This document shows, in pieces, positions 1 to 64,000 of a stretch of DNA of 64,000 nucleotides (positions within the stretch are counted from its first letter, which is position 1; each line of letters starts with the position of its first letter). The stretch is taken from NCBI RefSeq assembly GCF_055900595.2, contig NZ_CM148325.1. One strand, written 5' to 3'. Below the pieces are notes generated by a model. The model searched no databases. It was not told the origin of the DNA and worked only from the letters and a program-made list of their open reading frames with translations. The position numbers and the translations under genes are program-made.

Positions 1-149
1 AAATTCTTCAGCACGCCTTTGTTCATTTCGGTCGCCATCGCCACAAATGCCTGCTCGACGCCGTCGAGTTTATTTGCACGCGTGGAGATAGACATCAGCG
101 AGACAGAATCAAAATAGGTATTCGGTTTAATGACTATTTTAACTGACAT
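1..149 (-). CDS. yahF: YahF-like protein, N-terminal 49 codons only (gene continues past window start)
   Basis: Minus-strand ATG at 147-149 with GGAGGG SD upstream; reads MSVKIVIKPNTYFDSVSLMS...; overlaps the yahE stop, consistent with the K-12 yahE-yahF operon order (recalled). Confidence 0.5.
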   Translation of the reverse strand, partial: MSVKIVIKPNTYFDSVSLMSISTRANKLDGVEQAFVAMATEMNKGVLKN

Positions 150-1002
150 AATTCCCTCCGTAGGTTTGGCTCAGCGCACAACCATCGGCCATGCCATACA
201 GCATGTCGCAGCCGGAACTGGAGCCAATATGTTTAATTTTTTCTATTGCCTGAGTTGCGTTCCCAGGTATGTCATAAATAATGTTATGAATAAAACGATG
301 AATATTTTCCCGGCAGCGTTGTTGTAATGCGGCTTCCAGCGTTATGGCACTTAATAACGTGGTATTATTTCTGCCGCGTTGCAGACCGAGATAAAATTCC
401 TCTTTGTATTTTTCCGCCGGATGCCCGGGAATAAATAAAATAAGCGCCAGACCTGTTAAATAATCGTCGGCTGATGGCGTAAGGCCAATCCCTAACCCCA
501 TCATACTGACGACCGCTGAGGCGATATTTTGTTTATCGTTTACTGCCTGAATAACTGCCCGTCGTTTAATATGTAATTCTTTATTTAACGCCTGATAAAA
601 CGGATTATCGCCACAATAATTAAACAGGGTTTCATTTTCCCCCAGGTGTTGATGAATAATGTCGTGCCACTGTTGCCAGGCGATAAGGTGAAAATTTTCA
701 GCGGTCATTTGCAAAGCGGGGGACAGCCAACGCTGGCAATGACTCATCTCTATATGAAGATGTTGACCAACCGTAATACCTTGATCATCAAACTGAACCT
801 TATCACCATGACGGAACAGACCATCAAAGTGAGTGAGTGCCAACCGACAACTGTTTGGCGCATTGTCGTACTCTTCACAAAGCAGTGTCAGCAACTGCTG
901 GCGAGCCGGGATTGCGATATTTACCGCTCTGGCAAAGACCTGTTCAACTTGTCCTTGCCCCCGCTGCGCCAGAAAATCAGCATCCGCAGTTAGCGCCCAC
1001 AC
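139..1002 (-). CDS. yahE: YahE-like conserved protein of unknown function
   Basis: 287-aa ORF; length and position next to the ankyrin-repeat yahD match K-12 yahE as recalled. Confidence 0.7.
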   Translation of the reverse strand: MWALTADADFLAQRGQGQVEQVFARAVNIAIPARQQLLTLLCEEYDNAPNSCRLALTHFDGLFRHGDKVQFDDQGITVGQHLHIEMSHCQRWLSPALQMTAENFHLIAWQQWHDIIHQHLGENETLFNYCGDNPFYQALNKELHIKRRAVIQAVNDKQNIASAVVSMMGLGIGLTPSADDYLTGLALILFIPGHPAEKYKEEFYLGLQRGRNNTTLLSAITLEAALQQRCRENIHRFIHNIIYDIPGNATQAIEKIKHIGSSSGCDMLYGMADGCALSQTYGGNYVS

Positions 1003-1041
1003 ACACCGTCTTTCTGGTGTGTTGATAGCAAACCTCCCGGT

Positions 1042-1647
1042 TTATGCGCCTGCGGCAATCAGCAACTGAGCAATCTCTTCAAAGCCCCGTTCCCGCGCCA
1101 GTTCCAGCGGCGTTTTGCCATATTTGTCGGTCAGATGCGGGCTGGCACCGTGCTCCAGCAATAACTGGACAATCGCCTGCTGTTTAATCCCGCCATCGTT
1201 AAGCACAATCGCTTCCAGTAGCGGCGTCCAGCCAACATGGTTGGTCTGGTTAACGTTAATATCCGTATGCGCCAAAAGCTCTTTTACAATACTTAAATGG
1301 CCTTTTTCACAGGCAGGCGTCAGGCCGACACCGCCGAAACGGGTTACACAATTAAGGTCTGGTTTAGCCGGTAAAATAATTCGTAGTAGCGTTAAATCAC
1401 CGTTCAGGCAACTCATTAAAAAAGGATTTAAACAGGTCTGGTCTTGTTTATTAATATCCGCACCGGCATCAATTAACGCCTGAACGCAAGCATATTGCTG
1501 ATATAAACTTGCCAGCGTAATTGCCGTTTTCCCCTGGCGATCGCAGGTATTTATATCTACCCCCAGAGCAAGGCAGGTTTTTACTTTATCGATATCACCC
1601 TGTTGTGCAGCCAATAAATAATCGGCAGGTAGATTTTTTATACTCAT
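1042..1647 (-). CDS. yahD: Ankyrin-repeat protein YahD
   Basis: ORF translation has repeated ankyrin motifs (GADIN, TPL..A, LLEHGA); likely start MSIKNLPADYLLAAQQGD gives 201 aa. Confidence 0.8.
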   Translation of the reverse strand: MSIKNLPADYLLAAQQGDIDKVKTCLALGVDINTCDRQGKTAITLASLYQQYACVQALIDAGADINKQDQTCLNPFLMSCLNGDLTLLRIILPAKPDLNCVTRFGGVGLTPACEKGHLSIVKELLAHTDINVNQTNHVGWTPLLEAIVLNDGGIKQQAIVQLLLEHGASPHLTDKYGKTPLELARERGFEEIAQLLIAAGA

Positions 1648-1904
1648 TAACATTCCCCTGTTTTTTGTGGCTGTTTTCGATGAATTGAGAATAGCAACGA
1701 TAATCTGATAAAAGAACCCGCTTAAATTTAATTCGCCGTATTTCGCCTTTTTGTTGAATGATGTTCAACAATCTTTTCGCAGTGTGCGGTAGTGCAATAT
1801 TTGTTTCTTTGACCCGATACCCTTTCACTCAATCAGGTTTTATTTCTCTATAGTCTGCACATGTAAGAGTAGCTTTCGTCCATGTCTAACCAGAGGGGAA
1901 CAAG

Positions 1905-2402
1905 ATGAACGGACTCACGGCAACGGGTATAACCGTCGGTATTTGTGCAGGGCTTTGGCAGTTAGTGTCTTCACATGTCGGGCTCTCTCAGGGATGGGAA
2001 TTATTAGGAACCATTGGCTTCGTCGCCTTTTGCAGTTTTTATGCCGCAGGCGGCGGTAAATCGGGGTTTATCAGAAGCCTGGCGGTTAATTATTCCGGGA
2101 TGGTGTGGGCGTTTTTCGCCGCGCTGGCTTCCGGTTGGCTGGCCTCGGTGAGTGGGCTTTCCGTGTTCTGGGCAAGCGTGATGACTACCGTGCCTTTCTC
2201 AGCTGTAGTGGTCTGGCAAGGGCGTTTCTGGTTACTGTCATTCATTCCCGGAGGCTTTCTCGGCATGACGCTGTTTTTTGCCAGCGGGATGAACTGGACG
2301 GTGACATTACTGGGTTTTCTGGCGGGTAACTGCGTGGGAATAATTTCAGAATATGGCGGACAAAAATTAAGCGAAGCGACGACTAAACGCGACGGGTATT
2401 AA
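1905..2402 (+). CDS. yahC: Inner-membrane protein YahC
   Basis: 165-aa ORF, strongly hydrophobic with several predicted TM helices; SD AGGGGAA upstream; position matches yahC. Confidence 0.75.
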   Translation: MNGLTATGITVGICAGLWQLVSSHVGLSQGWELLGTIGFVAFCSFYAAGGGKSGFIRSLAVNYSGMVWAFFAALASGWLASVSGLSVFWASVMTTVPFSAVVVWQGRFWLLSFIPGGFLGMTLFFASGMNWTVTLLGFLAGNCVGIISEYGGQKLSEATTKRDGY

Positions 2403-2493
2403 AAGTTATTCAAAAATGATTATCTATCTTTAACCGATACCTCTACAGTCATAGCTGGAGAAATTCATAGTAGATAATGGCGGGAATGGTTTA

Positions 2494-3426
2494 ATGAACT
2501 CAATTTTTACCGAAGAGAATCTGTTGGCATTTACTACCGCTGCGCGTTTTAGCAGCTTCAGTAAAGCGGCAGACGAGTTGGGTTTAACCACTTCCGCCAT
2601 TAGCTACACCATCAAGCGAATGGAAACAGGGCTGGATGTGGTGCTGTTCACTCGCAGTACCCGCAGCATTGAGTTAACGGAGTCCGGGCGTTATTTTTTC
2701 CGCAAAGCTACCGACCTGCTGAATGATTTTCACGCCATCAAACGCAGCATCGATACTATTTCGCAGGGCATAGAAGCGCGTGTGCGTATTTGTATTAATC
2801 AGCTGCTTTATACGCCCAAACACACCGCACGCTTATTACAGGTACTGAAAAAGCAATTTCCAACCTGCCAGATTACCGTCACCACCGAAGTGTATAATGG
2901 CGTCTGGGATGCGATTATTAATAATCAGGCGAATATCGCTATCGGCGCACCCGACACGCTGCTGGACGGCGGCGGCATTGATTACACGGAGATTGGCGCG
3001 ATTCGCTGGGCTTTTGCTATCGCCCCGGATCACCCGTTAGCCTTTGTGCCGGAACCCATCGCCGAAAGCCAACTGCGTCTCTATCCTAATATCATGGTGG
3101 AAGACACCGCGCATACGATTAATAAAAAAGTGGGCTGGTTGCTGCATGGGCAGGAGTCGATTCTGGTGCCAGATTTCAACACCAAATGTCAGTGCCAGAT
3201 TTTAGGCGAAGGAATTGGTTTTTTGCCGGATTACATGGTCCGTGAGGCGATGGCGCAATCCCTGCTGGTTACCCGACAAATCCATAATCCGCGCCAGGAT
3301 TCACGCATGTTACTGGCGACCCAGCACTCTGCCACCGGTCAGGTGACGCAGTGGATTAAAAAACAATTTTCGCCAAATGGCATATTAACGGGGATCTATC
3401 AGGATTTACTGCATCGGGAGAATTAA
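2494..3426 (+). CDS. yahB: LysR-family transcriptional regulator YahB
   Basis: 310 aa; N-terminal LysR HTH (FTTAARFSSFSKAADELGLTTSAISYTIKRME) plus substrate-binding domain. Confidence 0.85.
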   Translation: MNSIFTEENLLAFTTAARFSSFSKAADELGLTTSAISYTIKRMETGLDVVLFTRSTRSIELTESGRYFFRKATDLLNDFHAIKRSIDTISQGIEARVRICINQLLYTPKHTARLLQVLKKQFPTCQITVTTEVYNGVWDAIINNQANIAIGAPDTLLDGGGIDYTEIGAIRWAFAIAPDHPLAFVPEPIAESQLRLYPNIMVEDTAHTINKKVGWLLHGQESILVPDFNTKCQCQILGEGIGFLPDYMVREAMAQSLLVTRQIHNPRQDSRMLLATQHSATGQVTQWIKKQFSPNGILTGIYQDLLHREN

Positions 3427-3467
3427 TCGCTGCCAACCTCCCGATGCGCTGTGAATAGCGGTTTACA

Positions 3468-4556
3468 TCAACCACCTGCTTTCATTACCCATTCAGAGAT
3501 AAATTTATTACCCGGTACCGGCGGAGAGTACAAATAGCCCTGCAAAAAGTGTACGCCTTTACCAATCATTAAATCCGCCTGTTCCTGAGTTTCTACCCCT
3601 TCCGCCACAATACTCAGACCAGGCTTACGCGCCAGTTCGACAATATTGTCCACAATATGACCGGAGATTTCGTCAACACTCGCCATTTGCACAAACGACT
3701 TGTCAATTTTAATAAAATCGACCGGAAACGCCTGCAGATAACGATAGGTCGCATAACCCGTACCAAAGTCATCCAGCGCAAAGGTAATGTTGTGCTGATG
3801 AAGGCTGTCAAATATCGCTCTGGCTTCTGGCGTTACCGGAATGGGGTTGCGTTCCGTTAGCTCAAGAACCAGCTTGATTTTATCGTTACCTAATTTCTTG
3901 ACCAGGTTCAGACACTCTTTTTCAAATCCTGCGGCCAAAAAACATCCTGCCGAGACGTTGATTCCAATATGGAAATTATCCGGCAGCAAATGTTTTACTG
4001 GCATCAGAATATCCGCAGTCTGTTTCATCAGCTGGCGAGTCATTATGACAATAAGACCGGATGACTCCGCCAGAGGAATAAACTGATCCGGTGGGATAAT
4101 TCCCGTTTGCGGATGTTCCCAGCGGACAAGCACTTCACAGCCCGTCAGTACCCCAGTCTGCGCGCAGAAAACCGGTTGGATCCACGGTTTGAATTCGTGA
4201 TTTTCCAACGCCAGACTGATGGCTTCAGGCGTGACGATATGGTGATAGTGATTATCATTAATATATTTGTGACTATTATTACCCGTGGCGGATATGATCT
4301 CCGGATTGTACTGAAAGAAAATATCCCGCCAGAAAGTAATATCGCTCTGAATCCCCAGTTTCTCAAAGAGCTGTTTCTTTTGATGTGAAATGGTCTTTGC
4401 ACTGCGATTTCTGTACTGTGATATTTCTGTTACAGACATTCCCTGCATCAGCAGCTTGAGTAGCAGTCGTTCTTTCTCGGATACGCTACCAGGCAATGAC
4501 AAATGAACCGTTGTACCGAACTCTTGCAGAAAAACACGAAAATCACATGAATTCAT
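3468..4556 (-). CDS. pdeL: c-di-GMP phosphodiesterase PdeL (LuxR-type HTH + EAL domain)
   Basis: N-terminal LuxR-type HTH (LLKLLMQGMSVTEISQYRNRSAKTISHQKK) and C-terminal EAL domain; start taken at MNSCDFRVFLQEF (362 aa). Confidence 0.85.
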   Translation of the reverse strand: MNSCDFRVFLQEFGTTVHLSLPGSVSEKERLLLKLLMQGMSVTEISQYRNRSAKTISHQKKQLFEKLGIQSDITFWRDIFFQYNPEIISATGNNSHKYINDNHYHHIVTPEAISLALENHEFKPWIQPVFCAQTGVLTGCEVLVRWEHPQTGIIPPDQFIPLAESSGLIVIMTRQLMKQTADILMPVKHLLPDNFHIGINVSAGCFLAAGFEKECLNLVKKLGNDKIKLVLELTERNPIPVTPEARAIFDSLHQHNITFALDDFGTGYATYRYLQAFPVDFIKIDKSFVQMASVDEISGHIVDNIVELARKPGLSIVAEGVETQEQADLMIGKGVHFLQGYLYSPPVPGNKFISEWVMKAGG

Positions 4557-5431
4557 GAACACACCTTTTATCTTTTATCGCTGTTCAGTATGAGTGATTA
4601 CCTGTGGATTCCTGAGCACACATAAGGGGTAACCATAAACATTAGCGATGCCATACGTATAACATCCCACATCACTATCAAGAAGATTATCTTTACCTCT
4701 GATGCTCGCTCAAAAACAGTTACGCTAAATACCTTAAAAAGGTAATCACAAGTCAAACTCAGGAGATAATCACGCAAGAATGCAATATTAAAATTCAGAT
4801 ACTCATTTTTGGTAATAAAGAAGTAGTTGGACTATTTCGATATTTATAATTTCCCACTACGTATTGACGCCCATTCATGAGTAAAGGCGCATTATATGAA
4901 TTTAACAATCCAGATCAACTGAAAATACCTCAACCTCATAAACACATAGCGTCAACATTCAATGACATAATGAGTAAAGATGTTGGTTATGCATACACGT
5001 CATTACTCTATGCCAATCCCTTAACAACCTGCTTTTTAAGACTGAATCCATTCAGCAATAGATAGCCAACATTATAACAATGACAATAAAAACAATATTT
5101 AAAACAATCAATAAAATATCAGACACAAACAATTAAACCTTAAACAACAAACAGTTACATTGATTTTAGTTGATTTGCGCTATGCGTTCCCCATGAATAA
5201 AGCGTCATTTCAAATTAGCACCAATATTTACATTAAATAAGACTAAGCTTATTGAACATTCACAACAGTCCAAACGTAGTGTTTGGGCTTCAATAGTTCT
5301 TTTCTTTTTTATTATCTGTTGCCTGGCAATCATCAATCGATACTAAGGGCTTAACTGTACAGATATAACGTATCAAGAGGTAAGAGAAACCGCGCCATAT
5401 GCAGACATGGCGCGGTTTTATGCAATAACAA

Positions 5432-7465
5432 TCACGCGTCCGGGAACATCACGCTATGGCCCGGCGCTTCACGATGGAGATGGATAAAGTTAAGGTGCCG
5501 CTCGTACTGGTCGAGAATATCGGTGATCACCTGCTCTTTGCTGTAGTCCATCAGGTCGTTACCCTGGCTGCCTTCTAACAGGAAGGTTTCCAGCCGGTAG
5601 TAGGTCGATTTACCGCTACGTGCGCGGTAGGTAAAGCCCGGCACCGAATATTGCTGCGGCCAAATCTGATAGACAAAGTTTTGCTCTTCGCCCATATGCA
5701 CCAGCAAATCCAGATGCCCCAGATGTTCGCCCTCTTCCGGCGGCAGGCTTTTTAGCTCGACGTACGCACCGCGCAACCGCAGTTCCTGCGCCACTTCTTC
5801 CATTGCCGGATAACAGACGGTTTCCATCATCTGTTTGGTGTAACGCGTGCCCGGATAATTCATCAGGCGCGAGAGACGTTTTTTCCAGCTCAGGCGATCC
5901 TGAAGCCCCAGCGGTCGCGGTGCGGTATCACGGTTGGCACTTTCACGGCGGTAATCTTCTACCTTCAGAGATTTATACAATCCCGCCATCACGAAGAAAA
6001 TCACAAAGCTGAACGGCAGCCCCATGATTACCGTGGTGTTTTGCAGCGCGGATATCCCGTTGGTCATTAACATACCGAGCGTCAGCAGACCAATGGCAAC
6101 CGACCAGAAGACACGCAGCCAGCCCGGCGCGTCGCTGTTGATATCTTTAAGCTGCGAGGTGAAATTCCCCAGCACCAGCGCGCCGGAGTCCGCCGAGGTC
6201 ACATAAAACAGCAGGCCAGTAATGGTGGCCACGGAGGCGCTAAAGGTAAATGCCGGATACTGCGCCAGCAGGCTGTAGAAGCCGCGCTCCGGATGGACCA
6301 TCGCTTCCTCGGCAAATGCCGCGCCGCCGTGGATGATTTCATACAGCGCGCTATTGCCGAATACCGAGAGCCATAACAGCGTGAAGGTAAACGGAATAAT
6401 CAACGTCCCCAGTACGAACTGGCGAATGGTGCGCCCACGCGAGATACGCGCCAGGAACAGGCCAACAAACGGCGACCAGGCTACCCACCATGCCCAGAAA
6501 AAGAGCGTCCAGTTATTCATCCACTCAACCGGGCGGTCAAAGGCGAAACTGTTGAGCGTCATGCCCATAAAGCGATTCACATAGTCGCCGACGTTCAGCA
6601 CCAGCGCATTGAGCAGGAACGAGGTGTCGCCCATAAACAGCACGAACAGAATCAGCCCCAGCGCCAGTGCGACGTTGAGTTCAGACAATACGCGAATGCC
6701 TTTGTCGACACCAGATGTCACCGAGATAGTCGCGATGATTACCGACAGCGCGATCAGCACCGCTTTCGCCGCCATTGAATCCGGGATATCAAACAGTACG
6801 CTCAGGCCATAGTTAAGCTGCACCACGCCAATGCCGAGCGTGGTGGCAATCCCGAAGATGGTGCCGATCACCGCTGCAATATCCACCGAGTGACCAATCG
6901 GCCCGTTAATCCGTTTACCGAAAATCGGATACAGCGCCGAGCGGATGGTGAGCGGCAAATTATAACGATAGCTGAAGTATCCGAGCGCCATGCCCATCAG
7001 CGCATACATCGACCAGCCCGTTAAGCCGTAGTGAAACAGCGTCCAGACCATCGCCTGACGCGCGGCCTCAATCGTCTGACCCGCGCCTTCCGGCGGCTGC
7101 ATATACTGCGTTACCGGTTCGGCTACGGAGAAGAACATCAGGTCGATACCGATCCCGGCGGCAAACAGCATCGCCGCCCAGCTCAGCAGGCTGAACTCAG
7201 GCTTAGACTGCTCGGGCCCGAGTTTCACCGAACCAAAGCGCGAACAGGCAATGCAGACCACAAAGACAATATAGAGCGTTGCCGCTAACAGATAGTACCA
7301 ACCAAAAGTTTTAGAAACCCAGTCCAGCGTGCGGCCAATCCACAGAGCCGAGAAGTCGCGAAACAGGATCGTTGTCAGGGAAAACAACAAAATCAGTCCG
7401 GCGGAAGTATAAAACACCACCGGATTGATTTTGTCCTTTTCCCTGCTGTGCGAAAGGTCTGTCAT
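5432..7465 (-). CDS. betT: High-affinity choline transporter BetT (BCCT family)
   Basis: 677 aa; polytopic membrane protein with a BCCT-like tryptophan-rich core and hydrophilic C-terminal tail; divergent from betI. Confidence 0.9.
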   Translation of the reverse strand: MTDLSHSREKDKINPVVFYTSAGLILLFSLTTILFRDFSALWIGRTLDWVSKTFGWYYLLAATLYIVFVVCIACSRFGSVKLGPEQSKPEFSLLSWAAMLFAAGIGIDLMFFSVAEPVTQYMQPPEGAGQTIEAARQAMVWTLFHYGLTGWSMYALMGMALGYFSYRYNLPLTIRSALYPIFGKRINGPIGHSVDIAAVIGTIFGIATTLGIGVVQLNYGLSVLFDIPDSMAAKAVLIALSVIIATISVTSGVDKGIRVLSELNVALALGLILFVLFMGDTSFLLNALVLNVGDYVNRFMGMTLNSFAFDRPVEWMNNWTLFFWAWWVAWSPFVGLFLARISRGRTIRQFVLGTLIIPFTFTLLWLSVFGNSALYEIIHGGAAFAEEAMVHPERGFYSLLAQYPAFTFSASVATITGLLFYVTSADSGALVLGNFTSQLKDINSDAPGWLRVFWSVAIGLLTLGMLMTNGISALQNTTVIMGLPFSFVIFFVMAGLYKSLKVEDYRRESANRDTAPRPLGLQDRLSWKKRLSRLMNYPGTRYTKQMMETVCYPAMEEVAQELRLRGAYVELKSLPPEEGEHLGHLDLLVHMGEEQNFVYQIWPQQYSVPGFTYRARSGKSTYYRLETFLLEGSQGNDLMDYSKEQVITDILDQYERHLNFIHLHREAPGHSVMFPDA

Positions 7466-7593
7466 CCAGTATCCCCACTGTTATTGTTACCATTTAAAAT
7501 CAAATTAGTAACAATTAAGACACATTTTATATTGAACGTCCAATCAATAACGGCTTTAATAGATTAACAACGCTGATGAATGGAGTGGCAAAA

Positions 7594-8181
7594 ATGCCCA
7601 AATTGGGGATGCAGTCGATCCGGCGCAGACAACTGATCGACGCCACGCTGGAAGCAATAAATGAAGTAGGTATGCACGATGCGACGATCGCGCAGATCGC
7701 CCGCCGGGCGGGCGTTTCCACCGGGATCATTAGCCACTATTTCAAAGATAAAAATGGTCTGCTGGAAGCAACCATGCGTGATATCACCAGCCAGCTGCGT
7801 GACGCGGTCTTGAACCGCTTACACGCGCTACCGGATGGCAGCCCTGAGCAGCGATTACAGGCGATTGTTGACGGAAATTTCGATGAGACTCAGGTCAGTA
7901 ATGCTGCGATGAAAGCCTGGCTGGCGTTTTGGGCCAGCAGTATGCATCAGCCGATGCTTTACCGTTTGCAGCAGGTGAGCAGCCGCCGCTTGTTGTCGAA
8001 TCTGGTGAGCGAATTTCACCGCGAGTTACCGCGCCAACAGGCGCAGGAAGCGGGCTACGGACTTGCCGCGCTGATTGACGGATTATGGCTGCGCGCGGCA
8101 CTGAGCGGCAAACCGCTGGATAAACCTCTCGCACACTCGCTTACCCGTCACTTTATTACTCAGCATTTACCCACCGATTAA
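7594..8181 (+). CDS. betI: TetR-family repressor BetI
   Basis: Start [26 protein letters not shown]...; TetR HTH; immediately upstream of betB. Confidence 0.9.
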
Positions 8182-8194
8182 CCGAGGAGACGTG

Positions 8195-9667
8195 ATGTCC
8201 CGAATGGCAGAACAGCAGCTTTATATACATGGTGGTTATACCTCCGCCACCAGCGGTCGCACCTTCGAGACCATTAACCCGGCCAACGGTAACGTGCTGG
8301 CGACCGTGCAGGCCGCCGGGCGTGAGGATGTCGATCGCGCCGTGAAGAGTGCCCAACAAGGGCAAAAAATCTGGGCGGCGATGACCGCCATGGAACGCTC
8401 GCGCATTCTGCGTCGAGCCGTTGATATTCTGCGCGAATGCAATGACGAACTCGCTAAACTGGAAACCCTCGACACCGGGAAGGCGTATTCAGAAACCTCA
8501 ACCGTCGATATCGTTACCGGCGCGGACGTACTGGAGTACTACGCCGGGCTGATCCCGGCGCTGGAAGGCAGCCAGATCCCGCTACGCGAAACGTCGTTTG
8601 TTTATACCCGCCGTGAACCGCTGGGCGTGGTCGCAGGAATTGGCGCATGGAACTACCCGATTCAGATTGCTTTGTGGAAATCCGCTCCGGCACTGGCCGC
8701 AGGCAACGCGATGATATTCAAACCGAGCGAAGTTACCCCGCTTACCGCGTTAAAGCTGGCTGAAATCTACAGCGAAGCGGGCCTGCCGGACGGCGTATTT
8801 AACGTGCTGCCGGGCGTAGGTGCGGAAACCGGGCAGTATCTGACCGAGCATCCGGGCATTGCCAAAGTGTCATTTACCGGCGGTGTCGCCAGCGGCAAAA
8901 AAGTGATGGCTAACTCGGCGGCTTCCTCCCTGAAAGAAGCGACCATGGAGCTGGGCGGTAAATCACCGCTGATCGTTTTCGACGATGCGGATCTCGATCT
9001 CGCCGCTGATATCGCCATGATGGCGAACTTCTTCAGCTCCGGCCAAGTGTGTACCAACGGCACCCGCGTCTTCGTTCCGGCGAAATGCAAAGCCGCATTT
9101 GAACAAAAGATTCTGGCGCGCGTTGAACGCATTCGCGCGGGCGACGTTTTCGATCCGCAAACCAACTTTGGCCCGCTGGTCAGCTTCCCGCATCGCGATA
9201 ACGTGCTGCGCTATATCGCCAAAGGTAAAGAGGAAGGTGCACGCGTGCTCTGCGGCGGCGATGTGCTGAAGGGTGATGGCTTCGATAACGGCGCATGGGT
9301 TGCTCCGACCGTATTCACCGATTGCCGCGACGAAATGACTATCGTGCGCGAAGAGATCTTCGGCCCAGTGATGTCGCTCCTCACGTATGAGTCTGAAGAC
9401 GAAGTGATTCGCCGCGCCAATGATACCGACTACGGTCTGGCGGCGGGTATCGTCACGGCGGATCTGAACCGCGCGCATCGCGTCATTCATCAGCTGGAAG
9501 CCGGCATTTGCTGGATCAACACCTGGGGAGAATCCCCGGCGGAGATGCCCGTTGGCGGTTACAAACACTCCGGCATTGGCCGCGAGAACGGCGTGATGAC
9601 GCTCCAGAGTTATACCCAAGTGAAGTCCATCCAGGTTGAGATGGCTAAATTCCAGTCCATATTCTAA
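8195..9667 (+). CDS. betB: Betaine-aldehyde dehydrogenase BetB
   Basis: 490 aa; ALDH family with catalytic Cys region ([12 protein letters not shown]) and ELGGKSP motif. Confidence 0.9.
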
Positions 9668-9680
9668 CCAGGAGGTTTAT

Positions 9681-11369
9681 TTGCAATTTGACTACATCAT
9701 TATTGGCGCCGGCTCTGCCGGCAACGTCCTCGCGACACGTCTGACTGAAGATCCGAACACTACCGTGCTGCTGCTTGAAGCGGGCGGCCCGGACTATCGC
9801 TTTGACTTCCGTACCCAAATGCCCGCTGCGCTGGCGTTCCCGCTACAGGGTAAACGCTATAACTGGGCGTATGAGACCGAGCCGGAACCGTTTATGAACC
9901 ACCGCCGCATGGAGTGCGGACGCGGTAAGGGGCTTGGTGGATCATCACTGATCAACGGCATGTGTTACATCCGTGGTAACGCGCTGGATCTCGATAACTG
10001 GGCGAAAGAACCCGGTCTGGAGAACTGGAGCTACCTCGACTGCCTGCCCTACTACCGCAAGGCCGAGACGCGCGATGTGGGCGAGAACGACTACCACGGC
10101 GGTGATGGCCCGGTAAGCGTGACCACCTCAAAACCGGGTGTCAATCCGCTGTTTGAAGCAATGATTGAGGCGGGCGTGCAGGCCGGTTATCCGCGCACGG
10201 ACGACCTTAACGGGTATCAGCAGGAAGGTTTCGGCCCGATGGACCGCACCGTCACGCCACAGGGCCGTCGCGCCAGCACCGCGAGGGGTTATCTCGATCA
10301 GGCCAAATCGCGCCCGAACCTGACGATTCGTACTCACGCTATGACCGATCACATCATTTTTGACGGCAAACGCGCGGTGGGCGTCGAGTGGCTGGAAGGC
10401 GACAGCACCATTCCGACCCGCGCGGCGGCGAATAAAGAAGTGCTGTTATGTGCAGGCGCGATTGCCTCACCACAAATCCTGCAACGCTCCGGCGTCGGCA
10501 ACGCTGAACTGCTGGCGGAGTTTGATATTCCGCTGGTGCATGATTTGCCCGGCGTGGGCGAAAATCTTCAGGATCATCTGGAGATGTACCTGCAATACGA
10601 GTGCAAAGAACCGGTTTCCCTCTACCCTGCCCTGCAGTGGTGGAATCAGCCGAAAATCGGTGCGGAGTGGCTGTTTGGCGGCACCGGCGTGGGTGCCAGC
10701 AACCACTTTGAAGCAGGCGGATTTATTCGCAGCCGTGAGGAATTTGCGTGGCCGAATATTCAGTACCATTTCCTGCCAGTGGCGATTAACTATAACGGCT
10801 CGAACGCAGTGAAAGAGCACGGCTTCCAGTGCCATGTCGGATCGATGCGCTCGCCAAGCCGTGGGCATGTGCGGATTAAATCCCGCGACCCGCACCAGCA
10901 TCCGGCGATTCTGTTTAACTACATGTCGCACGAACAGGACTGGCAGGAGTTCCGCGACGCGATTCGCATCACCCGCGAGATCATGCATCAACCGGCGCTG
11001 GATCAATACCGTGGCCGCGAAATCAGCCCCGGCGCGGAATGCCAGACAGATGAGCAGCTCGATGAGTTCGTGCGTAATCACGCCGAAACCGCCTTCCACC
11101 CATGCGGTACGTGCAAAATGGGGTACGACGAGATGTCCGTTGTGGATGGCGAAGGCCGCGTGCACGGGCTGGAAGGATTACGCGTAGTCGATGCGTCAAT
11201 TATGCCGCAGATTATCACCGGCAATCTGAACGCCACGACCATTATGATTGGTGAGAAAATGGCGGATATGATTCGCGGACGAGAAGCGTTGCCGAAGAGT
11301 CTGGCGGCGTATTTTGTGGCGAATGGGATGCCAGTAAGAGCGAAAAAACTGAATCGCGATTTGAACTAA
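9681..11369 (+). CDS. betA: Choline dehydrogenase BetA (GMC oxidoreductase); apparent TTG start
   Basis: GMC flavoprotein with N-terminal FAD fold ([18 protein letters not shown]); AGGAGG SD at 9670-9675 then TTG at 9681 encoding (M)QFDYIII. Confidence 0.85.
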
Positions 11370-11660
11370 CGCAGGAACTTATAAGCTTGAGAGTTACCGT
11401 TCTACGATAAGGACCGAATCCTTATATAAAAAACATAGGTAACACTCATGCTTCATATCCAGTATTCATGATGCTGGTTTTTTGCTGATGTTTTTACCAG
11501 AATATTCCTGATACAGACTATTAATTCAAGCTTATCTGCGACAGATTTCATTTTCTGGATATATTATGAGTGACAAATCAAACAGGATATCGATCTGATT
11601 GAAATTTTATTTTATCTGAAGAAAAAGATTCGTGTTATTCTGTTTATTATAGCTGTTTGT

Positions 11661-12076
11661 ATGACAATGGTGCTATTATTTCTGTACATCAATAAAGACA
11701 ATATAAAGCTGAGTTACAGCCTAAAAATAAACCACACAACATCAGGCATACTTGTAAGCTGTGATAGCAATAATAACTTTGCCTGTCAGACCACAATTAC
11801 TGAAGATGTTATTCAGCGAATTACGAGTTTTTTAGACCAGTACTAATGCTAAAAATTGCCTTGTCAAAAAAATGGTAGATGAATACCAACAAAACTCTGG
11901 GCAGTAATAAACAGCATTCTGATAGAGAGTGCCTGTATAAAGCTGAAGTGACAATGACCGGGAAGGGAGCCCGTCTTCAGGAATGGATTCCTGTCTTTTT
12001 CACTGTAAATATCCTGGCATTATTAATGTCAGGATATTTACAGAAGTGCAGCATAACCATGACGGAACGGGGTTAA
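11661..12076 (+). pseudogene. Possible degraded ykgH-like membrane-protein gene (short ORFs in three frames)
   Basis: AT-rich ~780 bp gap between betA and ykgG has only 61-70-aa ORFs in different frames, where K-12 (recalled) has ykgH. Speculative. Confidence 0.2.
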
Positions 12077-12149
12077 GTCAGGTTGTCCTTAACGCTATTC
12101 ACAACCTCGTATACCGCCTTCAGGTTTATGTCCAGACTTCATATCTCTC

Positions 12150-23000: not shown

Positions 23001-24326
23001 ATTGCCTTTGTTATCGTAGGCAACTGCTGAAATCGCATAATAATTGTCTTTGCCTGGACGGTAAGCCGGGAGCGTTACTTGCCACTGACTCCCCTGCCCG
23101 GTAATTTTGCCACCTTCAGCCAGTAATGATGGTGCTTCCCACTGCACATTTTTCAGACCGTGAGTCGCTTTGCTGACCACCAGCCCCAGGGAAACAGTCT
23201 GCCCGCCCTTGCCTTCAATACGCTCAGGCAGAGCAATACGGATCACTTCTGATTTGCGGTACTCAAGAATGATATTGTTATTACGCTCAACCAGGTCATA
23301 GCGGCTGCCTGCCAGCATTCGACGCTCGCGAATGCTGTCTGTATCGAGTTGTTTTTCCAGAGGTTCGCCAATTCGGTAGTTAACTTCCAGGCCAAAGCGA
23401 GTGTCATTCTCACCACTCTTGCCCTGCTTATGCCCGGCGCTCAGTGTCAGAAGAGGCACTGGTGTATAGGTTACCTCGGCAGAAATAGCATGCGGGTCTT
23501 TCTGGCGTTTATCTTTACCAAACAGCCCGACTTCATCGCCATAATACTGCTCATACATCAGGCTTGCGCCAAGCTGCGGCCAGGCAGGTAAATAGCCCTC
23601 AGCACGAATATCCCAGCCATTCGCCGGGCGTTCCTGATAATCCTCAACATCCGGTGATTTTTTCCAGCCAGAAGCCCGGATATAACCATTGGCGCTCAGT
23701 TTCAAATAATCACGCCAGTATTCCGCACCAACACCAATGCGGGTATGACTACGGGATAAATCATGATCGATAAAAGTATTCACCCCCGCCATCCAGTCAT
23801 TTCCTGAAAAATGACGCCAGCCAAAACCAATATTTGACTGAGTACGATCGTCGGTACGATGTATTGCCCCCTGAGTGAACAACATATTTGTCGGCGTGTC
23901 ATAAATCGGATAAAGCATTTCCAGCGAAGAATCCTTCAGCGAGAAATCTTTATCGACATTCAGTTTGACGCGCGCTGTACCATATTTCCCGAGCCACTCC
24001 TGTATTTCCTGGTTAGCTTTAGCGGTGGCCATTCCGGTAATAAAATTACGTGTCGCATCGCTATCTGGCTGACTGCTTAAAAATGTCCCGGCATTCGCGG
24101 CAAGCGACGCGACATTTTTCTCCACGTTATTATCAGCAGTTACCGTAGTATTTTCCATGCTCAATCGTGGCTGAACCGCATGCTGCGCATGTGCCGCCAT
24201 TACTGGGGTAAAAGTGACTGCGAGTGGGAAAAGAACCTGAACAGAGATATTTGCCCACGCCACGCAGCGGGCCAGAACTGAATAACGAAATCGTGGTTGT
24301 TTATGACCTGTTTTATAACGTGACAT
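20073..24326 (-). CDS. eaeH: Intimin/invasin-like outer-membrane adhesin, full length (EaeH/FdeC type)
   Basis: 1417-aa uninterrupted ORF: N-terminal beta-barrel-like region then many ~90-aa Ig-like repeats (T/V/A-rich). Confidence 0.85.
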   Translation of the reverse strand: MSRYKTGHKQPRFRYSVLARCVAWANISVQVLFPLAVTFTPVMAAHAQHAVQPRLSMENTTVTADNNVEKNVASLAANAGTFLSSQPDSDATRNFITGMATAKANQEIQEWLGKYGTARVKLNVDKDFSLKDSSLEMLYPIYDTPTNMLFTQGAIHRTDDRTQSNIGFGWRHFSGNDWMAGVNTFIDHDLSRSHTRIGVGAEYWRDYLKLSANGYIRASGWKKSPDVEDYQERPANGWDIRAEGYLPAWPQLGASLMYEQYYGDEVGLFGKDKRQKDPHAISAEVTYTPVPLLTLSAGHKQGKSGENDTRFGLEVNYRIGEPLEKQLDTDSIRERRMLAGSRYDLVERNNNIILEYRKSEVIRIALPERIEGKGGQTVSLGLVVSKATHGLKNVQWEAPSLLAEGGKITGQGSQWQVTLPAYRPGKDNYYAISAVAYDNKGNASKRVQTEVVITGAGMSADRTALTLDGQSRIQMLANGNEQKPLVLSLRDAEGQPVTGMKDQIKTELSFKPAGNIVTRTLKATKSQAKPTLGEFTETEAGVYQSVFTTGTQSGEATITVSVDGMSKTVTAELRATMMDVANSTLSANEPSGDVVADGQQAYTLTLTAVDSEGNPVTGEASRLRLVPQDTNGVTVGAISEIKPGVYSATVSSTRAGNVVVRAFSEQYQLGTLQQTLKFVAGPLDAAHSSITLNPDKPVVGGTLTAIWTAKDANDNPVTGLNPDAPSLSGAAAAGSTASGWTNNGDGTWTAQITLGSTAGELEVMPKLNGQDAAENAAKVTVVADALSSGQSTVSVAADRVKAGESTTVTLVAKDAHGNAISGLSLSASLTGTASEGATVSSWTEKGDGSYVATLTTGGKTGELRVMPLFNGQPAATEAAQLTVIAGEMSSANSTLVADNKTPTVKTTTELTFTVKDAYGNPVTGLKPDAPVFSGAASTGSERPSAGSWTEQSNGVYVATLTLGSAAGQLSVMPRVNGQNAVAQPLVLNVAGDASQAEIRDMTVKVDNQLANGQSANQVTLTVVDSYGNPLQGQEVTLTLPQGVTSKTGNTVTTNAAGKADIELISTVAGELEIAAAVKNSQKTVTVKFNADASTGQANLQVDTAVQKVANGKDAFTLTATVEDKNGNPVPGTLVTFNLPRGVKPLTGDNVWVKANDEGKAELQVVSVTAGTYEITASAGNSQPSNTQTITFVADKATATVSSIEVIGNYALADGKAKQTYKVTVTDANKNLVKDSEVTLTASPASLNLEPNGTTTTNEQGQAIFTATTTVAATYTLTAQVSQNNGQVSTKTAEAKFVADDKNAQLTASSNVPSLVADGKSTAKLEVTLMSANNPVGGNMWVDIQTPEGVTEKDYQFLPSKNDHFVSGKITRTFSTSKPGVYTFTFNALTYGGYEMKPVTVTITAVEANTATGEEAMK

Positions 24327-24603
24327 TGAGATAATTTCCTGATGAACGAATTAACGAACATAGGCAGACACAAATAATGGCGTCTGCTTGTCAGAAAAAC
24401 CGGGATTTCCCGGTTTCCTTTTCCGCAGAAAAGGAAATACCTTTATGTAAGAAAGTACACCGCCACCTAATATATCCAGTGCCTGTAGCCACTCATCAGG
24501 TGGTTGGGCGCGGGATTATATTTTTATTTATGGGTGAAAATTTAGCTTTTTGTGCAAGTCATTAAATAGATACCTATGTTATATTTCTTACTCTGCGGAC
24601 AGT

Positions 24604-24619
24604 GAATAATTCATTATTC
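24604..24619. promoter_or_regulatory. AT-rich palindromic operator-like site (GAATAAT-TC-ATTATTC) between divergent eaeH and AKR genes
   Basis: Perfect 7-bp inverted repeat with 2-bp spacer plus a third TGAATAAT half-site 6 bp downstream; resembles Fur-type hexamer repeats. Regulator unknown. Confidence 0.3.
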
Positions 24620-24875
24620 AGAGTGAATAATAATGACCTGCTTTTAATTTACCACGATTGGAAATACGTCGAAGTAGGTATATACCCCAGGATAAACCGA
24701 TATATTTTTTATGGATATTCATTTTCCTTCGTCGGACTGTAAATTCCGGGGATATCGAACTTGCACGACTAATCTCAACCCTCAAACAGATTTATGAATT
24801 TTGTTCATAACCCCTGACAAATCCTGCCGTCTAATCGAGCTTTTCCCTTTACGTTATGCTTCTCATGAACGATAA

Positions 24876-27751
<2,876 letters not shown>

Positions 27752-27883
27752 TTAACCACATTATTAGTAACAATGATAATCTGGCTGTATCGAAAATAAT
27801 TCTAAACTTTCAGGAGATTTATTATGAATAAACGTATCCTCACGATTGCGTCATTCTTCTTACCGATATTCTGACACACATCA

Positions 27884-28810
27884 TTAACTTTCTATTTTTA
27901 CTCTTTTCTCCACCATAAAATCAATAAAAGCACGAACTTTAGAGGGCATTCTCACCCGTGATGAAACATATATATAAAATCCAGAAAATGAAACGGCCCA
28001 ATCCTCAAGAATCGGCTGTAACTTGCCCGCATTGATATGTTCAGCGATTGCAAAATCCAGATGTTGAATGATACCCGTTCCATTCAGCGCCATTCGTATC
28101 ATGCTTTCGTCATCATTAGAAATATACTTACCTGACACCTCTATTTCGAACTCTTCATTACCCCCCACAACATTCGAAAACTCCCATGCTGAGAGTGCAC
28201 CGCTACTTTTATGCCGCAACCGAAGACAATTATGGTTACTCAATTCCTGAGGAGTTTCAGGAATACCGTGTTCTTTTAAATAATCTGGCGATGCCACAGT
28301 AACCAGTTTTATAAGCGGAGAAACAGGAACGGCAGTCATATGCTCATCCAGTCCTTGCTCAAGACGTATGCCCACATCACAGCCGTCCGCAATAATGTTA
28401 GATAAACCGTCATCCATAATGAGTTCTATCTTTGTTTTGGGGTAACGAGTAAGAAACTCGCCAATATGAGGCTCAATAAGCATCCTTGCTGCAACACGGG
28501 AGGAATTTATTCTCAACAGTCCTGTAGGTTCAAGTTGGGTATCACCGACATCTTTCAACGCATCATCAATTTGCCCCAAAGCCGACACCAGCACTTCATA
28601 CAGATGCTGTCCTTCCTCAGTAAGCGACATATTGCGGGTCGTACGGTATATCAGCTTGGTGTTAAGACGTTCCTCAAGAGATTTTAAATTCTGGGACAAT
28701 GCGGCCCGCGTAATACCCATTTCAGAGGCTGCCCTGGAAAAACTGCCGGCACGAACAATCAGCGCAAACCAGGCAAGAGAAGGCAAAATTGAAGGCTCTA
28801 TTTTCATCAT
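27884..28810 (-). CDS. LysR-family transcriptional regulator
   Basis: Start taken at MMKIEPSILPSLAWFALIVRAGSFSRAA; LysR HTH and C-terminal effector domain. Confidence 0.8.
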   Translation of the reverse strand: MMKIEPSILPSLAWFALIVRAGSFSRAASEMGITRAALSQNLKSLEERLNTKLIYRTTRNMSLTEEGQHLYEVLVSALGQIDDALKDVGDTQLEPTGLLRINSSRVAARMLIEPHIGEFLTRYPKTKIELIMDDGLSNIIADGCDVGIRLEQGLDEHMTAVPVSPLIKLVTVASPDYLKEHGIPETPQELSNHNCLRLRHKSSGALSAWEFSNVVGGNEEFEIEVSGKYISNDDESMIRMALNGTGIIQHLDFAIAEHINAGKLQPILEDWAVSFSGFYIYVSSRVRMPSKVRAFIDFMVEKRVKIES

Positions 28811-28966
28811 TGTAAACCTTAACTTAACACTGTGATAGATATTAGACCATTGATGATAACCAATACAAGTCATACTATTACGCCGTTCGCGATATGAACA
28901 CGAATGCCAGTTGCGGATAATAGAAATGATATTTAAATCTGTTTAGGCAAATCCCTGGAGCTTGAA

Positions 28967-29887
28967 ATGAAAACGGTTTCGATAAAACACACTTACTGGG
29001 ATATAGCTGCTGATATCTATTTCCCTGACGATTTTAATAGTGAAAAAAAGTATCCTGCCATTATCAGTGCCCATCCAATTGGAAGCTGCAAAGAACAGAC
29101 ATCGGGTAGTGTGTATGGTGCCGCCCTGGCAAAAGCTGGCTTTATCGTCATTGCTTTTGATGCCAGTTTTCAGGGAAGCAGCGGTGGAGAACCGCGTTAT
29201 CTGGAAGATCCAACAATGCGAGTAAAAGACTTCAGCATTGTCGTTGATTACCTTACCACCTTACCTTACGTTGATGCCGGGCGTATTGGTGTACTGGGTA
29301 TTTGTGGTGGAGGTGGATATGCCATTAATGCCGCAATGACAGAACGTCGGATTAAAGCCATTGGTACTGTCACGGGTGCAAACTACGGGCGTCTTATGCG
29401 TGAGGGATTTACAGCGTTTAATCCTATCGGAGCACTCGAAGCAATGGCGCAACAAAGAACAGACGAAGCTAACGGCGCAAAACTTCGCGTAGATGATTTG
29501 CTCCCTTCTTCTCCGGAAGCAGCTCTTGAAGCGGGATTAACAGAAATAGACCTTTTTGAAGCAACAGAATATTATCGTTCACCACGAGGCTGTGCGCCTA
29601 ATGGGGTAAATCGTTCGCTATTTTCACATCAGACTGTTGCCGTGGGCTGGGATGCTTTTCATCTTGCAGAAGTCCTGTTAACTCAACCACTAATGGTTGT
29701 AGTGGGCGATAGAGTGGGCGCTTTTGGTGCCTATCGTGACGGCTGCGAAATTATTGGTCGTGCAGCCTCAAAACATAAAGAGTTGGTCGTGGTTGAAGGT
29801 TATTCACATTACGACCTGTATGATAAGCCAGAACCTGTGAAACAGGCGCTCGATAAATTAATTCCTTTTTATAAAACACATTTGTAA
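28967..29887 (+). CDS. Alpha/beta hydrolase, dienelactone-hydrolase-like (Cys nucleophile)
   Basis: 306 aa; nucleophile elbow GICGGGGYA typical of DLH-family hydrolases; divergent from the LysR gene. Confidence 0.7.
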   Translation: MKTVSIKHTYWDIAADIYFPDDFNSEKKYPAIISAHPIGSCKEQTSGSVYGAALAKAGFIVIAFDASFQGSSGGEPRYLEDPTMRVKDFSIVVDYLTTLPYVDAGRIGVLGICGGGGYAINAAMTERRIKAIGTVTGANYGRLMREGFTAFNPIGALEAMAQQRTDEANGAKLRVDDLLPSSPEAALEAGLTEIDLFEATEYYRSPRGCAPNGVNRSLFSHQTVAVGWDAFHLAEVLLTQPLMVVVGDRVGAFGAYRDGCEIIGRAASKHKELVVVEGYSHYDLYDKPEPVKQALDKLIPFYKTHL

Positions 29888-30131
29888 TAATCTTACAGGG
29901 AGATTCCTTATCTCCCTGACATTTATCCTTTATTGACTACACAACAATAATGAAATTACTCAAAAAGAAATTTCATTAAAGAAACAAAAAAGCAGTAACT
30001 CAATCATTAAGATTATTAGAAACCCTTTGAAGGGATTATAAATAAAGCCAGAAATCTTGGTTCCAAAGCTGGCAACAACTAACCAGTTAAAACATACGCA
30101 TCAAAATCAGATAAACATTTGAGGTATTGTT

Positions 30132-31274
30132 ATGACAAATAAACACCCATCATTGTTTTCTCCTTTTATGCTGACAGAAAAAATAAAGCTACGTAATCGT
30201 ATCGTTATGGCTCCTATGACAACCTGGTCAGCTAATCCTGATGGAACCATCTCTGAGCAAGAACTCGAATTTTATAAACGTCGCTCACAAAATGTTGGTT
30301 TAGTAATAACAGGATGCACCTATGTCACGCCAAGCGGCATTGGGTTTACTCATGAATTTGCCGCGTATGACGACCGTTTCATTAACAGCCTTGAAAAGTT
30401 AGCTGCTGCAGCCAAAAGTGGCGGTGCTCCGGCTATTTTGCAGATTTTCCACGCCGGTAATAAAGCCATCCCGGAGCTTGTGCCAAATTACGATGTTATT
30501 AGTGCCAGCGCATCAAGCGTAAAATCTGGTGACTTTATGAAGAGAGTGGTACAAAGCAGGGAAATGACTGAAAACGAAATTCAGGAAACCATTAGAGCAT
30601 TCGGAGATGTCACAAAAAGGGCGATTAAAGCAGGTTTTGATGGCGTTGAACTTCATGGTGCGCACGGATTCCTTCTGCAGAATTTCTTCTCCCCTCTATT
30701 TAACCAGCGTAATGACCGATGGGGAGGAGATCTTGAAGGACGTATGCGCTTCCCGCTGGCCGTATTACAGGAAGTAAAAAATGTAGTCTATGAATATGCG
30801 ACAAAGCCCTTTGCCATCGGTTACAGAATATCTCCTGAAGAATCTGTAACAGGGGGTCTGCGGATAGAGGATACTTATAAACTCCTTGATCGGCTCATTT
30901 CATCCGGTATTTCGTATATACATACCTCGCTGGTCAGTATTAACGATAGCTACCCTGTTGAGTCGCCAAATGGCCCCCGAACTATTGAATTGATTTTAGA
31001 TCATATTGCAGGCAGAGTGCCGGTAATCGCCGCAGGTAAAATACGCACACCGTCTCAGGCTCAAGAAGCAATTTCCGCTGGCCTGCCACTTGTTGCAATC
31101 GGTAAAGGGCTGGTAATAAATCCAGAATGGGTGACTTTAGCTGAATCAGGTAGAAGTCATGAAATTCAAACAGCCCTTAATCCACAACGCGTTCCTGAAT
31201 TAACCATTCCGGATAAACTATGGGATCAAATTCAGGCATCGAAAGGAACTGGCTGGTTTCCGTTAATGGATTAA
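30132..31274 (+). CDS. NADH:flavin oxidoreductase (Old Yellow Enzyme family)
   Basis: 380 aa; OYE motifs (MAPMTTW, LHGAHGFLLQNFFSP...NxRxDxWGG). Confidence 0.8.
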   Translation: MTNKHPSLFSPFMLTEKIKLRNRIVMAPMTTWSANPDGTISEQELEFYKRRSQNVGLVITGCTYVTPSGIGFTHEFAAYDDRFINSLEKLAAAAKSGGAPAILQIFHAGNKAIPELVPNYDVISASASSVKSGDFMKRVVQSREMTENEIQETIRAFGDVTKRAIKAGFDGVELHGAHGFLLQNFFSPLFNQRNDRWGGDLEGRMRFPLAVLQEVKNVVYEYATKPFAIGYRISPEESVTGGLRIEDTYKLLDRLISSGISYIHTSLVSINDSYPVESPNGPRTIELILDHIAGRVPVIAAGKIRTPSQAQEAISAGLPLVAIGKGLVINPEWVTLAESGRSHEIQTALNPQRVPELTIPDKLWDQIQASKGTGWFPLMD

Positions 31275-31746
31275 ATATCTATTACTCTCCCGAGAGTAAA
31301 ACTATCAAACCAATGAGTAACCGATACAGCCTCGCAAATTCTTTCAGATAATTAACCCGTCACTGCGGCACGTTCTCTCATAAGGCGTGCCTGCTGTGTA
31401 ATCCAGTATGTATCCGGCATACTTGACGGTTTAATAGAACTCAATTCCTTTCCCAGGTTACCAACAACGATATCTTGTATAACACCCCAGGAGATACGAC
31501 ATTATGATGAGATGAGGTATGCTCCTCAGCGCCAATCAACGCCAGGGCTGGGCCAGTTTTGAGATCAGACTCATTCCCGGACTGACTTCAGGCGACATAT
31601 ATCAATGACATTGGGGCAATAAAAGATAGCCGATGTAATACATCTATTCAAATTTGTGATACATGTCAAAAAATTGGTTGACCAAACTCGTTATTTATAT
31701 AAGGGCACTTACGAAGTGCACTCTTTTTTAAAGCGAGGAAGTACCA

Positions 31747-31848
31747 ATGAAAGAGAATAAAGTACAGCAAATCAGTCATAAACTGATTAATATCGTTGTT
31801 TTGGTAGCAATTGTAGAATACGCCTATTTATTCCTCCATTTCTATTAA
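31747..31848 (+). CDS. ykgR: Small membrane protein (33 aa), YkgR-like
   Basis: SD GAGGAAG 7 nt before ATG; MKENKVQQISHKLINIVVLVAIVEYAYLFLHFY with one hydrophobic helix. Not in the ORF track because under 60 aa. Confidence 0.5.
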   Translation: MKENKVQQISHKLINIVVLVAIVEYAYLFLHFY

Positions 31849-32183
31849 TAACGGCAATAAACTGTTCATTTCAGCAATATTCAAAAGATGCATCCTCTCC
31901 CTTTTTTTTAAGTAATTATTATATCCGTGGGAGAGGAATACACGCTGTCAGGTAATCAATCAAACTGCGATAAATCATCGGCCAGTAAAGTGGAGATAGC
32001 CTCCATTCTCGAAAAATTCATACTCTCAGCGAAACCATCATCAATCACTCATCCAGGCGTTTATGGGAGCGTCGCCAATGGCTGCTAACAATGCCAGACT
32101 TCCCCGTTGCCGAAATTCCACATACCACAAATGGTCACAGGGATTGGGTGTTGAAATGATCCGGATGAGCATGTATCTTTATA

Positions 32184-32201
32184 GTTATGTTATAACATAA
32201 C
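32184..32201. promoter_or_regulatory. Zur box (zinc-uptake-regulator operator) upstream of ykgM
   Basis: Perfect 18-bp palindrome GTTATGTTATAACATAAC 12 bp before the ykgM start; ykgM-ykgO are the zinc-independent L31/L36 paralogs known to be Zur-repressed. Confidence 0.7.
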
Positions 32202-32212
32202 AGGTAAAAATG

Positions 32213-32476
32213 ATGAAACCCAATATCCATCCTGAGTATCGTACTGTGGTGTTCCATGACACCAGTGTTGATGAGTACTTTAAAATCGGCTCGACTATCA
32301 AAACAGACCGTGAGATTGAGCTGGATGGCGTAACGTATCCGTACGTGACAATTGATGTCTCTTCGAAATCGCACCCGTTCTATACAGGGAAGCTGAGAAC
32401 AGTGGCATCAGAAGGAAATGTTGCACGGTTCACCCAACGTTTTGGTCGTTTTGTTAGCACGAAAAAGGGGGCGTGA
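32213..32476 (+). CDS. ykgM: 50S ribosomal protein L31 type B (zinc-independent paralog)
   Basis: [59 protein letters not shown]... lacks the Zn-binding cysteines. Confidence 0.9.
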
Positions 32477-32616
32477 TGAAAGTCCTTAACTCTCTGCGTA
32501 CCGCAAAAGAACGCCATCCAGACTGTCAGATTGTGAAGCGAAAAGGACGGCTGTATGTGATTTGTAAATCTAATCCACGTTTTAAGGCCGTTCAGGGGCG
32601 TAAGAAAAAGCGTTGA
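32476..32616 (+). CDS. ykgO: 50S ribosomal protein L36 paralog (46 aa)
   Basis: ATG overlaps the ykgM stop (ATGA); [46 protein letters not shown]. Not in the ORF track because under 60 aa. Confidence 0.85.
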
Positions 32617-32644
32617 TTCATAATTCGCCGGATTAACGATATTT

Positions 32645-32697
32645 GTCTGATTAATAATCAGACCGGATTAATGTTGGTGTGTTTATAACACCAACAT
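32645..32697 (+). terminator. Tandem hairpins after ykgO (possible terminator)
   Basis: GTCTGATT-AAT-AATCAGAC (8-bp stem) then ATGTTGGTGT-GTTTATA-ACACCAACAT (10-bp stem), followed by TTAATTTCC. Confidence 0.4.
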
Positions 32698-33134
32698 TAA
32701 TTTCCTGGGGATATATTCTTCCTGTTCATTTAAAGCCAACTGCCTGACGTTTCTCTCCGAATATTCCATTATATTAATGTTGATTTGTTGACCAGCTTCG
32801 CCCCTGTATGCTGGTATCAACTCTCTTTTAGACTGAACAAGCCACTCCGCCCCCTCCCTTTGCGGAGCAGCCTGCATTTACACTCAAACTGTTAAGATGA
32901 TAAATGTGGTAAATCTGTTGGTACTAACATAAAAACGTTTACGCCACAGGAACAGCCTGATCCACCAGTAACCCCATCGCCGACGTTCGAGTGCCAGTTA
33001 GAGTAACGCGCACAGATGACTGCACGCAGTGCCCTGTCAAAGAGGCCATCGTTCCTGTGACAGCTGGCAGCCTTCGTTTAACTTCACTTAATTTGGCTCT
33101 TGGGGGGCTTACCGAACAGGGTAATGACTCCAAC

Positions 33135-33638
33135 TTATTGATAGTGTTTTATGTTCAGATAATGCCCGATGACTTTGTCATGCAGCTCCACCGATTTTGA
33201 GAACGACAGCGACTTCCGTCCCAGCCGTGCCAGGTGCTGCCTCAGATTCAGGTTATGCCGCTCAATTCGCTGCGTATATCGCTTGCTGATTACGTGCAGC
33301 TTTCCCTTCAGGCGGGATTCATACAGCGGCCAGCCATCCGTCATCCATATCACCACGTCAAAGGGTGACAGCAGGCTCATAAGACGCCCCAGCGTCGCCA
33401 TAGTGCGTTCACCGAATACGTGCGCAACAACCGTCTTCCGGAGCCTGTCATACGCGTAAAACAGCCAGCGCTGGCGCGATTTAGCCCCGACATAGCCCCA
33501 CTGTTCGTCCATTTCCGCGCAGACGATGACGTCACTGCCCGGCTGTATGCGCGAGGTTACCGACTGCGGCCTGAGTTTTTTAAGTGACGTAAAATCGTGT
33601 TGAGGCCAACGCCCATAATGCGGGCAGTTGCCCGGCAT
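33135..33638 (-). CDS. insB: IS1 transposase InsB (expressed as InsAB' by frameshift)
   Basis: 167 aa, [64 protein letters not shown]... Confidence 0.95.
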
Positions 33639-33832
33639 CCAACGCCATTCATGGCCATATCAATGATTTTCTGGTGCGTACCGGGTTGAGAAGCGGTGTA
33701 AGTGAACTGCAGTTGCCATGTTTTACGGCAGTGAGAGCAGAGATAGCGCTGATGTCCGGCGGTGCTTTTGCCGTTACGCACCACCCCGTCAGTAGCTGAA
33801 CAGGAGGGACAGCTGATAGAAACAGAAGCCAC
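33557..33832 (-). CDS. insA: IS1 protein InsA
   Basis: 91 aa, [43 protein letters not shown]... (zinc finger + HTH). Confidence 0.95.
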
Positions 33833-33949
33833 TGGAGCACCTCAAAAACACCATCATACACTAAATCAGTAAGTTGGCAGCATCACCAAAACCTGCAAAA
33901 ACTCTTAGATCTTTTACAGAGCGAAGATGGATTCAGTAGCAATAAGAAG

Positions 33950-36949
33950 TTGATTGGCAAATTTCGTTTGTTACCGAAAAAATTAACCACAAAGAAAAAA
34001 CATGAATCCCAAAATGGACACGTCCACTTTTCTAATCCTAAACGAGCAGCCGACCATTTATTTAATAATTTTGATCTGATACCAGAGTTTCGTATTATTG
34101 GTGACTTCCCGGTTGATAGTCACATTATCTCTGCACTATGGATTAACATGGTCGGGCATAAATTTGATGCCAGCTTAGATAACTGTTGCTATGGCGCGCG
34201 GCTAAAGCGTATTCGTAATGATGAATTATTTAGCAATGAGCAGGATAATCCATTCCATATCAGTGCAGTGGGTTCTTTTAGCCCCTACTTCCAGCCCTAC
34301 CAAAAATGGCGTGGTGATGGCTTAAAAGCTATACGTGACGAGTTGGAAAAAGATCGTGACATTATCGCCGCCTCACTGGATTTAAAAAGTTACTATCATT
34401 TTATTGATCCACTGGCTATAACCTCTGATGATCTCTATAACACACTAAACATAAAACTGACTGAGGATGAAAAAGCGTTTACTGCACAGTTAGCAGTATT
34501 CTTAAAGCACTGGTCTGACGGCGCAGCGGCATTTGGAAAGAAAATAGCGTACAAAACACCTGTTATTAATGGTGGTCTGGTCATTGGATTAACAGCCAGT
34601 CGGATCATTTCAAATATATTGCTACACCATTGGGATAAATTAGTCATTGAAAAACTATCACCAATTCACTACGGTCGTTATGTCGATGATATGTTCCTTG
34701 TAATACGCGATACAGGGAAAATTACTAATAATCACGAATTTATGTTATTGCTGCAAGATAGGCTTGGCAATGATTGCGTTTATTTGAAAAACGAGCAAAA
34801 ACAAATATGGCAAATACAGCAGGGCGAGCATTTCCAGGGTAAGACCACCATCCAGTTACAATCCGATAAGCAAAAACTTTTCGTGCTTCAAGGGAGGGCT
34901 GGAATAGACCTGCTCGACAGTATCGAAAAGGAGATCTACGAGCTTTCTAGTGAACACCGCTTGATGCCTTCACCGGATCAACTGGAACACTCAACCGCAG
35001 CTAAAGTCCTTTCCGCTGCCGGTAGTGTAGGTGAAAATGCCGATACTCTGCGCCGTGCAGATGGATTAACCATTCGTCGTTTGGGCTGGTCACTGCAATT
35101 ACGCTACGTTGAAACACTGGCACGAGATCTGCCTCCAAGTGAATGGAAAGAACAGCGGGAAGAGTTTTATCAGTTTGCCTACAACCATATTCTTAGGGCT
35201 GATAATCTATTTGCACATTTTAGTTATCTGCCAAGGCTGCTTGGCTTTGCTATCAGTATGAATGAATGGCAGCACGCGGAAACAATTGTACTTAAAGCTT
35301 ACGAATCCATCAACCTGTTGGCATCGGTGATTACTTCAGGTAAGGAAGTGAATATAAATGGTTGCAAAACTCGAGCAGTAAATGATCTTTGGCGCTGTAT
35401 AAAAGGCACATTAAGCTGGCTATTTGTTGATGCAGCGACACGATATTACAGTCCTGACAGATTATTTCTTGATAAACGTTCAAAGAAAGAAGAGTGCCTT
35501 GCGGATACATTTTTTAATCATATTTCACAAAGTCTGACGAATCTAAAGGATTTACTGGATCTTCGCTTTGATTCAGCAGATTTTTATTTAAAAGCGCCAT
35601 TGGTAGCTCGAGCTGATTTAGCAAAGGAACCTTATAAACAGATCGTAAAGAGTCAGTCGGCAGAAAAACTTGTTAATCAGCGTGATAGTAAAAAAGAAGT
35701 TAAAATACTGAAATTAATGAGCGACTCATCGCTTATTGATATTGACGTTATTAAGCTATTTTTGAAATCAACCAAGAATACCCGACTGGAAAAAGTGGCT
35801 AAAGGAAATCGTAAGAACGAAAGTTACCTACCTTACATTTTCCCTACACGTCCTTTAACACCCGCTGAAATATCAGAACTGGCCCCCGAATGTGTTGGAT
35901 TACCCTCCACATCCGACAAAAAACCAGATGAGAGACCGTCCACCATTTGGGCAAAATATACTCAAGCATTACGCGGAGTATGGATCAAACCGACGTTGCT
36001 AGCATCGGAGCAGGACTCAGATGAAGCGACAAAAAAAGCTCGGCCTAAGAAATTCATTCATATTGGCACAGACAGGAAACATAAAGTTGTCGTTGCGCTA
36101 ACCAGCATTAAAACAGAGGAGGACGACTGGGCTAAAATGGCCTGCAATAAATCTAACTTGTCCCGTTCAAGGTACCAGCGGATTTCTGAACTGGTTAATG
36201 CAACATTGAAACTATCTCCTAAACCTGATTATGTTTTATTCCCTGAGCTTTCAATCCCGTTACGCTGGGTTAACAGTATTGCTGATCGTTTGAGTTCGGC
36301 GGGTATCAGTCTAATTGCGGGAACAGAATACCGCCACTTAGACGATAATCAACTGAAGAGTGAGGCCGTACTTGTCCTTTCAGATAACAGACTCGGCTAT
36401 CCAGCGAGTGTCAAAATATGGCAACCCAAGCTGGAACCCGCCGTAGGTGAAGATGAGGCATTATTTTCAACTTATGGTAAGTCTTGGGACTCGACACTTA
36501 ATGTTAAACAACGTAAGCCGGTATATATTCATCATGGCGTCAATTTTGGCGTTATGATTTGCTCTGAACTCCAGAATAGTAAAGCGAGGATCCGTTTTCA
36601 GGGCGCACTCGATGCATTAATGGTATTGAGCTGGAATAAAGATCTAGATACGTTTGCATCGTTGATTGAATCAGCAGCGCTGGATATTCATGCCTATACT
36701 ATTTTAGTGAATAACCGAAAATACGGCGATAGTCGCGTACGTTCCCCGGCAAAAGAACCCTTTATGCGTGATATTGCTCGTGTGAAGGGCGGTGATAATG
36801 ACTTTGTGGTCGCTGCAACGCTGGATATCGACTCGTTAAGGGCATTTCAGAGCAGGGCAAAACGCTGGCCTAAAGGCGGCGATAAATTCAAACCGTTACC
36901 TGAAGGATTCCAGTTGGCAAAGAACCGCAAAAAGCTACCGCCAAAATAA
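33950..36949 (+). CDS. Reverse transcriptase with C-terminal nitrilase (C-N hydrolase) domain; defence-associated RT, DRT type 1 / UG1-like; possibly 5'-truncated by IS1
   Basis: RT motifs in order: A (ASLDLKSYYHFID), B (GGLVIGLTASRIISNILL), C (YGRYVDDMFLV). C-terminus has a nitrilase-type Glu/Cys pattern (YVLFPELSIP ... GVMICSELQ). ORF begins at TTG 63 bp after IS1 and the frame is open into IS1. Confidence 0.8.
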   Translation: MIGKFRLLPKKLTTKKKHESQNGHVHFSNPKRAADHLFNNFDLIPEFRIIGDFPVDSHIISALWINMVGHKFDASLDNCCYGARLKRIRNDELFSNEQDNPFHISAVGSFSPYFQPYQKWRGDGLKAIRDELEKDRDIIAASLDLKSYYHFIDPLAITSDDLYNTLNIKLTEDEKAFTAQLAVFLKHWSDGAAAFGKKIAYKTPVINGGLVIGLTASRIISNILLHHWDKLVIEKLSPIHYGRYVDDMFLVIRDTGKITNNHEFMLLLQDRLGNDCVYLKNEQKQIWQIQQGEHFQGKTTIQLQSDKQKLFVLQGRAGIDLLDSIEKEIYELSSEHRLMPSPDQLEHSTAAKVLSAAGSVGENADTLRRADGLTIRRLGWSLQLRYVETLARDLPPSEWKEQREEFYQFAYNHILRADNLFAHFSYLPRLLGFAISMNEWQHAETIVLKAYESINLLASVITSGKEVNINGCKTRAVNDLWRCIKGTLSWLFVDAATRYYSPDRLFLDKRSKKEECLADTFFNHISQSLTNLKDLLDLRFDSADFYLKAPLVARADLAKEPYKQIVKSQSAEKLVNQRDSKKEVKILKLMSDSSLIDIDVIKLFLKSTKNTRLEKVAKGNRKNESYLPYIFPTRPLTPAEISELAPECVGLPSTSDKKPDERPSTIWAKYTQALRGVWIKPTLLASEQDSDEATKKARPKKFIHIGTDRKHKVVVALTSIKTEEDDWAKMACNKSNLSRSRYQRISELVNATLKLSPKPDYVLFPELSIPLRWVNSIADRLSSAGISLIAGTEYRHLDDNQLKSEAVLVLSDNRLGYPASVKIWQPKLEPAVGEDEALFSTYGKSWDSTLNVKQRKPVYIHHGVNFGVMICSELQNSKARIRFQGALDALMVLSWNKDLDTFASLIESAALDIHAYTILVNNRKYGDSRVRSPAKEPFMRDIARVKGGDNDFVVAATLDIDSLRAFQSRAKRWPKGGDKFKPLPEGFQLAKNRKKLPPK

Positions 36950-37111
36950 GAAACTGATTTTCGCTATTAATAATCAGGGTATTTTTGCGTGAGATGTCGG
37001 TAAACATGATGTAGCTCTTGCCACTCATGACCAATCGCAGTATCTTTCTCCCGCGTCTGCAAAATCAGGCGTCGGGATTAGCCTCCTGAAGAAATCTTAT
37101 CGGCGACACAT

Positions 37112-37132
37112 GACGCGCCAGCGTCTTTTTTT
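37112..37132 (+). terminator. Putative intrinsic terminator downstream of the RT-nitrilase gene
   Basis: GACGC-GCCA-GCGTC hairpin followed by TTTTTTT. Confidence 0.45.
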
Positions 37133-37295
37133 GTGTTGTTCGCACGGTTACACCTCAATGGTGGGCCGGGCGGGGGCGTCGCAAGACGCGCCAGTGTCCG
37201 ATAAGGCTGGTAAGGCTAACCCTGCCCGGTTCCACCACCCGCGAGATTAGCCTCTCCGGTGGTGGCTTGAACACCCACTTATCGGAGGTTGCCCT

Positions 37296-37766
37296 ATGGC
37301 TACAATCCTCACCACTGACAGCGATTTACTCGATCTATTGACCGTCCCCTTCAATGCCACCACGGATTTCACTGTCCTTGCTGACTACTGCGCCCGCTTT
37401 GCCGAAACCCTGATTGAAACCGACGATCCCGCGCTACGACTGGCGCTCTGCGGGCGGCTTCACGCGGCTCTTGCGCTATTGCAACCCACACTACACGACC
37501 CCATCCCACCGCATCTTACCGAAAGCCTGACCGTGGATACCCTTCCCGCCACACCAGAGCACTTTATTTCCGAACCTGATTCCTTGTGCGAATACTGCCT
37601 CGCACTACTCCAGCTTCTGCTGGAACGTCCGGCGGAACCAAAAATGGAGCAAACCCTGACCGGGCTGCTGTGTGAGCTGGTCTGGTATTTCACGGAAGGA
37701 CTCAAAGCCCCGCGCTGGATGCGTACCGCCGACGGCGTAAAATTTATCAGCGAGGTGGCCGCATGA
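37296..37766 (+). CDS. Hypothetical protein (156 aa), Leu/Ala-rich, acidic
   Basis: ORF preceded by GGAGG SD; no recognisable motif; stop overlaps the start of the ner-like remnant. Confidence 0.45.
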   Translation: MATILTTDSDLLDLLTVPFNATTDFTVLADYCARFAETLIETDDPALRLALCGRLHAALALLQPTLHDPIPPHLTESLTVDTLPATPEHFISEPDSLCEYCLALLQLLLERPAEPKMEQTLTGLLCELVWYFTEGLKAPRWMRTADGVKFISEVAA

Positions 37767-38103
37767 TGCAACAGGACTGGCATTCCGCCGACATTATTGC
37801 GGTGCTGAAAAAGCGGGGAACGCCTCTGGCGGCACAGAGAAAAACTCATTGCGGAAGCGCTGTAAATATCGCCAGAAATCATCTGGTCCTCAAGGTACTT
37901 TGATAGCAAAGGCAAGCTGGCTGGTTCAGTCCGGAGTCTCTCTTCTTGCACTTAAAGAGATGGGAGGATGGGAAACTCTCAAAAAGGTTCAGAGATACGC
38001 TCACCTTTCAGCCGGGCATCTCACCGAGCACGCAAGCAAAATCGGCACGATCATAAGTCGCAATGGCACAAATACGGCACAGGAGGAAGCGTGGTGTATT
38101 TAA
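37763..38103 (+). pseudogene. Frameshifted Ner/Nlp-like HTH gene fused to the 3' end of a tyrosine-integrase gene (deletion scar)
   Basis: Frame A reads MMQQDWHSADIIAVLKKRGTPLAAQ (Ner/Nlp-like N-terminus); frame B reads ...GPQGTLIAKA (Ner-like C-part) joined in frame to SWLVQSGVSLLALKEMGGWETLKKVQRYAHLSAGHLTEHA, a typical integrase C-terminus with the catalytic Tyr. Confidence 0.6.
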
Positions 38104-38121
38104 ATATGGGGTAACTACTTG

Positions 38122-38144
38122 ATTTAAATGGTGCGATAATAGGA
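38122..38144. repeat. Partial copy of the thrW 3' end: distal att repeat of the thrW-integrated element
   Basis: TTTAAATGGTGCGATAATAGGA matches TTTGAATGGTGCCGATAATAGGA at 58841-58863 (tRNA 3' end plus 6 bp) with 1 mismatch and 1 indel. Confidence 0.75.
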
Positions 38145-38205
38145 ACAATACACATAGGCGATAAGCTTTGTTTTTGTTGCCTTTTTTATTGTTCATTTTT
38201 TATAG

Positions 38206-38227
38206 ATACCCCCAAAAGTACCCCCAT
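38206..38227. repeat. Putative integrase arm-type site (ATACCCCCAAAAGTACCCCCAT), left end of element
   Basis: 22-mer differs by 1 nt from the copy at 58713-58734 near the int start; each holds two TACCCCCA half-sites. Confidence 0.45.
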
Positions 38228-38345
38228 ATCTTTTTCCGCCCCTGAAATTTGGTTGTTATTCATACAGCATATCAGGCGGTAACGCTCTCCCTTTAACCCA
38301 CTTATTGTATGATAGTGCTATCCCACAATAAGGAATCAGCCAGCC

Positions 38346-38705
38346 ATGAGAATGACCAGCCGTAAAAAAGAGATACTCAGTTATTTTGAGCCGGATAACC
38401 TAGAATGGGTGACAGGTGAGATTGGTGCGCCGCCGTTCGATGTGTCGGGCGTGGCCTACCTGCTTCATGGCATGGTGTCGTTCGATAAGCGCCACCAGCT
38501 CGAATCAACCCGGCGCACACTGGAAAGCATGGTTGCTGGTGGACTGCTTGAGCGGGTGACAGTGTATGAATCGCGTCAGGTACGGCGCGGCGGTGAGACT
38601 AACGCAACGGTCGTGCGCTACGGTTTACCCGGTCACTGCGCTGTTATGCGCGATACTGGCGGCGCTGATAACGCAATATCAGGCGAATACATGCGGGTCA
38701 GTTAA
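38346..38705 (+). CDS. Hypothetical protein (119 aa)
   Basis: ORF only; no recognisable motif. Confidence 0.35.
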   Translation: MRMTSRKKEILSYFEPDNLEWVTGEIGAPPFDVSGVAYLLHGMVSFDKRHQLESTRRTLESMVAGGLLERVTVYESRQVRRGGETNATVVRYGLPGHCAVMRDTGGADNAISGEYMRVS

Positions 38706-39240
38706 GAGCCTGCAATCTGTCGTTAATGTTGTTCAGGTCGTAAACCCGGCGTTCAATATCCAGCATCAGGAAATCGTGGATCTCGGCCTGTTCAGGATTA
38801 TCAGACTCTCTGGCCTGTAAGAGCAATTCATTGTAACCATGCAAACCACCCGAATTTTCCGCCGGGGTAGTGCCCTTCCCGCGCAAACAGCTAACAGGCT
38901 GGATACTGGTATCATGTGTTTGCTTCTCCAGCACAACAAGGCAATCCCACCAGTCGCCAAAGTCATACGTGTAAACCAGCTTGTCACCCTCATTCTGGAG
39001 CGCCGCCCATAGTGGCGTGATTGCCGCGTTACCCATGCTTTCATCCTCACCCCATACGCGATACTCGCTACCTGGATCACCTTTACGCCCTTTCTCGAAC
39101 ATATACAGGTGTTCGTCATTCCAGCCAAAAGCTAACTGGATCACGGCATGAAGTTTACTAAAGGGGATTTGCTCTGGAACCAGCACACGCCGCCATATTG
39201 GTGGTTTGCTGTCTCGGATGGTTATCTTTATCTGGTACAT
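38698..39240 (-). CDS. pRiA4b ORF-3-like family protein
   Basis: N-terminus MYQIKITIRDSKPPIWRRVLVPEQIPFSKLHAVIQLAFGWNDEHLYMF is the recalled hallmark of this family. Confidence 0.6.
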   Translation of the reverse strand: MYQIKITIRDSKPPIWRRVLVPEQIPFSKLHAVIQLAFGWNDEHLYMFEKGRKGDPGSEYRVWGEDESMGNAAITPLWAALQNEGDKLVYTYDFGDWWDCLVVLEKQTHDTSIQPVSCLRGKGTTPAENSGGLHGYNELLLQARESDNPEQAEIHDFLMLDIERRVYDLNNINDRLQALN

Positions 39241-39283
39241 GCGTCGTGAACCAATAGTGTACGTTTAGGTGGGTATTTTTCTG

Positions 39284-39718
39284 CTACTGACCAGGATAGA
39301 GCTGATGTGCCGGGTCAAGCCAGACAATATGGAATACATTACCGATGAAAAATCCATGTATGCGACCATATTCATTGCGCGATATGGCAAATTGATAAGG
39401 TGTATAACTCTGAAACTGTTCATTCAAATGCTGAAATCCCTTAGGTTCAGATGTAGTTTGCCAATCAATCGGATGTGACTTCAACGAACCACCGCGATCG
39501 GTGGTGAACTCTCGTTCAGTCATAGTGGAAAGGTCTTTGAGGCGGTCTAACACCTTGCAAAAATAAACAGGATTCTGAGCGCTGAAAGTAAATTTCTCAT
39601 GCGCCGCATCGATATACCGAAAAGAAAAGTTGATGGTCGTTATGCCTGAACCTGTTCCCCCAGGCACTATTTTTGTTTGCGAGGGTGCAATCTTCGACGC
39701 CCTGATTCTTTTCGCCAT
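39284..39718 (-). CDS. Hypothetical protein (144 aa) coupled to the Panacea-domain gene; candidate toxin/effector partner
   Basis: ATG 2 nt after the upstream stop with no SD of its own (translational coupling); no recognisable motif. Confidence 0.5.
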   Translation of the reverse strand: MAKRIRASKIAPSQTKIVPGGTGSGITTINFSFRYIDAAHEKFTFSAQNPVYFCKVLDRLKDLSTMTEREFTTDRGGSLKSHPIDWQTTSEPKGFQHLNEQFQSYTPYQFAISRNEYGRIHGFFIGNVFHIVWLDPAHQLYPGQ

Positions 39719-39720
39719 AT

Positions 39721-40176
39721 TTAGGAAGCCATCGAACGATAAAACTCAGCCGTTACACTTTTATCAATAACATTCTTGCACGGCGCATCTGATGGAACCC
39801 CTTCACGGGCCTCCAGCCACGGCTTTTCTTGGTGCGTCATCTGCTCCAGCTCATAAGCTGTATAACCGCCAAATACCTCATAGATTTCCTTTAGATGCTT
39901 TGACACATTCGCAGGTAACTCAGGGCAGGCAATCTCTTCGTCTATTGAGCGCCATTTGTAATCTGCAAATCTGGTATACAAATCTCTGGCTACAGGGCCA
40001 TGTACCCATGCTTCAAACTTGTCAGCAACCAGTTCTTCGCCATCATTCAGCGCCATGAACCAAGCATCAGCATAGAACACCATTTTTTGCAGTTTCAGCG
40101 GCGTCATAACATCCCCATGCTCTTGAGCAAAGCAAAGCAGGTAATCCGCTACGCTGTTAAGGGTTGTAACTGCCAT
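39721..40176 (-). CDS. Panacea-domain (DUF4065, SocA/GepA-like) protein; putative antitoxin
   Basis: AGGAG SD before ATG at 40176 (MAVTTLNSVADYLL...); LKLQKMVFYADAWFMALNDGEELV...FEAWVHGPV is characteristic of the domain. Longer ORF 39721-40407 is probably upstream read-through. Confidence 0.6.
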   Translation of the reverse strand: MAVTTLNSVADYLLCFAQEHGDVMTPLKLQKMVFYADAWFMALNDGEELVADKFEAWVHGPVARDLYTRFADYKWRSIDEEIACPELPANVSKHLKEIYEVFGGYTAYELEQMTHQEKPWLEAREGVPSDAPCKNVIDKSVTAEFYRSMAS

Positions 40177-40497
40177 TATCCAATCTCCTGCCGTATGTTT
40201 TCGTCTATAACTGTCCACTACCGTTAATAATCGCATATAACCACGGGTATTGCCCATCGTAAAATGCCATTTAAAGATTCTGCGTGATGGCTCACCATCC
40301 ACCGCGCAAGATACCCGGTGCGTTTGGCTGATAATCCGCAATTTGGTTGAAACCGTCCTGGAAACCTCAAGTTTGGAAACCAGCGACTTGCATCGTAGCT
40401 TTGCCATTCGGCGGTCATAGTTACTGCTATATCCCTTTATTGGCGAGACCTGCGAGAGGTTTTGTTGTTCGAATATATAAAGGTGAATAAAGGTAAT

Positions 40498-40683
40498 CTA
40501 CCTGCGCGGCGCAGGCTTCTTCCACTGGTAGGCGGGTGATCGCATCATTTCGCGAAATTTGTCACGCCGGGCTATATTGGCATTAACTGAGCGTTCTATC
40601 TCCCGTTGATCTGCCGGGGTTAGCTGGTGGCCTTCGTGCTCCAGTTTGGCGGTGGTCAATAAAGCTATTTCGCGTGGTGTCAT
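40498..40683 (-). CDS. Hypothetical small protein (61 aa)
   Basis: ORF only; charged, helical. Confidence 0.25.
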   Translation of the reverse strand: MTPREIALLTTAKLEHEGHQLTPADQREIERSVNANIARRDKFREMMRSPAYQWKKPAPRR

Positions 40684-40910
40684 ACGTCATACCCTCTGGA
40701 AGGATGAAACACGCCCGGATTAAATTTCATTTTTCGCGGGTATAAAAAAACGATGGGGCGGGCAGTCCCGGATAGTCAGGGCTGTAGAGATTTGACTACC
40801 CCCTCCCCACTGGATTCAGGTTACTGCTATTCCGTTAAGCGCTGCTTACGGGGATAGCTGCGTTGTGATTTTGACCATTCAGGTCGCCGCTATTTCCTCA
40901 CCGATTGGGT

Positions 40911-40942
40911 GCTACGCGCGCGCGTACTTGTCCCGAAATACC
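40911..40942. repeat. Copy 1 of a GC-palindrome motif (GCTACGCGCGCGCGTACTTGTCCCGAAAT)
   Basis: One of three same-orientation copies (with 42303 and 42589); core TACGCGCGCGTA is a perfect palindrome. Confidence 0.5.
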
Positions 40943-40980
40943 AGAAACCGCCAGCCAGAGGATGATTTCCCTCTGGTGGT

Positions 40981-41262
40981 CTACCTTTGCCTCTTGCCGC
41001 CATTTAACCGGAAGGCGTTACCGTTCGGTTGCGCTATCCCCATGCGGTGTTGCGTTTCGGTAACAGCTTTATGCAGGTCGCCAAATTCCTCAACCTTCAC
41101 GGGCGGGCGCTTCACGTTCTCCAGACACGTTTCACGGCGGCGCTTTATCCATTCCCGATCATCGTCCTCGCTGCATAACAGCATGACTTCCATCCATCGT
41201 GCGGCAGCTCTCCGGTATAGCCCTTTTGACACCAGCTCTTCAGCTTTCCTGTCCCTTATCAT
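40981..41262 (-). CDS. PerC-family transcriptional activator-like protein
   Basis: 93 aa; MIRDRKAEELVSKGLYRRAAARWMEVMLL matches the conserved PerC/Pch N-terminal signature (recalled). Confidence 0.55.
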   Translation of the reverse strand: MIRDRKAEELVSKGLYRRAAARWMEVMLLCSEDDDREWIKRRRETCLENVKRPPVKVEEFGDLHKAVTETQHRMGIAQPNGNAFRLNGGKRQR

Positions 41263-41295
41263 TTCTGCCTCTCAGATTATATAGATAAGCAAAAA

Positions 41296-41420
41296 GGTGT
41301 TGGTTCAGTTGGTTCAGTTGGTTCAATTTGTAAAGATCGTTGTTTTTATTATGTTTTTTCTAAAATATTGAACCAACATCAACTCATTTTGAACCAACAC
41401 AGCCCAGCTCTGAACCAACA
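41296..41420. repeat. Iteron array I: 3 direct + 3 inverted GTTGGTTCA repeats around an AT-rich spacer (origin-like)
   Basis: GGTGTTGGTTCAGTTGGTTCAGTTGGTTCAATTTGTAAAG ... TTGAACCAAC, TTGAACCAACAC, TGAACCAACA; the first 40 nt are the exact reverse complement of 49541-49580. Confidence 0.7.
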
Positions 41421-41521
41421 ACACAGCGATAGCTTTGTGATTGGCCCGTTATTTTCTGGCTGATATTTGAGCGTATAACAGTGTTATACAGTGATATACT
41501 GTATGGATATTACTCACTGAT

Positions 41522-41977
41522 ATGGTCTTTGCAATGAGCAAATCTAATCTGGTCGCGTTCCGCATCCCATCTGAATTGCAGGATGAGTTTAATCGGTCTG
41601 TTCTCGCTTCTGGAGGGGATAAAACCTCCTGGCTTGTTGATGCGATTCGCATGAAGCTGGGACAGCCGGAAAAGTCTATTGATTCACGAATGTTTGGGCT
41701 GGTGGAGCGCATGGAAAAAGCTGCTGCGTCGCTTATTGCCGGAAAGCCGAACATCCCACCAAAGCCATATAACGAAACGGCAGTTATAAAGATCATTGCC
41801 GATACCATCCGACAGGGATTTGATAATGGGCGTGTGATAGCTGAACGGATCAATGAAGCAGGCTATCAAACAAAAGCTGGTAAAGCGTGGGATAAAGATA
41901 TTTACAGCGCGTGGAAGCGTCAGGGAAGCAATGCTGAAAAGTTAAAAGCGGTGATTGATTGTAAGGTCAGCGTATAA
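41522..41977 (+). CDS. Hypothetical protein (151 aa)
   Basis: ORF just downstream of iteron array I; no recognisable motif. Confidence 0.4.
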   Translation: MVFAMSKSNLVAFRIPSELQDEFNRSVLASGGDKTSWLVDAIRMKLGQPEKSIDSRMFGLVERMEKAAASLIAGKPNIPPKPYNETAVIKIIADTIRQGFDNGRVIAERINEAGYQTKAGKAWDKDIYSAWKRQGSNAEKLKAVIDCKVSV

Positions 41978-42056
41978 ACATGAGTGCCCATTGGAAAGCT
42001 GCTTGGGCCAATACCTTTATACACCAGCAGGTGGTGACGATAGGTGAGGATCAGGA

Positions 42057-42278
42057 ATGAAAGGCAGAACGCCACACATTGAACATCAAGCCAACCACTT
42101 CTCGGATGTTCGCAATGAGATGATTGCCATTCGCGGTGATATGCACGGCTTGGAGCGTCGAATTATTGATAAGATTGATGAAAATAGAGATAAGGCCAGT
42201 GAAAATCAAAAGTGGATCATCGGCCTGTTGATTTTATCAATTCTTATCCCGCTACTTATCGCATTGGTCACAAAATGA
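42057..42278 (+). CDS. Small membrane-anchored protein (73 aa), XhlA/holin-like architecture
   Basis: Charged N-terminal helical segment then C-terminal TM helix (WIIGLLILSILIPLLIALV). Confidence 0.4.
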   Translation: MKGRTPHIEHQANHFSDVRNEMIAIRGDMHGLERRIIDKIDENRDKASENQKWIIGLLILSILIPLLIALVTK

Positions 42279-42302
42279 ATATCCAATGTGTATGCTGTCG
42301 AT

Positions 42303-42332
42303 GCTACGCGCGCGTACTTGTCGCAAAATATC
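42303..42332. repeat. Copy 2 of the GC-palindrome motif (GCTACGCGCGCGTACTTGTCGCAAAAT)
   Basis: Same orientation as copy 1; one CG unit shorter. Confidence 0.5.
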
Positions 42333-42588
42333 AGGCAAAGGCCAGATTCAGAACGTCGTGATAACCACCAGCACAACATGAGATGTCATGTAACGCGATT
42401 TATCACGTCAGATACATGTGATTGGTGTACCCGCATAAAACATTGTCATAGCGCGTCCTGTGCGCATATACGCCGATAATCAACACATCACCACCACTCT
42501 GTCTCATGTAGAGAACACTTTTATGGTATCCCCCGCCATCGTGTGCGTACTGGTCGGACGCAGTTGCAAAAAATTTTGCAACTGATAC

Positions 42589-42619
42589 CCCTCGCGCGCG
42601 TACTTGTCTCGAAATTGGT
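42589..42619. repeat. Copy 3 of the GC-palindrome motif (CTCGCGCGCGTACTTGTCTCGAAAT), preceded by a TTGCAAAAAATTTTGCAA palindrome
   Basis: Third same-orientation copy; separate 18-bp inverted repeat at 42564-42581. Confidence 0.5.
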
Positions 42620-42822
42620 GTTTTGCTGTGGCAGTGATATCAGAAAAATCTTCCTGTTTCACATAAAGCGGATATGCGCGTACTGTAACGGCCCCATCAA
42701 CTGGGAGCGGATTTGAGCCCCGAATGTGTAGGCAATGTCACTTAACGTTTGTCGCATACCTTCCAGAAAAAGCGATTCATGAATAATAGGGGCATGAATG
42801 CCCGGCGTACCGGGCTTATTAG

Positions 42823-43521
42823 TTAATTTGGTGCTTTAGGGTCAACATTAAAAGTTATATCACCTTCTGTATTTTTCCCGGCATAGCTAGCGGCTATTCT
42901 CGCCAACCCTTTGTAATCAGCAATTCCATCAGACTGTTGCGAGACGACTGAGCTACCAACTTTCCATAACATATTAATCTGCCGATTATTGAGATAAGCC
43001 TTGGCATCAAACGACTGGAGTATCACCCCTGCGCCGTAGAACGTGTCCGTCACAGTTGTGTTATACGCGCCAGTAATTCCATAAGTAGGCGTATAAACTG
43101 TTGTTGCCGTTCCAGTGGTATTAGCTGTACCGTAGCCACCACCATAACTATTGAACGTGGTGTTCGAGTTTCCGTACGTTGTTGCTGAGCTCACACCAGT
43201 TTGCCCGTATATTGGGATGGTTACATTACGAGTATTTGAAATGGCCCCGCTTCTCAAAAAGTTCAAGAGAATTACCTGGTCAGCCAATTTTTCATCTTTA
43301 ACTTGTGTATATCCTTGGCTTGATAAACTGGCGGCTACTACCGTAGCTATTTGAGTGTATTCAATCTGTTTGGTGTTCCAAAGTTCTTGGCTTGCGGGGA
43401 TGATCAAGAACTTCTTACCGACAGATTGCCCGGAAGATAAAGCATTGACCGTTACTAACGGTTTTTGTACGCATCCAGCCAATAATGACAGGGATAATAT
43501 TAAAAGAAGATTTTTAATCAT
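42823..43521 (-). CDS. Lipoprotein, Gly/Thr/Asn/Tyr-rich
   Basis: Signal peptide with lipobox (MIKNLLLILSLSLLAGC); low-complexity central region. Confidence 0.6.
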   Translation of the reverse strand: MIKNLLLILSLSLLAGCVQKPLVTVNALSSGQSVGKKFLIIPASQELWNTKQIEYTQIATVVAASLSSQGYTQVKDEKLADQVILLNFLRSGAISNTRNVTIPIYGQTGVSSATTYGNSNTTFNSYGGGYGTANTTGTATTVYTPTYGITGAYNTTVTDTFYGAGVILQSFDAKAYLNNRQINMLWKVGSSVVSQQSDGIADYKGLARIAASYAGKNTEGDITFNVDPKAPN

Positions 43522-43671
43522 GATAATCTCACCTAAGAATTGCGTGGTTATAAATTATCATCACTGTAAGCGAATGTAAGCCACAGACTCGTAATGTGAT
43601 ATGGAATTTTGATAGTTGGCTCAATATCAGTATGCCGTCCTTGGCTATTATGGTTTTGTTAGTTAGAGCGT

Positions 43672-46398
43672 CTATTCCCATTCGCTAACATCTTTCATGC
43701 CACTGAGGGTAGCTACAATCCCGGCCCTTGTCAGTTTCACGAATTCTTCAGCCCCAACGGCATCACGAATTGCTTTCATGGCAATTTTATTGGCCGAAAA
43801 TCGTTTCTCTGCTGCGGCGATCGCTGCTGGTGATGCCCCTGCGCGCACTGCTTTTGTAGCTTCCTGAACGGCTTTCTCTATCGCATATCGACCACTTCTT
43901 GTCGCCCCAATCTTAGCCACAGCATTTCTTAGCGCGCCACCAGCAACCAAACCACTAATCGAACCAATTACACCACCGCCAAAGCCTCCAGCGATCGCAC
44001 CTGACTGTTGAACACCGTTCATAATCACGCCGACGATCTTTGGAAGGCCTGAATCGAGCGTTTTGAGAGCCTCAGTTGTTCTTCCCGTGCGCTCTACGTA
44101 TCGCTGCGGTCTGGTACTGGCTTTAGCGAGTACACCGAACTCTTTCATCATTCTACCGAGATCTGGCGCATGACGACTGATGGCGTTTACATTCTGCTGG
44201 GTCATGAGCTTGGCAAAATACTGGATACCTGACTCTTCACCGATTCCTCCCTTCTCTCCCTGCGCCACAGCATGCTGAAGAATAGATGCTATTGCAGGTT
44301 GGCGTTCTGCTTCCGGCAGCGCGGAGATAAGACGGTGAAAAGCTCCCGTTCCAGTGTTTGCGGATGCCTTAAGCGTATCGGCACCTTTTCTTACCATAGC
44401 GTCTGATGCGAGATCTCGACCAAAAACAGATTCGGCATTTTGTTTGGCGATAATGTAACTTTTAGAGAGATCGTTAGCTTTCTGCCATTCTGTGAGGAAG
44501 TTTCCTTTTTCAGCCATGATGCGCATGTCATCAGTGATAGCTCTGCGCATTTCTCCGGCAATCCGGGCGGCATTGGCCTTACCTGCCCGGGTGTTTGCTT
44601 GTTCAGCATCAGCAAACTTAGCACGCCATGCCTTCATCCCGTCGAAGGTTATGCCGCCACCTTGGTTGTTGGCAGCCTGAAACTGTTTCATCTCCGGGCT
44701 GAGTGGAACATTGGCTGCTTTTTCTGCTTGGACGACAGCCATTCCATTACTCATTTTCATCCTTTCGCGTGGCATCGTGCTTCGCAGTTCTGCCCATGCC
44801 ATATTCTCTGCTGTTTTCATATCACTGAGGCTCGCGATGATGCGCTCTTTAATTGCTGCGCTTTTTTCTGATGCGCTTCCAGACTCAGCACCGAAATCAG
44901 ACAACTGCTTATTCAACTTTGAGGATATTTCATTGAAGGCCGTAAGGTGAGCATCCTGAACATTCCCAGGAGTTGATGCCAGAACACCTTCTGCTTGGGC
45001 AATTCCACGACTACCTGAGCGCATTCCAGGCGTCAGGGTGTTGATATTAATACCAGTGATTTTCGCCGCCTTAGCGACATCATCTCTGACGTTTGATGCC
45101 TGCGATGCGATATGCTCTCGGCCTACGGCAGAACGCGCTGCTTTCGATACATCATTGGCGGTTTCCAGAGTATTTGCTGCCCCTAACACATGGCCTGATT
45201 GATTTGTATTACTCCGCAATACATCTCGCATTACGTCACTGGCTGTCTGTCCGCTCTTTATTAAAGCGCGTGCTCCTAGCGATCCTGCTAGGCCAATACC
45301 TGTCTCTTTTGCTAGGTCTTCTGGGCTGATCTGCCCGTTCTTTTGGGCGTTCACCAATGTACCTGGCAGGTTTTCTGCCAACATACTAGCCACCTTTGTG
45401 GCCGCACGTTCAGCACGTGGAGCGTTGGCAACTGAAGAAGCTGCGGTAGCTGCCTTTCCTGCACCTAATCCTGTAATAAGGTAAGGTGCTAGCTGCTCAC
45501 CAGCCTGCGCGTATGGATCTGTAGGTTGGTCTACTGGGCGAAAGACAGGTGATATGGGCGTGTATGTGCCATCACCCACACCAAGCTTCTGAGCTGCCCA
45601 TGCTCCGGCTGATTGCGCCGCATTGACTACCCCCACGCCTGCGTCCATTACATCAAACGGTATATTAGCAATCCCTCTGGCCATCTGCTCTGGCGCAGCT
45701 TTCAGTCCTGGCGAAAGATATTCCATCTCAGGATTAAGGTTAGACTTGGCTACTTGCTGCTGCGGTTCCCCGGCATTTTCATCGGCGAGAAACTGAGCTC
45801 TTTTCTGCTCCCATGAACTGGCTGTTGGTAGTCCTGCTTCTATGTTCTTAAATTGCTGACGTTTTGCTTCCCATGCAGAAATATCTCCCACCTGAGAGAT
45901 TTCTTTATCAAGCTCTGAGTAGTCAGGCTGCTGAAGATTGCGATGTTGACTGGTTTGTGCAAACTGCAAGATTTCACTGTCATCAGGGATTATTCCGGCA
46001 TCTGCAAATTTACTTACGTAATTAGCCGTTTCATCTGGCAGTGTAGATTTACCGTTTCTGACGGCATTAATACGAGCATAGCCAGAATTATACCCAGCCA
46101 ATGCCATACCTATATCACCAAATCGCTTCATTCCTTTATTGAGATGGTTTGCTGCGATATCCATTTGCTTTTCAAATGGCAGTGAGCGCGGATCTGTTCC
46201 ACGATAACCAGCATCACTCATTACTGAGGGCATCAGTTGAGCAAATCCTCTAGCTCCTTTCGGTGACTCGGCACTTCCGTTACCACTAGATTCATTGCCA
46301 ACTAATGTTTCCATCGTCCCTGATGGGAAACCATATTTTTCATCGAGATGACGGGAATAGGCTTTCTGTTTTTCTGTCAGTTGTGCCATCATTGCCAT
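43672..46398 (-). CDS. Large protein with N-terminal lytic transglycosylase (SLT) domain; podovirus gp16-like internal virion/ejection protein
   Basis: 908 aa; SLT motifs (GARGFAQLMPSV ... ALAGYNSGYARI) then long helical region and C-terminal hydrophobic segment. Confidence 0.65.
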   Translation of the reverse strand: MAMMAQLTEKQKAYSRHLDEKYGFPSGTMETLVGNESSGNGSAESPKGARGFAQLMPSVMSDAGYRGTDPRSLPFEKQMDIAANHLNKGMKRFGDIGMALAGYNSGYARINAVRNGKSTLPDETANYVSKFADAGIIPDDSEILQFAQTSQHRNLQQPDYSELDKEISQVGDISAWEAKRQQFKNIEAGLPTASSWEQKRAQFLADENAGEPQQQVAKSNLNPEMEYLSPGLKAAPEQMARGIANIPFDVMDAGVGVVNAAQSAGAWAAQKLGVGDGTYTPISPVFRPVDQPTDPYAQAGEQLAPYLITGLGAGKAATAASSVANAPRAERAATKVASMLAENLPGTLVNAQKNGQISPEDLAKETGIGLAGSLGARALIKSGQTASDVMRDVLRSNTNQSGHVLGAANTLETANDVSKAARSAVGREHIASQASNVRDDVAKAAKITGININTLTPGMRSGSRGIAQAEGVLASTPGNVQDAHLTAFNEISSKLNKQLSDFGAESGSASEKSAAIKERIIASLSDMKTAENMAWAELRSTMPRERMKMSNGMAVVQAEKAANVPLSPEMKQFQAANNQGGGITFDGMKAWRAKFADAEQANTRAGKANAARIAGEMRRAITDDMRIMAEKGNFLTEWQKANDLSKSYIIAKQNAESVFGRDLASDAMVRKGADTLKASANTGTGAFHRLISALPEAERQPAIASILQHAVAQGEKGGIGEESGIQYFAKLMTQQNVNAISRHAPDLGRMMKEFGVLAKASTRPQRYVERTGRTTEALKTLDSGLPKIVGVIMNGVQQSGAIAGGFGGGVIGSISGLVAGGALRNAVAKIGATRSGRYAIEKAVQEATKAVRAGASPAAIAAAEKRFSANKIAMKAIRDAVGAEEFVKLTRAGIVATLSGMKDVSEWE

Positions 46399-47708
46399 CC
46401 CTTAAGTTTTGCCTGATAGTAACTTTCCGGCAGATAGCCATGTGCGGTCACATAATCCTTAACCAGTGAAGGATCCTGCAACAGCATTTTGGTATCAGTT
46501 TCTTCGTCCTTAGATTTGGTTACAGGAATACCGAGCCCGGCAATCTGTCGTTTCTGCATTCGAATAATTACGTCCTGCGCTTTATTCAACTCTCGCAAAA
46601 ATGCCTCATTGCTGGTTGCTGACTTAATGCCATTTTGAGATTGCATAAGGGCAGCCCTTTCCCCTTCGGTTGGGTTAGAGCCAAAAGTCCCTTTGAGGCT
46701 AGGCAGAATAACCTTTAGGTTGTATTCATCAGCTTTGGCGCGTAGGCTTCGTGTGTCTTCTGCTACATCAGGAAGGAATCCAAACCCCAGCGTCAGGGGG
46801 TTATAGTTCTGCGAGCGGGTAACGGCCGAAGGATGTTTCCCTACAATTCCCGCCAGTTCATGACCCACTTCAAGCGCAGAGTTCAAGGAGTCGATGTTAC
46901 CTGCAACAGTATTAATTTTATCGTTCATCTTCTCCACTTTCGCCTGCTGTATCTTGCTCAGTTCAGCATTGAGCTTGTCTCTCTCGATGTCATTTTGAGC
47001 ACGTCCAAGTCGTGCTTTCAGAACCATTTCTCTCGTGCGTAGTTGGTTATCGGATAGGACTTTGAACTGCTCCATATCGAGACGTCGATTACCCTGTTCC
47101 GCATTAACCTGAGCATTATATGCGGATGTATCTGCGTTCTGCTGTGCAATGCTCTGCCCTTGCTGCTTCTCTTGAACACTAAAGTAACTATTTGGATCAG
47201 CATGGAGGTGGATGAGGTCAGTGATTCTGTTGAATTCCTGTGGGTCATTCTGCCAAGACTGATAAACCTCTTCAGCAGGAAGACCAAATCGCTGTAATAC
47301 TGGATTTGCCTGCTGAATGGCCTTCTGCATGGTCAGTGGATCTCCAGTTTGTGACGCAAGACGCAGATTCATGGCAGCGTCAGCGGTCTGTCGATTTTGC
47401 TCAGCATCAATGAATCCCATCTGTTTTTGAGAATCAGCCATAAACTGGGGATACTGGGCCATTAACTTCTGCACGCCAACACGATCATTATTAGCTACCG
47501 CACTACCCAACCGTGCCTGATATTCTTTTAACTGCTGGGAAATTTGCGCCTGCTGATTAATCTCAGCAACGCCTCTTAGCCCCTGTAGCGCCATTAAACC
47601 TACGTTTGGCTGCTGCTGATACTGCACAGGCTGAGGAACGGAAGAACGAGGAGCATTATCATTTTGCGGTGCCATGCTAGGCAGCCCGCCAAGTTGCCAT
47701 GTCGCCAT
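46389..47708 (-). CDS. Gln-rich coiled-coil protein (439 aa); gp15-like by size and position
   Basis: Overlaps neighbours by 1-10 bp; no enzymatic motif. Confidence 0.5.
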   Translation of the reverse strand: MATWQLGGLPSMAPQNDNAPRSSVPQPVQYQQQPNVGLMALQGLRGVAEINQQAQISQQLKEYQARLGSAVANNDRVGVQKLMAQYPQFMADSQKQMGFIDAEQNRQTADAAMNLRLASQTGDPLTMQKAIQQANPVLQRFGLPAEEVYQSWQNDPQEFNRITDLIHLHADPNSYFSVQEKQQGQSIAQQNADTSAYNAQVNAEQGNRRLDMEQFKVLSDNQLRTREMVLKARLGRAQNDIERDKLNAELSKIQQAKVEKMNDKINTVAGNIDSLNSALEVGHELAGIVGKHPSAVTRSQNYNPLTLGFGFLPDVAEDTRSLRAKADEYNLKVILPSLKGTFGSNPTEGERAALMQSQNGIKSATSNEAFLRELNKAQDVIIRMQKRQIAGLGIPVTKSKDEETDTKMLLQDPSLVKDYVTAHGYLPESYYQAKLKGWQ

Positions 47709-48385
47709 TAGAATCCAAGCCCCCCAACAAGACCAATAAGCCCACCACCAATAGCGCCGGCCGCAGTTCCTATTCCAGGAACAACGGAACCAAGTTGCGC
47801 ACCCGCTAAAGCGCCTGATGCTGCCCCACCAATACCACGCGCAAGACTGGATGGCTGCTGCGCCTGACCTGCACGAATAGCGCCAAGCCCCTGCAAGAGT
47901 TGTCCGGTATTATTGGCGTAGTTTTGCCCTGCCGTTGCCTGCCCTGATGCCGCATTCATCCCGACATTTAGCAGGTTTCCATAATTTTGCATTTGCCCAC
48001 TGAGCCAATTGTTATAAAGCATGGGCGCAATGGAAGATAACTGGTTACTGGTAGCTGTTGAGCCAAGCCCCCCGGTAGCTTCTGCTGAGACAAGGTTCTG
48101 ATAACGGGCCTGATCTGCCTGTGTTTTATATAAACCAGAACCAAAGAAATCATTCGCGGCTTTATTCTGCCCTTCCAGAGTCATCAGTCCTTGTAGTTGT
48201 TGTAAAGCAGGCAATCCGACTTCTGCATACGGCTTGAGATTATTCATCACCGTATTCCACTGCTCGCGCTGCAAATCAATTGCCTGCTGCTGGGCCTTCG
48301 CCTGAGCTTTAGAGGCACCACCATCACCGCCTTTTTCGTATACGGCACGATTGAGATGTTTATGAGCTATGTGGGTAATTAACAT
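47708..48385 (-). CDS. Protein with C-terminal glycine-zipper membrane segment (225 aa); gp14-like
   Basis: C-terminus GIGGAASGALAGAQLGSVVPGIGTAAGAIGGGLIGLVGGLGF. Confidence 0.5.
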   Translation of the reverse strand: MLITHIAHKHLNRAVYEKGGDGGASKAQAKAQQQAIDLQREQWNTVMNNLKPYAEVGLPALQQLQGLMTLEGQNKAANDFFGSGLYKTQADQARYQNLVSAEATGGLGSTATSNQLSSIAPMLYNNWLSGQMQNYGNLLNVGMNAASGQATAGQNYANNTGQLLQGLGAIRAGQAQQPSSLARGIGGAASGALAGAQLGSVVPGIGTAAGAIGGGLIGLVGGLGF

Positions 48386-48840
48386 TCGCTGAATTCCTTA
48401 TATTGTTGCCGAGTTAACTGATAAAGCGTTACGCCGACGGGTTTACCACATCTGATATAAGCATCATCAAGGTGACCAACACGGGTAGCGCCAAGCAAAC
48501 GGATAATTGCCCGTCCGTATTTGGTGGTGTCAGGAACCATGGTAATGCTGTTAAGGAATGGTGAGTTTTCGAGAAGCCATTTGCAGAATAATCGATGCCC
48601 TTGCAGTGCATATTCACCACGGAATCCGGGGTCGTACACCGCATGGCATTCAACAACGCTATGCCAGAAGTTACGCACTTCATGAACGCCAGCCAGCACT
48701 AATCCTTCGTAGATGCCGAGATATACCGCATCAGGCTTGATGTAGTACGTGTGCCCCGGCTCAACAATATTTTCGGTATTGCCTGGCTCGTTAAGAAAGG
48801 CCTGTAATCGCACAGGGTTATCAATAAATTTTAGTTCCAT
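48379..48840 (-). CDS. Hypothetical protein (153 aa); first gene of the four-gene module (gp13-like position)
   Basis: ORF with coupled start; no recognisable motif. Confidence 0.5.
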   Translation of the reverse strand: MELKFIDNPVRLQAFLNEPGNTENIVEPGHTYYIKPDAVYLGIYEGLVLAGVHEVRNFWHSVVECHAVYDPGFRGEYALQGHRLFCKWLLENSPFLNSITMVPDTTKYGRAIIRLLGATRVGHLDDAYIRCGKPVGVTLYQLTRQQYKEFSEC

Positions 48841-48850
48841 GCGATGCCAT

Positions 48851-49018
48851 CCATTTTCACATACAGCCTGCCAGCGCCTTATCTATTAACCCTCGTGCAA
48901 TTTCATGCAGAGTTGGCGCTACTCCAATTCCTGATTTTTTACGCTGCTCTTCCTGAATTTTCTTTATCGCTTCCATTTGCTTCTCACTTATCAATACCGG
49001 CTTTACTGAAATAGCCAT
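48851..49018 (-). CDS. Small protein (55 aa), possible ribbon-helix-helix DNA-binding protein
   Basis: AGGGGG SD then ATG; MAISVKPVLISEKQMEAIKKIQEEQRKKSGIGVAPTLHEIARGLIDKALAGCM. Not in the ORF track because under 60 aa. Confidence 0.35.
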
Positions 49019-49465
49019 AACGCCCCCTTAGAACTGTATAAAACAACAGTTATTATAGTTTCACAAATCGCAATATTCATCATCGTAATTGCAAAATATG
49101 AAACAAATAGCACAAAAAAATGCCACCGCTCAGTAGCTGGTGGCATCGTTCTGTGTGTCAGGTTTTGACAGGTTTTTTATGGACTCTAAAAACTATATTT
49201 ATGGTGTCGCATTACTCTTCACGGCAGGCGCTTTTCAGTTCTGCCCTTGCTTCTGGCTCCATTGGTAATTTGATTCGCGATCAGCTATGCGGATGGTTTG
49301 CTGAACAGGCATAACAACTTCTCAGAGGCTGTTTTTTGAACTACGAAAATTTCGTAGTGCTCACTTTCAAAAACGTCACGCCCTTGTACACAGGATTTTA
49401 CGAAAGTCTCGTAAAACACTCTCTGATGCCAGCCAGGTGTTGTGCGCATCAATTCAGTCACATTG

Positions 49466-49580
49466 TGTTGGTTCAAAATACCGTGTTGTTGGTTCAGTGT
49501 TGGTTCAATAAAAAGAATAAAATCCTTATAAAACAATACTCTTTACAAATTGAACCAACTGAACCAACTGAACCAACACC
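49466..49580. repeat. Iteron array II: 3 direct + 3 inverted GTTGGTTCA repeats around an AT-rich spacer, next to the primase gene
   Basis: Same architecture as array I; 49541-49580 is the exact reverse complement of 41296-41335. Confidence 0.7.
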
Positions 49581-49602
49581 TTTTCTACGCACATGAAGAA
49601 GC

Positions 49603-52362
49603 TCATTCTTCAGATGAGTTATAATCTCCTGGCTGGTAATTGAGTACATAAACGTTTATTTGTCGTCCCTGAATACGTGGTGATTTTCTTTGGTATCCAC
49701 GACCGCTGTTTGGTGGGGTTAGCATCCCGGCTTTTTTCAACACTTCAGCAAACTGTTTTGCGTTGAAACCACATGCGATCTCCTTTTCAAATGTGGCCGG
49801 GAATGTGTAGAAAATCATTGGGCTTTCGTCATGTTCTCCACGCTGACGGTATCCGGCTAAATCTTTGATGGGCAAATCTGCCGGGCTGTATGGAAATGGT
49901 GCAAAACGGCTAAGCCCATAGGCATTAAGAAATGCCTCCGTTTGTTCAATAATCTGCTGATGTTCTTTGTTACCTGTGCCGAACTCGCGCAACCATGCGT
50001 TATAGCTGTGCTGTATCGCATCACGGCATGTCTGAGCATCCCAGCCTGTTACAACCTCGCCTAACAGCAATGCGGCCTCCAGAATGGCAAATCGCGCGGC
50101 TACACGGTGAACCTGCTCACCATAATCGGATGGGATCAGGCTTCTCCATCTGCTTTCGCAATCACGAACGGTTTTAATAGCCTGTTGCTGGTGGTCTGCC
50201 AGCCATTTAATCCACTCACGCCCGGACGCGCCGTGGTGATGCTGGTAAGCGTCTTTCAGTGCGTCTGCGTGCTGTTTTCCGTTCTGGTAATCGTGAAAGC
50301 GTACTGCTTTACTCAACGGAATATTCAGCAGTCGCACCAGTTGCCCGGCTTTGGTTTTTCGCCCGGAAGTAGCGATAAATGTTTCTAAATCCATTTCTCC
50401 GGTGCTGATTGCCACTGTACGCCAACGTTTTAGATCCCGGTTTCCACCATCTTTAGCGCCTTGCAGTTTCCCTACACCGTTAAATAACGCATAGGCAGAC
50501 TGTGAAACGCTGACAGGATCAGCGCCCTGACCAACTTCATCAAGCGGCATTAGTCCGTCATTGTGGGCGGCGGCCTCATTTGCCAGCCCCAGCGCGGTTC
50601 CGTACCACGTCAGCCGCAGTAAATCAGGGTTGCCGTATAAGCTGCTCGCCACGTTTGCCGTGGTGGTCTTACCTGCGCTCGACTGCTCATAGAAATGAAT
50701 GCCGAACCCGTCAGCGCCCACCAGCCCAATCAATGGCGCTGCCAGTGCTGCGCCGATCCCGGTCATCATTGAATAGTTACCAAAGGCCAGACGCGCCACG
50801 TTATCACGCCAGCTTTTCGCGCTCCCTGAGACGGTATATCCGGCTGCGGCTGAGCTTCTCCCGCTGAACAGCACAGGATTTTCAGGTGTTCCGATGATTT
50901 CCCCATCAGGCATGATGTACGCTCCGCATTGCCAGCCAGTGGCATGAGCAACACGCCACAATTCACGAGAGCCACTGCGTTGTAGCCAGTCTGCCAGTAT
51001 TGCTCTGAGGCTGCTTTTGGTCGTGACATTTACCCCACCAGCTTTAAGTGTGCGCCATCCTTCACGTTCACCAATATCAGCCAGTGGAATGGCAGCGGTT
51101 GTCGGCGTTTCAGAACCAAACGACAGCCAGCGAAGAATGAGATACTGGTCTTTATCGTCTCTGCCAGTACCGATAACGCTTAACGGAGAACATAACCAGC
51201 TTTCGTTATTGATGATTTCTCCACTCTGGCTGTCAGCTCTCGGAGATACCCAATAAATACCATCCTCGCGGCTTTCTATTCTTGGTTTCAGTGGGTCGGT
51301 ATCCATAACCTTAAAATCGCTTCCCTCAATGGTCTGTGGCTCCTGTTTCACGCCATTACCCTGTGGTTGGTACATTGACTTATTGAACGCTTCTGTGGCG
51401 CATTTAATGCCGTGTTTTTGGTGGTAATCATTCCAGTCTGCTTTGTGATCTGTCGGGGGTAATGCCACCCATCCAGAAACAGATAAAGCTGCTTTTTCTG
51501 CTGCTATTCTCCCCGTGTTTTGTCTTCCTTCGCTGTGGTCGTTATCCGCAGCAATGATGATTTGTGCTGAAGGATATTTATCCCGCAGTACCTGGGCGAC
51601 ATATAACAGGTTCCCGGCATCAATCGCCGCCACTGTCAGCGCCTCTGGACGAATTAAATGGGCAGATAATGCCGTTGCCAGCCCTTCTGCGATTAAGATG
51701 CTCTGTGTTGTTTCTGGTGCGTTTATGGCGTGATATGCCCCCCGCTTTGCTGAACCTGTCAGGAGTCTTTTTTCACCATGTGAGGTAATAGTCTGTGCTG
51801 CTGTGACTGCGCCGGATTTATCCACCAGCGCCAGCAACAGAGATCCATCGGGCAACACGGGGAATGTAAAATCACCTACCCCTTTCGCAACCAGATAATC
51901 AGATTTGCCGTTTACAGCCTTTCTGCGCATGTCATCAAACTGACGGGAAAACGTATCCCGTCTTTGTTGTTCGTCCTTCTCTGCCCTTTTCAGGCGCTCC
52001 TGTTCGCGTCGCTGGCGCTCGGTTTCCAGTTGTTCCCGTTTCTGGCTGGTGGCTTCTGGTGTTTCCGTTGTCCGGTAATCAATACCCAGAACATCAGCGG
52101 CAAGAAGCGCCGCCTCTGTTGTGTCGCAGTTATTTACGCGTTTAATTAAATCCAGCCCATCACCAGCGCCGCACTGATTACAGATGAAGCTACCGCGCCC
52201 GTTGTCATCGAACCGGAATCGATCTTTGCCCCCACATGCAGGGCAGGGAGCATGACGGCGCGGAGAGTCAGGGACATTTATGTTCAGGCAGCCCAGCACA
52301 TGAGGCCAGTTGTTTTCAGACGCACTGATAACCTGACGGATAAGATCAATGTTTCGCATCAC
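49603..52362 (-). CDS. Primase-helicase (P4 alpha-like: Zn-binding primase + TOPRIM + P-loop NTPase)
   Basis: 919 aa; N-terminal zinc ribbon (CPACGGKDRFRFDD...CNQCGAGDGLDLI), TOPRIM-like acidic region (IIIAADNDHSEGRQNTG), Walker A-like SSAGKTTT. Confidence 0.85.
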   Translation of the reverse strand: MMRNIDLIRQVISASENNWPHVLGCLNINVPDSPRRHAPCPACGGKDRFRFDDNGRGSFICNQCGAGDGLDLIKRVNNCDTTEAALLAADVLGIDYRTTETPEATSQKREQLETERQRREQERLKRAEKDEQQRRDTFSRQFDDMRRKAVNGKSDYLVAKGVGDFTFPVLPDGSLLLALVDKSGAVTAAQTITSHGEKRLLTGSAKRGAYHAINAPETTQSILIAEGLATALSAHLIRPEALTVAAIDAGNLLYVAQVLRDKYPSAQIIIAADNDHSEGRQNTGRIAAEKAALSVSGWVALPPTDHKADWNDYHQKHGIKCATEAFNKSMYQPQGNGVKQEPQTIEGSDFKVMDTDPLKPRIESREDGIYWVSPRADSQSGEIINNESWLCSPLSVIGTGRDDKDQYLILRWLSFGSETPTTAAIPLADIGEREGWRTLKAGGVNVTTKSSLRAILADWLQRSGSRELWRVAHATGWQCGAYIMPDGEIIGTPENPVLFSGRSSAAAGYTVSGSAKSWRDNVARLAFGNYSMMTGIGAALAAPLIGLVGADGFGIHFYEQSSAGKTTTANVASSLYGNPDLLRLTWYGTALGLANEAAAHNDGLMPLDEVGQGADPVSVSQSAYALFNGVGKLQGAKDGGNRDLKRWRTVAISTGEMDLETFIATSGRKTKAGQLVRLLNIPLSKAVRFHDYQNGKQHADALKDAYQHHHGASGREWIKWLADHQQQAIKTVRDCESRWRSLIPSDYGEQVHRVAARFAILEAALLLGEVVTGWDAQTCRDAIQHSYNAWLREFGTGNKEHQQIIEQTEAFLNAYGLSRFAPFPYSPADLPIKDLAGYRQRGEHDESPMIFYTFPATFEKEIACGFNAKQFAEVLKKAGMLTPPNSGRGYQRKSPRIQGRQINVYVLNYQPGDYNSSEE

Positions 52363-52717
52363 CGTACCCCACGTGGTCTATAGCGTTTGCGATATGGCTA
52401 ACCAGCATCTGCCACTTGGTTATTCCGTAATCAGTCAGCATGCCATCATTGTTTAGCCACATATCAAATTCAGCGGTTGTCGCAAGTTTCCACTTATCGC
52501 CGTGGGCAGTCCTCATTGCTGGGTACATGAATGCGCAAATCAGATCACAAACATCTGACGGCTTCAGAGATGTAGTAATGATGCGTCCCTCTGGCGTCTG
52601 AATTGCCATTTTCTCTTCACCAGTAGAATGAAGGTTATGAATCCACACAGCACCAGCAATCTTTGCCACCTGCTCTCCGATTGCGGAGCTAAGCGCCATT
52701 TCTGCATTTTCACGCAT
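52346..52717 (-). CDS. Hypothetical protein (123 aa)
   Basis: ORF with overlapping stop/start coupling in a run of small minus-strand genes. Confidence 0.4.
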   Translation of the reverse strand: MRENAEMALSSAIGEQVAKIAGAVWIHNLHSTGEEKMAIQTPEGRIITTSLKPSDVCDLICAFMYPAMRTAHGDKWKLATTAEFDMWLNNDGMLTDYGITKWQMLVSHIANAIDHVGYGDAKH

Positions 52718-53051
52718 GAGAACCTCCCGCTACAGTTGCGCCCATGTCATTAACCATGCTTTGCCATATCTCACGCCCGACGTCAGTCAATCCGTCCTTA
52801 GTGACGCAACGATCAAGAAGCTCGATCCCCACGGTTTCCCACTGCGGGTAGAACACTTTCATGGCTGCCAGTGTGTAGCTATCGATCAGGCTGCGAACGC
52901 CTTTTACTCCATTGACGATTTCCACACGGACGGCCTCGCCGTCCGCATCAACCATGAAATAGTCCCCGCCGCTGGTGGAGGTAATGTGGTTATACAGTGC
53001 CGACGCATACTTATTTGCCAGCGCATTCAGTCGGAAATTTTTAGTAATCAT
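52710..53051 (-). CDS. Hypothetical protein (113 aa)
   Basis: ORF, coupled to neighbours. Confidence 0.4.
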   Translation of the reverse strand: MITKNFRLNALANKYASALYNHITSTSGGDYFMVDADGEAVRVEIVNGVKGVRSLIDSYTLAAMKVFYPQWETVGIELLDRCVTKDGLTDVGREIWQSMVNDMGATVAGGSHA

Positions 53052-53061
53052 GGTTCCATCC

Positions 53062-53664
53062 TCAGTGCGTCACTGGTTCCGCTGGCATGCCGTTTTCATT
53101 CAGTTCAGCTATAAAGCTGTTGTGAAGTTCAGCAAGCGTTTCACGACCAAATGGAGTCAGTGCTCCTTGTTCCACATCCATCATGGCTCTGTAGAAAATG
53201 ATGGCGCGTTCTGTGCCAGACTCGATGCCAAAACGTTCTATCATCGCGCCCTCAATGTTGTTTGCCATAGCGAGGCGCTCTGCTACTGGATACAGCGGCA
53301 TGGCGACGATGCCGTTGGAATAAACAGCCACTTCGGAAGGGTTGCCAGTATCATCAATGATGCTGACAGTGCCGTTTTCCTCTCTCATTTCCAGCATGAA
53401 TACTGTTGCGATCAGCCATCTCCACATAATGACGTTATGCTGTGATGTGTAATCGAAATATCCCTGGTTGCCGCCATCGGCTATAGCGAGATGTATTGAC
53501 ATACCTTCATCTGGTTTATCGTCATAATCCCCGGCATCCAGACGATTTACGGCATCAATATATGAGACGGCCTCAACGCGTTCTGTCATGCCATCGTTGC
53601 TGCGGTACATGATGTTTACGCCGTCAGGCGTTGCTTCTGCATGGAAAGTTAAGAAATTATTCAT
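53062..53664 (-). CDS. Hypothetical acidic protein (~200 aa)
   Basis: Start taken at MNNFLTFHAEAT (GAGGCGA SD); the longer 235-aa ORF overlaps the upstream gene. Confidence 0.4.
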   Translation of the reverse strand: MNNFLTFHAEATPDGVNIMYRSNDGMTERVEAVSYIDAVNRLDAGDYDDKPDEGMSIHLAIADGGNQGYFDYTSQHNVIMWRWLIATVFMLEMREENGTVSIIDDTGNPSEVAVYSNGIVAMPLYPVAERLAMANNIEGAMIERFGIESGTERAIIFYRAMMDVEQGALTPFGRETLAELHNSFIAELNENGMPAEPVTH

Positions 53665-53878
53665 GTTTCGCCTCGCCTGAATGATTCTGTAACTCATATT
53701 TGCCCAACAATTCGTCTGCTTCCTGAATAGCTTCTGGTACGCCATTGAGCAGTGACATAACCGCGCCAATCATTAACTTGTCTCTGTTGCTGGGGCTGGC
53801 CCCTTCAAGCCAGAACCCTAAAACAGTCTGAACCTGTTCGATGCGACATTGTGCTTCAATGAGCTGGATGTTGGTCAT
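53657..53878 (-). CDS. Hypothetical small protein (73 aa)
   Basis: ORF, coupled. Confidence 0.35.
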   Translation of the reverse strand: MTNIQLIEAQCRIEQVQTVLGFWLEGASPSNRDKLMIGAVMSLLNGVPEAIQEADELLGKYELQNHSGEAKHE

Positions 53879-54138
53879 TTCGCACTCTCCGCATCGATTA
53901 AACTGATATCTATCAGAGAGGTAACTTTTTGTAGCCAGCTAGTGATTACTGTCGCCTGTTCCCCTCCCACCGATGGAAGAATCTCATTCATCACATGAAG
54001 CAGACCTGTGCGCGCCCTGGTAAGCCGTTCAGTCGTGCGATCTGCAAGAGTGAATGTGTCTGGATATGGCTCTTCACGGCTCAGCAATGATTCAATTTCC
54101 AGCTCACACGGATGACGATAAATTAAGTTGATATTCAT
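53875..54138 (-). CDS. Hypothetical small protein (87 aa)
   Basis: ORF, coupled. Confidence 0.35.
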   Translation of the reverse strand: MNINLIYRHPCELEIESLLSREEPYPDTFTLADRTTERLTRARTGLLHVMNEILPSVGGEQATVITSWLQKVTSLIDISLIDAESAK

Positions 54139-54329
54139 TTTTCACCACCAAGAATTACCAGCTCTGCACGAGCATCGTTAACCAAAGATGAGCACGCTTT
54201 AATCGCATCCACGACATCAGCAGCGTCCATTTCTTCAGCCGAAAGACTGACAGCAACCAGGACAGCCGCTGCTTGCTCGATTAATTGAAGTGCGGACGTA
54301 AGTCGAGGGGCATTAATTGAGTTATTCAT
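54135..54329 (-). CDS. Hypothetical small protein (~64 aa)
   Basis: Start taken at [10 protein letters not shown]; Ala-rich helical. Confidence 0.3.
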   Translation of the reverse strand: MNNSINAPRLTSALQLIEQAAAVLVAVSLSAEEMDAADVVDAIKACSSLVNDARAELVILGGEK

Positions 54330-55389
54330 TGGTTGCCCCCGTTTTTCCTGGCATTTCGCCACCTTCCAGCAGGAAATGAACGTCACGAACGGCGAGATCC
54401 AATATCGCGAGTAACGCCTTCAGTCTTTCGTCTCGTGAGGGAGAGTTGCTCACCAGAATGTCGTTAATCACTTCTGTCAGTGTGATGATCTGGCTTGTGC
54501 GTTCGAGGGGATCCATATGCACATCGTAGGTTTTAATCATGTGCCACCTCCATGCGGATACGACCAGCAAAAAAGCAGACGTGATCGCGCACCAGAGAAC
54601 GGCGAGCATCGCGTTCAGACTCGGCAGCAATATGATGAATTTTGGCGGTAATTGTCGGGCAATCGCGGCGAACTGCGGCGATAATCCAGATAAATTGCGG
54701 TTTTTGGGTAGGGGTAGTAGCCAGCATGTGGCAGCCTCCTTGTACTGGGAATTCTTCCCACCACCGGAGCTGCGAAACTCGCTGGTGGTGGACTGAACAG
54801 AGTTCGCAGTACCGGCGTACAAGGAAACCGGCCAGCCTTTCGGCTGCCCTGTCCAGCCCACCATAATTTTGCAAGCGACGCGGATTATAACCACATCACT
54901 GAAAAAAGTGTGAGTCTGGCTAACGGCACAAAAAAAGACGCTCGGCGCGTCATGTGTCGCCTCGTACATTTCCGGGCTGCGAAACCCGGCACCCGTTTTA
55001 TGAGGTGCCTTATAACCATAAACCGTGTTGCCGCATAACGGCAAGCTCTTTTTTATGGACTCCGAAAACTCACTATTGGAAGAACCAGAAGCACAGTACA
55101 TCGCGCTCATTTCGTTAACGTCACGCGCGTGGACGAATGTTTTTGTGGAGTCACTACACGAGCGGAAGACATCATCTACGACCAGAAATTTTCTGGCGCA
55201 GCCGCTGACCTTCTCAAGGCTAATATCATCGCCCGAGATTTCTGGTATGGTTAAGGCATCCGTTCCGGCCACCAGCAAATGATAAACTTTGCTTGTATCT
55301 GCTGTATTAATGCCTGACTTTGCCGTCATATTTCTGGATTTTGGCGACATACCAGCCAGTGAAAATGTCTTCTTCTGGATGGGTATCAT
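54322..55389 (-). CDS. Uncertain ORF (355 aa); may be two genes, with an internal start at 54540 behind a strong GGAGGTG SD
   Basis: Continuous frame, but upstream two-thirds is low-complexity and a well-placed SD+ATG at 54540 suggests a separate 73-aa product ([19 protein letters not shown]...). Confidence 0.3.
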
Positions 55390-55565
55390 TGGTTAACCTC
55401 CGCGAACTCCTTCATGAAACGCGCCAGCGGTTGTACGCATGGCGATTGATACCCGTCGCGATAAAACGTCACTCGGTTGTGAGACACGCTTTCGACAGTA
55501 ACGAGTGCTCCGTGGGCATCTTTGTAGCGTTTTTGAGGTTGTGGTGTTCCTGTCGGCTTAAACAT
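55386..55565 (-). CDS. Hypothetical small protein (~59 aa)
   Basis: Start taken at MFKPTGTPQPQ with GGAGG SD; the longer 88-aa ORF overlaps the upstream gene. Confidence 0.35.
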   Translation of the reverse strand: MFKPTGTPQPQKRYKDAHGALVTVESVSHNRVTFYRDGYQSPCVQPLARFMKEFAEVNQ

Positions 55566-56391
55566 GGACCGCCTCCAGACGCTTGGCGAGCCAGCGTTGC
55601 GACAGGCGGGTGAGTTCTCCTTTACGCTGCTCATATTCCATGCCCATATCAATTAACGTGATATTGGTGCTTTCGAGATATGAGAGGTGCTCAAGCTGTT
55701 CTGCGTTCATATGGTCGCGAGGTTCGCCAGAATAGCCATTTATCCGCGCCCACTGTTTAGCAGTTAGCCCACCAAGAACGATACGAGAAATCATATTGCT
55801 CTCGTTTGTGTAGTGGTGTTGCTGCGTCGTTTTACCCATCTCGGCACGGGCCATATTCAGCGCATCGCACATTGGCTTAAAGTTGTTTGCGGCACTGATA
55901 CGGGCTTTTAGCTGGCGACGATAGCGGGCGGCGATTTCAGGCACGCTACGCTGTAATTCTTCCTCGCACTGGATGAAATAACGGCGGATAGCGCGCCCCT
56001 GATCATTGCGTTCGATCATTGCCAGTTCTTTCGCCATTCCGACACTTAACAGATAGTCTTTGCCGGGTCTGCCAGACTGCTTAATCTTGCTGTAAGCCGC
56101 GTCATTCGGGCTTTTCCCCAAATTTGGGGAAATTGTTTTATGGACTGAGTAATCGTGCCCAATGGTGAAGTCATATTCAGAGATGCGATCAGTGATCCAT
56201 GTAGAGAAGTCTTTTCCCACGCCCAACGCTTTGTGTAACGCTTTTGCGCTAACAATATTGGTTTCACGCCCACCGATATGACCAGGAATAACCGGGACAA
56301 TTGCGGCAAATTCATTACCGTTAATTGTGCCCAGAGAGGCGTTCAGATGAGGGGCAGCCTCAGAAATTAATCTGCTTTTTTCGATGTTCAT
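55558..56391 (-). CDS. Phage antirepressor-like protein (AntA/KilAC-type)
   Basis: 277 aa; LHKALGVGKDFSTWITDRISEYDFTIGHDY resembles the AntA N-terminal region (recalled); basic C-terminal helical region. Confidence 0.45.
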   Translation of the reverse strand: MNIEKSRLISEAAPHLNASLGTINGNEFAAIVPVIPGHIGGRETNIVSAKALHKALGVGKDFSTWITDRISEYDFTIGHDYSVHKTISPNLGKSPNDAAYSKIKQSGRPGKDYLLSVGMAKELAMIERNDQGRAIRRYFIQCEEELQRSVPEIAARYRRQLKARISAANNFKPMCDALNMARAEMGKTTQQHHYTNESNMISRIVLGGLTAKQWARINGYSGEPRDHMNAEQLEHLSYLESTNITLIDMGMEYEQRKGELTRLSQRWLAKRLEAVHV

Positions 56392-56403
56392 TTTCAGTCT
56401 CCG

Positions 56404-56835
56404 TTAGGCGGCGTTAAACGCGTCCGGGTAGAGTTTCAGAATGTCGGCAATTTCCTGCTGAGAAAGTCCGTTGTGATCATTTATGTTCGCAAGATGGTTA
56501 ACATGAGTGATCACTTTCAGAACATCACCACGGCAGGAGAAACGGTAGCGAAGGTGTGTTCCGATACCATCAGGATTCTTTTCGTCGATACGCTCCAGAG
56601 TGATTCCAAGCTGGCGTTCTAACTCTGTTGCATAGTTACGACCAGAAGACAGACGGCAGTAGCGAAGAATGTCATTTTCTGTCCATCCCTCTATACCAGT
56701 ACGCAGCATATAGACTCTGGCACGATGCTTTTTCGGTGTGCGCTTTGGTGCTTGAAGGGATTTTGTAAGGGGCGTAACATCAGATACACGAATATCTGAA
56801 TTAGCCGCCTGTAATGGGCGGTTTTTCTTTTCCAT
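56404..56835 (-). CDS. Hypothetical protein (143 aa)
   Basis: ORF between alpA and the antirepressor-like gene; its stop overlaps the alpA start. Confidence 0.4.
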   Translation of the reverse strand: MEKKNRPLQAANSDIRVSDVTPLTKSLQAPKRTPKKHRARVYMLRTGIEGWTENDILRYCRLSSGRNYATELERQLGITLERIDEKNPDGIGTHLRYRFSCRGDVLKVITHVNHLANINDHNGLSQQEIADILKLYPDAFNAA

Positions 56836-57038
56836 CAGGCCACCTCGTCTCTAGATTCTAATATACACTTCTCAATCCATTCATCTATTTCAGACTCAAC
56901 AAAAGCAATTGCCCGACTTCCAATTTTTACCTGTTTAGGGAACCTCCCCTGACTAATAAGACGATAAATCCATGCTTTGCTATAACCAGTTCGCCTTTGA
57001 ACTTCAGAGAGACGAATTAATGAATTGTAATTAGCCAT
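56835..57038 (-). CDS. alpA: AlpA-family phage transcriptional regulator / excisionase-like protein
   Basis: 67 aa; LIRLSEVQRRTGYSKAWIYRLISQGRFPKQVKIGSRAIAFVESEIDEWI is the AlpA HTH signature. Confidence 0.85.
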   Translation of the reverse strand: MANYNSLIRLSEVQRRTGYSKAWIYRLISQGRFPKQVKIGSRAIAFVESEIDEWIEKCILESRDEVA

Positions 57039-57466
57039 TTATTAATATCCTGTACTAATGACGCAATAACCCCCTCCTGCAACGAATGGCGAGAGTTTTA
57101 TTTGCGTCAAATGTCGAATACGCCAAAGACCACAATATGAAAAACATATTGCGGTCTTTTATAAAAGATAGTCAGATTGTTTTGGTTTGTTTGCTCCACA
57201 AGGGTAGAGCTACCCTGCATTTCGGCAGGATCACGCTATTAGGCGTGACATCCAGTAGTTTTAAAGAACAATTGCGCTTTGTCAGCGCCAAAGCCTGTTA
57301 AAGAACATTCCGCTTTGTCAGCGACGTAGAAGGCTCAATACACCTTCGTTTATAAAAGAGCGATTGCCCTTCTCCAGGGCTAACTGTTAAATAGCAATCC
57401 TCTGTGAGTTTTTATCAATCTACTCCCCTATACTTTAGTAAACCTCTGTATACTTGTCCAGTTGTT

Positions 57467-58681
57467 TCATGCGTGTTTTTCAAACACCATATGCACCACA
57501 TTTCCGCCATGCTCGAGAGAATCCATATAGTCGGCATACCATTGAAGCATCTCCCGCCTTCCATCCAGATATTGCGCATGGTTGTATGTGCCACGAATTG
57601 AGTTCTTATCAACGTGAGCGAGCTGCGTTTCTATCCACGCGGTGTTATAGCCCTGCTCATGCAAAATCGTACTCATAGTGTGCCGGAACCCATGACCAGT
57701 TACACGTCCAGCGTAGCCAATGCGCTTAAACACTTGGTTTATGCTGGCCTCGCTCATTGTTTTCCTTGGATCATTGCGCCCGGGAAACATAAGAGGGTAA
57801 TTGCCTGTTATTTCTCTAATCTTCCCAATAAGCGAAAGAGCCTGCTCAGACAATGGCACAATATGAGGCCGCCGCATTTTCATACGTGAAGCGGGTATCT
57901 CCCAGATAGCCTTGTTGAAATCAATTTCATCCCATAATGCGCCACGTAGTTCGCCAGTCCGCAAGCCGGTGATAATCAGTAGACGAGCCGCCATAACAAC
58001 CAATGCGCTTCCTGAGTAACTGGACAATGCCTTGAAAAAATCAGGTAATTCTTTGGCTGTAAGGAAAGGGTAATGATTAGATTCATGGCCTTGCATCGCG
58101 CTAGTAAGGTCTGGTGCAGGGTTATACTCTGCGCGACCAGTGACTATTGCATAGCGGAAAACTTCCCCGCACCGTTGCCTCACTTTTTTGGCTTTTTCTG
58201 TAGCACCGCGCCCCTCGATGCGACGCAGCACATTCAGAAGTTCAAGTGGTTTGATTTCGGCGATGGGTTTTTTGCCAATGTAAGGGAACACATCTTTGTT
58301 GAAGGCTTCGAGGATGTCTGAAGCATAACCAGCAGACCATTTTTTTAATTTGCTGCTGTGCCACTCAAGGGCAATATCTTTGAAGGTGTTGTTTAACTGC
58401 GTTTCCCGGGCAATCTTTTCCTCTCGTTTCGCTTCCATCGGATCGATACCACCAGCGATACCTCTTTTCGCATCTTCACGTTTTGCCCGAGCATCGGCTA
58501 GAGTAACCTCAGGATAAACACCTAGTGCCAATAGCTTCTCTTTACCAGCTACACGATATTTAAGTCGCCAGTATTTACCTCCATTAGGTTTTACCAAGAG
58601 ATACAAACCGCCACCATCGGCCAGCTTGTAAGCCTTCTCTTTTGGCTTGGCTGTGTCTATTTGACGGGCATTGAGTTTCAC
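57467..58681 (-). CDS. int: P4-type tyrosine integrase
   Basis: 404 aa; N-terminal MKLNARQIDTAKPKEKAYKLADGGGLYLLVKPNGGKYWRLKYR; catalytic region HGFRHT...(Y); directly downstream of thrW, same orientation. Confidence 0.9.
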   Translation of the reverse strand: MKLNARQIDTAKPKEKAYKLADGGGLYLLVKPNGGKYWRLKYRVAGKEKLLALGVYPEVTLADARAKREDAKRGIAGGIDPMEAKREEKIARETQLNNTFKDIALEWHSSKLKKWSAGYASDILEAFNKDVFPYIGKKPIAEIKPLELLNVLRRIEGRGATEKAKKVRQRCGEVFRYAIVTGRAEYNPAPDLTSAMQGHESNHYPFLTAKELPDFFKALSSYSGSALVVMAARLLIITGLRTGELRGALWDEIDFNKAIWEIPASRMKMRRPHIVPLSEQALSLIGKIREITGNYPLMFPGRNDPRKTMSEASINQVFKRIGYAGRVTGHGFRHTMSTILHEQGYNTAWIETQLAHVDKNSIRGTYNHAQYLDGRREMLQWYADYMDSLEHGGNVVHMVFEKHA

Positions 58682-58712
58682 TTGGGGGTACCTCCACTAA
58701 ACCGAACAGCAA

Positions 58713-58734
58713 ATACCCCCATAAGTACCCCCAT
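58713..58734. repeat. Putative integrase arm-type site (ATACCCCCATAAGTACCCCCAT), int-proximal end
   Basis: Direct repeat of 38206-38227 (1 mismatch); an inverted GTACCCCCAA copy at 58683-58692. Confidence 0.45.
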
Positions 58735-58846
58735 CTGACCGTAGATTTTGAGGGACTTTAGTAGACGTCAAAAGACGAACGGGGCTTTAATACGCGGATT
58801 ATAAGGGGTTTTGAAAGACTTTAGTAGACTTGGGGAGATGTTTGAA

Positions 58847-58922
58847 TGGTGCCGATAATAGGAGTCGAACCTACGACCTTCGCATTACGAATGCGCTGCT
58901 CTACCAACTGAGCTATATCGGC
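58847..58922 (-). tRNA. thrW: tRNA-Thr (anticodon CGU), thrW; integration site
   Basis: 76-nt minus-strand sequence GCCGATATAGCTCAGTTGGTAGAGCAGCGCATTCGTAATGCG...GGCACCA folds as a cloverleaf with CGT anticodon and CCA end. Confidence 0.9.
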
Positions 58923-59036
58923 CCTGAAAGGACATGTTCACGAACGTGAATCACGGTGGACAAGGTTAAAACTAACCGGGCGATGCGTCAATGGCCTTGT
59001 GAATCAAATGGCTACTTTTGCATCACCCGGTTTTAT

Positions 59037-60290
59037 TTATGCACGAATGGTGTAATCACCAATGCCGATCCACTTGTAGGTGGTCAGAGCTTCCAGCCCC
59101 ATTGGGCCGCGCGCGTGGAGTTTTTGTGTGCTTACCGCAACTTCCGCCCCCAGACCAAACTGGCCGCCGTCGGTAAAACGCGTAGAGGCGTTAACGTAAA
59201 CAGCGGAGGAATCCACTTCGTTAACAAAACGCTGGGCGTTGCGCATATCGCGGGTCAGGATCGCATCGGAATGTTGCGTGCCGTGTTCACGAATATGGGC
59301 GATGGCATCGTCAAGATCGCTGACGATTTTAACGTTCAAGTCTAATGACAGGAACTCATCGTCATACTCTTCGGCTTTAACAGCCACCACCTTCGCTGGG
59401 CCTGCCTGCAACTGCGCCAGCGCAGTTGCGTCAGCGTGTAATGTCACGCCGCTTTCCGCCATTTGCTTGCTTAATGCGGGCAGGAAGCTATCTGCGATGT
59501 TTTTATTTACCAGCAACGTTTCTACCGTATTACACGTGCTCGGGCGCTGAGTTTTCGCGTTGACAATCACTTTCAATGCTTCAGCGATCTCTGCACTTTC
59601 ATCAACGTAAATATGGCATACGCCTATACCACCTGTGATTACCGGAATCGTCGACTGCTCGCGGCACAGTTTATGCAACCCAGCCCCGCCGCGTGGGATC
59701 AGCATGTCGATGTATTTATCCATACGCAGCATTTCACTGACCAGCGCACGGTCAGGATTATCAATCGCCTGCACGGCACCCGCCGGTAAGCCACAGGATT
59801 TCAGGGCGTCCTGAATCACCGCCACCGTTGCCGCGTTAGTGCGACACGTTTCTTTGCCGCCGCGCAGGATCACCGCGTTACCTGTTTTCAGGCACAGCGA
59901 AGCAACATCTACCGTCACGTTCGGGCGCGCTTCATAAATCACGCCAATCACCCCCAGCGGCACGCGACGGCGTTCCAGACGCAGGCCGCTGTCCAGCACC
60001 CCGCCATCAATTACCTGCCCCACTGGATCGGCGAGGTTACACACCTGGCGCACATCATCGGCAATGCTTTTCAGCCGTGCGGGCGTCAGTGCCAGGCGGT
60101 CAAGCATCGCTTCGCTAAGGCCATTGGCACGCGCGTCAGCAACATCCTGGGCGTTAGCATTGAGGATGCTTTCGCTTTGTGCTTCCAGTTCATCGGCGAT
60201 TTTTTCCAGCACGCGATTTTTTTCGCGGCTGGAGAGTTGCGCTAATTTATACGAGGCTTGCTTCGCGGCAATGCCCATTTGTTCCAGCAT
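59037..60290 (-). CDS. proA: Gamma-glutamyl phosphate reductase ProA
   Basis: 417 aa; [36 protein letters not shown]...; ALDH-like fold. Confidence 0.95.
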
Positions 60291-60301
60291 CGGCCTGCTC
60301 C

Positions 60302-61405
60302 TTAACGGGTAATCATATCATCACGGTGAACGGCAACCGGGCCGTATTCATATCCCAGTATTGCATCAATTTCTTGCGAGTGGTGTCCGGCAATACGGCG
60401 TAATGCATCGCTGTTGTAACGACTAACGCCGTGGGCGATATCGCGACCTTCGAGGTTGCAAATGCGGATGACTTCACCACGCGAGAAATTGCCAGTCACG
60501 CTTTTAATGCCTTTCGGCAACAGGGAGCTGCCGCGTTCAAGAATGGCGGCGGTTGCCCCTTCATCTACCGTGATTTCACCCGCAGGCGGCGCACCGAAAA
60601 TCCAACGTTTGCGGTTTTCAAGCGGAGTCGCCTGGGCATGGAACAGCGTACCGACGGAAATACCTTCCATCACATCACCAATGACACCCGGCTTACTGCC
60701 CGCGGCAATAATGGTGTCGATACCCGCACGGCAAGCCACGTCCGCGGCCTGCAATTTAGTGCTCATGCCGCCGGTTCCAAGACCTGAAACGCTGTCACCA
60801 GCAATCGCGCGCAGAGCGTCATCAATGCCGTACACATCTTTAATCAGTTCTGCCTGCGGATTGCTACGCGGATCAGCGGTATACAAACCTTTTTGATCGG
60901 TCAGCAACAACAGTTTATCGGCACCCGCCAGAATCGCCGCCAGCGCCGAAAGGTTATCGTTATCGCCGACTTTAATCTCTGCAGTAGCGACAGCATCGTT
61001 CTCATTGATTACCGGAACGATGTTGTTATCGAGCAGCGCACGCAAGGTGTCGCGGGCGTTCAGGAAGCGTTCACGGTCTTCCATATCAGCACGAGTTAGC
61101 AGCATCTGCCCGACGTGAATGCCATAAATCGAAAACAGCTGTTCCCACAGTTGAATCAGTCGACTCTGCCCTACCGCCGCCAGAAGTTGTTTCGAGGCAA
61201 TAGTCGCTGGCAGTTCCGGGTAACCCAGGTGCTCACGTCCGGCGGCAATCGCCCCCGACGTCACAATTACAATCCGATGCCCGGCGGCATGTAGCTGCGC
61301 GCACTGGCGAACAAGTTCAACGATATGGGCACGGTTCAGGCGGCGCGATCCGCCTGTTAGCACACTGGTGCCGAGTTTTACCACCAGCGTCTGGCTGTCA
61401 CTCAT
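60302..61405 (-). CDS. proB: Glutamate 5-kinase ProB
   Basis: Start taken at [19 protein letters not shown] (367 aa); amino-acid kinase domain plus C-terminal PUA. Confidence 0.95.
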
Positions 61406-61692
61406 GATTCTCTGCCATTCAATTTTAGGGAAAATGATATCAAACGAACGTTTTAGCAGGACTGTCGCCGGTTGCCAACCATCTGCAAGCAAAGCATGGC
61501 GTTTTGTTGCGCGGGATCAGCAAGCGTAGCGGCAGTTGTTTACGCTTTTATTACAGATTTAATAAATTACCACATTTTAAGAATATCATTAATCTGTAAT
61601 ATATCTTTAACAATCTCAGGTTAAAAACTTTCCTGTTTTCAACGGGACACTCCCGCTGAATATTCGCGCGTTAATTAAAATCAGGAATGAAA

Positions 61693-62748
61693 ATGAAAAA
61701 GAGCACTCTGGCATTAGTGGTGATGGGCATTGTGGCATCGGCATCCGTACAGGCCGCAGAAATATATAACAAAGACGGTAATAAACTGGATATCTATGGC
61801 AAAGTTAAAGCCATGCATTATATGAGCGATAATGACAGTAAAGATGGCGACCAAAGTTATATCCGTTTTGGTTTTAAAGGCGAAACACAAATTAACGATC
61901 AACTGACCGGTTATGGTCGCTGGGAAGCAGAGTTTGCCGGAAATAAAGCAGAGAGTGATACTGCTCAGCAAAAAACGCGTCTTGCCTTTGCCGGGTTGAA
62001 ATATAAAGATTTGGGTTCTTTCGACTATGGTCGTAACCTGGGGGCGCTGTATGACGTGGAAGCCTGGACCGATATGTTCCCGGAATTCGGCGGCGATTCC
62101 TCCGCGCAGACCGACAACTTTATGACCAAACGCGCCAGCGGACTGGCAACGTATCGGAACACCGACTTCTTCGGCGTTATCGATGGTCTGAACTTAACCC
62201 TGCAATATCAAGGAAAAAACGAAAACCGCGACGTTAAAAAGCAAAACGGTGATGGCTTCGGCACGTCATTGACATATGACTTTGGCGGCAGCGATTTTGC
62301 CATTAGTGGGGCCTATACCAACTCCGATCGCACCAACGAGCAGAACCTGCAAAGCCGTGGCACGGGCAAGCGTGCAGAAGCATGGGCAACAGGCCTGAAA
62401 TACGATGCCAATAATATTTACCTGGCAACTTTCTATTCTGAAACGCGTAAAATGACGCCAATCTCTGGCGGCTTTGCCAATAAGACGCAGAACTTTGAAG
62501 CAGTCGCTCAATACCAATTCGACTTTGGCCTGCGTCCATCGCTGGGTTATGTCTTATCGAAAGGGAAAGATATTGAGGGCATCGGTGATGAGGATCTGGT
62601 CAATTATATTGATGTCGGTGCTACATATTATTTCAACAAAAATATGTCAGCGTTTGTTGATTATAAAATCAACCAACTGGACAGCGATAACAAATTAAAT
62701 ATTAATAATGATGATATTGTCGCGGTTGGGATAACCTATCAGTTTTAA
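61693..62748 (+). CDS. phoE: Phosphate-starvation outer-membrane porin PhoE
   Basis: [21 protein letters not shown] signal peptide then porin sequence ending ...VAVGITYQF. Confidence 0.95.
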
Positions 62749-62756
62749 TGGAGATT

Positions 62757-62777
62757 GCCGGATGCGGCGCATCCGGC
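62757..62777. terminator. Bidirectional hairpin between convergent phoE and crl
   Basis: GCCGGATGCG-G-CGCATCCGGC inverted repeat followed by ACTTTTCAC. Confidence 0.5.
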
Positions 62778-62786
62778 ACTTTTCAC

Positions 62787-63245
<459 letters not shown>

Positions 63246-64000
63246 TTAACACAATCGTTTTTCGATCCAGCTCGTGATTTCCTGAAGACCTTTGTCAAAA
63301 TTCCGATACACCGGATTAAACGGAATCTCTAACAATTTACCATCAGCAGATGATGAGGTGATTAAGCGTGAGTCCTCTTCCGGGCTGAACGGATCGTTCT
63401 TCCAGTAGCCTGATAACATTGGCGTTGGGCAGCGACGGCCCAGCAATCCTTGCACTTTTAATGAATAACGATTCAGTTCCACACGCAACGCTTCATCGGA
63501 AGCATCATGCATCCCCAAACGACTCGCCAGAACGTCAAGATACATTTCCGGCACCTGTTGCTGGCACTTAAAATCACTCAACAGGGTATGAACTACCGGA
63601 CCAAGACAGGCAACCGCTTTCAGACGCGGCGATTCAAGATATGCCAGACGCACAGCAACGTTAGAGCCAAAACGGAAACCAAAGGCCGCGACACGGGTGT
63701 GATCCACCCACGGGACGTTAGGCAGCGCCTTTAAGACGTGCTGATGCAACAGGCTGGAGTCCTGGGTGAGCTTCCATTTTGAAGAAAAGCCCACCGACGG
63801 CATATCAATAGTCAGCATCGCAATGCCGCGCGGGGCAAAATAACGTTCATACAGACTGTAATAATCCGTCTGCATCGCATCCAGACCACCACACATTAAT
63901 ACCGTCGGGAACGGGCCATCGCCTTTCGGCATATGCAAAAAGCCGGTGATGGGCGCACCGCCTGGTACGGTAAACTCCATCTGCCGCATCGTGCCCGGCA
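63246..64000 (-). CDS. frsA: Esterase FrsA, C-terminal part (N-terminus beyond window end)
   Basis: Alpha/beta-hydrolase sequence ending ...[13 protein letters not shown]; frame runs open to the window edge. Confidence 0.85.

Follow-up and report, generated by a model that had tools for sequence, protein, structure and literature searches.

The 64,000-nucleotide stretch of DNA analyzed here (hereafter, the window) is a segment of the Escherichia coli chromosome. Positions 31600-32700 match 5088 of 5426 complete E. coli genomes, mostly at 95-99% identity and in eight of them at 99% or above. The interval on which we focused, 31747-32201, opens with the first base of ykgR and closes with the final base of an 18-bp palindrome, the Zur box, that precedes ykgM and ykgO; 335 bp of it are spacer, belonging to neither ykgR nor the box. 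In the closest match, Z0117EC0005 (99.9%), RefSeq places ykgR, ykgM, ykgO, and ykgL at exactly corresponding coordinates, and the same four genes are annotated at corresponding coordinates in K-12 MG1655. The order and strand of ykgR-ykgM-ykgO are shared with K-12, UTI89, KV7, E. albertii, and L111, a divergent Escherichia genome that is labelled E. coli. The upstream neighbor differs: an intact NADH-dependent flavin oxidoreductase gene is found in the window, whereas K-12 carries only an oxidoreductase remnant, beside an inverse-autotransporter pseudogene and IS3. Many E. coli records contain a second place that matches part of the query 31600..32250; strain UTME-3 has an N-terminally truncated ykgR fragment in another neighborhood, near tRNA-Thr and proA.

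The ykgR gene (31747..31848, plus strand) begins with ATG, has 33 codons, and ends with TAA; its translation is MKENKVQQISHKLINIVVLVAIVEYAYLFLHFY. A Shine-Dalgarno sequence, GAGGA (31735..31739, +), can be read from the sequence 7 nt before the ATG and is invariant in all of the aligned Escherichia sequences. By mean Kyte-Doolittle hydropathy, residues 1-12 of the product are polar (-1.59) and residues 13-31 hydrophobic (+2.06). The hydrophobicity of this second stretch would be sufficient for one membrane span, suggesting the layout of a single-span membrane protein. Start and stop codons, the GAGGA, and the hydropathy profile all agree with the first-pass annotation, which had described a 33-residue ORF with a good Shine-Dalgarno sequence and a single transmembrane segment. 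That annotation called the product “ykgR-like”; it is YkgR itself, as indicated by a match over residues 1-33 to positions 1-33 of NF041474, the equivalog for “small membrane protein YkgR” in NCBIfam (76.6 bits; cut-off, 40), and by the gene name that RefSeq gives at the homologous position. The ORF found no match in our local copy of Pfam, but the precomputed annotation of a YkgR homologue, P0006, names the Pfam family PF28062:YkgR. It had also been supposed that a small protein such as this is routinely missed by ORF callers. For ykgR, this is now untrue, because a curated HMM and RefSeq annotation exist, the latter including ykgR in every E. coli record listed.

Comparison with the annotated gene of K-12 revealed a protein of equal length (33 residues), encoded at the same place upstream of ykgM and identical at 32 of 33 residues. 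The one difference, leucine here and phenylalanine in K-12 at residue 19, is a conservative substitution, and the Leu19 variant is already represented in RefSeq (WP_032183332.1). At the nucleotide level, the two genes differ at no first, no second, and three third codon positions, corresponding to two silent changes and the Phe19-to-Leu replacement. Within E. coli as a whole, the gene is nearly invariant, its differences falling mostly at third codon positions, and the ykgR sequence is present in 5070 of the 5426 complete genomes. Conservation extends upstream: positions 31633..31802, comprising about 115 bp of upstream DNA and the first 56 bp of ykgR, are 100% identical to K-12, compared with about 95% in the surrounding DNA, and good conservation of the upstream block of ykgR is seen in Escherichia generally. 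Both the reading frame and the Shine-Dalgarno sequence are kept in three other Escherichia lineages, so the small ORF is conserved. By tblastn, both E. albertii (85%) and L111 (88%) have an intact ykgR upstream of ykgM, with conservative changes such as V to I and I to V. The gene encodes an inner-membrane protein of 33 residues with a single predicted span, and it has a Shine-Dalgarno sequence and a conserved upstream region of its own.

Beyond E. coli, the reach of this family is very limited. When 1.84 billion representative proteins were searched exhaustively, only eight YkgR matches emerged, seven of which, judged from their sequences, look like truncated or chimeric forms of the E. coli protein; the eighth, P0006, has 32 residues, is 74% identical, and is encoded on a contig with upstream genes similar to those in the window. 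In that search, YkgR homologues were found in Escherichia only. Even there, ykgR is dispensable in some strains: in the O157:H7 strain TX 265-1 (locus 3148..6325), ykgR is frameshifted, and the IS66-family element ISEc8, with tnpA, tnpB, and a transposase gene, lies between ykgR and an intact Zur box and ykgM. Remarks in reviews suggest that YkgR levels respond to growth conditions. In K-12, translation and membrane insertion of YkgR have been described with plasmid expression and in vitro (PMC7549839; PMC10470546), the signal recognition particle (SRP) cross-links to YkgR after translation (PMC7549839), and the intramembrane protease RseP cleaves it in vivo as well as in vitro (PMC10470546). 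YkgR serves as a model substrate for studies of the insertion and turnover of small membrane proteins.

Downstream of the spacer, ykgM (32213..32476, +) encodes a type B L31 protein (NF002462, 122.9 bits, cut-off 86; PF01197), and ykgO (32476..32616, +) a type B L36 protein (NF002021, 91 bits, cut-off 70; PF00444). The stop codon of ykgM and the start codon of ykgO overlap by one base (ATGA). YkgM is 100% identical to the K-12 protein and is without any cysteine, consistent with the zinc-free “C-minus” form. YkgO has two cysteines; relative to canonical L36, the pair that is missing is presumably the first CxxC. A consensus scan placed a sigma-70 promoter for ykgMO at 32151..32179 (+), with TTGAAA at 32151-32156, a 17-nt spacer, and TATCTT at 32174-32179, and a genomic-SELEX table of RpoD promoters in K-12 lists equal hexamers and spacing for ykgMO (PMC3946193). 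The Zur box starts 5 bp past the -10 hexamer, and from its end to the ATG of ykgM there are 11 bp. Because it begins so close to the -10 hexamer, the box should cover the transcription start, which we infer to lie at about 32186. A short Shine-Dalgarno sequence for ykgM, AGG (32203..32205, +), is located just past the box and is invariant together with it.

The Zur box itself (32184..32201) is an 18-bp perfect palindrome, GTTATGTTATAACATAAC, whose symmetry ends at positions 32183/32202. It can be read as two overlapping GTTAT-N3-ATAAC dimer sites, GTTAT-GTT-ATAAC (32184-32196) and GTTAT-AAC-ATAAC (32189-32201). A listing of inverted repeats with a minimum arm of 12 nt omitted the box, presumably because its arms are 9 nt long; a pattern search and a script both confirmed it. 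The 18-mer is the sole match in the window even when three mismatches are allowed (0.01 expected). From the crystal structure of Zur bound to DNA, Gilston et al. (2014) derived the motif RNNNY-xxx-RNNNY for each Zur dimer (PMC4219657). All ten constrained positions of the crystallography-derived motif RxxxYRxxR*YxxYRxxxY fit the box, and 18 of its 18 bases are self-complementary. The purine/pyrimidine skeleton of this motif is matched at 247 positions in the window, only one of which, the Zur box, is self-complementary at 18/18; the next best reaches 14/18. Agreement with an older 23-bp consensus, GAAATGTTATA-N-TATAACATTTC, is less complete. By our own count, 17 of 23 positions agree in the best register; the 15-bp core of that consensus, TGTTAT-NN-TATAACA, is found exactly on the minus strand at 32188-32202, but its outer GAAA/TTTC arms are absent. 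The term “perfect”, therefore, applies to the structural 18-bp definition only.

Judged by its sequence and position, the palindrome serves ykgMO as its Zur operator, as the first-pass annotation had proposed: it is an exact palindrome, and the identical 18-mer occurs in K-12, where the operator, designated L31p, has been measured (PMC4219657). No difference from the K-12 operator, which has the same two-dimer RNNNY-xxx-RNNNY architecture, is seen in the 18-bp core, in the hexamers of the promoter, or in how far the core lies from the start codon of ykgM. Only position 32183, directly 5' of the core, differs, being A here and G in K-12; this A could slightly change the affinity of Zur. Among the four E. 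coli Zur operators, L31p provides the best match to the motif (PMC4219657), and it is the tightest Zur site measured, with an apparent Kd of 0.025e-18 M^2 and 560-fold repression in vivo (PMC4219657). The region protected by Zur is about 30 bp (PMC4219657).

We aligned the ykgR-ykgM spacer of three E. coli sequences (this window, K-12, and UTI89) with those of L111 and E. albertii. The longest invariant run in this alignment is a 21-nt block, GTTATGTTATAACATAACAGG, that contains the Zur box; conservation in the rest of the spacer is moderate to poor, with indels of 93 and 14 bp. An exact scan for the 18-mer, using one genome per species, identified at least 120 loci (L008-L127), which by their record titles belong almost entirely to alpha-, beta-, and gamma-proteobacteria. 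Genera among the matches listed include Pelagibacter, Bradyrhizobium, Thauera, Acinetobacter, and relatives of Vibrio, and several copies occur in some genomes, the Moritella strains, for instance, having three or four. On each side of the listed loci, we chose the first ORF to reach 80 codons or more, looking no farther than 150 bp, and compared the resulting 144 products with Pfam. Among the matches listed, the most frequent families were cobW/COG0523 GTPases (25), Fur-family proteins (14), presumably Zur itself, and ZnuA (8), accompanied by TonB-dependent receptors (8), L31 (7), ABC ATPases (6), FolE2 (5), DUF1826 (3), ZinT (2), and ZrgA (2), as well as Peptidase_M15 proteins. This is the classic Zur regulon. 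As judged by this census, the exact 18-mer is a reliable marker of Zur regulons in alpha-, beta-, and gamma-proteobacteria alike. Also among the matches listed, it precedes genes for L31B/L36B in Moritella, Aliivibrio, Enterovibrio, Acinetobacter, and Morganella, in every case without ykgR.

These observations fit a switch in which, under zinc sufficiency, zinc-loaded Zur would bind the box as a pair of dimers that lie on opposite DNA faces, occupying GTTAT-N3-ATAAC elements offset by 5 bp. A footprint of about 30 bp centered on the box would extend from roughly 32178 to 32207, reaching over the tail of the -10 hexamer as well as the start site and the ribosome-binding site, and RNA polymerase would therefore be blocked. 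When zinc is scarce, Zur would lose its zinc and leave the DNA, allowing transcription of ykgM-ykgO; in ribosomes, the zinc-binding L31 and L36 would then give way to L31B and L36B, freeing zinc while sustaining translation. Of the elements of this model, the sequences, families, positions, conservation, and regulon context were computed here, while Zur binding, the dimer-of-dimers arrangement, and the 560-fold repression are taken from published work on the K-12 operator, which is identical. A zinc-free paralogue is likewise repressed by Zur through a promoter box in the case of Y. pestis ykgM-rpmJ2 and B. subtilis ytiA (PMC2706843), and, in Y. pestis, footprints and primer extension place the Zur sites over the -10 elements of target promoters, that of ykgM included (PMC2706843). 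L31B, in addition, feeds back on the expression of rpmE (PMC9825181). The Zur switch of ykgMO is a textbook example of zinc sparing by the exchange of ribosomal proteins.

We considered whether either element could be something other than what it appears. The six-frame list for this region shows many ORFs of 20-50 codons, and this, together with the lack of a match in the local Pfam copy, is what one might cite for regarding the 33 codons as a chance open frame in AT-rich intergenic DNA and no gene at all. Against this stand the full-length match to a curated equivalog HMM, the PF28062:YkgR assignment of the homologue P0006, the retention of frame and Shine-Dalgarno sequence in three other lineages with changes that are mostly silent or conservative, and the fact that YkgR has been expressed and studied (PMC7549839; PMC10470546). 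A chance ORF is effectively already refuted, and we attach almost no weight to it. Comparably negligible is the prospect that the palindrome is a site for a regulator other than Zur, such as Fur, or a hairpin in the ykgM leader RNA, or a product of chance. It is true that boxes of the Fur family are all AT-rich inverted repeats, and, by our own arithmetic, about 0.24 perfect 18-bp palindromes of any kind are expected per 64 kb. A second one is in fact present at 56114..56131 (TTTCCCCAAATTTGGGGAAA context), inside a 277-codon ORF (55558..56391, -), and is unrelated to Zur. Because perfect 18-bp palindromes are not very rare, the significance of the Zur box lies in its sequence and position, not in symmetry alone. 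The identical 18-mer, however, has as its neighbors, among the matches listed, mostly zinc-homeostasis families and not iron genes, Zur binding has been measured on the identical K-12 operator (PMC4219657), and the block containing the palindrome is the most conserved part of the spacer. As for a leader RNA structure, RNA beginning at 32186 is not unusually stable (z-score +0.65), and we rejected this candidate. We found no evidence that contradicts the identification of ykgR and of the Zur operator.

Whether these elements belong together is a separate question. The first-pass annotation had presented the small gene and the box under a single title, which implies one unit ahead of ykgM-ykgO; both of its parts are real, but a single unit is not what the evidence indicates. 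We are highly confident that the interval consists of two neighboring, independent, and known Escherichia elements, (i) ykgR and (ii) the ykgMO control region. A single zinc-responsive unit, in which ykgR would be controlled by Zur or co-transcribed with ykgMO, or in which YkgR would have a zinc-related role, would accord with the adjacency of ykgR and ykgMO on the same strand, with the maintenance of this arrangement in E. coli, E. albertii, and L111, and with a consensus scan that showed no terminator-like site between ykgR and ykgM. Nevertheless, we judge such a unit very improbable. There is no second Zur-like site in the window, and none precedes ykgR, the 14/18 skeleton match lying elsewhere; ykgMO is served by a separate promoter, which immediately precedes the box; and the spacer is poorly conserved, with large indels. 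Further, the two elements part company in other genomes: homologues of YkgR were found only in Escherichia (eight representatives among 1.84 billion proteins), none of the box-L31B/L36B loci listed from the five genera named above has YkgR, and in TX 265-1 ISEc8 separates a frameshifted ykgR from an intact box and ykgM.

A looser connection, in which transcription from a ykgR promoter would read through the terminator-poor 335-bp spacer into ykgM-ykgO, seems to us only slightly less improbable, its small chance arising because no canonical terminator was found between ykgR and ykgM. This possibility draws on the absence of a terminator and on the conserved block upstream of ykgR; its setting would be a ykgR promoter downstream of a conserved CRP-like element, with ykgR itself between two hairpins whose pairing is in large part retained in other Escherichia species. 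Were it true, the zinc-free ribosomal proteins would receive a second input, dependent on carbon source or stationary phase, and Zur at 32184-32201 would act as a roadblock and not only as a promoter occluder.

The remaining elements around these genes are tentative. Upstream of ykgR, CRP-like half-sites, TGTGA-N6-TCAAA (31655..31670, +), represent the one match in the window to TGTGA-N6-TCACA with at most one mismatch, compared with 2.07 expected by chance. These half-sites are kept, with varying spacers, in E. albertii, L111, and L007; in view of the chance expectation, we dropped the element as a claim of a site and retain it as a conserved motif only. Just 5' of the ykgR Shine-Dalgarno sequence, a possible hairpin, GCACTT-ACG-AAGTGC followed by a run of six T (31705..31728, +), is the sole terminator-like match in 31400-32900, where 1.2 are expected. 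In E. albertii and L007, one of its pairs changes from A-T to G-C or G-T. Its folding z-score is only -0.5, and five distinct sequences were available for comparison; we rejected it as a significant structure. A candidate 3' structure begins 44 nt past the ykgR stop codon (31892..31937, +), where UCCUCUCCC and GGGAGAGGA could form a 9-bp stem around a 28-nt loop. Its predicted energy is -16.6 kcal/mol (z-score -2.78 versus shuffled sequences), it is followed by no U-tract, and, as we read the alignment, G-U wobbles preserve much of the stem in L111 and E. albertii. An Rfam scan of 31200-33000 yielded nothing meaningful, the single match having E = 0.9. Also rejected as a gene was a GTG-initiated ORF in the spacer (31927..32088, 53 residues), which has no family match and whose frame is hit near the start by the 93-bp indel of E. 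albertii and L111. On the far side of ykgMO, a 14-nt perfect inverted repeat, ATTAATGTTGGTGT and ACACCAACATTAAT with a 7-nt loop (32667..32701), lies between the convergent genes ykgO and ykgL and may be a shared two-way terminator.

Neither ykgR nor the Zur operator of ykgMO is new; both are already known, having been annotated and experimentally characterized in K-12. Their practical value here is that of a positive control, a 33-codon gene and a transcription-factor operator having been recognized from sequence alone.

Farther downstream, the window departs from the reference strains. The ykgL gene is shortened (32683..32877, 64 codons), and a 999-residue ORF (33950..36949, +) encodes a defense-associated reverse transcriptase fused to a nitrilase, matching the PADLOC model RT_UG5-nitrilase (PDLC03780) with 955.8 bits (E = 7.7e-288); NCBIfam gave only a weak match to retron reverse transcriptases. 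Both Z0117EC0005 and K-12 have ecpR at this place, about 1 kb downstream of ykgL, and because the reference strains have ecpR there, the reverse transcriptase-nitrilase gene looks like an inserted defense gene. Between ykgL and the reverse transcriptase gene lies an ORF for an IS1-family transposase (33135..33638, -; NF033558, 145.6 bits), which may mark the boundary of the insertion.

Follow-up and report, generated by a model that had tools for sequence, protein, structure and literature searches.

Deletions in the gal region are among the classical IS1-mediated adjacent deletions. Adjacent deletions formed by intramolecular replicative transposition, which leave an IS without direct repeats, are typical of IS1/Tn9 (PMC9330008, section 5.2.1). 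During the long-term evolution experiment with E. coli (LTEE), every IS-associated deletion that lacked target-site duplications (TSDs) was an adjacent deletion formed in two steps (PMC11708052). The UG5-large reverse transcriptase (RT)-nitrilase defence systems, which are class 3 UG/Abi RTs, include the RT-nitrilase+TM system of E. coli E101 (cited in PMC9226505), S. meliloti DRT11 (bioRxiv 10.64898/2025.12.16.694600) and 'DRT5L' (PMC13275509). For the priming serine S402 of DRT1, conservation reportedly does not extend to the other class 3 RTs (PMC13275509).

We analyzed a 64,000-nucleotide stretch of contig NZ_CM148325.1 (assembly GCF_055900595.2; hereafter the window), in which an IS1 element abuts an RT-nitrilase gene. 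Comparison with related genomes revealed that the window carries a deletion allele: 20,360 bp have been lost, a single intact IS1A stands at the scar, and the RT gene is truncated. The features of the locus are as follows.

32651-32877, minus strand: ykgL, the last gene kept on the left side (coordinates taken over from the annotation of Z0117EC0005; 32683-32877 in the ORF list)
33111-33119: left flank ACCGAACAG, in the ykgL-ecpR intergenic region
33120-33887, minus strand: complete IS1 (IS1A variant), 768 bp, terminal inverted repeats matching at 18 of 23 positions, 100% identical to many annotated IS1A copies
33120 and 33887: IRR tip and IRL tip (the insA promoter end), respectively, the IRL tip facing the RT gene
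33135-33638, minus strand: insB' frame, 167 aa (ORF list)
33557-33832, minus strand: insA, 91 aa, GTG start (ORF list)
33888-33896: right flank AAAACCTGC, equal to nt 149-157 of the intact RT-nitrilase CDS (from the second base of codon 50 onward)
33888-36949, plus strand: 5'-truncated UG5-large RT-nitrilase remnant, nt 149-3210 of 3210
33950-33952, plus strand: TTG, codon 71 of the intact gene and the apparent start from first-start ORF calling
37296-38144, plus strand: remainder of an old thrW island downstream of the RT gene (156-aa hypothetical, small HTH gene, integrase fragment and att repeat)
38122-38144: old att repeat of the thrW island

The IS1 is the sole copy within the window, and its sequence is the commonest IS1A sequence. 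An A6C -1 frameshift motif (AAAAAAC), the complement of which lies at 33575-33581, joins the insA and insB' frames. A sequence-only reading of the window had described a complete IS1 without a TSD, and this description was confirmed: ACCGAACAG and AAAACCTGC agree at 1 of 9, 3 of 8, 3 of 7 or 1 of 10 positions, depending on the repeat length, and no TSD was found around the element even when 8-bp or imperfect repeats were permitted. A missing TSD is expected after deletion or recombination. This result argues against a simple insertion and not against the identity of the IS1.

Seven near-identical IS1-free E. coli genomes (e.g., Z0117EC0005) keep the DNA between the two flanks, and the interval measures 20,360 bp in six of them and 20,361 bp in the seventh. 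Both flanks align to Z0117EC0005 up to the IS1 tips, with their relative orientation kept and identities of 99.7% and 99.9%. Window positions 28072-33119 correspond to 32001-26964 of L004 and positions 33888-38144 to 6603-2346, with 20,360 bp absent between them. After the left flank, the sequence of the IS1-free relatives runs on as ATGACGTACTTACACCC... toward ecpR. The deletion spans, in these relatives, from 583 bp upstream of ecpR to nt 148 of the RT-nitrilase gene. It covers ecpRABCDE, ykgJ, yagU, paoABCD, genes for an MFS transporter, an alpha/beta hydrolase and a LysR regulator, and abiEii/abiEi, together with the promoter, start codon and first 148 nt of the RT-nitrilase gene.

The breakpoints fall exactly at the IS tips and the flanks are collinear with the IS-free reference, which is the pattern of an IS-associated deletion. 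On this alignment, the scar is that of an IS1-associated deletion or a recombination between IS1 copies, in agreement with the sequence-only reading, which had favored these events over a simple insertion. That reading had also placed yagU and the ecp fimbrial operon here by K-12 synteny, and both lie within the missing segment. It had named a comparison of the junction with IS1-free relatives as a way to refute its claim; neither the upstream sequence nor the TTG start proved to be shared with them, and the claim stands. A simple IS1 insertion upstream of a native start at TTG 33950, with the TSD lost by mutation, has only the ORF call in its favor. However, it is refuted, with practically no probability left, by the relatives, which differ from the window on each side of the junction and carry 20,360 bp between the flanks, and in which the gene natively begins with an ATG that precedes the TTG by 210 nt. 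The same differences dismiss a simple insertion with a degenerate TSD. An inversion between inverted IS1 copies was also rejected, as both flanks have the same orientation relative to the reference.

We consider that the deletion arose, with a probability of roughly 0.55, from an IS1 that had inserted between ykgL and ecpR and then gave rise to an adjacent deletion starting at this left site. In the first step, an ordinary IS1 transposition into the intergenic hot spot would have duplicated ACCGAACAG. In the second step, intramolecular transposition from the IRL end into the RT gene would have deleted everything between, including the right-hand TSD copy, leaving a lone IS1 between unrelated flanks. 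An IS1 inserted precisely at the left site, with ecpR present, was found in 0 of 5,426 complete E. coli genomes and in none of the GTDB representatives or JGI metagenomes. Likewise, neither exact junction of the window was found in the 5,426 complete E. coli genomes, the GTDB species representatives or the JGI metagenomes. With no precursor genome found, the proposed intermediate is hypothetical.

The final product is identical for an adjacent deletion, a recombination between two IS1 copies and a leftward deletion from an IS1 in the RT gene, and since the window copy is the commonest IS1A, it bears no chimeric signature that would separate these routes. Homologous recombination is possible, though distinctly less probable than the adjacent deletion. 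Two direct IS1 copies, one in the ykgL-ecpR region (TSD ACCGAACAG) and one at RT codons 47-50 (TSD AAAACCTGC), would have undergone a RecA-mediated crossover that deleted the interval and left one hybrid IS1. This would give the exact product, a single IS1 between unrelated but collinear flanks, and such recombination is a recognised cause of missing TSDs (PMC11708052). E. coli genomes carry IS1 at a median of 11 places, and the intergenic left site is an IS1 hot spot. Nevertheless, recombination requires that IS1 inserted twice independently, in one orientation and within 20 kb, and that a crossover followed; a single insertion with a subsequent adjacent deletion is the more parsimonious history. 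In addition, IS1 was present at the RT site in 0 of 260 carriers of the gene and at the exact left site in none.

The opposite order of events appears rather unlikely: IS1 would have entered the RT gene first, inactivating it, and an adjacent deletion from the IRR end would then have run leftward to the ykgL-ecpR region, or, in a one-step variant ('IS-Del'), IS1 would have inserted at the break while the deletion formed. An identical product is predicted, and intramolecular target choice by IS1 would also favor the intergenic hot spot, but no IS1 insertion in the RT gene was seen among the 260 carriers. One-step IS movement with deletion and no TSD has been proposed in PMC11708052, although for IS5 and IS481 and not for IS1.

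The locus also points to the ykgL-ecpR intergenic region as one in which IS1 lands repeatedly. EA7, PSJ-12 and GF60 each carry an independent IS1, oriented as in the window, at distances of 40, 53 and 60 bp from the window site, respectively. A 9 bp TSD flanks the PSJ-12 copy. No TSD flanks the EA7 copy, and foreign or distant DNA follows it. E. coli EA7 (NZ_CP069709.1) resembles the window in having a same-orientation IS1 without a TSD 40 bp away and in lacking ecp on the far side, whereas its breakpoints differ, its isoform is IS1B, and on the far side it has a UvrD-helicase / type I restriction locus in place of the RT-nitrilase.

To characterize the truncated gene, we compared it with intact alleles and with profiles of known defence RTs. 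Annotation of the intact CDS was examined in three genomes and gives a length of 3,210 nt (1,069 aa) in each. The PADLOC profile RT_UG5-nitrilase was covered by the intact protein from 9 to 901 (1,031 bits) and by the window ORF from 79 to 901 (956 bits). The window ORF contains RYVDDMF (the RT YxDD motif) and a VMICSE stretch, and its C-terminal C-N hydrolase has a Glu-Lys-Cys triad (PADLOC RTasNitrilase match, E 2e-43); these residues do not vary across the family alignment. By these profile matches, the gene clearly belongs to the UG5-large RT-nitrilases (class 3 UG/Abi), with the window copy N-terminally incomplete. Pfam gave no significant domain for the intact protein, and NCBIfam gave sub-threshold RT matches only. 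The PADLOC result places the gene in UG5-large and not in DRT1/UG1: Drt1a scored 89 bits against 1,031 bits for UG5, DRT1 proteins are 1,200-1,300 aa long versus 1,069 aa in the intact allele, and only the nitrilase end aligned, with weak similarity, to the DRT1 structure (PDB 9yfd; E 2e-6).

Homologues of 1,064-1,080 aa, with 100% query coverage, occur in many Gammaproteobacteria, and 260 of the 5,426 E. coli genomes carry the RT-nitrilase sequence. A downstream TM partner, which is present in some UG5-large members only, was not seen: the 156-aa product encoded at 37296-37766 is acidic and soluble-looking, and no hydrophobic span was recognized in it by eye. A four-gene operon in the neighboring thrW island was considered as unknown cargo and rejected, as it encodes podovirus-type ejection and internal virion proteins.

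The 3,062-nt remnant keeps the YVDD motif and the nitrilase Cys-x-Glu, and it has lost the promoter, ribosome-binding site (RBS), ATG and residues 1-49. It differs from Z0117EC0005 by 1 nt, at which Z0117EC0005 is the odd one out. The lost residues rank among the most conserved of the family: 26 of residues 1-49 are invariant in 24 homologues (69-81% identical), and the lost N-terminal part includes the invariant DLLxAYRKAKADxFFE block. AlphaFold2 modeling on a 24-sequence alignment gave a mean pLDDT of 49.7, too poor for a fold search; residues 11-30 and 41-90 were modeled with moderate to good confidence (10-residue block means 68-91), and helices were predicted at 15-31, 35-46 and 48-60.

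The sequence-only reading had noted an RT ORF starting at a TTG 63 bp past IS1, without a clear Shine-Dalgarno (SD) sequence and in a frame open into IS1, and all three features were observed. AAGAAG directly adjoins the TTG and leaves no properly spaced SD. Traced back from the TTG, the frame stays open as far as 33800, which lies 88 nt into IS1, and no in-frame ATG, GTG or TTG occurs between the stop at 33797 and 33950. In IS1-free relatives, the gene begins with an ATG that lies 148 nt before the point that IS1 abuts. Judged from these alignments, the TTG is an ORF-caller artefact and not the native start. An exact-protein look-up of the 999-aa ORF matched only IS1-free contigs (Logan assemblies) with a W10* nonsense codon, which makes a gene caller pick the same TTG and produce the same 999-aa call; the IS1 allele itself was not among these matches. 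Two unrelated N-terminal knockouts of the RT-nitrilase occur in near-identical backgrounds, the IS1 deletion here and W10* in the Logan assemblies.

The gene had been suggested to be either 5'-truncated or driven by an outward promoter of IS1. The first part holds, with 148 nt lost compared to the relatives, and the promoter scan did not support the second. The IS1 pIRL promoter-like site (CTGCCA-16-TATGAT, 33880 to 33853) faces the interior of IS1 and has the RT gene behind it, and no promoter-like site was called across the IS1/RT junction. We regard as very unlikely that the truncated gene is still expressed from a fusion promoter, with TTGGCA at 33874-33879 in the IRL tip as a -35-like element and translation from TTG 33950, to yield a 999-aa RT-nitrilase without residues 1-70 and with retained or altered activity. 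Fusion promoters whose -35 element comes from an IS1 end are known (Prentki et al. 1986, as cited in PMC9330008), the TTGGCA lies 8 nt from the IS1 tip, and the 3,062 nt that remain are intact and still encode YVDD and the nitrilase Cys. However, a recent event explains this intactness equally well, the -10 candidates at 17-18 nt spacing (AAAAAC and AAAACT) match at 3 of 6 positions each with no promoter called, the TTG has no spaced SD, and the invariant N-terminal block is among the lost residues. The remnant is most likely a silent or non-functional pseudogene, one that would have been made recently, since it shows no private mutation and has not decayed. A broader speculation, that the RT-nitrilase is repeatedly lost as costly or autotoxic (in view of the two unrelated knockouts), or that a fusion promoter at the IS1 IRL drives the clipped ORF and yields a deregulated variant, is improbable in our estimate.

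For annotation, these findings suggest that the 999-aa ORF be entered as a 5'-truncated pseudogene and not as a working DRT-type defence gene, and that the strain be counted as negative for the E. coli common pilus (ecp), PaoABC, YagU and the AbiE toxin-antitoxin pair. The locus is a clean example of one IS1 deletion removing a defence gene, a neighboring defence system and an adhesin operon.

Compared with the described RT-nitrilases, the intact E. coli allele shares with DRT1 (PDB 9yfd; PMC13275509) its class and its architecture, an RT fused to a nitrilase. It is like the UG5-large systems in its YVDD motif, C-terminal C-N hydrolase and length of about 1,070 aa, and, like DRT11, it has no adjacent TM gene. 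Unlike the UG5-large defence systems, the window copy is without promoter, start codon and residues 1-49, and a defence role of the E. coli allele itself is putative. With respect to the deletion, the window and the IS1 adjacent deletion described in PMC9330008 are alike in having an intact IS, a deletion from the exact IS tip, no direct repeats and collinear flanks. There is no difference in kind from a classical IS1 adjacent deletion, except that here we infer the direction and number of steps. The mechanism is already known, and the locus represents ordinary, well-understood genome decay with nothing new in mechanism.

The window contains one IS1 copy only, which was complete, with an intact A6C frameshift motif and 100% identity to many annotated E. 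coli IS1A copies.

33120-33887, minus strand: complete IS1, 768 bp, terminal inverted repeats matching at 18 of 23 positions
33557-33832, minus strand: insA frame (ORF call)
33135-33638, minus strand: insB' frame (ORF call)

The 9-nt flanks of the element (ACCGAACAG and AAAACCTGC) were identical at one of nine positions, and at three of eight when an 8 bp repeat was allowed, confirming the sequence-only reading that no target-site duplication (TSD) is present. That reading had proposed a deletion or recombination between IS1 copies rather than a simple insertion. BLAST of the window against L004, the region of the closest IS1-free relative, E. coli Z0117EC0005 (NZ_CP098223.1), bore this out with three matches.

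Window 28072-33119: L004 32001-26964, 99.7% identity
Window 33888-38144: L004 6603-2346, 99.9% identity
Window 58841-61208: L004 2368-1, 99.96% identity

Both flanks had the same orientation relative to L004, which indicates a deletion and rules out an inversion at IS1. Exactly 20,360 bp of Z0117EC0005 DNA were missing from the window; by coordinates, the interval between the flanks was 20,360 bp in six relatives and 20,361 bp in a seventh. The left flank, the ykgR-ykgM-ykgO-ykgL region, is present in almost all E. coli and runs on in Z0117EC0005 beyond window 33119 as ATGACGTAC... toward ecpR. The right flank, together with the 5' half of the RT-nitrilase (RT) ORF, was present in 260 of 5,426 complete E. 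coli genomes. The missing DNA includes yagU and ecp, which K-12 synteny had correctly placed here.

Missing DNA, part 1 (Z0117EC0005 annotation): ecpR-A-B-C-D-E, ykgJ, yagU, paoABCD, MFS transporter, alpha/beta hydrolase, LysR regulator
Missing DNA, part 2: ykgR fragment, abiEii, abiEi, 316 bp abiEi-RT intergenic region, RT gene nt 1-148

The strain should be scored as lacking ecp, pao, yagU and abiE. A copy of 134 bp of the ykgR region (window 31780-31913), 88% identical and annotated as partial ykgR, adjoins abiEii in the relatives (L004 8855-8988) and was lost from the window through the deletion. Both copies are flanked by LysR and alpha/beta-hydrolase genes, suggesting either an ancient duplication of the segment or the edge of an island.

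Two processes classically leave a single intact IS, with no TSD, where DNA has been deleted: adjacent deletion through intramolecular transposition, typical of IS1/Tn9 (PMC9330008), and recombination of one direct IS copy with another (PMC11708052). The two are indistinguishable from the product alone; because the window's IS1 is the commonest variant, it carries no chimeric signature. IS1 was found within the joined range of the left flank in 21 genomes, three of which were inspected in detail. All three copies lie just to the right of the equivalent of window 33119 and are independent insertions.

EA7: +40 bp from the window's site, same orientation, no TSD, unrelated DNA on the far side
PSJ-12: +53 bp, same orientation, 9 bp TSD (GAACACCTG), ecpR intact on the far side
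GF60: +60 bp, same orientation, duplication of about 18 bp (ATGAACACCCATAACCAT), ecpR intact on the far side

The GF60 duplication is unusually long compared with the usual 9 bp. Because IS1 demonstrably lands in the ykgL-ecpR region, we favour a route (probability roughly 0.55) in which IS1 would have inserted into this intergenic region and then produced a rightward adjacent deletion. Recombination between two IS1 copies, which would leave the same scar, is possible though less probable. A leftward or one-step event is unlikely. None of the 260 carriers showed an IS1 inside the RT gene. The exact precursor allele was not found in 5,426 E. coli genomes, GTDB species representatives or JGI metagenomes, so confidence in the rightward route is only moderate.

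In three annotated carrier genomes, the intact RT gene is a 3,210 nt CDS encoding 1,069 aa, and its ATG sits 148 nt upstream of the base abutting IS1 in all three. The suspected 5' truncation is therefore real: the window kept nt 149-3210 (33888-36949, plus strand) and lost the promoter, RBS, ATG and residues 1-49. As had been described, mechanical ORF calling did place a TTG start at 33950, 63 bp from IS1, with no properly spaced Shine-Dalgarno sequence and with the frame open back into IS1; it stays open there for 88 nt, which hold no start codons. A start at this TTG would cost residues 1-70, and in the IS1-free genomes the intact CDS starts at the ATG instead. The proposal that an outward IS1 promoter drives the gene was not upheld: the IRL tip that faces it bears an inward-pointing promoter (CTGCCA-16-TATGAT), and a promoter scan found no sigma-70-like site across the junction. 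A -35-like TTGGCA in this tip is followed at 17-18 nt spacing by AAAAAC or AAAACT (3/6 match).

RT-nitrilase homologues from many Gammaproteobacteria were all 1,064-1,080 aa, and their alignments covered 100% of the query. When 24 homologues with 69-81% identity were aligned, 26 residues within positions 1-49 proved invariant, including those of the block D17-L-L-x-A-Y-R-K-A-K-A-D-x-F-F-E32. The window ORF matched the RT_UG5-nitrilase profile from position 79 only. The AlphaFold2 model was overall too poor for use (pLDDT 49.7); residues 15-60 were predicted as three helices, mostly at moderate confidence. From the sequence evidence we infer that the remnant is probably a pseudogene; the 999-aa ORF would be best annotated as such, and TTG 33950 not as a start. 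The retained part differed from Z0117EC0005 at a single base, where the window agreed with the other relatives, and this lack of private mutation points to a recent event. The base, at window 36575 and in codon 946 of the full-length gene, gives Tyr in Z0117EC0005 and Asn in the window and other relatives; the change is thus private to Z0117EC0005. It lies five residues past the nitrilase catalytic Cys941, and Asn946 is nearly invariant among the 24 sequences.

The IS1-free contigs L008-L012 (Logan assemblies ERR14928254-ERR14928303), with abiEi and abiEii intact, carry TGG to TAG at codon 10 of the RT gene (e.g. L008 2718-3018), which is a second, independent N-terminal knockout. On these contigs the gene caller picks the codon-71 TTG, giving an identical 999-aa product.

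A 20.7 kb integrative element that is absent from Z0117EC0005 separates the old RT-nitrilase island from thrW.

38145-58840: integrative element
38122-38144 and 58841-58863: bounding 23 bp direct repeat
58847-58922, minus strand: tRNA-Thr(CGU)
57467-58681: integrase
49603-52362: 919-aa primase/helicase
48840 to 43672 (leftward): four-gene block for podovirus-type head-morphogenesis, DNA-ejection and internal virion proteins, including an SLT transglycosylase

The element further encodes Ant-like and repressor-like regulators; its overlap with known phages amounts to no more than a few hundred bases. Its size falls short of a full phage, so it is either what remains of a prophage or a satellite-like element with ejection proteins.

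Once relatives are compared, nothing at the IS1-RT junction is anomalous; the mechanism is known, as is the family on which it acted, and no new type of element is involved. With PADLOC profiles, the intact protein scored 1,031 bits against RT_UG5-nitrilase (profile positions 9-901) and only 89 bits against Drt1a, which identifies it as UG5-large, a class 3 UG/Abi RT with a fused C-N hydrolase, and rejects DRT1/UG1; the annotation should read accordingly. Pfam and NCBIfam searches gave no above-threshold matches. YVDD and the nitrilase Cys-x-Glu were found in the window ORF. In DRT1, synthesis activates the nitrilase domain (PMC13275509). The product of the downstream gene (37296-37766) is an acidic protein of 156 aa; no membrane span is obvious in it and PHROGs gave no match, so this E. 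coli UG5-large locus appears to lack the TM partner of some UG5-large systems. Anti-phage protection by UG5-large is known from the E. coli E101 system, which has a TM partner (PMC9226505), and from DRT11 of S. meliloti, which, like the window's locus, has none.

Follow-up and report, generated by a model that had tools for sequence, protein, structure and literature searches.

A UG5-large reverse transcriptase-nitrilase antiphage gene, probably inactivated recently, in the remnant of a thrW-hotspot island on an Escherichia coli chromosome

Reverse transcriptases (RTs) fused to nitrilases constitute an already known family, and several of its members bear directly on the locus described here. 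DRT1 (UG1) of Klebsiella pneumoniae, a class 3 UG/Abi RT for which a cryo-EM structure is available (9YFD), is a single-gene system that leads to abortive infection. This protein primes DNA synthesis on S402, and the resulting DNA adduct drives assembly into a dormant filament; when its RT is inactivated, DRT1 stays monomeric and is neither toxic nor defensive (PMC13275509). DRT1, DRT5S and DRT5L (the latter two purified by Neville et al., 2026) all make covalent DNA without a template, the activity of the two DRT5 proteins likewise being protein-primed, and the priming serine of DRT1 was stated not to be conserved in other class 3 RTs (PMC13275509). For DRT11, from Sinorhizobium meliloti RMO17, the RT-nitrilase gene suffices to give an Abi-like phenotype with no noncoding RNA (ncRNA), and its YVDD motif and nitrilase cysteine are each essential (bioRxiv 10.64898/2025.12.16.694600). 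Finally, a P4-like satellite of E. coli encodes a UG5 RT-nitrilase along with a single-transmembrane (1TM) protein, a system that protects its host from phage (Rousset et al., 2022; PMC9122126). Given the recent biochemical and structural work on DRT1 and DRT5L and the report on DRT11, an earlier remark that the mechanism of such systems is poorly understood is now outdated.

The locus considered here lies within a 64,000-nucleotide stretch of an E. coli chromosome (contig NZ_CM148325.1; hereafter the window), for which the original prediction was a single-gene, DRT type 1 (UG1)-like antiphage system. The open reading frame (ORF) appears in the list of window ORFs exactly as it had been described, extending from 33950 to 36949 on the plus strand and encoding 999 amino acids from a TTG start, and all the motif strings quoted for it (SLDLKSYYHFID, GGLVIGLTASRIISNILL, YGRYVDDMFLV, FPELS and ICSE) are found within its translation. 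This ORF is a genuine RT-nitrilase antiphage gene, but one that is missing its promoter, its start codon and its conserved N-terminus.

Profile searches place the gene in a different family from the one first proposed. The best match is PADLOC profile PDLC03780 (RT_UG5-nitrilase; E = 7.7e-288, 955.8 bits), which aligns ORF residues 2-998 with profile positions 79-901 of 907 and leaves positions 1-78 unmatched. The next other PADLOC family trails by more than 200 orders of magnitude, and the RTasNitrilase profile gives E = 1.7e-43. The Drt1a profile matches residues 81-339 (E = 2.6e-26) and 870-975 (E = 9.6e-10) and nothing else. Because of the disparity between the RT_UG5-nitrilase and Drt1a values, we assign the gene, as judged from its sequence, to UG5-large rather than to DRT1, which places it among the class 3 UG/Abi RTs in the family of DRT11 and DRT5L. 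The identification as DRT type 1 is also contradicted by protein size, with UG1 proteins comprising 1200-1300 aa (PMC9226505) versus 1069 aa for the intact protein. A second PADLOC UG5-nitrilase model, PDLC02995, matches the nitrilase part only (176 bits), suggesting that the gene belongs to a different subclade from the UG5 system of the P4-like satellite.

The broader classification fared better. PADLOC profiles, comparison of a family profile with PDB sequences, and Foldseek all support a defense-type (UG/Abi) RT fused to a nitrilase-superfamily domain, and these same approaches together with NCBIfam agree that the gene does not encode an RT of a retron, group II intron or diversity-generating retroelement (DGR). 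No NCBIfam model exceeds its threshold on the ORF, with matches to retron, Drt2, Drt3a and Drt4 models all falling below (for retron_St85_RT, 33.1 bits where 235 are required), and none matches the neighboring small ORFs. The proposed search for RT and carbon-nitrogen hydrolase profiles gave a divided answer, wherein Pfam-A detects neither RVT_1 nor CN_hydrolase in the ORF and returns only a spurious match to NMT, whereas the PADLOC profiles match. We set aside the nominal refutation by Pfam-A because the specific PADLOC and family profiles, along with the structure model and fold search, do match.

Among the described systems, DRT11, compared by its published description, belongs to the same UG5-large family. 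Its YVDD-type RT is likewise followed by a helical connector and then by a C-terminal nitrilase whose center is K-C-E. It resides without a transmembrane (TM) partner or ncRNA in a variable defense region, where an AbiEii-type toxin gene is found close by, which is also true of the intact E. coli loci. In contrast, DRT11 is 1005 aa in length and the E. coli type represents another, very conserved gammaproteobacterial clade, of which the window copy is 5'-truncated by IS1. The biochemically tested DRT5L is collinear and 27-29% identical, with an 'SS..RLP' motif at the equivalent position, but DRT5L is distant in sequence, is about 947 aa long according to noisy machine-read supplement text, and possesses the N-terminus that the window copy lacks. 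DRT1 has aligning catalytic YVDD and cysteine residues but belongs to a separate UG group, at 1229 aa and with a longer middle region. The UG5 + 1TM system likewise has an E. coli host, a UG5 RT with a C-terminal nitrilase, and an integrase-associated mobile island with a P4/P1-type immunity RNA nearby. It differs in having a downstream TM gene, reportedly needed, with no counterpart at the window locus.

The predicted architecture of the protein (residue numbers refer to the intact form) is well defined. An AlphaFold2 model has a pLDDT of 86.3 and a pTM of 0.91, and the top Foldseek matches are nitrilase-superfamily amidases (E from 2e-8 to about 1e-8; target TM-score 0.63-0.68), with further matches to DRT9, AbiA and DGR RTs; the PDB fold library used runs to April 2026, and 9YFD is not among its matches. 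When the family profile is instead compared with PDB sequences, the best match is DRT1 (9YFD; E = 1.6e-26) with both domains aligned, followed by other DRT and retron RTs. In these alignments the RT residues correspond to the LDLK and YVDD (D324/D325) motifs of DRT1, and also to those of Drt3a and retron RTs, whereas C941 is aligned with the DRT1 catalytic residue C1116. Furthermore, D214, Y314, D316 and D317 of the RT and E836, K897 and C941 of the nitrilase are invariant among 51 homologues, down to 27% identity, and the RT catalytic codons in the window are undamaged. Model and alignments together confirm the predicted fold and the catalytic residues D214, Y314-V-D-D317, E836, K897 and C941. 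Thus the window copy has the full-length best profile, the motif A aspartate with YVDD, and the C-terminal nitrilase with its Glu-Lys-Cys set that characterize RT-nitrilase UG5 proteins, but not a complete protein with N-terminal helices.

Table 1. Positions of features in the window and of selected codons (residue numbering of the intact protein).
Feature	Position	Strand	Remarks
IS1, 768 bp	33120..33887	-	insA 33557-33832 (-), insB 33135-33638 (-); terminal inverted repeats
5'-truncated UG5-large RT-nitrilase gene remnant	33888..36949	+	nt 149-3210 of the 3210-nt CDS
RT palm catalytic core	34379..34690	+	motif A Asp214 (34379-34381) to motif C Y314-V-D-D317 (34679-34690)
Ser404, S-S-E-x-R-L/M-x-P motif	34949..34951	+	present in 51/51 sequences
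Nitrilase-superfamily (C-N hydrolase) domain	36053..36946	+	Foldseek, profile, invariant residues
Predicted catalytic Glu836, Lys897, Cys941 (within C-S-E943)	36245-36247, 36428-36430, 36560-36562	+	codons in nitrilase domain
c4-a1b1 targets	37040-37092	+	Rfam
isrK	37053-37131	+	Rfam
C4 antisense RNA	37154-37242	+	Rfam
156-aa hypothetical gene	37296-37766	+	old thrW island remnant
Tyrosine-integrase C-terminal fragment	37849-38103	+	old thrW island remnant
Degenerate copy of thrW 3' end (att)	~38129-38144		3' of integrase fragment
thrW, tRNA-Thr(CGT)	58847..58922	-	ARAGORN; attachment site

What is absent becomes evident on comparison with the intact gene, which comprises 3210 nt and encodes 1069 aa (loci L001 and L002). 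Because the match to the intact coding sequence (CDS) begins at nt 149, at window position 33888, the TTG at 33950 is the internal codon Leu71, and the reading frame upstream of it stays open up to the IS1 end. The frame of the remnant extends from Asn51 at 33890 to the stop codon at 36947-36949. The window contains neither the ATG nor codons 1-49 plus one base nor any of the upstream region, and a search throughout it for the missing 5' end, in inverted or relocated form, did not find it. When the family profile is compared with PDB sequences, residues 10-61 align with the N-terminal part of the G2L4 RT, and residues 15-60 are modeled as three helices (15-32, 38-46 and 48-60) with pLDDT values of 87-97. 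The deleted segment also holds the invariant residues A21, K26 and E45 and the near-invariant residues Y22, R23, K24, A25, D28 and L48.

Intact copies of the 1069-aa gene are present in about 260 (259-260) of 5426 complete E. coli genomes, and every one of these carriers has an uninterrupted 5' end with no IS1 junction. In related strains, the gene is transcribed divergently from an AbiEi/AbiEii pair. The intact protein of E200086-like strains is WP_103253298.1 or WP_001521910.1, and its gene has an upstream region of 316 bp. Across several gammaproteobacterial orders, identity within the clade is 69-82%, and thus by sequence the E. coli-type UG5-large clade appears to be unusually conserved. 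Over all of its 3062 nt, the remnant matches the intact gene of strain E200086 without a single difference (100% identity); 9 nt and 3 aa separate it from the gene of strain 7/2. The identity to an intact allele over all 3062 remaining nucleotides argues that the truncation is recent. The remnant carries no further lesions, an observation that fits recency but would equally fit continued use.

The agent of the truncation is recognizable from the adjoining DNA. Immediately upstream lies an insertion sequence whose length of 768 bp, terminal inverted repeats (GGTAATGACTCCAACTTATTGAT / GGTGATGCTGCCAACTTACTGAT) and insA/insB genes identify it as IS1, in agreement with the RefSeq label at this position ('IS1A family transposase'). 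Its IRL end adjoins the truncated gene at the second base of codon 50, and on its left side homology to E. coli K-12 stops at 33119. The sequences flanking IS1 do not match and there is no 9-bp target duplication around it, as expected if IS1 gave rise to an adjacent deletion and did not simply insert. In the closest relative, E200086, the two breakpoints are separated by 20,360 bp that contain ecpRABCDE, ykgJ, yagU, paoABCD, three more genes, AbiEii and AbiEi. We therefore attribute the truncation to an IS1-associated deletion of approximately 20.4 kb that brought IS1 up against the second base of codon 50. Lost with it were the promoter, the ATG and the conserved N-terminal three-helix region (the RT N-terminal extension), together with AbiEi/AbiEii, the pao genes and the ecp operon. 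The exact IS1/RT junction occurs in none of the 5426 complete E. coli genomes, and scanning one genome per species likewise yielded no exact match.

On the other side of the gene, the arrangement is also as first described, with an integrase scar opposite IS1. The 156-aa gene and the integrase fragment are annotated beside thrW in intact loci as well, which bears out the assignment to the thrW hotspot. A second integrative element of approximately 21 kb, which occurs alone at thrW in other E. coli, now lies between the RT island remnant and thrW. PADLOC found no match among the adjacent genes of this island at 38.3-40.4 kb. Taken together, these observations lead us to conclude, with a probability of roughly 85%, that the locus is a recently inactivated UG5-large RT-nitrilase antiphage gene in a small remnant of a thrW-hotspot island on the E. 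coli chromosome. From its sequence, the window copy is most likely a dead remnant from which no functional protein is made.

The alternative that survives best is that the truncated gene is still active, with read-out from the IS1 end or a hybrid promoter driving a shortened RT-nitrilase that retains some defensive or toxic activity. IS1 insertions can create promoters, including hybrid ones, the downstream coding sequence is undamaged, and initiation at TTG (Leu71) or later is conceivable. There are weak sigma-70-like matches at 33954-33983 and 34071-34098, but both are located inside the ORF, 3' of the TTG, and no sigma-70-like site was found upstream of the TTG on the plus strand. Furthermore, on reading the sequence we saw no good ribosome-binding site ahead of this codon. 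Helices 15-60, which are missing here, belong to the RT fold, where they are invariant and modeled with high confidence, and the inert, monomeric state of RT-inactive DRT1 (PMC13275509) would, by analogy, predict neither toxicity nor protection. We therefore consider residual activity improbable.

Still less probable is that the gene belongs to a two-component UG5 system with a TM partner, or to an RNA-templated system that uses the adjacent C4 and isrK RNAs. The E. coli P4-like-satellite UG5-large + 1TM system reportedly needed its TM gene (PMC9122126, as discussed in PMC9226505), and structured RNAs do lie 90-290 nt downstream of the gene in the window. However, ORFs of 50 aa or longer are lacking between 36950 and 37296 in the window, a TM-protein gene 3' of the RT is absent from both the window and the intact E. 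coli loci, and a search of six genomic contexts, including five loci from other genera, found no TM or other conserved partner. Neighbors are not conserved, including AbiE, hsdRMS-Kiwa or an SMC-like gene depending on the locus or genus. A TM partner is not a defining feature, because DRT11 also lacks one and works alone without an ncRNA (bioRxiv 10.64898/2025.12.16.694600); only 31 of 299 UG5-large genes have a TM neighbor (PMC9226505).

The RNAs lead to the same outcome. Rfam reveals no retron or intron RNA at 30000-42000 and no family common to the homologous loci. C4 (71.1 bits) and isrK (66.5 bits) both exceed their gathering scores, and the intact E. coli locus L001 also has the C4/isrK/a1b1 RNAs, but they are missing from five homologous loci in other genera and were rejected on this basis as an RNA of the RT system. 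These standard P1/P4-type immunity RNAs belong to the island backbone and are separate from the RT system. A dedicated RNA is also rejected because homologous loci offer gaps too short for one (in L008, the intergenic gaps flanking the gene are only 4-55 nt). Context comparison and Rfam thus uphold the earlier view that no dedicated partner gene or structured RNA accompanies the RT, and of the proposed single-gene system this part stands; the gene is not intact, since IS1 has removed its 5' end, promoter and conserved N-terminal helices.

An intact and functional single-gene DRT type 1 (UG1) of 999 aa translated from TTG 33950 would account for the long uninterrupted ORF, the complete set of RT and nitrilase catalytic residues and the status of DRT1 as the closest solved structure, but it is exceedingly unlikely given that the UG5 profile surpasses Drt1a by about 260 orders of magnitude, that the gene encodes 1069 aa in 259-260 genomes whereas nt 1-148 and everything upstream of them are missing from the window, that the TTG is Leu71 in an open frame running back into IS1, and that the invariant N-terminal residues are gone.

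Having settled on an inactivated UG5-large gene, we can still ask how its intact counterparts might function, and here we infer the whole biochemical mechanism from homologues. The invariant Ser404 would be the candidate protein-priming residue; in a pairwise alignment that is weak in this region, it lies within about 4 residues of S402, the DRT1 priming site in the loop that follows the RT thumb, so that equivalence of the two is only suggested. The DNA adduct would lead to oligomerization, which might both assemble the C-terminal nitrilase (E836-K897-C941) and restrain it, and phage replication functions would then release the nitrilase to cause abortive infection. This scheme is borrowed from proteins with about 27-29% identity (DRT5L) or less (DRT1). 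It is a tentative and perhaps doubtful proposition that the intact E. coli-type protein represents a distinct, TM-independent and unusually conserved UG5-large clade that primes DNA synthesis on Ser404. If true, the position of the class 3 priming site would be conserved between this protein and DRT1 (Ser402), in conflict with what has been published, and the IS1 allele would constitute a natural N-terminal deletion that tests the role of the RT N-terminal extension in protein priming and nitrilase licensing.

In annotation, the appropriate label for the locus is RT-nitrilase pseudogene or fragment of the UG5-large type (class 3 UG/Abi, DRT11-like). Listing it among intact DRT1 defense systems would overstate the defense repertoire of this strain. 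The locus is otherwise an ordinary case of rapid turnover at the thrW hotspot, wherein a single IS1 event took out the pao genes, the ecp fimbrial operon and two defense modules, namely AbiE and the RT-nitrilase, and a new 21-kb element meanwhile inserted beside thrW. With the family already known and the window copy probably inactive, forward value resides only in the intact alleles, which offer a very conserved E. coli clade, a candidate priming serine and predicted catalytic residues for experiments.

The original prediction described a gene of 999 codons, and the ORF together with the strings quoted from it (SLDLKSYYHFID, GGLVIGLTASRIISNILL, YGRYVDDMFLV, FPELS and ICSE) was recovered in full. 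A complete IS1 with typical terminal inverted repeats lies directly to the left of this reverse transcriptase (RT) gene, and a 156-aa ORF and a C-terminal integrase fragment lie to its right, in agreement with the mosaic flanks described earlier. The G+C content of the RT ORF (39-45%) is below that of the flanks. With the ORF, the motifs, the IS1, the integrase fragment and the compositional contrast all seen, these sequence features are real.

The proposal that this is an intact single-gene system was not supported, since the ORF is a 5'-truncated remnant whose start and upstream region are gone. A megablast search with nucleotides 33888-36949 recovered the gene, with no less than 99% identity, from 260 of the 5426 complete E. 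coli genomes; its RefSeq label there is "RNA-directed DNA polymerase" or "hypothetical protein". The intact CDS in these genomes is 3210 nt long and encodes 1069 aa. Homology in the window starts only at nt 149 of this CDS, and thus the TTG taken as the start codon is internal Leu71; the frame upstream of it is open all the way into IS1. Missing from the window copy are the entire upstream region, the ATG and codons 1-49 together with one base of codon 50, and this 5' DNA is not found anywhere else within the 64-kb window. Over the 3062 common bases, the remnant matches the gene of strain E200086 at 100% identity, and 9 nt (3 aa) separate it from that of strain 7/2.

A 9-bp target duplication was sought at the IS1 flanks and none was found. 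To the left of IS1, bases 8200-33119 match, at 99.9% identity, the genome lineage that carries the 100%-identical intact RT gene, and homology to K-12 on this side stops precisely at 33119, between ykgL and matA (ecpR). A span of 20,360 bp separates the two breakpoints in E200086 (positions 1312-21672 of the stretch L010); it carries ecpRABCDE, ykgJ, yagU, paoABCD, genes for an MFS transporter, a hydrolase and a LysR regulator, a fragment of ykgR, the AbiEii and AbiEi genes and the RT-gene 5' end. The simplest reading is one IS1-associated adjacent deletion of ~20.4 kb relative to E200086. At the 33119/33888 junction, this deletion took out the entire ecpRABCDE common-pilus operon and the AbiEi/AbiEii system together with the other genes of the interval and the start of the RT gene. 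The 5' end is uninterrupted in every one of the 259-260 E. coli genomes with the RT gene body, and the IS1/RT junction is absent from complete E. coli genomes (n=5426) and from species-representative genomes; the truncated allele is therefore rare. Its perfect identity to the intact allele indicates that truncation was recent. In intact strains, the RT island has at its far border another, incomplete copy of the ykgR region (6615-6748 in the intact locus L002), 88% identical to the genuine region left of ykgM in the window (31780-31913), which hints at how the island or adjoining genes were rearranged.

The assignment to a mosaic thrW hotspot was confirmed, in that a second integrative element separates thrW from the integrase remnant of the old island. 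This element, which in APEC and other E. coli occupies thrW by itself, encodes its own integrase, a TOPRIM/DUF927 primase, and antA/ash-type and P22-type ejection-protein/lytic-transglycosylase genes. The old junction, and with it tandem accretion, is marked by a degenerate thrW 3'-end copy. A small block of cargo genes at this element's far end may be a toxin-antitoxin or defence pair; PADLOC found no matches in it.

Features of the RT gene and the thrW hotspot (window positions)
Feature	Position	Strand	Remarks
IS1	33120-33887		complete, 768 bp; insA, insB on -
RT-nitrilase ORF	33950-36949	+	999 aa, TTG start, from ORF listing
c4-a1b1, isrK and C4 antisense RNAs	37040-37242	+	Rfam, 71 and 66 bits; 90-290 nt downstream of RT gene
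thrW 3'-end copy	~38129-38144		degenerate
Second integrative element	~38130-58850		~21 kb
Cargo block	38346-40407		begins with 119-aa ORF
'pRiA4b ORF-3 family' gene	38698-39240	-	in cargo block
144-aa ORF	39284-39718	-	in cargo block
SocA/Panacea antitoxin-domain gene	39721-40407	-	in cargo block
thrW	58847-58922	-	tRNA-Thr CGT

In intact E. coli loci, the RT gene is divergent from an AbiEi/AbiEii pair and is followed by the island backbone (RNAs, a hypothetical gene, a small HTH gene, the integrase remnant and thrW). The RNA cluster is a P1/P4-type immunity RNA module of this backbone; at the equivalent position in strain 7/2, RefSeq has a CDS for a 57-aa 'ash family protein'. We inspected homologous loci whose RT proteins are 49-76% identical. 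In Yersinia (L004 1-9219), Citrobacter (L006 1-8219) and a metagenome contig encoding a Pleionea (Pleionea litopenaei) protein (L008 1-8204), the gene directly follows hsdR-hsdM-hsdS-kwaA-kwaB on the same strand with tiny gaps, and this conserved combination of type I R-M, Kiwa and RT-nitrilase, a multi-system defence cassette, seems to travel as a unit. In Vibrio (L005) the gene follows an SMC-like gene in a DUF927-primase island, and in another metagenome contig (L007) its surroundings include GmrSD and SocA genes. The E. coli locus and the five others share no TM protein or other gene, and C4 and isrK occur only at the E. coli locus among those compared. The L008 gene has just 55 nt upstream and 4 nt downstream, and so there is no space for a dedicated flanking ncRNA. 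The earlier view that it has no dedicated partner gene or structured RNA was supported. An AbiEii-type nucleotidyltransferase toxin adjoins the gene in E. coli (L001 6848-8537) and also in the S. meliloti DRT11 locus (bioRxiv 10.64898/2025.12.16.694600). Because it is absent beside the gene in the five other loci, this is probably defence-island co-residence and not a functional link.

In the classification of Mestre et al. (PMC9226505), the gene belongs to the UG5-large type of class 3 UG/Abi RTs. Its top PADLOC match is RT_UG5-nitrilase (PDLC03780; E 7.7e-288), near end-to-end with profile positions 1-78 unmatched; RTasNitrilase (C-terminal 280 residues), RT_UG5_small (RT part) and Drt1a (2.6e-26) match more weakly. 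The earlier DRT type 1 (UG1) label is not supported: the gene is not UG1/DRT1, going by these scores and by length, as UG1 members have 1200-1300 aa whereas the intact E. coli protein has 1069. NCBIfam retron and Drt matches were all sub-threshold, and a Pfam-A search of the ORF returned no match for an RT or nitrilase domain. A search of 1.84 billion cluster representatives gave 858 clusters with E <= 1e-30, and in nearly every full-length member the alignment starts at query residue ~5-17. In a 51-sequence alignment reaching down to 27% identity, the invariant residues include A21, K26 and E45 (N-terminal), D214, Y314, D316 and D317 (RT), S404, and E836, K897 and C941 (nitrilase). The profile from this alignment, compared with PDB sequences, best matches DRT1 (9YFD; E 1.6e-26) over both domains, pairing YGRYVDD with YCRYVDD and C941 with C1116; Drt3a, Drt2, retron, DGR and group II-type RTs follow, and query positions 10-61 match the G2L4 RT N-terminus. 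A confident AlphaFold2 model of the intact protein (pLDDT 86.3, pTM 0.91) has three N-terminal helices (residues 15-60, pLDDT 87-97), an RT core, a helical middle region and a C-terminal α/β domain. Foldseek matches this model best to nitrilase-superfamily amidases (E ~1e-8, target TM 0.63-0.68) and next to DRT9, AbiA and DGR RTs. Members of this clade (P0002-P0120; Enterobacterales, Vibrio, Marinobacter, Idiomarina, Alteromonas and others) share 69-82% identity at a near-constant 1064-1080 aa, which is unusually conserved for a defence gene.

In DRT1, semirandom ssDNA attached covalently to the protein drives its assembly into tetramers and filaments, and this assembly forms the nitrilase while also holding it dormant; defence is abortive, needs RT and nitrilase, and requires the T4 helicase Dda for activation, and RT-dead protein is monomeric, non-toxic and non-protective (Neville et al., PMC13275509). 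Purified UG5 proteins DRT5S and DRT5L likewise make covalent DNA without a template (PMC13275509). For DRT11, a UG5-large system, one gene suffices for defence, which requires YVDD and the nitrilase Cys, depends on multiplicity of infection in an Abi-like manner and uses no ncRNA (Sánchez-Nieto et al., bioRxiv 10.64898/2025.12.16.694600). A UG5 RT-nitrilase with a 1TM partner from an E. coli P4-like satellite was validated by Rousset et al. (PMC9122126). Since the intact E. coli protein is collinear with DRT5L, N-terminus included, at 27-29% identity in both domains, we infer that the intact allele would act by the same mechanism of covalent DNA, assembly, nitrilase control and abortive defence. 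Ser404, at the end of a long helix after the RT core (model helix 385-407, pLDDT ~77), lies in an invariant S-S-E-x-R-L/M-x-P motif. Because it is conserved in 51/51 sequences and aligns within ~4 residues of Ser402, the priming site of DRT1, it is a candidate priming residue.

The window copy is without its native promoter, and whatever protein it made would be missing residues 1-70 or more. No portion of the N-terminal region is more conserved than the lost segment, which the model places in the fold with high confidence and which is the counterpart of the N-terminal extension in related RTs. RT-dead DRT1 offers an analogy, by which a protein incapable of polymerisation would neither assemble nor license its nitrilase. 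Given the missing promoter and ATG, the lost conserved segment and this analogy, we judge the window copy to be a recently formed pseudogene, with a probability of roughly 0.8-0.85. The main rival to this reading is residual expression from an IS1-generated promoter; there are no sigma-70-like sites on the + strand upstream of the TTG, and both + strand matches fall inside the ORF.

The UG5-large family is already known, being catalogued in PADLOC and having other members (DRT11 and DRT5L) that are experimentally validated. The modest value that remains resides in a highly conserved E. coli clade and in its candidate priming serine.

Follow-up and report, generated by a model that had tools for sequence, protein, structure and literature searches.

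An IsrK-C4 antisense RNA module, independent of the neighbouring defence reverse transcriptase gene, in a degraded tRNA-Thr island

The window, that is the whole stretch of 64,000 nucleotides that was analysed (contig NZ_CM148325.1), holds a degraded island beside tRNA-Thr and proBA, as did all loci examined. A large open reading frame of 999 aa in this island encodes a defence reverse transcriptase (RT) of the RT_UG5-nitrilase type (E = 7.7e-288), and the initial annotation was correct in calling it an RT gene. The gene has been truncated by an IS1-associated event (IS1 ORFs at 33135-33832), through which its first 148 nt were lost, together with the AbiE pair that is found upstream in relatives. 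Between 33888 and 38144 the window equals positions 8939-13196 of the related locus L001 at 99.95% identity. The 851-bp region around the element described below is present in 865 of the 5426 complete E. coli genomes (~16%).

Between the RT gene and the next gene downstream, orf156, we found a compact set of RNA features. In the following list the recognition sequences of the antisense RNA are called a' and b', and the boxes that complement them are called a1 and b1 (upstream) and a2 and b2 (downstream).

37018-37046, plus strand: promoter-like site (-35 TTGCCA, 17-nt spacer, -10 TATCTT), ~7 nt 5' of the start of the IsrK-like RNA; putative promoter function
37053-37131, plus strand: IsrK-family small RNA, equivalent of the P4 seqA leader (Rfam RF01394, 66.5 bits against a gathering score of 50, E = 4.9e-12, model positions 1-77)
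37075-37084, plus strand: a1 box GGATTAGCCT, complementary to a'; upstream target or decoy (inverted repeat I2)
37095-37103, plus strand: b1 box TCTTATCGG, complementary to b'; upstream target or decoy (inverted repeat I8)
37112-37132, plus strand: intrinsic terminator of the IsrK-like RNA, GACGC-GCCA-GCGTC and then T7; near-invariant in homologues
37154-37242, plus strand: C4-family antisense RNA (P1/P7 c4; P4 CI RNA; Rfam RF01695, 71.1 bits against a gathering score of 45, E = 7.5e-12, full-length model 1-87)
37197-37205, plus strand: b' recognition sequence TCCGATAAG, in the loop of C4 hairpin 2
37213-37222, plus strand: a' recognition sequence AGGCTAACCC, in the single-stranded junction of C4
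37232-37265, plus strand: hairpin CCACCACC…GGTGGTGG, which shares the 3' strand of the C4 outer stem and has a2 in its loop (inverted repeat I1, 14 nt, 86% complementary; present in the fold; conserved)
37245-37253, plus strand: a2 box GATTAGCCT, downstream target of a'
37278-37286, plus strand: b2 box CTTATCGGA, overlapping the Shine-Dalgarno sequence GGAGG (37284-37288) of orf156, the ATG of which is at 37296
37296-37766, plus strand: orf156, the first gene under the switch; 156 aa, conserved Enterobacterales family
37763-37900, plus strand: HTH_35 fragment, only profile positions 1-20 of 75
37849-38100, plus strand: C-terminal fragment of a tyrosine recombinase (Phage_integrase positions 137-170 of 172); the truncated rest of the operon spans 37763-38103

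Attention had been drawn to this region by a pair of short direct repeats, described as occurring twice, ~170 bp apart, and as improbable by chance. Both statements hold: the repeats are real and non-random. The pattern GATTAGCCTC-N5-30-CTTATCGG has two matches in the 64-kb window, at 37076-37103 and 37245-37285, and was absent from all 100 dinucleotide-preserving shuffles. The first half-site, the a1 repeat CGGGATTAGCCTC (37073-37085), returns as the a2 repeat CGAGATTAGCCTC (37242-37254) at an offset of 169 nt. The second half-site, CTTATCGG, is present both as the b1 repeat (37096-37103) and as the b2 repeat (37278-37285), at an offset of 182 nt. A hairpin (37112-37125) followed by T7 lies between the repeats, in line with the terminator that had been noticed there. 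The stretch of ~65% GC, which was said to be unlike the surrounding DNA, was confirmed on one side only: the GC content over 37100-37249 is 0.63-0.65 (100-nt windows) against 0.39-0.47 just upstream, yet the downstream ORF itself has 0.52-0.63, so that the contrast is valid toward the upstream side alone.

An inverted-repeat search (inverted repeats I2, I4 and I8) showed that the middle segment holds the reverse complements of both half-sites, b' (TCCGATAAG, 37197-37205) and a' (AGGCTAACCC, 37213-37222). This complementarity of the half-sites to the middle segment is the most informative feature of the region, and it had been overlooked in the initial annotation.

The nature of the segment was revealed when the entire window was searched against Rfam with the curated gathering thresholds; the matches establish the family membership of both RNAs. 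A small structured RNA had been one of three options proposed for the region, and it is the right one: a C4-family antisense RNA accounts for the GC-rich segment, and an IsrK-family small RNA takes in the first repeat and the terminator. The fold is established as well. The minimum free energy structure of the C4 segment alone is the model structure (-51.1 kcal/mol, z = -4.2 against shuffles), and the IsrK-like RNA folds into two 5' hairpins, the second with the a1 core UUAGCC in its loop, followed by a single-stranded b1 tract before the intrinsic terminator. The c4-a1b1 motif (RF03163) stayed below its gathering score in the window and was found in the related loci L085 and L086. Despite this miss, the complementarity of a1 and b1 to a' and b' is present in the window copy, where 9/10 positions pair between a1 and a', 9/9 between b1 and b', 8/9 between a' and a2, and 9/9 between b' and b2. 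The promoter-like site matches the consensus at 9 of 12 positions, a quality that shuffles reach at 0.6 sites per region, and it is kept in two related loci, L003 and L089.

Relatives were gathered via a conserved piece of the IsrK terminator, which gave 78 viral contigs and, at first extraction, 49 unique modules. The final alignment (A1) has 49 distinct sequences, composed of viral modules, both copies from the window, L003, P4, a Salmonella phage and a Stx phage. For the C4 helices together with a'-a2 and b'-b2 (43 pairs), 94.2% of the cells in A1 are paired and 28 pairs have changed on both sides; for a1-a' and b1-b' (19 pairs), the cells are paired in 94.0%, with both-sided change in 14 of the 19. 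When the partners were slid along the alignment, pairing fell to 33-48% for the first set and to 35-41% for the second. Neither value was reached in any of 500 shuffles, a control that overstates the significance because the rows of A1, recruited by a shared terminator motif, are kin; this kinship does not affect the slid-partner control or the count of pair types.

The internal helices of C4 are 95.8-100% paired, with both-sided change in 13 pairs. Among the helices to the downstream boxes, b'-b2 is paired in 97.7% and has changed on both sides in 8 of its 9 pairs, and a'-a2 has done so in 7 of 9. Upstream, b1-b' is paired in 98.4%, with both-sided change in 7 of 9 pairs, and a1-a' has such changes in 7 of 10 pairs across the 49 modules. 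The set includes 10 alleles of a', 21 of b' and 26 a'/b' combinations. The clearest single case is L003 (strain MNCRE44, a sister lineage), in which TTATCGG is replaced by TTACAGG at both b1 and b2, the matching change is found at b', and the a boxes are unaltered. Furthermore, b2 abuts the Shine-Dalgarno GGAG in essentially all modules of the alignment. Folding and covariance across homologous loci had been proposed as a check on the region, and its outcome is positive: structure and target pairings co-vary in the 49 modules. Judged from these patterns, the repeats (a1/b1 and a2/b2) serve at the RNA level as targets of the antisense RNA that they enclose, and the a and b sequences set a specificity.

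Taken as a whole, 37018-37295 is very probably an IsrK-C4 antisense "immunity" module, a switch of the P1-c4/P4-CI type. The module is an instance of curated, experimentally characterised RNA families; it is of an already known kind and has nothing to do with the RT. The "c4 antisense RNA" and "c4-a1b1" motifs are among those described by Weinberg et al. (PMC2864571).

The closest parallel in layout is the satellite phage P4 (NC_001609), where the same two models match in the same order on the minus strand (C4 at 8420-8507, 74.9 bits; isrK at 8615-8692, 60.8 bits). The P4 immunity region is genetically defined, with a PLE leader containing seqA, a CI RNA carrying seqB, and seqC, and it aligns with the window locus. 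Both have a1 and b1, the terminator, C4 with b' and a', the a2 hairpin, b2 with the Shine-Dalgarno sequence, and the ATG. In P4 these parts read as a1 and b1 (GCGTGAGAA, TTCACAGG), then the terminator, a C4 with CCTGTGAA and TTCTCAC, and a2 and b2 joined to GGAGG and the ATG. The similarity extends into the downstream ORF, over its first ~8 codons (MATIL… in the window, MATTL… in P4). In contrast, the recognition sequences of P4 are unlike those of the window, hence of another specificity, and the spacer between terminator and C4 is ~110 nt in P4 and ~22 nt in the window. The genes downstream also differ: P4 has an Icd-like ORF, followed by epsilon and alpha, whereas the window has orf156, followed by HTH_35 and recombinase remnants. 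No P4 satellite genes (sid, delta, psu, alpha, epsilon or a P4-type int) flank the window copy at 37053-37295. The module probably works like that of P4; the surrounding element is not a P4 satellite.

With the immI operon of P1/P7 the window shares an antisense RNA of the RF01695 family that is encoded within the operon it represses. It also shares the arrangement of two recognition sequences with targets upstream (a1/b1) and downstream (a2/b2), with the downstream target overlapping the ribosome-binding site that serves the first ORF. For P1, these features are taken from established literature (Citron & Schuster 1990 and 1992, as cited in PMC8546580 and PMC8201110). The P1 immI operon is c4-icd-ant (PMC8201110), with c4 RNA repressing Ant antirepressor synthesis (PMC8546580). 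Whereas P1 and P7 control icd and ant, the first ORF in the window is not Icd-like and no antirepressor gene comes after it.

A third known system is the Gifsy-1 prophage region IsrK / orf45 (STnc1160) / anrP of Salmonella, which has, like the window, an IsrK-family RNA with its own terminator, then a C4-like RNA, processed in Gifsy-1, and then a regulated gene (PMC4825925). Hershko-Shalev et al. regarded Gifsy-1 IsrK as structurally homologous to P4 SeqA and described an RNA of ~80 nt, processed from read-through transcripts, downstream of it (PMC4825925). IsrK supplied in trans activates downstream genes in Gifsy-1, and Hfq binding was reported (PMC4825925); such activation in trans was demonstrated for Gifsy-1 and can be suggested for the window by analogy. 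Gifsy-1, like Stx and Salmonella phages, has an antirepressor gene under this control; in the window the gene is orf156. This type of switch is also used by many lambdoid prophages.

Based on these systems, the following course of events can be proposed. Transcription would start at the promoter at ~37018-37046, and most transcripts would end at the 37112-37132 terminator, giving an IsrK-like RNA of ~79 nt that bears a1 and b1. The read-through RNA would contain C4 (37154-37242), which, if P1 and P4 are a guide, would be cut out as a stable RNA of ~77-80 nt, with the mature form probably at ~37159-37237. The literature on P1, P4 and Gifsy-1 points to processing of the 5' end by RNase P, which would yield a stable RNA of ~77 nt able to repress in trans (PMC4825925, PMC8546580). 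In most P4-like copies, ~45 nt including a TATAAT-like box are present between the terminator and C4. These are missing here and in L003, L086 and L089, and therefore C4 production in the window probably relies on read-through, as reported for Gifsy-1, where the C4-like RNA is made by read-through from the isrK promoter (PMC4825925).

In the fold of C4, b' occupies a hairpin loop and a' an unpaired junction, and from these positions they could pair with a2, itself exposed in the loop of a hairpin (37245-37253), and with b2 (37278-37286), whether on the transcript of origin or on a sister transcript. The overlap of b2 with the ribosome-binding site is established here and, because b2 overlaps the Shine-Dalgarno sequence of orf156, pairing should block orf156 translation; polarity or premature termination would then lower the expression of the operon behind. 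The a1 and b1 boxes on the IsrK-like RNA would form a second C4 site. Under the P4 model such a site would be an extra termination target; under the Gifsy-1 IsrK model it would act as a decoy, titrating C4 and thereby switching on the operon.

The first gene under this switch, orf156, has 630 homologues across Enterobacterales. It had no match in Pfam, NCBIfam, PHROGs or PADLOC. Homology to Icd or to P4 ORF151 was considered and rejected, as there was no Icd HMM match and BLASTP against P4 ORF151 gave no similarity. Other elements carry an Icd-like gene or a gene for an Ant antirepressor behind the module. Compared with L003, orf156 has 24 synonymous and 10 non-synonymous codon differences, distributed as 6/4/26 over the three codon positions, a pattern which indicates that it is a real gene under purifying selection.

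What orf156 once headed can be read from intact relatives in E. coli and Klebsiella. There the order is variable defence cargo, isrK-C4, orf153, HTH_35, EFASI RNA (RF02957) and an Integrase_1 recombinase, followed by a P4-type integrase on the opposite strand and the tRNA. In these intact islands isrK-C4 lies directly 5' of the orf153 homologues. The module also stands at the head of a widespread and uncharacterised orf153 / HTH_35 / EFASI / Integrase_1 operon of Enterobacterales defence islands. In the window the switch is structurally intact and most of the operon behind it is gone. With the operon behind orf156 truncated, the switch may now control little.

This decay raises the question whether the locus is a relic, IsrK-C4 by descent and useless now as the element it controlled has decayed, a reading that we consider possible though unlikely. 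It would fit the truncated HTH_35, the recombinase of which only the C-terminal fragment is left, the flagging of both fragments as pseudogenes by RefSeq in relatives, and the EFASI RNA, which the Rfam scan did not find in the window; the neighbouring RT is likewise truncated by IS1. However, the model scores match those of functional P4 and of intact islands, and every target pairing is intact in the window copy. The purifying selection on orf156 (24 synonymous versus 10 non-synonymous differences) also speaks against a relic, with the restriction that this signal could predate the decay, as does the retention of the module together with orf156 in the 865 of 5426 complete E. coli genomes.

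A more far-reaching, speculative idea, to which we give only a small chance, is that the IsrK-C4-orf156 unit at the edge of the tRNA-Thr defence island has been retained as a domesticated function, either for RNA immunity in trans or as a master switch in intact relatives. In the first form, a trans-acting RNA would silence incoming islands, satellites and phages of the same a/b specificity. In the second, the switch would govern the orf153 / HTH_35 / EFASI-RNA / Integrase_1 recombination module of intact relatives, which would amount to RNA-controlled island mobility. Neither role is described for this island family in the literature searched.

The RNA interpretation of the module also has to be weighed against existing protein annotations. 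In relatives, RefSeq annotates a small "Ash family" protein over 37077-37250, and a protein-coding function of the segment would accommodate this PGAP call, the open frame, the matches to PHROGs and a weak match to Pfam PF10554 (22.6 bits, under the cut-off of 26). Moreover, the Gifsy-1 equivalent, "orf45", was reported to be translated (PMC4825925). Nevertheless, the annotated Ash CDS would start at ATT, the substitutions keep the RNA pairs and not the reading frame, and the P4 immunity factor is an RNA according to the literature cited in PMC3632133 and PMC4825925. Matches to Ash and PHROG families are expected from translating a conserved RNA gene, and we regard a protein-coding role as highly improbable. 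Over this region, both the CDS calls for an "Ash family protein" and certain PHROG families named "transcriptional regulator" look like translations of an RNA gene.

Several defence RTs use neighbouring ncRNAs, and the module adjoins the RT_UG5-nitrilase gene; a tie to the RT had been implied from the start, and the RNA might then be the template or guide RNA of the RT. This reading was rejected. In L003, a type I R-M operon (hsdR-M-S) occupies the position of the RT, and the same module is retained behind it. The homology between the window and L003 begins at ~37017, at the promoter-like site and past the stop codon of the RT, and the module is downstream of the RT. Modules without an RT are found in P4, in Stx phages and in other islands with other cargo, and the matches are to curated RNA families that are not RT-associated. 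With the RT swapped in L003 and homology starting at ~37017, the RNA module belongs with the downstream ORF, and the RT is interchangeable cargo, a bystander to the module. The independence from the RT is established here, a clean negative that removes a tempting link between a structured RNA and a defence RT.

Equally untenable are the two remaining options proposed for the repeats, operators of a DNA-binding regulator and target-site duplications (a scar) of a small inserted element: direct repeats ~170 bp apart around a compositionally distinct segment might suggest either, but the spacing of the half-sites is unequal (10 nt versus 23 nt), the b2 repeat is part of a ribosome-binding site, the intervening segment, which might have been missing in related genomes, is present in all relatives examined, and both options are ruled out by the complementarity of the half-sites to the middle segment and their co-variation with it, a three-way compensatory change across 49 homologous modules. 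The repeats are identified instead as textbook a1/b1 and a2/b2 sites of a c4/CI-type antisense RNA.

The IsrK-C4 module downstream of the RT is not the only one at this site. A second copy was found by the same models:

54781-55008, minus strand: second IsrK-C4 module (isrK at 54931-55008, 69 bits; C4 at 54781-54868, 81.1 bits)

It is followed by an Icd-like ORF of 64 aa at 54536-54727 (NF033153, E = 3.7e-20). This second module is within an intact element of ~20.7 kb (38145-58846) with a P4-type integrase, AlpA, an AntA-like protein and a P4 alpha-like primase. The element is bounded by tRNA-Thr (58847-58922) and by a degenerate copy of the tRNA 3' end at ~38130-38145, which from direct reading of the sequence is attR-like. 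A search for a full 23-nt repeat of the tRNA 3' end matched only the tRNA itself. The ~20.7-kb element is inserted between the older remnant and the tRNA.

The recognition boxes of the two modules have diverged. Copies 1 and 2 differ at 4 of 9 positions in the a boxes and at 5 of 9 in the b boxes (a2 and b2 sequences), and their different specificity implies that the two modules should not cross-react. Duplex energies, which were computed on the loop sequences only, separate clearly for the b boxes (cognate -11.7 to -14.9 kcal/mol, non-cognate -1.1 to -4.6 kcal/mol) and overlap slightly for the a boxes (cognate -9.3 to -14.2 kcal/mol, non-cognate -2.0 to -10.0 kcal/mol). On balance, the two modules should be heteroimmune, which would make this a case of two heteroimmune IsrK-C4 modules stacked at one tRNA-Thr site. 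The sole strong cross-pair is between a' of copy 1 and a1 of copy 2, at -10.0 kcal/mol.

Besides the main IsrK-C4 module (37053-37295), the window carries a second antisense RNA module of this P1/P4 immunity type, followed by a small ORF:

54781-55008, minus strand, second IsrK-C4 module (IsrK 69 bits, C4 81.1 bits)
54536-54727, minus strand, Icd-like ORF of 64 aa behind this module

The a/b recognition sequences, the C4 segments which pair with the target boxes and set module specificity, differ between the two modules, and we predict that these are mutually heteroimmune. As a separate observation, a 24-nt direct repeat with 83% identity, GGCGACACATGACGCGCCAGCGTC (37102-37125) and GGCGTCGCAAGACGCGCCAGTGTC (37175-37198), has one copy at the IsrK terminator hairpin of the main module and the other where C4 hairpins 1 and 2 meet. 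By eye, the corresponding stretches of the second module showed no such likeness.

The RefSeq annotation places a protein-coding gene over the main module:

37077-37250, plus strand, 'ash family protein' CDS spanning the 3' part of IsrK and the C4 RNA (in relatives, 12128-12301 of locus L002 and 14140-14298 of locus L003 from strain MNCRE44)

In the window copy, this CDS starts with ATT. Its translation weakly matched Pfam PF10554 (Phage_ASH), as well as several PHROG 'transcriptional regulator' families, and PF10554 was also matched by homologues of orf156, the first ORF behind the module, when the ORF calls were over-long. Both PF10554 and these PHROG families appear to include translations of C4 RNA genes.

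Upstream of the main module, the RT_UG5-nitrilase gene adjoins an insertion sequence:

33135-33950, region of an IS1 copy (insA/insB ORFs 33135-33832)

Because homology to the intact relatives begins only at 33888, the window lacks the initial 148 nt of the RT gene, along with the AbiEi/AbiEii pair that the relatives carry upstream. The 999-aa RT_UG5-nitrilase ORF is probably a pseudogene with a truncated 5' end.

In E. coli and Klebsiella, intact tRNA-associated islands carry an HTH_35 gene, an EFASI RNA and an Integrase_1 (PF12835) gene, in this order, 3' of isrK-C4-orf153, orf153 being the orf156 homologue:

10389-10517 in island L086 and 10300-10429 in island L089, EFASI RNA (RF02957, 100-119 bits)

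Variable defence cargo, namely AbiE, DUF4747, TacAT, PAAR toxin and AAA_23/MComp1, adjoins this unit.

The window also contains an integrative element at a tRNA gene:

38145-58846, integrative element of ~20.7 kb
58847-58922, tRNA-Thr at one border
~38130-38145, degenerate copy of the tRNA-Thr 3' end (16-17 bp) at the other border
43672-48385, P22-type DNA-ejection genes of the element (gp7, Inj_translocase and a 908-aa SLT-domain protein)

The element further encodes a P4-type int, alpA, an antA-like gene and a primase resembling P4 alpha, together with DUF2824, SocA/Panacea-domain and PRiA4_ORF3 proteins; nine cargo ORFs were compared with PADLOC, and no match was obtained for any of them. 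In locus L003 of strain MNCRE44, an IS009 RNA family match (RF02111, 193.6 bits; 2856-3056, minus strand) lies close to yagU, at the distal end of the tRNA-Thr island.

Follow-up and report, generated by a model that had tools for sequence, protein, structure and literature searches.

The closest described system is EcCIMP1 from E. coli MP1, which Pick, Stadel and Raivio reported as a phage-inducible chromosomal island, or PICI (ISME J 2025; PMC11773190; GenBank OR778291). Experiments showed that excision, circularisation and transduction of EcCIMP1 depend on a helper, the P22-like phage Kapi1, which induces the alpA gene of the island (PMC11773190). The AlpA homologue is the master regulator of EcCIMP1, AlpA and Int are both required for its excision and circularisation, and the island is transduced inside helper particles, at a very low rate in the case of Kapi1 (PMC11773190). 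EcCIMP1 also adds to superinfection immunity against Kapi1, and the titres of Kapi1 obtained from induced lysogens do not change in its presence (PMC11773190). Its own authors class it as an uncertain 'Type C' island (PMC11773190).

Here we analysed a stretch of 64,000 nt (the window), in which a block next to proA is very probably a PICI of the EcCIMP1 family, placed in the 3' end of thrW by a P4-type integrase and relying on replication, pac and ejection steps that we infer below.

An island inserted in thrW and its relatives

An earlier note on the same DNA had proposed an element of about 20.7 kb at thrW, bounded by att repeats. We could delimit an island of 20,719 bp. On its left lies attL (38122-38144), a degenerate repeat of the thrW 3' end with one C fewer than the tRNA, and on its right thrW itself (tRNA-Thr(CGU), 58847-58922, minus strand), the 3' end of which constitutes attR. 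The left repeat TTTAAATGGTG-CGATAATAGGA (38123-38144) and its counterpart TTTGAATGGTGCCGATAATAGGA (58841-58863) differ by one mismatch and one indel, exactly as described before, around an invariant core GATAATAGGA found at 38135-38144 and 58854-58863. The att core given for EcCIMP1, TCCTATTATC, is the same as that of the window island (PMC11773190). By alignment, strain Z0117EC0005 is 99.93% identical to positions 33888-38144 and 99.96% identical to positions 58841-64000, and thus offers an exact empty site in a strain that is otherwise 99.9% identical. Since the two alignments share 23 nt of that strain, corresponding to the duplicated att, the window holds a 20,719-bp insertion. Moreover, in the comparison with empty thrW sites suggested by the earlier note, a reconstructed empty site of 454 nt was found at 100% identity in seven genomes. 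The element also occurs in NGF1, NC101 and MP1, where the vat island precedes it on the left instead and where homology again begins at the att core. Together, these data confirm that the att repeat pair is not due to chance and that a discrete element is inserted in thrW.

Over 17.7 kb (42298-59999), the window is 98.7% identical to EcCIMP1 at the nucleotide level, and two further segments are about 95.5% identical. Both islands lie at thrW next to proA and have the att core in common, and their genes are arranged in the same order from int as far as the pRiA4b ORF-3 gene. They differ in size (19,963 bp for EcCIMP1) and by two swapped accessory cassettes, as EcCIMP1 is devoid of positions 39243-40495, which comprise a Panacea/SocA-like antitoxin and its 144-aa partner, and harbours a 1.24-kb alpA_1 region where the window island has 41421-42297. 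Also, the left neighbour of EcCIMP1 is the vat island whereas here it is a lambdoid-integrase relic with a DRT remnant. The proposal that the block is a phage satellite is therefore upheld by its near identity to an island whose helper-dependent transfer is experimental.

The left end carries a 119-aa ORF conserved in island variants (38346-38705, plus strand), followed on the minus strand by a pRiA4b ORF-3 family protein (38698-39240; 93-96% identical in relatives: four loci, three other genera), a 144-aa ORF with a weak MAG6450-family match (39284-39718), the Panacea-domain SocA-like antitoxin of which this ORF is the putative toxin partner (39721-40176; the open frame runs on to 40407) and a PerC-family regulator (40981-41262). 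The EcCIMP1 homologue of this regulator represses LEE1 (PMC11773190). Two ORFs of 151 aa and 73 aa (41522-42278, plus strand) stand in place of the alpA_1 region.

At least 80% of the island is present in 48 of the 5,426 complete E. coli genomes, so that only a minority of strains have it at the thrW hotspot, where the earlier note had described it as a strain-specific occupant. As also anticipated, its content is unlike that of K-12 CP4-6, with only IS1, the att relic and thrW-proA common to both. Outside the element, the 3' part of an SfX/HK542-type integrase gene survives together with its attP arm (about 37911-38121, plus strand). This relic of an older occupant directly adjoins thrW in the empty-site strains. 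An isrK/C4 pair and a DRT gene truncated by IS1 are further traces of that occupant, and these are the older island remnants said to lie in tandem.

Replication and immunity modules and the comparison with P4

Next to the tRNA, we found the P4-type tyrosine integrase mentioned in the earlier note (57467-58681, minus strand), with Arm-DNA-bind_3, Phage_int_M and Phage_integrase domains and 42.5% identity to P4 Int. The AlpA-family regulator was likewise recovered (56835-57038, minus strand; Pfam Phage_AlpA, 8.5e-20). Further along the minus strand come a 143-aa ORF (56404-56835), an AntA/AntB-type antirepressor (55558-56391), a DUF4222 protein (55386-55565), an isrK RNA (54931-55008; Rfam RF01394, 69 bits for a gathering score of 50), a C4 antisense RNA (54781-54868; Rfam RF01695, 81 bits for a gathering score of 45) and, downstream of both RNAs, an Icd-like ORF of 64 aa (54533-54727). 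The P1 ImmI region (c4-icd-ant) likewise opens an operon with a C4 antisense RNA and then an Icd-like ORF, but the island leader stands before a replication operon and has isrK upstream of C4. The replication operon would be preceded by a C4/isrK antisense-RNA immunity leader of P1 ImmI and P4 type. The C4/isrK RNAs were absent from the earlier note, as were the P22-type ejection cassette and the terS/pac fragment described below.

Six small conserved ORFs (52346-54386, minus strand) separate this leader from the gene of a 919-aa primase-helicase with Zn_Ribbon_Prim, Toprim_3 and DUF927 domains (49603-52362, minus strand). This protein had been called P4 alpha-like, which holds for its N-terminal primase part only (32%), since the helicase part is DUF927 and not of P4 type. 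The two iteron arrays were confirmed, as TGAACCAAC occurs in 12 perfect copies in two clusters and nowhere else in the 64-kb window. Cluster B (49467-49577; three minus-strand copies, an AT-rich spacer and three tandem plus-strand copies) directly adjoins the 3' end of the primase gene and is therefore the likely origin, comparable to P4 crr and to the ori of SaPIs and PICIs. Cluster A (41299-41419; three tandem minus-strand copies, an AT-rich spacer and three plus-strand copies at 21-nt spacing) is a putative second lobe of the origin, with P4 ori as its counterpart. Indeed, in the P4 record crr is directly 3' of alpha, ori is 4.5 kb off and one iteron type is present in both. The island would thus replicate autonomously, with the Toprim-DUF927 primase-helicase acting on two TGAACCAAC clusters laid out like crr/ori.

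These features raise the question of how far the label 'P4-like' applies. A P4-family satellite exploiting a P2-like helper, through capsid shrinkage and a P2 cos site, would be in line with the integrase family (42.5% to P4), the AlpA/Vis-type regulator, the primase N-terminal domain (32% to P4 alpha), an RNA-based immunity leader with a C4-family RNA akin to the P4 cI region, and one iteron set just past the 3' end of the replicase gene with a second some kilobases off, arranged like crr and ori. The label suits this backbone. However, no homologue of psu, sid, delta or epsilon was found in the island (best E-value 0.11 or worse), no P2/P4 cos was detected within 3 mismatches of the cos query sequence, the helicase part is DUF927, the island is about twice the size of P4, and its phage-derived genes are P22-type and not P2-type. 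In addition, the helper that mobilises the near-identical EcCIMP1 is a P22-like podovirus, not a P2-like phage (PMC11773190). P4-family membership was thus refuted, and a satellite of this kind is highly improbable. We give even less credence to an integrative mobilisable element moving by conjugation, the alternative offered in the earlier note, which is compatible with the small size, the integrase and the tRNA gene site. When the ORFs were scanned with PHROG, NCBIfam and Pfam, neither a relaxase nor a coupling protein nor any type IV secretion gene came up, and transfer of the near-identical island is phage-dependent (PMC11773190).

As in classical PICIs and SaPIs, int and a regulator are followed by a replicase with an iteron origin just 3', structural and lysis genes are missing, and induction (for EcCIMP1) is by a helper phage. 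In contrast to them, PHROG/NCBIfam scans found no TerS, Ppi, Rpp or capsid-size protein of its own, and the window island carries ejection proteins, which we found linked to no satellite in the literature searched.

The P22-type ejection cassette and the small-terminase fragment

The cargo slot between the two iteron lobes is occupied by a complete ejection cassette on the minus strand, in the P22-type order 14-7-20-16 (PHROG E-values 1e-44 to 1e-121). Headed by a conserved 53-aa ORF (48857-49018), it encodes homologues of P22 gp14 (153 aa, 48379-48840; DUF2824, phrog_651 head morphogenesis) and of the ejection proteins gp7 (225 aa, 47708-48385), gp20 (439 aa, 46389-47708) and gp16 (908 aa, 43672-46398). 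Just after it lies the gene of a predicted lipoprotein of 232 aa with lipobox LAGC (42823-43521, minus strand), a candidate exclusion protein for which Pfam gave only non-significant hints of TraT and DUF4136. In a sister island, a SieA homologue is found in the P22 position and, as in P22, on the opposite strand.

The island ejection proteins are divergent, with 23-56% identity to those of P22 over aligned parts and 25-84% to those of Kapi1, gp20 and gp16 being only about 25% identical to the helper's. The closest phage gp16 is 47-52% identical, and unlike that of P22 the island gp16 has an extra, N-terminal SLT lytic transglycosylase domain. Between the window island and EcCIMP1, dN/dS was 0.08-0.12 for the gp7-, gp20- and gp16-like genes, similar to the primase, and 0.43 on 5 substitutions for the gp14-like gene. 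The cassette is under purifying selection. It is present at a coverage of at least 80% in 71 genomes, and the same backbone recurs with other integrases and different intact gp20/gp16 alleles.

The second P22-type component is a 107-nt fragment of a gp3-type small-terminase gene (55135-55241, plus strand), a putative packaging signal. Its sequence identity is 92% with nt 268-374 of terS from phage Bas106 and 86% with P22 gene 3, and it is collinear with gene 3 over nt 268-374, pac included. In the record of phage g341c, pac is annotated at gene 3 nt 268-289, and the piece begins exactly at this site. The pac 22-mer is nearly invariant among 8 island variants. The window piece follows a Bas106-type allele whereas that of EcCIMP1 is MB1159-type, its 22-mer being identical (22/22) to that of a full-length terS allele that three IMG/VR contigs share with a complete P22-like prophage of strain MB1159. 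The region containing the piece was found in 483 of the 5,426 genomes. Against a reading as pac, the 22-mer departs from the published P22 pseudo-pac pattern at 2/17 positions in the window and at 1/17 in EcCIMP1, polymorphisms of the fragment show only a non-significant excess at third codon positions, and the Ash-DUF4222 region as a whole, terS fragment included, is unusually variable. Unlike P22, the island showed no terminase, portal, scaffold, coat, tail or lysis gene in PHROG, NCBIfam and Pfam scans of its ORFs.

Possible roles in packaging, injection and exclusion

From the sequence, we infer a mechanism combining pac-driven packaging with the ejection proteins. Having no terminase, the island would probably be packaged via its 107-nt copy of the pac region, on which a helper with a gp3-type TerS would start headful packaging of island concatemers. 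A P22-size head would be full with two island units (about 41 kb), which would make capsid remodelling needless, and the island's own gene 14, 7, 20 and 16 proteins presumably load into the helper-built capsid. Kapi1 has a TerS with no relation to the gp3 type, in keeping with its very low transfer rate. As Kapi1 is the only proven helper, the pac copy cannot explain the transfer actually observed. Against the proposed role of the ejection proteins, EcCIMP1 left Kapi1 titres as they were (PMC11773190), and the cassette is missing from most primase-defined relatives in other genera.

Alternatively, a P4-like integrative element could have captured a dead fragment of a P22-like prophage, with the ejection genes and the terS piece being decaying passengers without function. 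In favour of this, the terS piece is only 107 nt long, the cassette occupies a cargo slot, Kapi1 transfers EcCIMP1 very inefficiently, and most primase-defined relatives in other genera are devoid of both the cassette and the terS piece, which are therefore lineage-specific additions and not part of the family core. We nevertheless consider this scenario unlikely, since all four ejection genes are intact, three of them with a dN/dS like that of the primase, the cassette is retained in 71 genomes and recurs with other integrases and different alleles, the divergence of gp16 from any phage argues against a recent capture, and the terS piece starts exactly at a pac site conserved among island variants. 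Interference with helper phages is common among satellites, and the cassette and the pac copy might serve mainly as a poison or decoy for incoming or resident P22-like phages rather than for the island's own transfer. The contribution of EcCIMP1 to superinfection immunity against Kapi1 (PMC11773190) and the SieA homologue or lipoprotein gene adjoining the cassette speak for such a defensive role, which we deem possible but rather doubtful. Indeed, EcCIMP1 leaves the Kapi1 titres from induced lysogens unchanged (PMC11773190), a gp14-type assembly factor and three ejection proteins exceed the needs of exclusion, and transfer and defence are not mutually exclusive.

Under the preferred reading, that is a PICI of the EcCIMP1 family equipped for its own packaging and injection, exclusion systems might bear on the divergence of the cassette. 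SieA targets gp20 and gp16, and swapped ejection-protein alleles alter SieA sensitivity (PMC10461980). The lipoprotein gene of the window island and the SieA homologue of sister islands may underlie the superinfection immunity reported for EcCIMP1. This kind of island is already published as EcCIMP1; the terS/pac piece, the ejection cassette and the adjacent SieA and lipoprotein genes are absent from that paper. With gp20 and gp16 so distant from the helper's, the island ejection proteins may let island particles inject into cells shielded by SieA-type exclusion.

Insertion at thrW beside older occupants

The only tRNA gene found by ARAGORN in the window is tRNA-Thr(CGU), or thrW, at 58847-58922 (minus strand). 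Read along the plus strand, the sequence of its 3' end (58847-58863) is TGGTGCCGATAATAGGA. This end recurs imperfectly, as TGGTG-CGATAATAGGA, at 38129-38144, and the core GATAATAGGA is found at both 38135-38144 and 58854-58863, with proA adjoining. The earlier note had given the left copy one mismatch and one indel, which is right once the 3-4 bases ahead of 38129 are added. By comparing the window with strain Z0117EC0005, we found 99.93% identity to 33888-38144 and 99.96% identity to 58841-64000, with the two alignments overlapping by 23 nt in that strain. Thus, relative to that chromosome, the window holds an insertion of 20,719 bp with a duplicated att at its ends. Comparison with empty thrW sites, which had been suggested as a check, was carried out with the reconstructed 454-nt empty site, and seven genomes carry it at 100% identity.

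The left repeat might instead have been part of an unrelated conserved sequence, as the earlier note had considered. The stretch that holds it is indeed a conserved relic: window 38002-38144 resembles the integrase-gene 3' end and attP of thrW-integrating lambdoid phages (HK542, SfX, mEp213), RefSeq labels it in an empty-site strain as an integrase without N-terminus, and K-12 has it as well, on the far side of CP4-6. However, in empty-site strains this relic runs straight into thrW, and we therefore rejected that explanation. In addition, strains NGF1, NC101 and MP1 carry the same element next to another left neighbour, the truncated P4-type integrase of the vat island, and their homology with the window starts at the same att core. 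The att repeat around the element is not a chance resemblance, and the duplicated att together with the exact empty site confirm the insertion at thrW that had been read from the sequence. We also observed that the left att copy (38129-38144) is one C short of the GCC of the tRNA, and that strain 1532MA, which carries a different element, has the identical C deletion at this junction. The missing C fits either a crossover left of CC with a single-C attP or an old junction that was inherited.

The integrase relic, a second isrK/C4 pair and a truncated reverse transcriptase all lie to the left of the element, so that its description as standing in tandem with older island remnants is correct. 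The isrK RNA (37053-37131, plus strand) and C4 antisense RNA (37154-37242, plus strand) of this remnant precede a 156-aa ORF, and the pair (37053-37242) has the appearance of an immunity leader from an earlier occupant of thrW. The defence-associated reverse transcriptase, of the UG5-nitrilase type (33950-36949, plus strand; PADLOC RT_UG5-nitrilase, E = 8e-288), is truncated at its 5' end by IS1 (33116-33890). Compared with the 1,069-aa gene of Z0117EC0005, its first ~148 nt are gone, so it is probably inactive. In 1532MA (L002), the interval from IS1 to the thrW-side relic holds a block of ykgM/ykgO, ecpRABCDE, ykgJ and yagU; this chromosome lacks the block and has the reverse-transcriptase remnant (~33887-38000) there instead. 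This reverse transcriptase was also the sole PADLOC match; the scan of the cargo ORFs found none inside the element, and NCBIfam gave weak matches only for these ORFs. Finally, the element interior has nothing in common with K-12 CP4-6, which bears out the proposal that the occupant of this tRNA differs from that prophage.

A variant of EcCIMP1 on a P4-like backbone

A search on the Pfam name DUF2824 led us to EcCIMP1, a 19,963-bp phage-inducible chromosomal island (PICI) of the mouse commensal E. coli MP1, put in a 'Type C' class by its authors (PMC11773190). EcCIMP1 is inserted at a tRNA-Thr with proA on one side and yagU on the other, and its core repeat is TCCTATTATC. Excision and circularisation occur only in the presence of the P22-like prophage Kapi1 and require the island's own integrase and alpA, and the transduction frequency is low (PMC11773190). 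Its PerC-like gene is a LEE1 repressor and the island contributes to superinfection immunity (PMC11773190). Comparing the element directly with the MP1 chromosome, we found 98.7% identity over window 42298-59999 (17.7 kb), 95.9% over 38127-39242 and 95.4% over 40496-41420. The two gene sets are collinear (int, alpA, antirepressor, Ash region, primase, DUF2824 and DNA-transfer genes, PerC), and the site is of the same type, a tRNA-Thr beside proA with direct repeats containing TCCTATTATC. The two differ at 39243-40495, found in this element but not in EcCIMP1 and encoding a Panacea/SocA-like antitoxin with a 144-aa partner, and at 41421-42297, which stands in place of the EcCIMP1 alpA_1 region. 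On the strength of this identity, the element is a variant of an experimentally characterised satellite, with helper-dependent excision, circularisation and transduction having been shown for EcCIMP1 in MP1 only (PMC11773190). We found it at 99.8% identity in two avian pathogenic strains, and at least 80% of it in 48 of 5,426 complete E. coli genomes. There is nothing unusual about the element as such: the satellite of which it is a variant was published in 2025, and thrW is a well-known tRNA hotspot.

The P4-type integrase reported earlier carries Arm-DNA-bind_3, Phage_int_M and Phage_integrase domains and is 42.5% identical to P4 Int, and the 67-aa protein called AlpA is AlpA indeed. The primase-helicase that had been called P4 alpha-like resembles P4 alpha in its N-terminal primase part: the 919-aa replicase has the zinc ribbon and the Toprim domain, aligning at 32% identity with alpha residues 5-339, but the remainder, including the helicase part, is DUF927 and not of the P4 type. 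The two iteron arrays were recovered as twelve perfect copies of TGAACCAAC in two clusters. The first (49467-49577) follows the 3' end of the replicase gene directly, and the second (41299-41419) is 8 kb away. Both are built as three copies one way, an AT-rich spacer and three copies the other way, and they are inverted copies of each other bracketing an 8-kb cargo. The same logic is found in the P4 record, with crr right after alpha and ori 4.5 kb off. In cargo-free relatives (loci L023, L025 and L059 among those compared) the replicase and PerC enclose both lobes side by side, and the iteron is a different one (GAGACAACA, 10 copies); in a Lonsdalea relative (L026) the lobes are 6 kb apart. 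Judging by the adjacent lobes of the cargo-free relatives, the origin region appears to serve as a slot for cargo, in which a set of phage ejection genes sits here.

An isrK RNA (54931-55008, minus strand) and a C4 antisense RNA (54781-54868, minus strand) were detected with Rfam, the latter followed by an Icd-like ORF (54533-54727, minus strand), and this stretch resembles the P4 cI region. In relatives, RefSeq annotates here a 355-aa 'Ash family protein' (54322-55389, minus strand), which covers the Icd-like ORF, both RNA genes and, in antisense, a piece of a small-terminase gene; its Pfam Phage_ASH match (residues 124-232) falls on the RNA genes. Because the isrK and C4 genes sit inside it, much of this ORF is probably non-coding, and the long Ash ORF is likely an annotation artefact, at least in part.

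The integrase and alpA of the P4-like core set (PMC8628076) are thus both present, and we asked to which family the element belongs. Membership of the P4 family of satellites was rejected, since psu, delta, sid and epsilon of the same core set gave tblastn E-values of 0.11 or worse, or no match, with the P4 proteins as queries, none of the element ORFs had a PHROG match to them, and no P2/P4 cos was found in the window at up to 3 mismatches. Likewise, profile scans of the element ORFs found no relaxase, oriT or mating-pair apparatus, which speaks against the integrative mobilisable element (or ICE) that had been offered as an alternative to a phage satellite. As to a P22-like prophage (Lederbergvirus), no terminase, portal, scaffold, coat, gp4, gp10, gp26, tailspike, tail or lysis gene matched any element ORF; a complete prophage (L101) served for comparison. 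In contrast, the following general features of PICIs are found: an integrase, an AlpA-type regulator, a replicase with an adjoining origin, a size of the 10-20 kb class and no structural or lysis genes. The same profile scans gave no match to a PICI packaging or capsid-redirection module (TerS, Ppi, Rpp, capsid morphogenesis). Together, these comparisons argue that the backbone is P4-like and the helper-exploitation part is not. Hence, the earlier reading of a P4-like element and phage satellite stands as to the satellite and its backbone, and the element is, as judged by homology, an EcCIMP1-family island with P22-derived parts.

A P22-type ejection cassette and a putative copy of a pac site

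The sole virion-related genes of the element are four genes between the replicase and PerC, in P22 order: the homologues of genes 14 (phrog_651), 7 (phrog_598), 20 (phrog_917) and 16 (phrog_770), identified with PHROG and by blastp against P22 and Kapi1. The gp16 homologue carries an SLT domain at its N-terminus. Relative to the helper Kapi1, the island gp14, gp7, gp20 and gp16 are 84%, 58%, 26% and 25% identical, respectively, and the closest phage gp16 proteins (Dewey, Huey, CUS-3, epsilon34) reach 47-52%. Between the element and EcCIMP1, dN/dS is 0.12 for gp7, 0.11 for gp20 and 0.08 for gp16, comparable to 0.15 for the primase, all from small counts. Searches of Protein Data Bank sequences with the three ejection proteins gave no match. 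A 232-aa predicted lipoprotein (42823-43521) occupies the position corresponding to that of SieA, with only TraT and DUF4136 hints in Pfam, which are non-significant and were set aside.

The same backbone is also found at a second place in the chromosome, yicC-dinD, where its integrase is a different one and its gp20 and gp16 alleles, likewise intact, differ too, and one Escherichia sp. genome combines a thrW-type integrase with yicC-type gp20/gp16 alleles. The yicC island of E. coli CX05, a sister of the element, encodes a protein of 204 aa (L012 549-1163) for which four membrane helices are predicted. It shares 29% identity with P22 SieA and, as in P22, its gene directly follows gene 16 on the other strand. 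At the same site, E. coli isolate 23 (L006) carries a shorter derivative (~14.7 kb) of this sister island, in which PerC, the pRiA4b ORF-3 gene and the ejection cassette are retained and an Abi-family gene is present; it is probably defective, since the replicase and the terS piece are missing. We then considered 54 loci with replicase homologues, taken from other species-level genomes. The cassette was present in two of them, an Escherichia sp. locus and a Lelliottia island, and a gp3-type terS fragment in one, the Escherichia sp. locus, so that the cassette is not a family-wide feature of the primase-defined relatives. In Lelliottia sp. V86_10 (L062 14115-19116) we observed, ~5 kb beyond the replicase on its downstream side, an isolated four-ORF cassette of the 14-7-20-16 type. 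Its last three ORFs have P22/Kapi1 homology, and the first was assigned by size and position; no needle or other structural gene matched in the part of the locus examined. In Citrobacter sp. NCU1 (L073 18303-18542), a weak tblastn match to the Sf6/Kapi1-type small terminase (80 aa, 35% identity) lies downstream of the replicase, at a distance of ~6.6 kb, and may represent a TerS carried by the island.

Just upstream of isrK, on the strand opposite to the island genes, a small-terminase (terS) piece at 55135-55241 (plus strand) is 92% identical to nt 268-374 of the Bas106 gene and 86% identical to P22 gene 3. The record of phage g341c places a P22-type pac, with the P22 sequence quoted, at nt 268-289 of gene 3; the homology therefore starts at the first base of pac. 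P22 initiation cuts fall within ~120 bp around pac (PMC11226127), and the captured piece is of roughly that length. When the 22-mer of P22 pac itself was searched in the window, no match was found at up to 3 mismatches; the island carries another allele of the site, found later through homology. Its 22-mer GAA[T/G][G/A]TTTTTGTGGAGTCACTA is kept in eight island variants, and 15-16 of its positions agree with the 17 of the pseudo-pac pattern published for P22. By position and homology, 55135-55156 is a putative P22-type pac site. An exact IMG/VR search with the island 19-mer returned 16 contigs, 13 of them islands and three with full-length gp3-type terS, whose 22-mer is identical (22/22) to that of EcCIMP1. 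The same terS allele occurs in a complete P22-like prophage of the ST131 strain MB1159. This prophage is a candidate cognate partner; its ejection proteins are not like those of the island, the identity being 24-53%. Several island polymorphisms match differences among phage terS alleles, which suggests that the piece has been exchanged with phages; their distribution over codon positions (10 third, 5 first, 5 second) was not significant. Of the 5,426 genomes, 483 contain the region with the terS piece and 257 have a full gp3-type terS.

A possible way of exploiting P22-like helpers

In the near-identical EcCIMP1, a P22-like helper induces the island, excision needs AlpA and Int, and transduction follows (PMC11773190). 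We propose that the island would then replicate autonomously from its iteron origin under control of the C4/isrK RNAs, and that helpers with a gp3-type terminase would package it by the headful mechanism from the pac copy, which we propose serves in lieu of a packaging or capsid-redirection module. Given the P22 head capacity, about two 20.7-kb units would go into a P22-size head, and the ejection proteins placed in the capsid would be those of the island. SieA acts on gp20 and gp16 to block injection, and foreign ejection-protein alleles lower sensitivity to it (PMC10461980); more speculatively, the divergent cassette could let island particles into helper-excluding lysogens.

Taken as a whole, EcCIMP1-type islands would hijack P22-like podophages in a manner undescribed for any satellite in the literature we searched, a proposal that we regard as possible but rather doubtful. 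Such islands would have no terminase and would rely on a ~110-nt pac-region copy taken from the helper's small-terminase gene, which recombination would keep matched to circulating terS alleles, as the shared polymorphisms suggest. Their divergent set would replace the helper gp7, gp20 and gp16, together with the assembly factor gp14, and some variants would add a matching SieA exclusion gene. If this is true, island particles would enter lysogens that exclude the helper, and the island-bearing cell would exclude rival phages.

How EcCIMP1 is packaged, a question that its authors could not settle given the rarity of transfer by Kapi1 (PMC11773190), becomes a concrete prediction, namely packaging from 55135-55241 by P22-like phages with a gp3-type small terminase. 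The small terminase of Kapi1 is of a type unrelated to gp3, and this difference would account for the reported transfer being so infrequent. Neither the EcCIMP1 paper nor the literature searched mentions the pac copy, the RNA immunity leader, the split origin or the complete ejection cassette with its SieA or lipoprotein gene, and these features yield direct experimental predictions. Satellites with ejection proteins or SieA were likewise absent from that literature, which is incomplete. Since the Ash/pac region is found in about 9% of complete E. coli genomes, it is worth understanding. The island shows that a satellite can carry a full phage ejection set, sometimes with SieA, which links satellites to the superinfection-exclusion arms race.

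Follow-up and report, generated by a model that had tools for sequence, protein, structure and literature searches.

What is the function of the two matching 22-bp direct repeats that lie near the ends of a large genomic island? Both are found in a 64,000 nt stretch of DNA (the whole of which is referred to as the window), and an initial annotation, made from the letters of this DNA, had proposed them as arm-type binding sites for an integrase. The island itself (approximately positions 38127-58863) is a 20.7-kb element integrated in the tRNA-Thr gene thrW, and is a variant of the published satellite EcCIMP1. The target gene, the duplicated core and two genes of the element are located as follows.

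38127-38144: distal copy of the core repeat (attR core), AATGGTGCGATAATAGGA, which has lost 1 nt compared to the tRNA copy
58845-58863: tRNA-proximal copy of the core repeat (attL core), AATGGTGCCGATAATAGGA, which overlaps thrW at its 3′ end and is in direct repeat with 38127-38144
58847-58922, (-) strand: thrW, tRNA-Thr (CGT), the integration target, as predicted by ARAGORN
57467-58681, (-) strand: int, P4/IntS-type heterobivalent tyrosine integrase of 404 aa, with Arm-DNA-bind_3, Phage_int_M and Phage_integrase domains
56835-57038, (-) strand: alpA, 67 aa, Phage_AlpA family (Pfam E-value 7e-20), a TorI/Xis homologue

The duplicated core, AATGGTGC(C)GATAATAGGA, is the 3′ end of thrW, a gene adjoined by proA/proB in matching E. 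coli genomes. The island displays integration at a tRNA 3′ end, a core at both ends and int beside the tRNA-proximal end, with the int start lying 166 nt from the end of thrW; surveyed loci with an upstream tRNA have 161-188 nt at this point, except for L081 with 300 nt. The distal core lies directly against what remains of the 3′ end of a lambda-type integrase, which belongs to a neighbouring island. With regard to gene content, the int-alpA-antirepressor-primase set is present in an element of satellite size that is without capsid or lysis genes by Pfam analysis, placing it amongst phage-inducible chromosomal islands of the EcCIMP1 type, with the helper-dependence part of this assignment taken from PMC11773190. 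The integrase is identical in sequence to EcCIMP1 IntS_1, and combines an Arm-DNA-bind_3 (DUF4102) N-domain with core-binding and catalytic tyrosine-recombinase domains ('IntSXT' subgroup).

The 22-mer ATACCCCCA[A/T]AAGTACCCCCAT occurs at 38206-38227 and 58713-58734, in both cases on the + strand as first reported, reading ATACCCCCAAAAGTACCCCCAT at the former and ATACCCCCATAAGTACCCCCAT at the latter. No other match with ≤3 mismatches is present in the window, and the expectation from 100 dinucleotide shuffles is likewise 0. Each 22-mer comprises two TACCCCCA boxes, 12 bp apart, and this 8-mer is found seven times in the window compared to 1.01 expected. Five of the seven occurrences fall in the two arms, whilst those at 1558 and 45628 stand singly and appear to be chance occurrences. 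The arm copies are arranged as follows.

38206-38227, (-) strand: distal-arm 22-mer, two tandem P1/P2-like boxes at 38207-38214 and 38219-38226
58713-58734, (-) strand: int-proximal 22-mer, tandem boxes P′1 at 58726-58733 and P′2 at 58714-58721
58683-58690, listed on the (+) strand: inverted box P′3, in which TACCCCCA reads on the int-coding (-) strand

On the int-coding strand the distal-arm boxes read TGGGGGTA. The int-proximal 22-mer lies 32-53 nt upstream of the int start, so that P′1-P′3 together occupy the region 1-53 nt upstream of the start codon. A third, inverted copy beside the int start had also been claimed, and P′3 is indeed found there on the (-) strand, 1 nt from the GTG (58681), between this codon and a GGAGG Shine-Dalgarno sequence directly 5′ of the box. 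Similarly, both repeats are situated just inside the ends of the element, with a copy of the thrW 3′-end core outside each. Their description as symmetrically placed is accurate only as an approximation: both are inside the cores, but 62 nt separate the distal core from the first box (61 nt to the 22-mer itself), compared to 111 nt from the end of the last box to the tRNA-side core (110 nt from the 22-mer). The distal arm also harbours an intrinsic-terminator-like hairpin at 38156-38182. The IHF consensus WATCARNNNNTTR was not found inside either arm, its sole match (38112-38124) being outside the element.

Conservation was assessed across 87 integrase modules, comprising 80 loci from Enterobacterales assemblies (63-98 % integrase identity, six tRNA target genes including thrW) together with E. 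coli relatives, P4 (tRNA-Leu) and HK620; as a whole, the survey spans at least seven tRNA target genes. If the boxes serve the integrase they should be retained by related elements, as the initial annotation had anticipated, and two tandem boxes plus the inverted box are kept in 86 of the 87, with L081 having no recognisable boxes. Automatic detection identified the boxes in 85 of the 87 modules, as opposed to 84 of 4350 shuffles (1.9 %), and the 86th module is P4, which was missed because of the start coordinate used. Of the 85 detected modules, 83 have a tandem period of 12 nt, and 80 have the inverted box ≤4 nt from the start codon. Within an element the boxes agree with each other, as TA/TA/TA (40), CA/CA/CA (29) or CC/CT/CC (9), with only three mixed.

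The distal arm is less easily recovered. Using the last 18 nt of each tRNA as a query (≤2 mismatches), no distal core copies were found in the 80 loci, due to most elements exceeding the 10-kb flank and to cores of reduced length or containing an indel; when tandem box pairs were afterwards sought instead, four distal arms were recovered. As a longest-common-substring search for cores mostly picked the boxes, distances were taken from explicit core matches. In nearly all of nine elements the distal pair matches the box type of its own element (TA in the window, L002, L011, L049, L050 and L088; CA in L005, L040 and P4), the exception being L040, where one of the int-proximal boxes has the sequence GGGGGTA. 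The pair is set in from the distal core by 57-62 nt in L002, L005, L011, L040 and L049 (approximately 53 nt in P4), and in L050 the counterpart pair is upstream of the tRNA-end copy. The distal spacer of L002 is unrelated in sequence to that of the window and nearly equal to it in length.

These same observations bear on other possible roles for the repeats, namely as iterons of a replication origin, as signals for packaging or as terminal repeats like those of a transposon. Their location near both ends of the element would suit such roles, as would the TOPRIM-DUF927 primase encoded by the element and the existence of short ori/crr repeats in P4. However, the boxes travel with int and not with cargo, as they are found next to int in L004, which has no primase, and also in L002, which carries unrelated cargo; moreover, the P4 ori and crr repeats differ from them in both sequence and place, and the spacing from box to core is conserved. 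Collectively, this makes an explanation of this kind extremely improbable. Terminal repeats of a transposon or IS, specifically, do not match what is seen, as the repeats are direct rather than inverted, lie 62 and 111 nt inside the core and belong to an element without a transposase.

A more specific alternative is that the boxes are sites for AlpA, a winged-helix directionality factor and regulator resembling Xis and TorI, and not for Int. The alpA gene is located just downstream of int, and its product is homologous to TorI (38 % identity over 39 aa with that of HK620). Against this, a 12-nt period, with boxes in both arms and an additional inverted copy, is the pattern of the Int sites in KplE1, where the TorI sites are a separate 5-bp motif confined to the int side. 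A second repeat family of precisely this nature exists in the window.

58814-58829, (-) strand: block 1, GTCTACtaaaGTCTTT, two sites in 10-nt phase, candidate AlpA sites
58741-58766, (-) strand: block 2, GTCTACtaaaGTCCCTcaaaATCTAC, three sites in 10-nt phase, candidate AlpA sites

The motif of this family is RTCTAC, and its 10-nt phase and 2 + 3 blocks reproduce the layout of the KplE1 TorI site blocks. It is this motif, rather than the 22-mer, which fits the description of a directionality-factor (Xis/TorI/AlpA) site, and it varies in concert between elements (TCTAC, TCAAC, TCCGT) in a manner that loosely follows AlpA type. The type of the boxes, in contrast, tracks a residue of the Int N-domain and not AlpA: L046, L048 and L056 combine CA boxes with a window-like AlpA, and many box-bearing loci are without a close AlpA homologue within 5.5 kb. 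It is consequently unlikely that AlpA is the protein served by the 22-mers. AlpA does, nevertheless, stand as the candidate directionality factor and master regulator of the satellite, and alpA of EcCIMP1 is needed for excision (PMC11773190).

The location of P′1-P′3 also raises the matter of int control, as the initial annotation had noted. A scan for a sigma-70 consensus promoter upstream of int in the window found none, and the hexamers homologous to the P4/KplE1 promoter (TCAAAA-N18-TACTTA) are poor; for P4 the corresponding sequence, across its first box, is TTGAAA-N18-CATAAT. Positioned solely from the homologous P4 and KplE1 sequences, the int -10 would overlap P′1, and block 2 of the second repeat family, directly upstream of P′1, lies over the presumed -35. 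Due to the lack of a consensus promoter and the poor match of these hexamers, the case for autoregulation through the boxes is one of position and analogy: it would fit the behaviour of P4, KplE1 and PAI I536, the only systems for which negative autoregulation of int has been published.

Control might alternatively be exerted in the transcript, with the int-proximal boxes acting mainly as an RNA element in which the inverted box 3 base-pairs with box 2 in the int 5′ leader, masking the Shine-Dalgarno sequence, the distal pair being unrelated to this function. A hairpin of -23.5 kcal/mol that includes the Shine-Dalgarno is predicted, T/C substitutions in box 2 are matched in relatives by compensatory ones in box 3, and Vis has been proposed to control P4 int post-transcriptionally, as quoted in PMC2951348. 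The fold, however, has a z-score of only -1.6, with 12 of 200 shuffles folding equally well, and the hairpin employs two boxes whilst five co-vary, two of which are 20 kb away and so cannot be in the int mRNA. As the principal explanation for the boxes this is improbable, although such a hairpin is possible as an extra layer upon arm sites, rather than as an alternative to them.

The reading that the boxes are arm-type binding sites for the element's own P4/IntS-family integrase was supported by every comparative test performed, i.e. by the relatives, by the annotation of P4 and by the layout of KplE1/HK620, and we place its probability at roughly 0.85. The arrangement found is that of P4, with boxes flanking the core as one tandem pair per arm, plus an inverted copy where int begins. 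From the sequence features, their conservation and concerted variation, and the homology of their layout with P4 and KplE1, all directly observed, we infer physical binding, its stoichiometry, the position of the promoter and autoregulation. The catalytic and core-binding domains of Int would act on the 18-19-bp core at the 3′ end of thrW, whilst binding of the TGGGGGTA boxes would fall to its N-terminal β-sheet domain (residues ~1-90). Excision as a circle would bring the sites together in an attP of approximately 250 bp which, on the int-coding strand, would run as two tandem boxes, 62 nt, the core, 111 nt, two further tandem boxes, approximately 23 nt, one inverted box and then int. By bridging arm and core sites Int could build the intasome for integration at thrW, and for excision it would act with the AlpA-type directionality-factor sites between the core and P′1. 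As P′1-P′3 would extend over the presumed -10, the start of the transcript, and the ribosome-binding site and start codon of int, Int probably represses its own production through the same sites, in line with published findings for P4 Int and KplE1 IntS.

Most likely, then, the initial annotation was correct, and what it described is ordinary: matching repeats laid out as they are in the satellite phage P4. The one point that is possibly new concerns the identity of the boxes. Across 69 distinct N-domains, box type tracks N-domain residue 50, as Leu with TA (34), Arg with CA (25) and Lys with CY (9), with a single exception, L021, which pairs Arg50 with TA boxes. At base 7 of the box, the window has T (Leu50) and P4 has C (Arg at the equivalent position). 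This pairing is uncoupled from both the catalytic-domain cluster and the tRNA target. One tentative explanation, to which we give rather less than even odds, is that residue 50, in the fourth β-strand of Arm-DNA-bind_3, reads base 7 of the box, and that N-domain and boxes are swapped as a matched cassette. T may then be paired with Leu, and C with either Arg (as the opposite-strand G) or Lys, and exchange would occur among integrases that differ in core and tRNA specificity. As the int-proximal boxes and the N-domain coding region are <300 bp apart, part of the association could reflect linkage rather than recognition, and the distal-arm concordance in nine elements is the only part that escapes this argument. 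If causal, this would be a rare case of a simple specificity rule for arm-type recognition, applicable to the accessory sites of P4-family integrases and offering a route to orthogonal variants.

Aside from this covariation, to which any wider potential is limited, no new mechanism is revealed. The analysis does define the attL, attR and attP anatomy of thrW EcCIMP1-type satellites, in the form of a core, five putative Int boxes and five candidate AlpA sites, which is of use for annotating island boundaries and for designing excision and integration experiments. It also shows the P4 arrangement of arm sites to be nearly universal in the P4/IntS-type integrase clade in Enterobacterales.

Comparison with lambda Int reveals a shared principle, i.e. 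a heterobivalent integrase with a β-sheet N-domain, and arm sites flanking the core in an attP of approximately 240 bp. The N-domain of the window Int has weak structural similarity to 2WCC and 1Z1B, and Arm-DNA-bind_3 has an extra strand and helix, unlike the lambda N-domain family (PMC8138268). The lambda arm sites, P1, P2 and P′1-P′3, differ from those of the window in number and orientation, and, as lambda int is transcribed towards attP, they do not overlap the int promoter.

The KplE1 (CPS-53)/HK620/Sf6 module at argW is considerably closer, with an IntS that is 49-50 % identical to the window Int. The attL order is shared with KplE1/HK620, running core, directionality-factor blocks 2 + 3, -35, P′1 over the -10, P′2 and then inverted box(es) beside the start codon, and there is likewise a tandem pair on the other arm. 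The HK620/KplE1 box is GGGTAAAAT, compared to TGGGGGTA in the window; HK620 has two inverted boxes and a tandem period scored at 11 nt. TorI is encoded across attP in KplE1/HK620, whereas the window AlpA is encoded downstream of int. For KplE1, the P′ sites are IntS arm-type sites reported to bind IntS and repress intS, P′1 overlaps the -10, and repression of PintS by both IntS and TorI was shown experimentally (PMC2951348).

For P4 (NC_001609), the record annotates 'attP arm sequence repeats' at equivalent positions and in the same five-box layout: a tandem pair of 12-mers lies 53 nt past the core, a second tandem pair 112 nt from it towards int, and a single inverted copy (the counterpart of P′3, at 3915-3926) beside the start of int. 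Spacing is 112 nt in P4 and 111 nt in the window on the int side, and approximately 53 and 62 nt on the far side; the boxes, TGGGGGCA and TGGGGGTA, are nearly alike, and the integrases have the same domain architecture. The P4 repeats trace to Pierson & Kahn 1987, as cited in PMC7286903, and repression of Pint by P4 Int through its N-terminal part to Piazzolla 2006, as summarised in PMC2951348. The elements differ in target (leuX for P4, thrW for the window) and in helper, P4 being P2-dependent and the window element an EcCIMP1-type satellite of a P22-like phage.

Finally, EcCIMP1 of E. coli MP1 is of the same family and at the same site. Its IntS_1 and AlpA are needed for excision, circularisation and Kapi1-mediated transfer (PMC11773190), a paper in which att and arm sites are not described (the term 'attL' being absent). 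The two elements differ in the accessory region near the distal end, where the window has a Panacea-domain gene pair and MP1 has other genes and a second alpA. They share a 100 % identical Int and 16.7 kb at 98.9 % identity, and EcCIMP1 carries both 22-mers.

Both of the 22-bp repeats that the initial annotation placed in the same orientation near the two ends of the element are present exactly, alongside the following features.

38127-38144, distal core, a second copy of AATGGTGCCGATAATAGGA with a 1-nt deletion
38206-38227, + strand, distal-arm 22-mer ATACCCCCAAAAGTACCCCCAT
57467-58681, - strand, int, with Arm-DNA-bind_3, Phage_int_M and Phage_integrase domains
58713-58734, + strand, int-proximal 22-mer ATACCCCCATAAGTACCCCCAT
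58845-58863, tRNA-side core AATGGTGCCGATAATAGGA, the tRNA-Thr 3′ end
58847-58922, - strand, tRNA-Thr(CGT) gene

The window holds no further match to the 22-mers at ≤3 mismatches, and chance matches numbered 0 in 100 dinucleotide-preserving shuffles. Each 22-mer is made up of two tandem copies of the 8-mer TACCCCCA (the box) with a 12-bp period, and this 8-mer has seven occurrences in the window, where 1.0 would be expected, with five copies belonging to the two arms. Amongst these is an inverted copy (58683-58690), bearing out the third half-site proposed beside the int start codon (GTG, 58681); indeed, the int-coding strand of this arm reads ATGGGGGTActtATGGGGGTAtttgctgttcggtttagtGGAGGTACCCCCAaGTG, which places the third box (P′3, following the tandem P′1 and P′2) between the Shine–Dalgarno sequence on one side and the GTG on the other. 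It is possible that boxes 2 and 3 form an RNA hairpin, but such pairing has no statistical support and fails to account for the distal boxes, whilst the reading of the boxes as integrase arm sites is supported. A box-like tandem pair, AGAGGTATCGCTGGTGGTATCG, is also found inside int (58444-58465, codons ~73-79, KRGIAGGI), where it draws on the rare codons AGG and GGG; a near-perfect AGGGGTATCGCTGGGGGTATCG stands there in most of the nearest relatives (e.g. L002, L003, L007-L009 and L011-L015 of the related integrase loci compared).

The two core copies bound an island of 20.7 kb, which occupies thrW in 48 complete E. coli genomes. It is a variant form of EcCIMP1, a satellite already described from E. 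coli MP1 (Int 100 % identical, 16.7 kb at 98.9 % identity, both 22-mers kept). Downstream of int lie genes for an AlpA-family protein, an AntA antirepressor, Ash and a TOPRIM-DUF927 primase. Excision, circularisation and transfer of EcCIMP1 by the P22-like helper phage Kapi1 need the integrase and alpA, and att or arm sites are not described in that paper (PMC11773190). The sequence to the left of the distal core (37849-38103) is what remains of the 3′ end of a lambda-type integrase from an adjoining island, making the thrW locus a tandem array. This intF-like remnant (in 37849-38126) stops 23 nt short of the core, and its final ~70 bp are kept even where the rest is absent (APEC E19025), indicating that islands with unrelated integrases are arrayed here upon one common core. 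A box-like ATATGGGGTA lies inside the foreign arm of the remnant (38104-38113). The neighbouring island also carries a 999-aa ORF without Pfam match (33950-36949, + strand), adjoining the remnant and an IS1 transposase (33135-33638); comparable regions of other E. coli harbour AbiE toxin-antitoxin and reverse-transcriptase genes.

Farther along the element are its own homologues of the P22 ejection-protein gene cluster (43672-48840, - strand), as well as an accessory end (38346-40407) unlike that of EcCIMP1 in strain MP1.

38698-39240, PRiA4_ORF3 protein
39284-39718, 144-aa partner of the Panacea protein
39721-40407, Panacea (SocA-like antitoxin) domain protein
43672-46398, - strand, SLT-domain protein, 908 aa
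46389-47708, - strand, gp20-like injectosome translocase
47708-48385, - strand, gp7 homologue
48379-48840, - strand, DUF2824 (gp14-like) protein

Genes for capsid, terminase and lysis are absent from the satellite. Kapi1 matches the window at ~48352-48747 (91 % identity over 396 bp), and the EcCIMP1 paper (PMC11773190) gives the cluster no label beyond 'DNA transfer' or possible morphogenesis. The Panacea protein and its partner may form a pair of toxin-antitoxin or defence type.

With regard to conservation, the boxes persist in E. coli relatives inserted at thrW. In L002 (O104:H4; Int 96 % identical at the protein level, different cargo) they are found on both arms, with a spacer of unrelated sequence and nearly equal length, whilst L003 keeps the int-proximal set. 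For L004 and L005 (Int 72-73 % identical at the protein level) all copies are TGGGGGCA/TGCCCCCA, including the distal arm of L005, a true P4-like satellite. A scan of Enterobacterales assemblies, one genome per species, added 80 loci with integrases 63-98 % identical, adjoining tRNA-Thr(CGT), Arg(CCT), Arg(UCU), Gly(CCC), Ser(UGA) or SeC genes. Together with the window, L002-L005, P4 and HK620 this gives 87 modules, and absence of the motif from such relatives, which would speak against arm sites, is not what is seen: automatic detection found a tandem pair of boxes together with an inverted one in 85, compared with 84 of 4350 upstream regions after shuffling (1.9 %). It overlooked P4, the 86th, solely because the start codon in the P4 annotation is placed further upstream than the homologous codon. 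Of the 85 detected, 83 have a 12-nt period, and in 80 the distance between inverted box and start codon is ≤4 nt. Distal arms were recovered from four further elements (L011, L040, L049 and L050), each a tandem pair of its own element's box type, ~60 nt inside the distal core in the three measured (L011, L040 and L049). Where an upstream tRNA was called, its end is 161-188 nt from the int start (L081 excepted, 300 nt). In L007-L086 these distances cluster at 163-167 and 174-176 nt, whichever tRNA gene is targeted; being about one helical turn apart, the clusters suggest that helical phase is strictly kept in the attL arm. In the Vat toxin island that adjoins thrW satellites, the Arm-domain integrase is truncated, the tandem boxes upstream of it are decayed, the inverted box persists and a lone box is left at the far end (L005 8300-8480 and 1290-1375; L088 8213-8560), consistent with constraint lost after int death.

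The boxes also vary in concert. At positions 7-8 the int-proximal boxes, three per module, read TA/TA/TA 40 times, CA/CA/CA 29 times and CC/CT/CC nine times, with only three modules mixed, and L071 has wholly different boxes, TGTGTATA, in an unchanged layout. Residue 50 of the arm-binding domain (codon ~58532-58534, compared with box position 7 across L002-L087) follows box type in 69 distinct N-domains: Leu with GGGGGTA (34), Arg with GGGGGCA (25) and Lys with GGGGGCY (nine), L021 being the sole exception. Where boxes differ (L059, L071 and HK620), Met or Ile is found. Residues 29 and 53 also co-vary with the box, and an AF2 model (pLDDT 87.8) sets all three on a beta-sheet. The association spans 28 catalytic-domain clusters and different tRNA targets, with both box types inside one cluster of at least 88 % identical catalytic domains. 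As the int-proximal boxes adjoin the N-domain codons, linkage contributes to it; the independent part is the distal-arm concordance, across 6-20 kb. This covariation is the only lead that could be new.

A second family of sites, RTCTAC in 10-nt phase, lies between the core and P′1.

58741-58766, - strand, RTCTAC block of three
58814-58829, - strand, RTCTAC block of two

Its motif varies in concert among elements (TCTAC, TCAAC, or TCCGT in L071), loosely tracking the type of AlpA encoded downstream. The blocks mirror in number and placement the TorI sites of KplE1, which form blocks of two and three from core to -35 (PMC2951348). Given this layout and the homology of AlpA to TorI, the RTCTAC sites, rather than the 22-mers, are candidate directionality-factor (AlpA) sites. 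They overlap the presumed -35. No int promoter is identifiable by consensus; P4 reads TTGAAA-N18-CATAAT over its first box, and by homology the window's would be the weak TCAAAA-N18-TACTTA. The intasome is most likely built by Int linking the core with the five boxes, excision would involve AlpA bending the arm on the int side, and occupancy of P′1-P′3 would probably limit int expression.

Such control has precedents. The nearest phage integrases are of the IntS type (HK620, Sf6, CUS-3 and KplE1; 49 % identity). In KplE1 the P′ boxes are IntS arm-type sites, P′1 lies over the -10 of PintS, and intS is repressed by both IntS and TorI (PMC2951348); that paper also summarises how Int and Vis repress P4 int in an equivalent way, and autoregulation is likewise known for the P4-like integrase of PAI I536 (PMC7286903). 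The HK620 attP shares the window's layout, with boxes GGGTAAAAT. In the P4 record (NC_001609), 'attP arm sequence repeat' features are arranged as in the window: two tandem 12-mers 53 nt past the core on the far side, another tandem two on the int side at a distance of 112 nt from it, and one in inverted orientation at the int start. That record also has one intragenic arm repeat (3621-3632), differing in position from the window's intragenic pair. The P4 box, TGGGGGCA, differs from the window's, TGGGGGTA, by one base. The boxes belong with the P4-type attP arm repeats, which have been known for a long time, and the satellite that carries them is already published.
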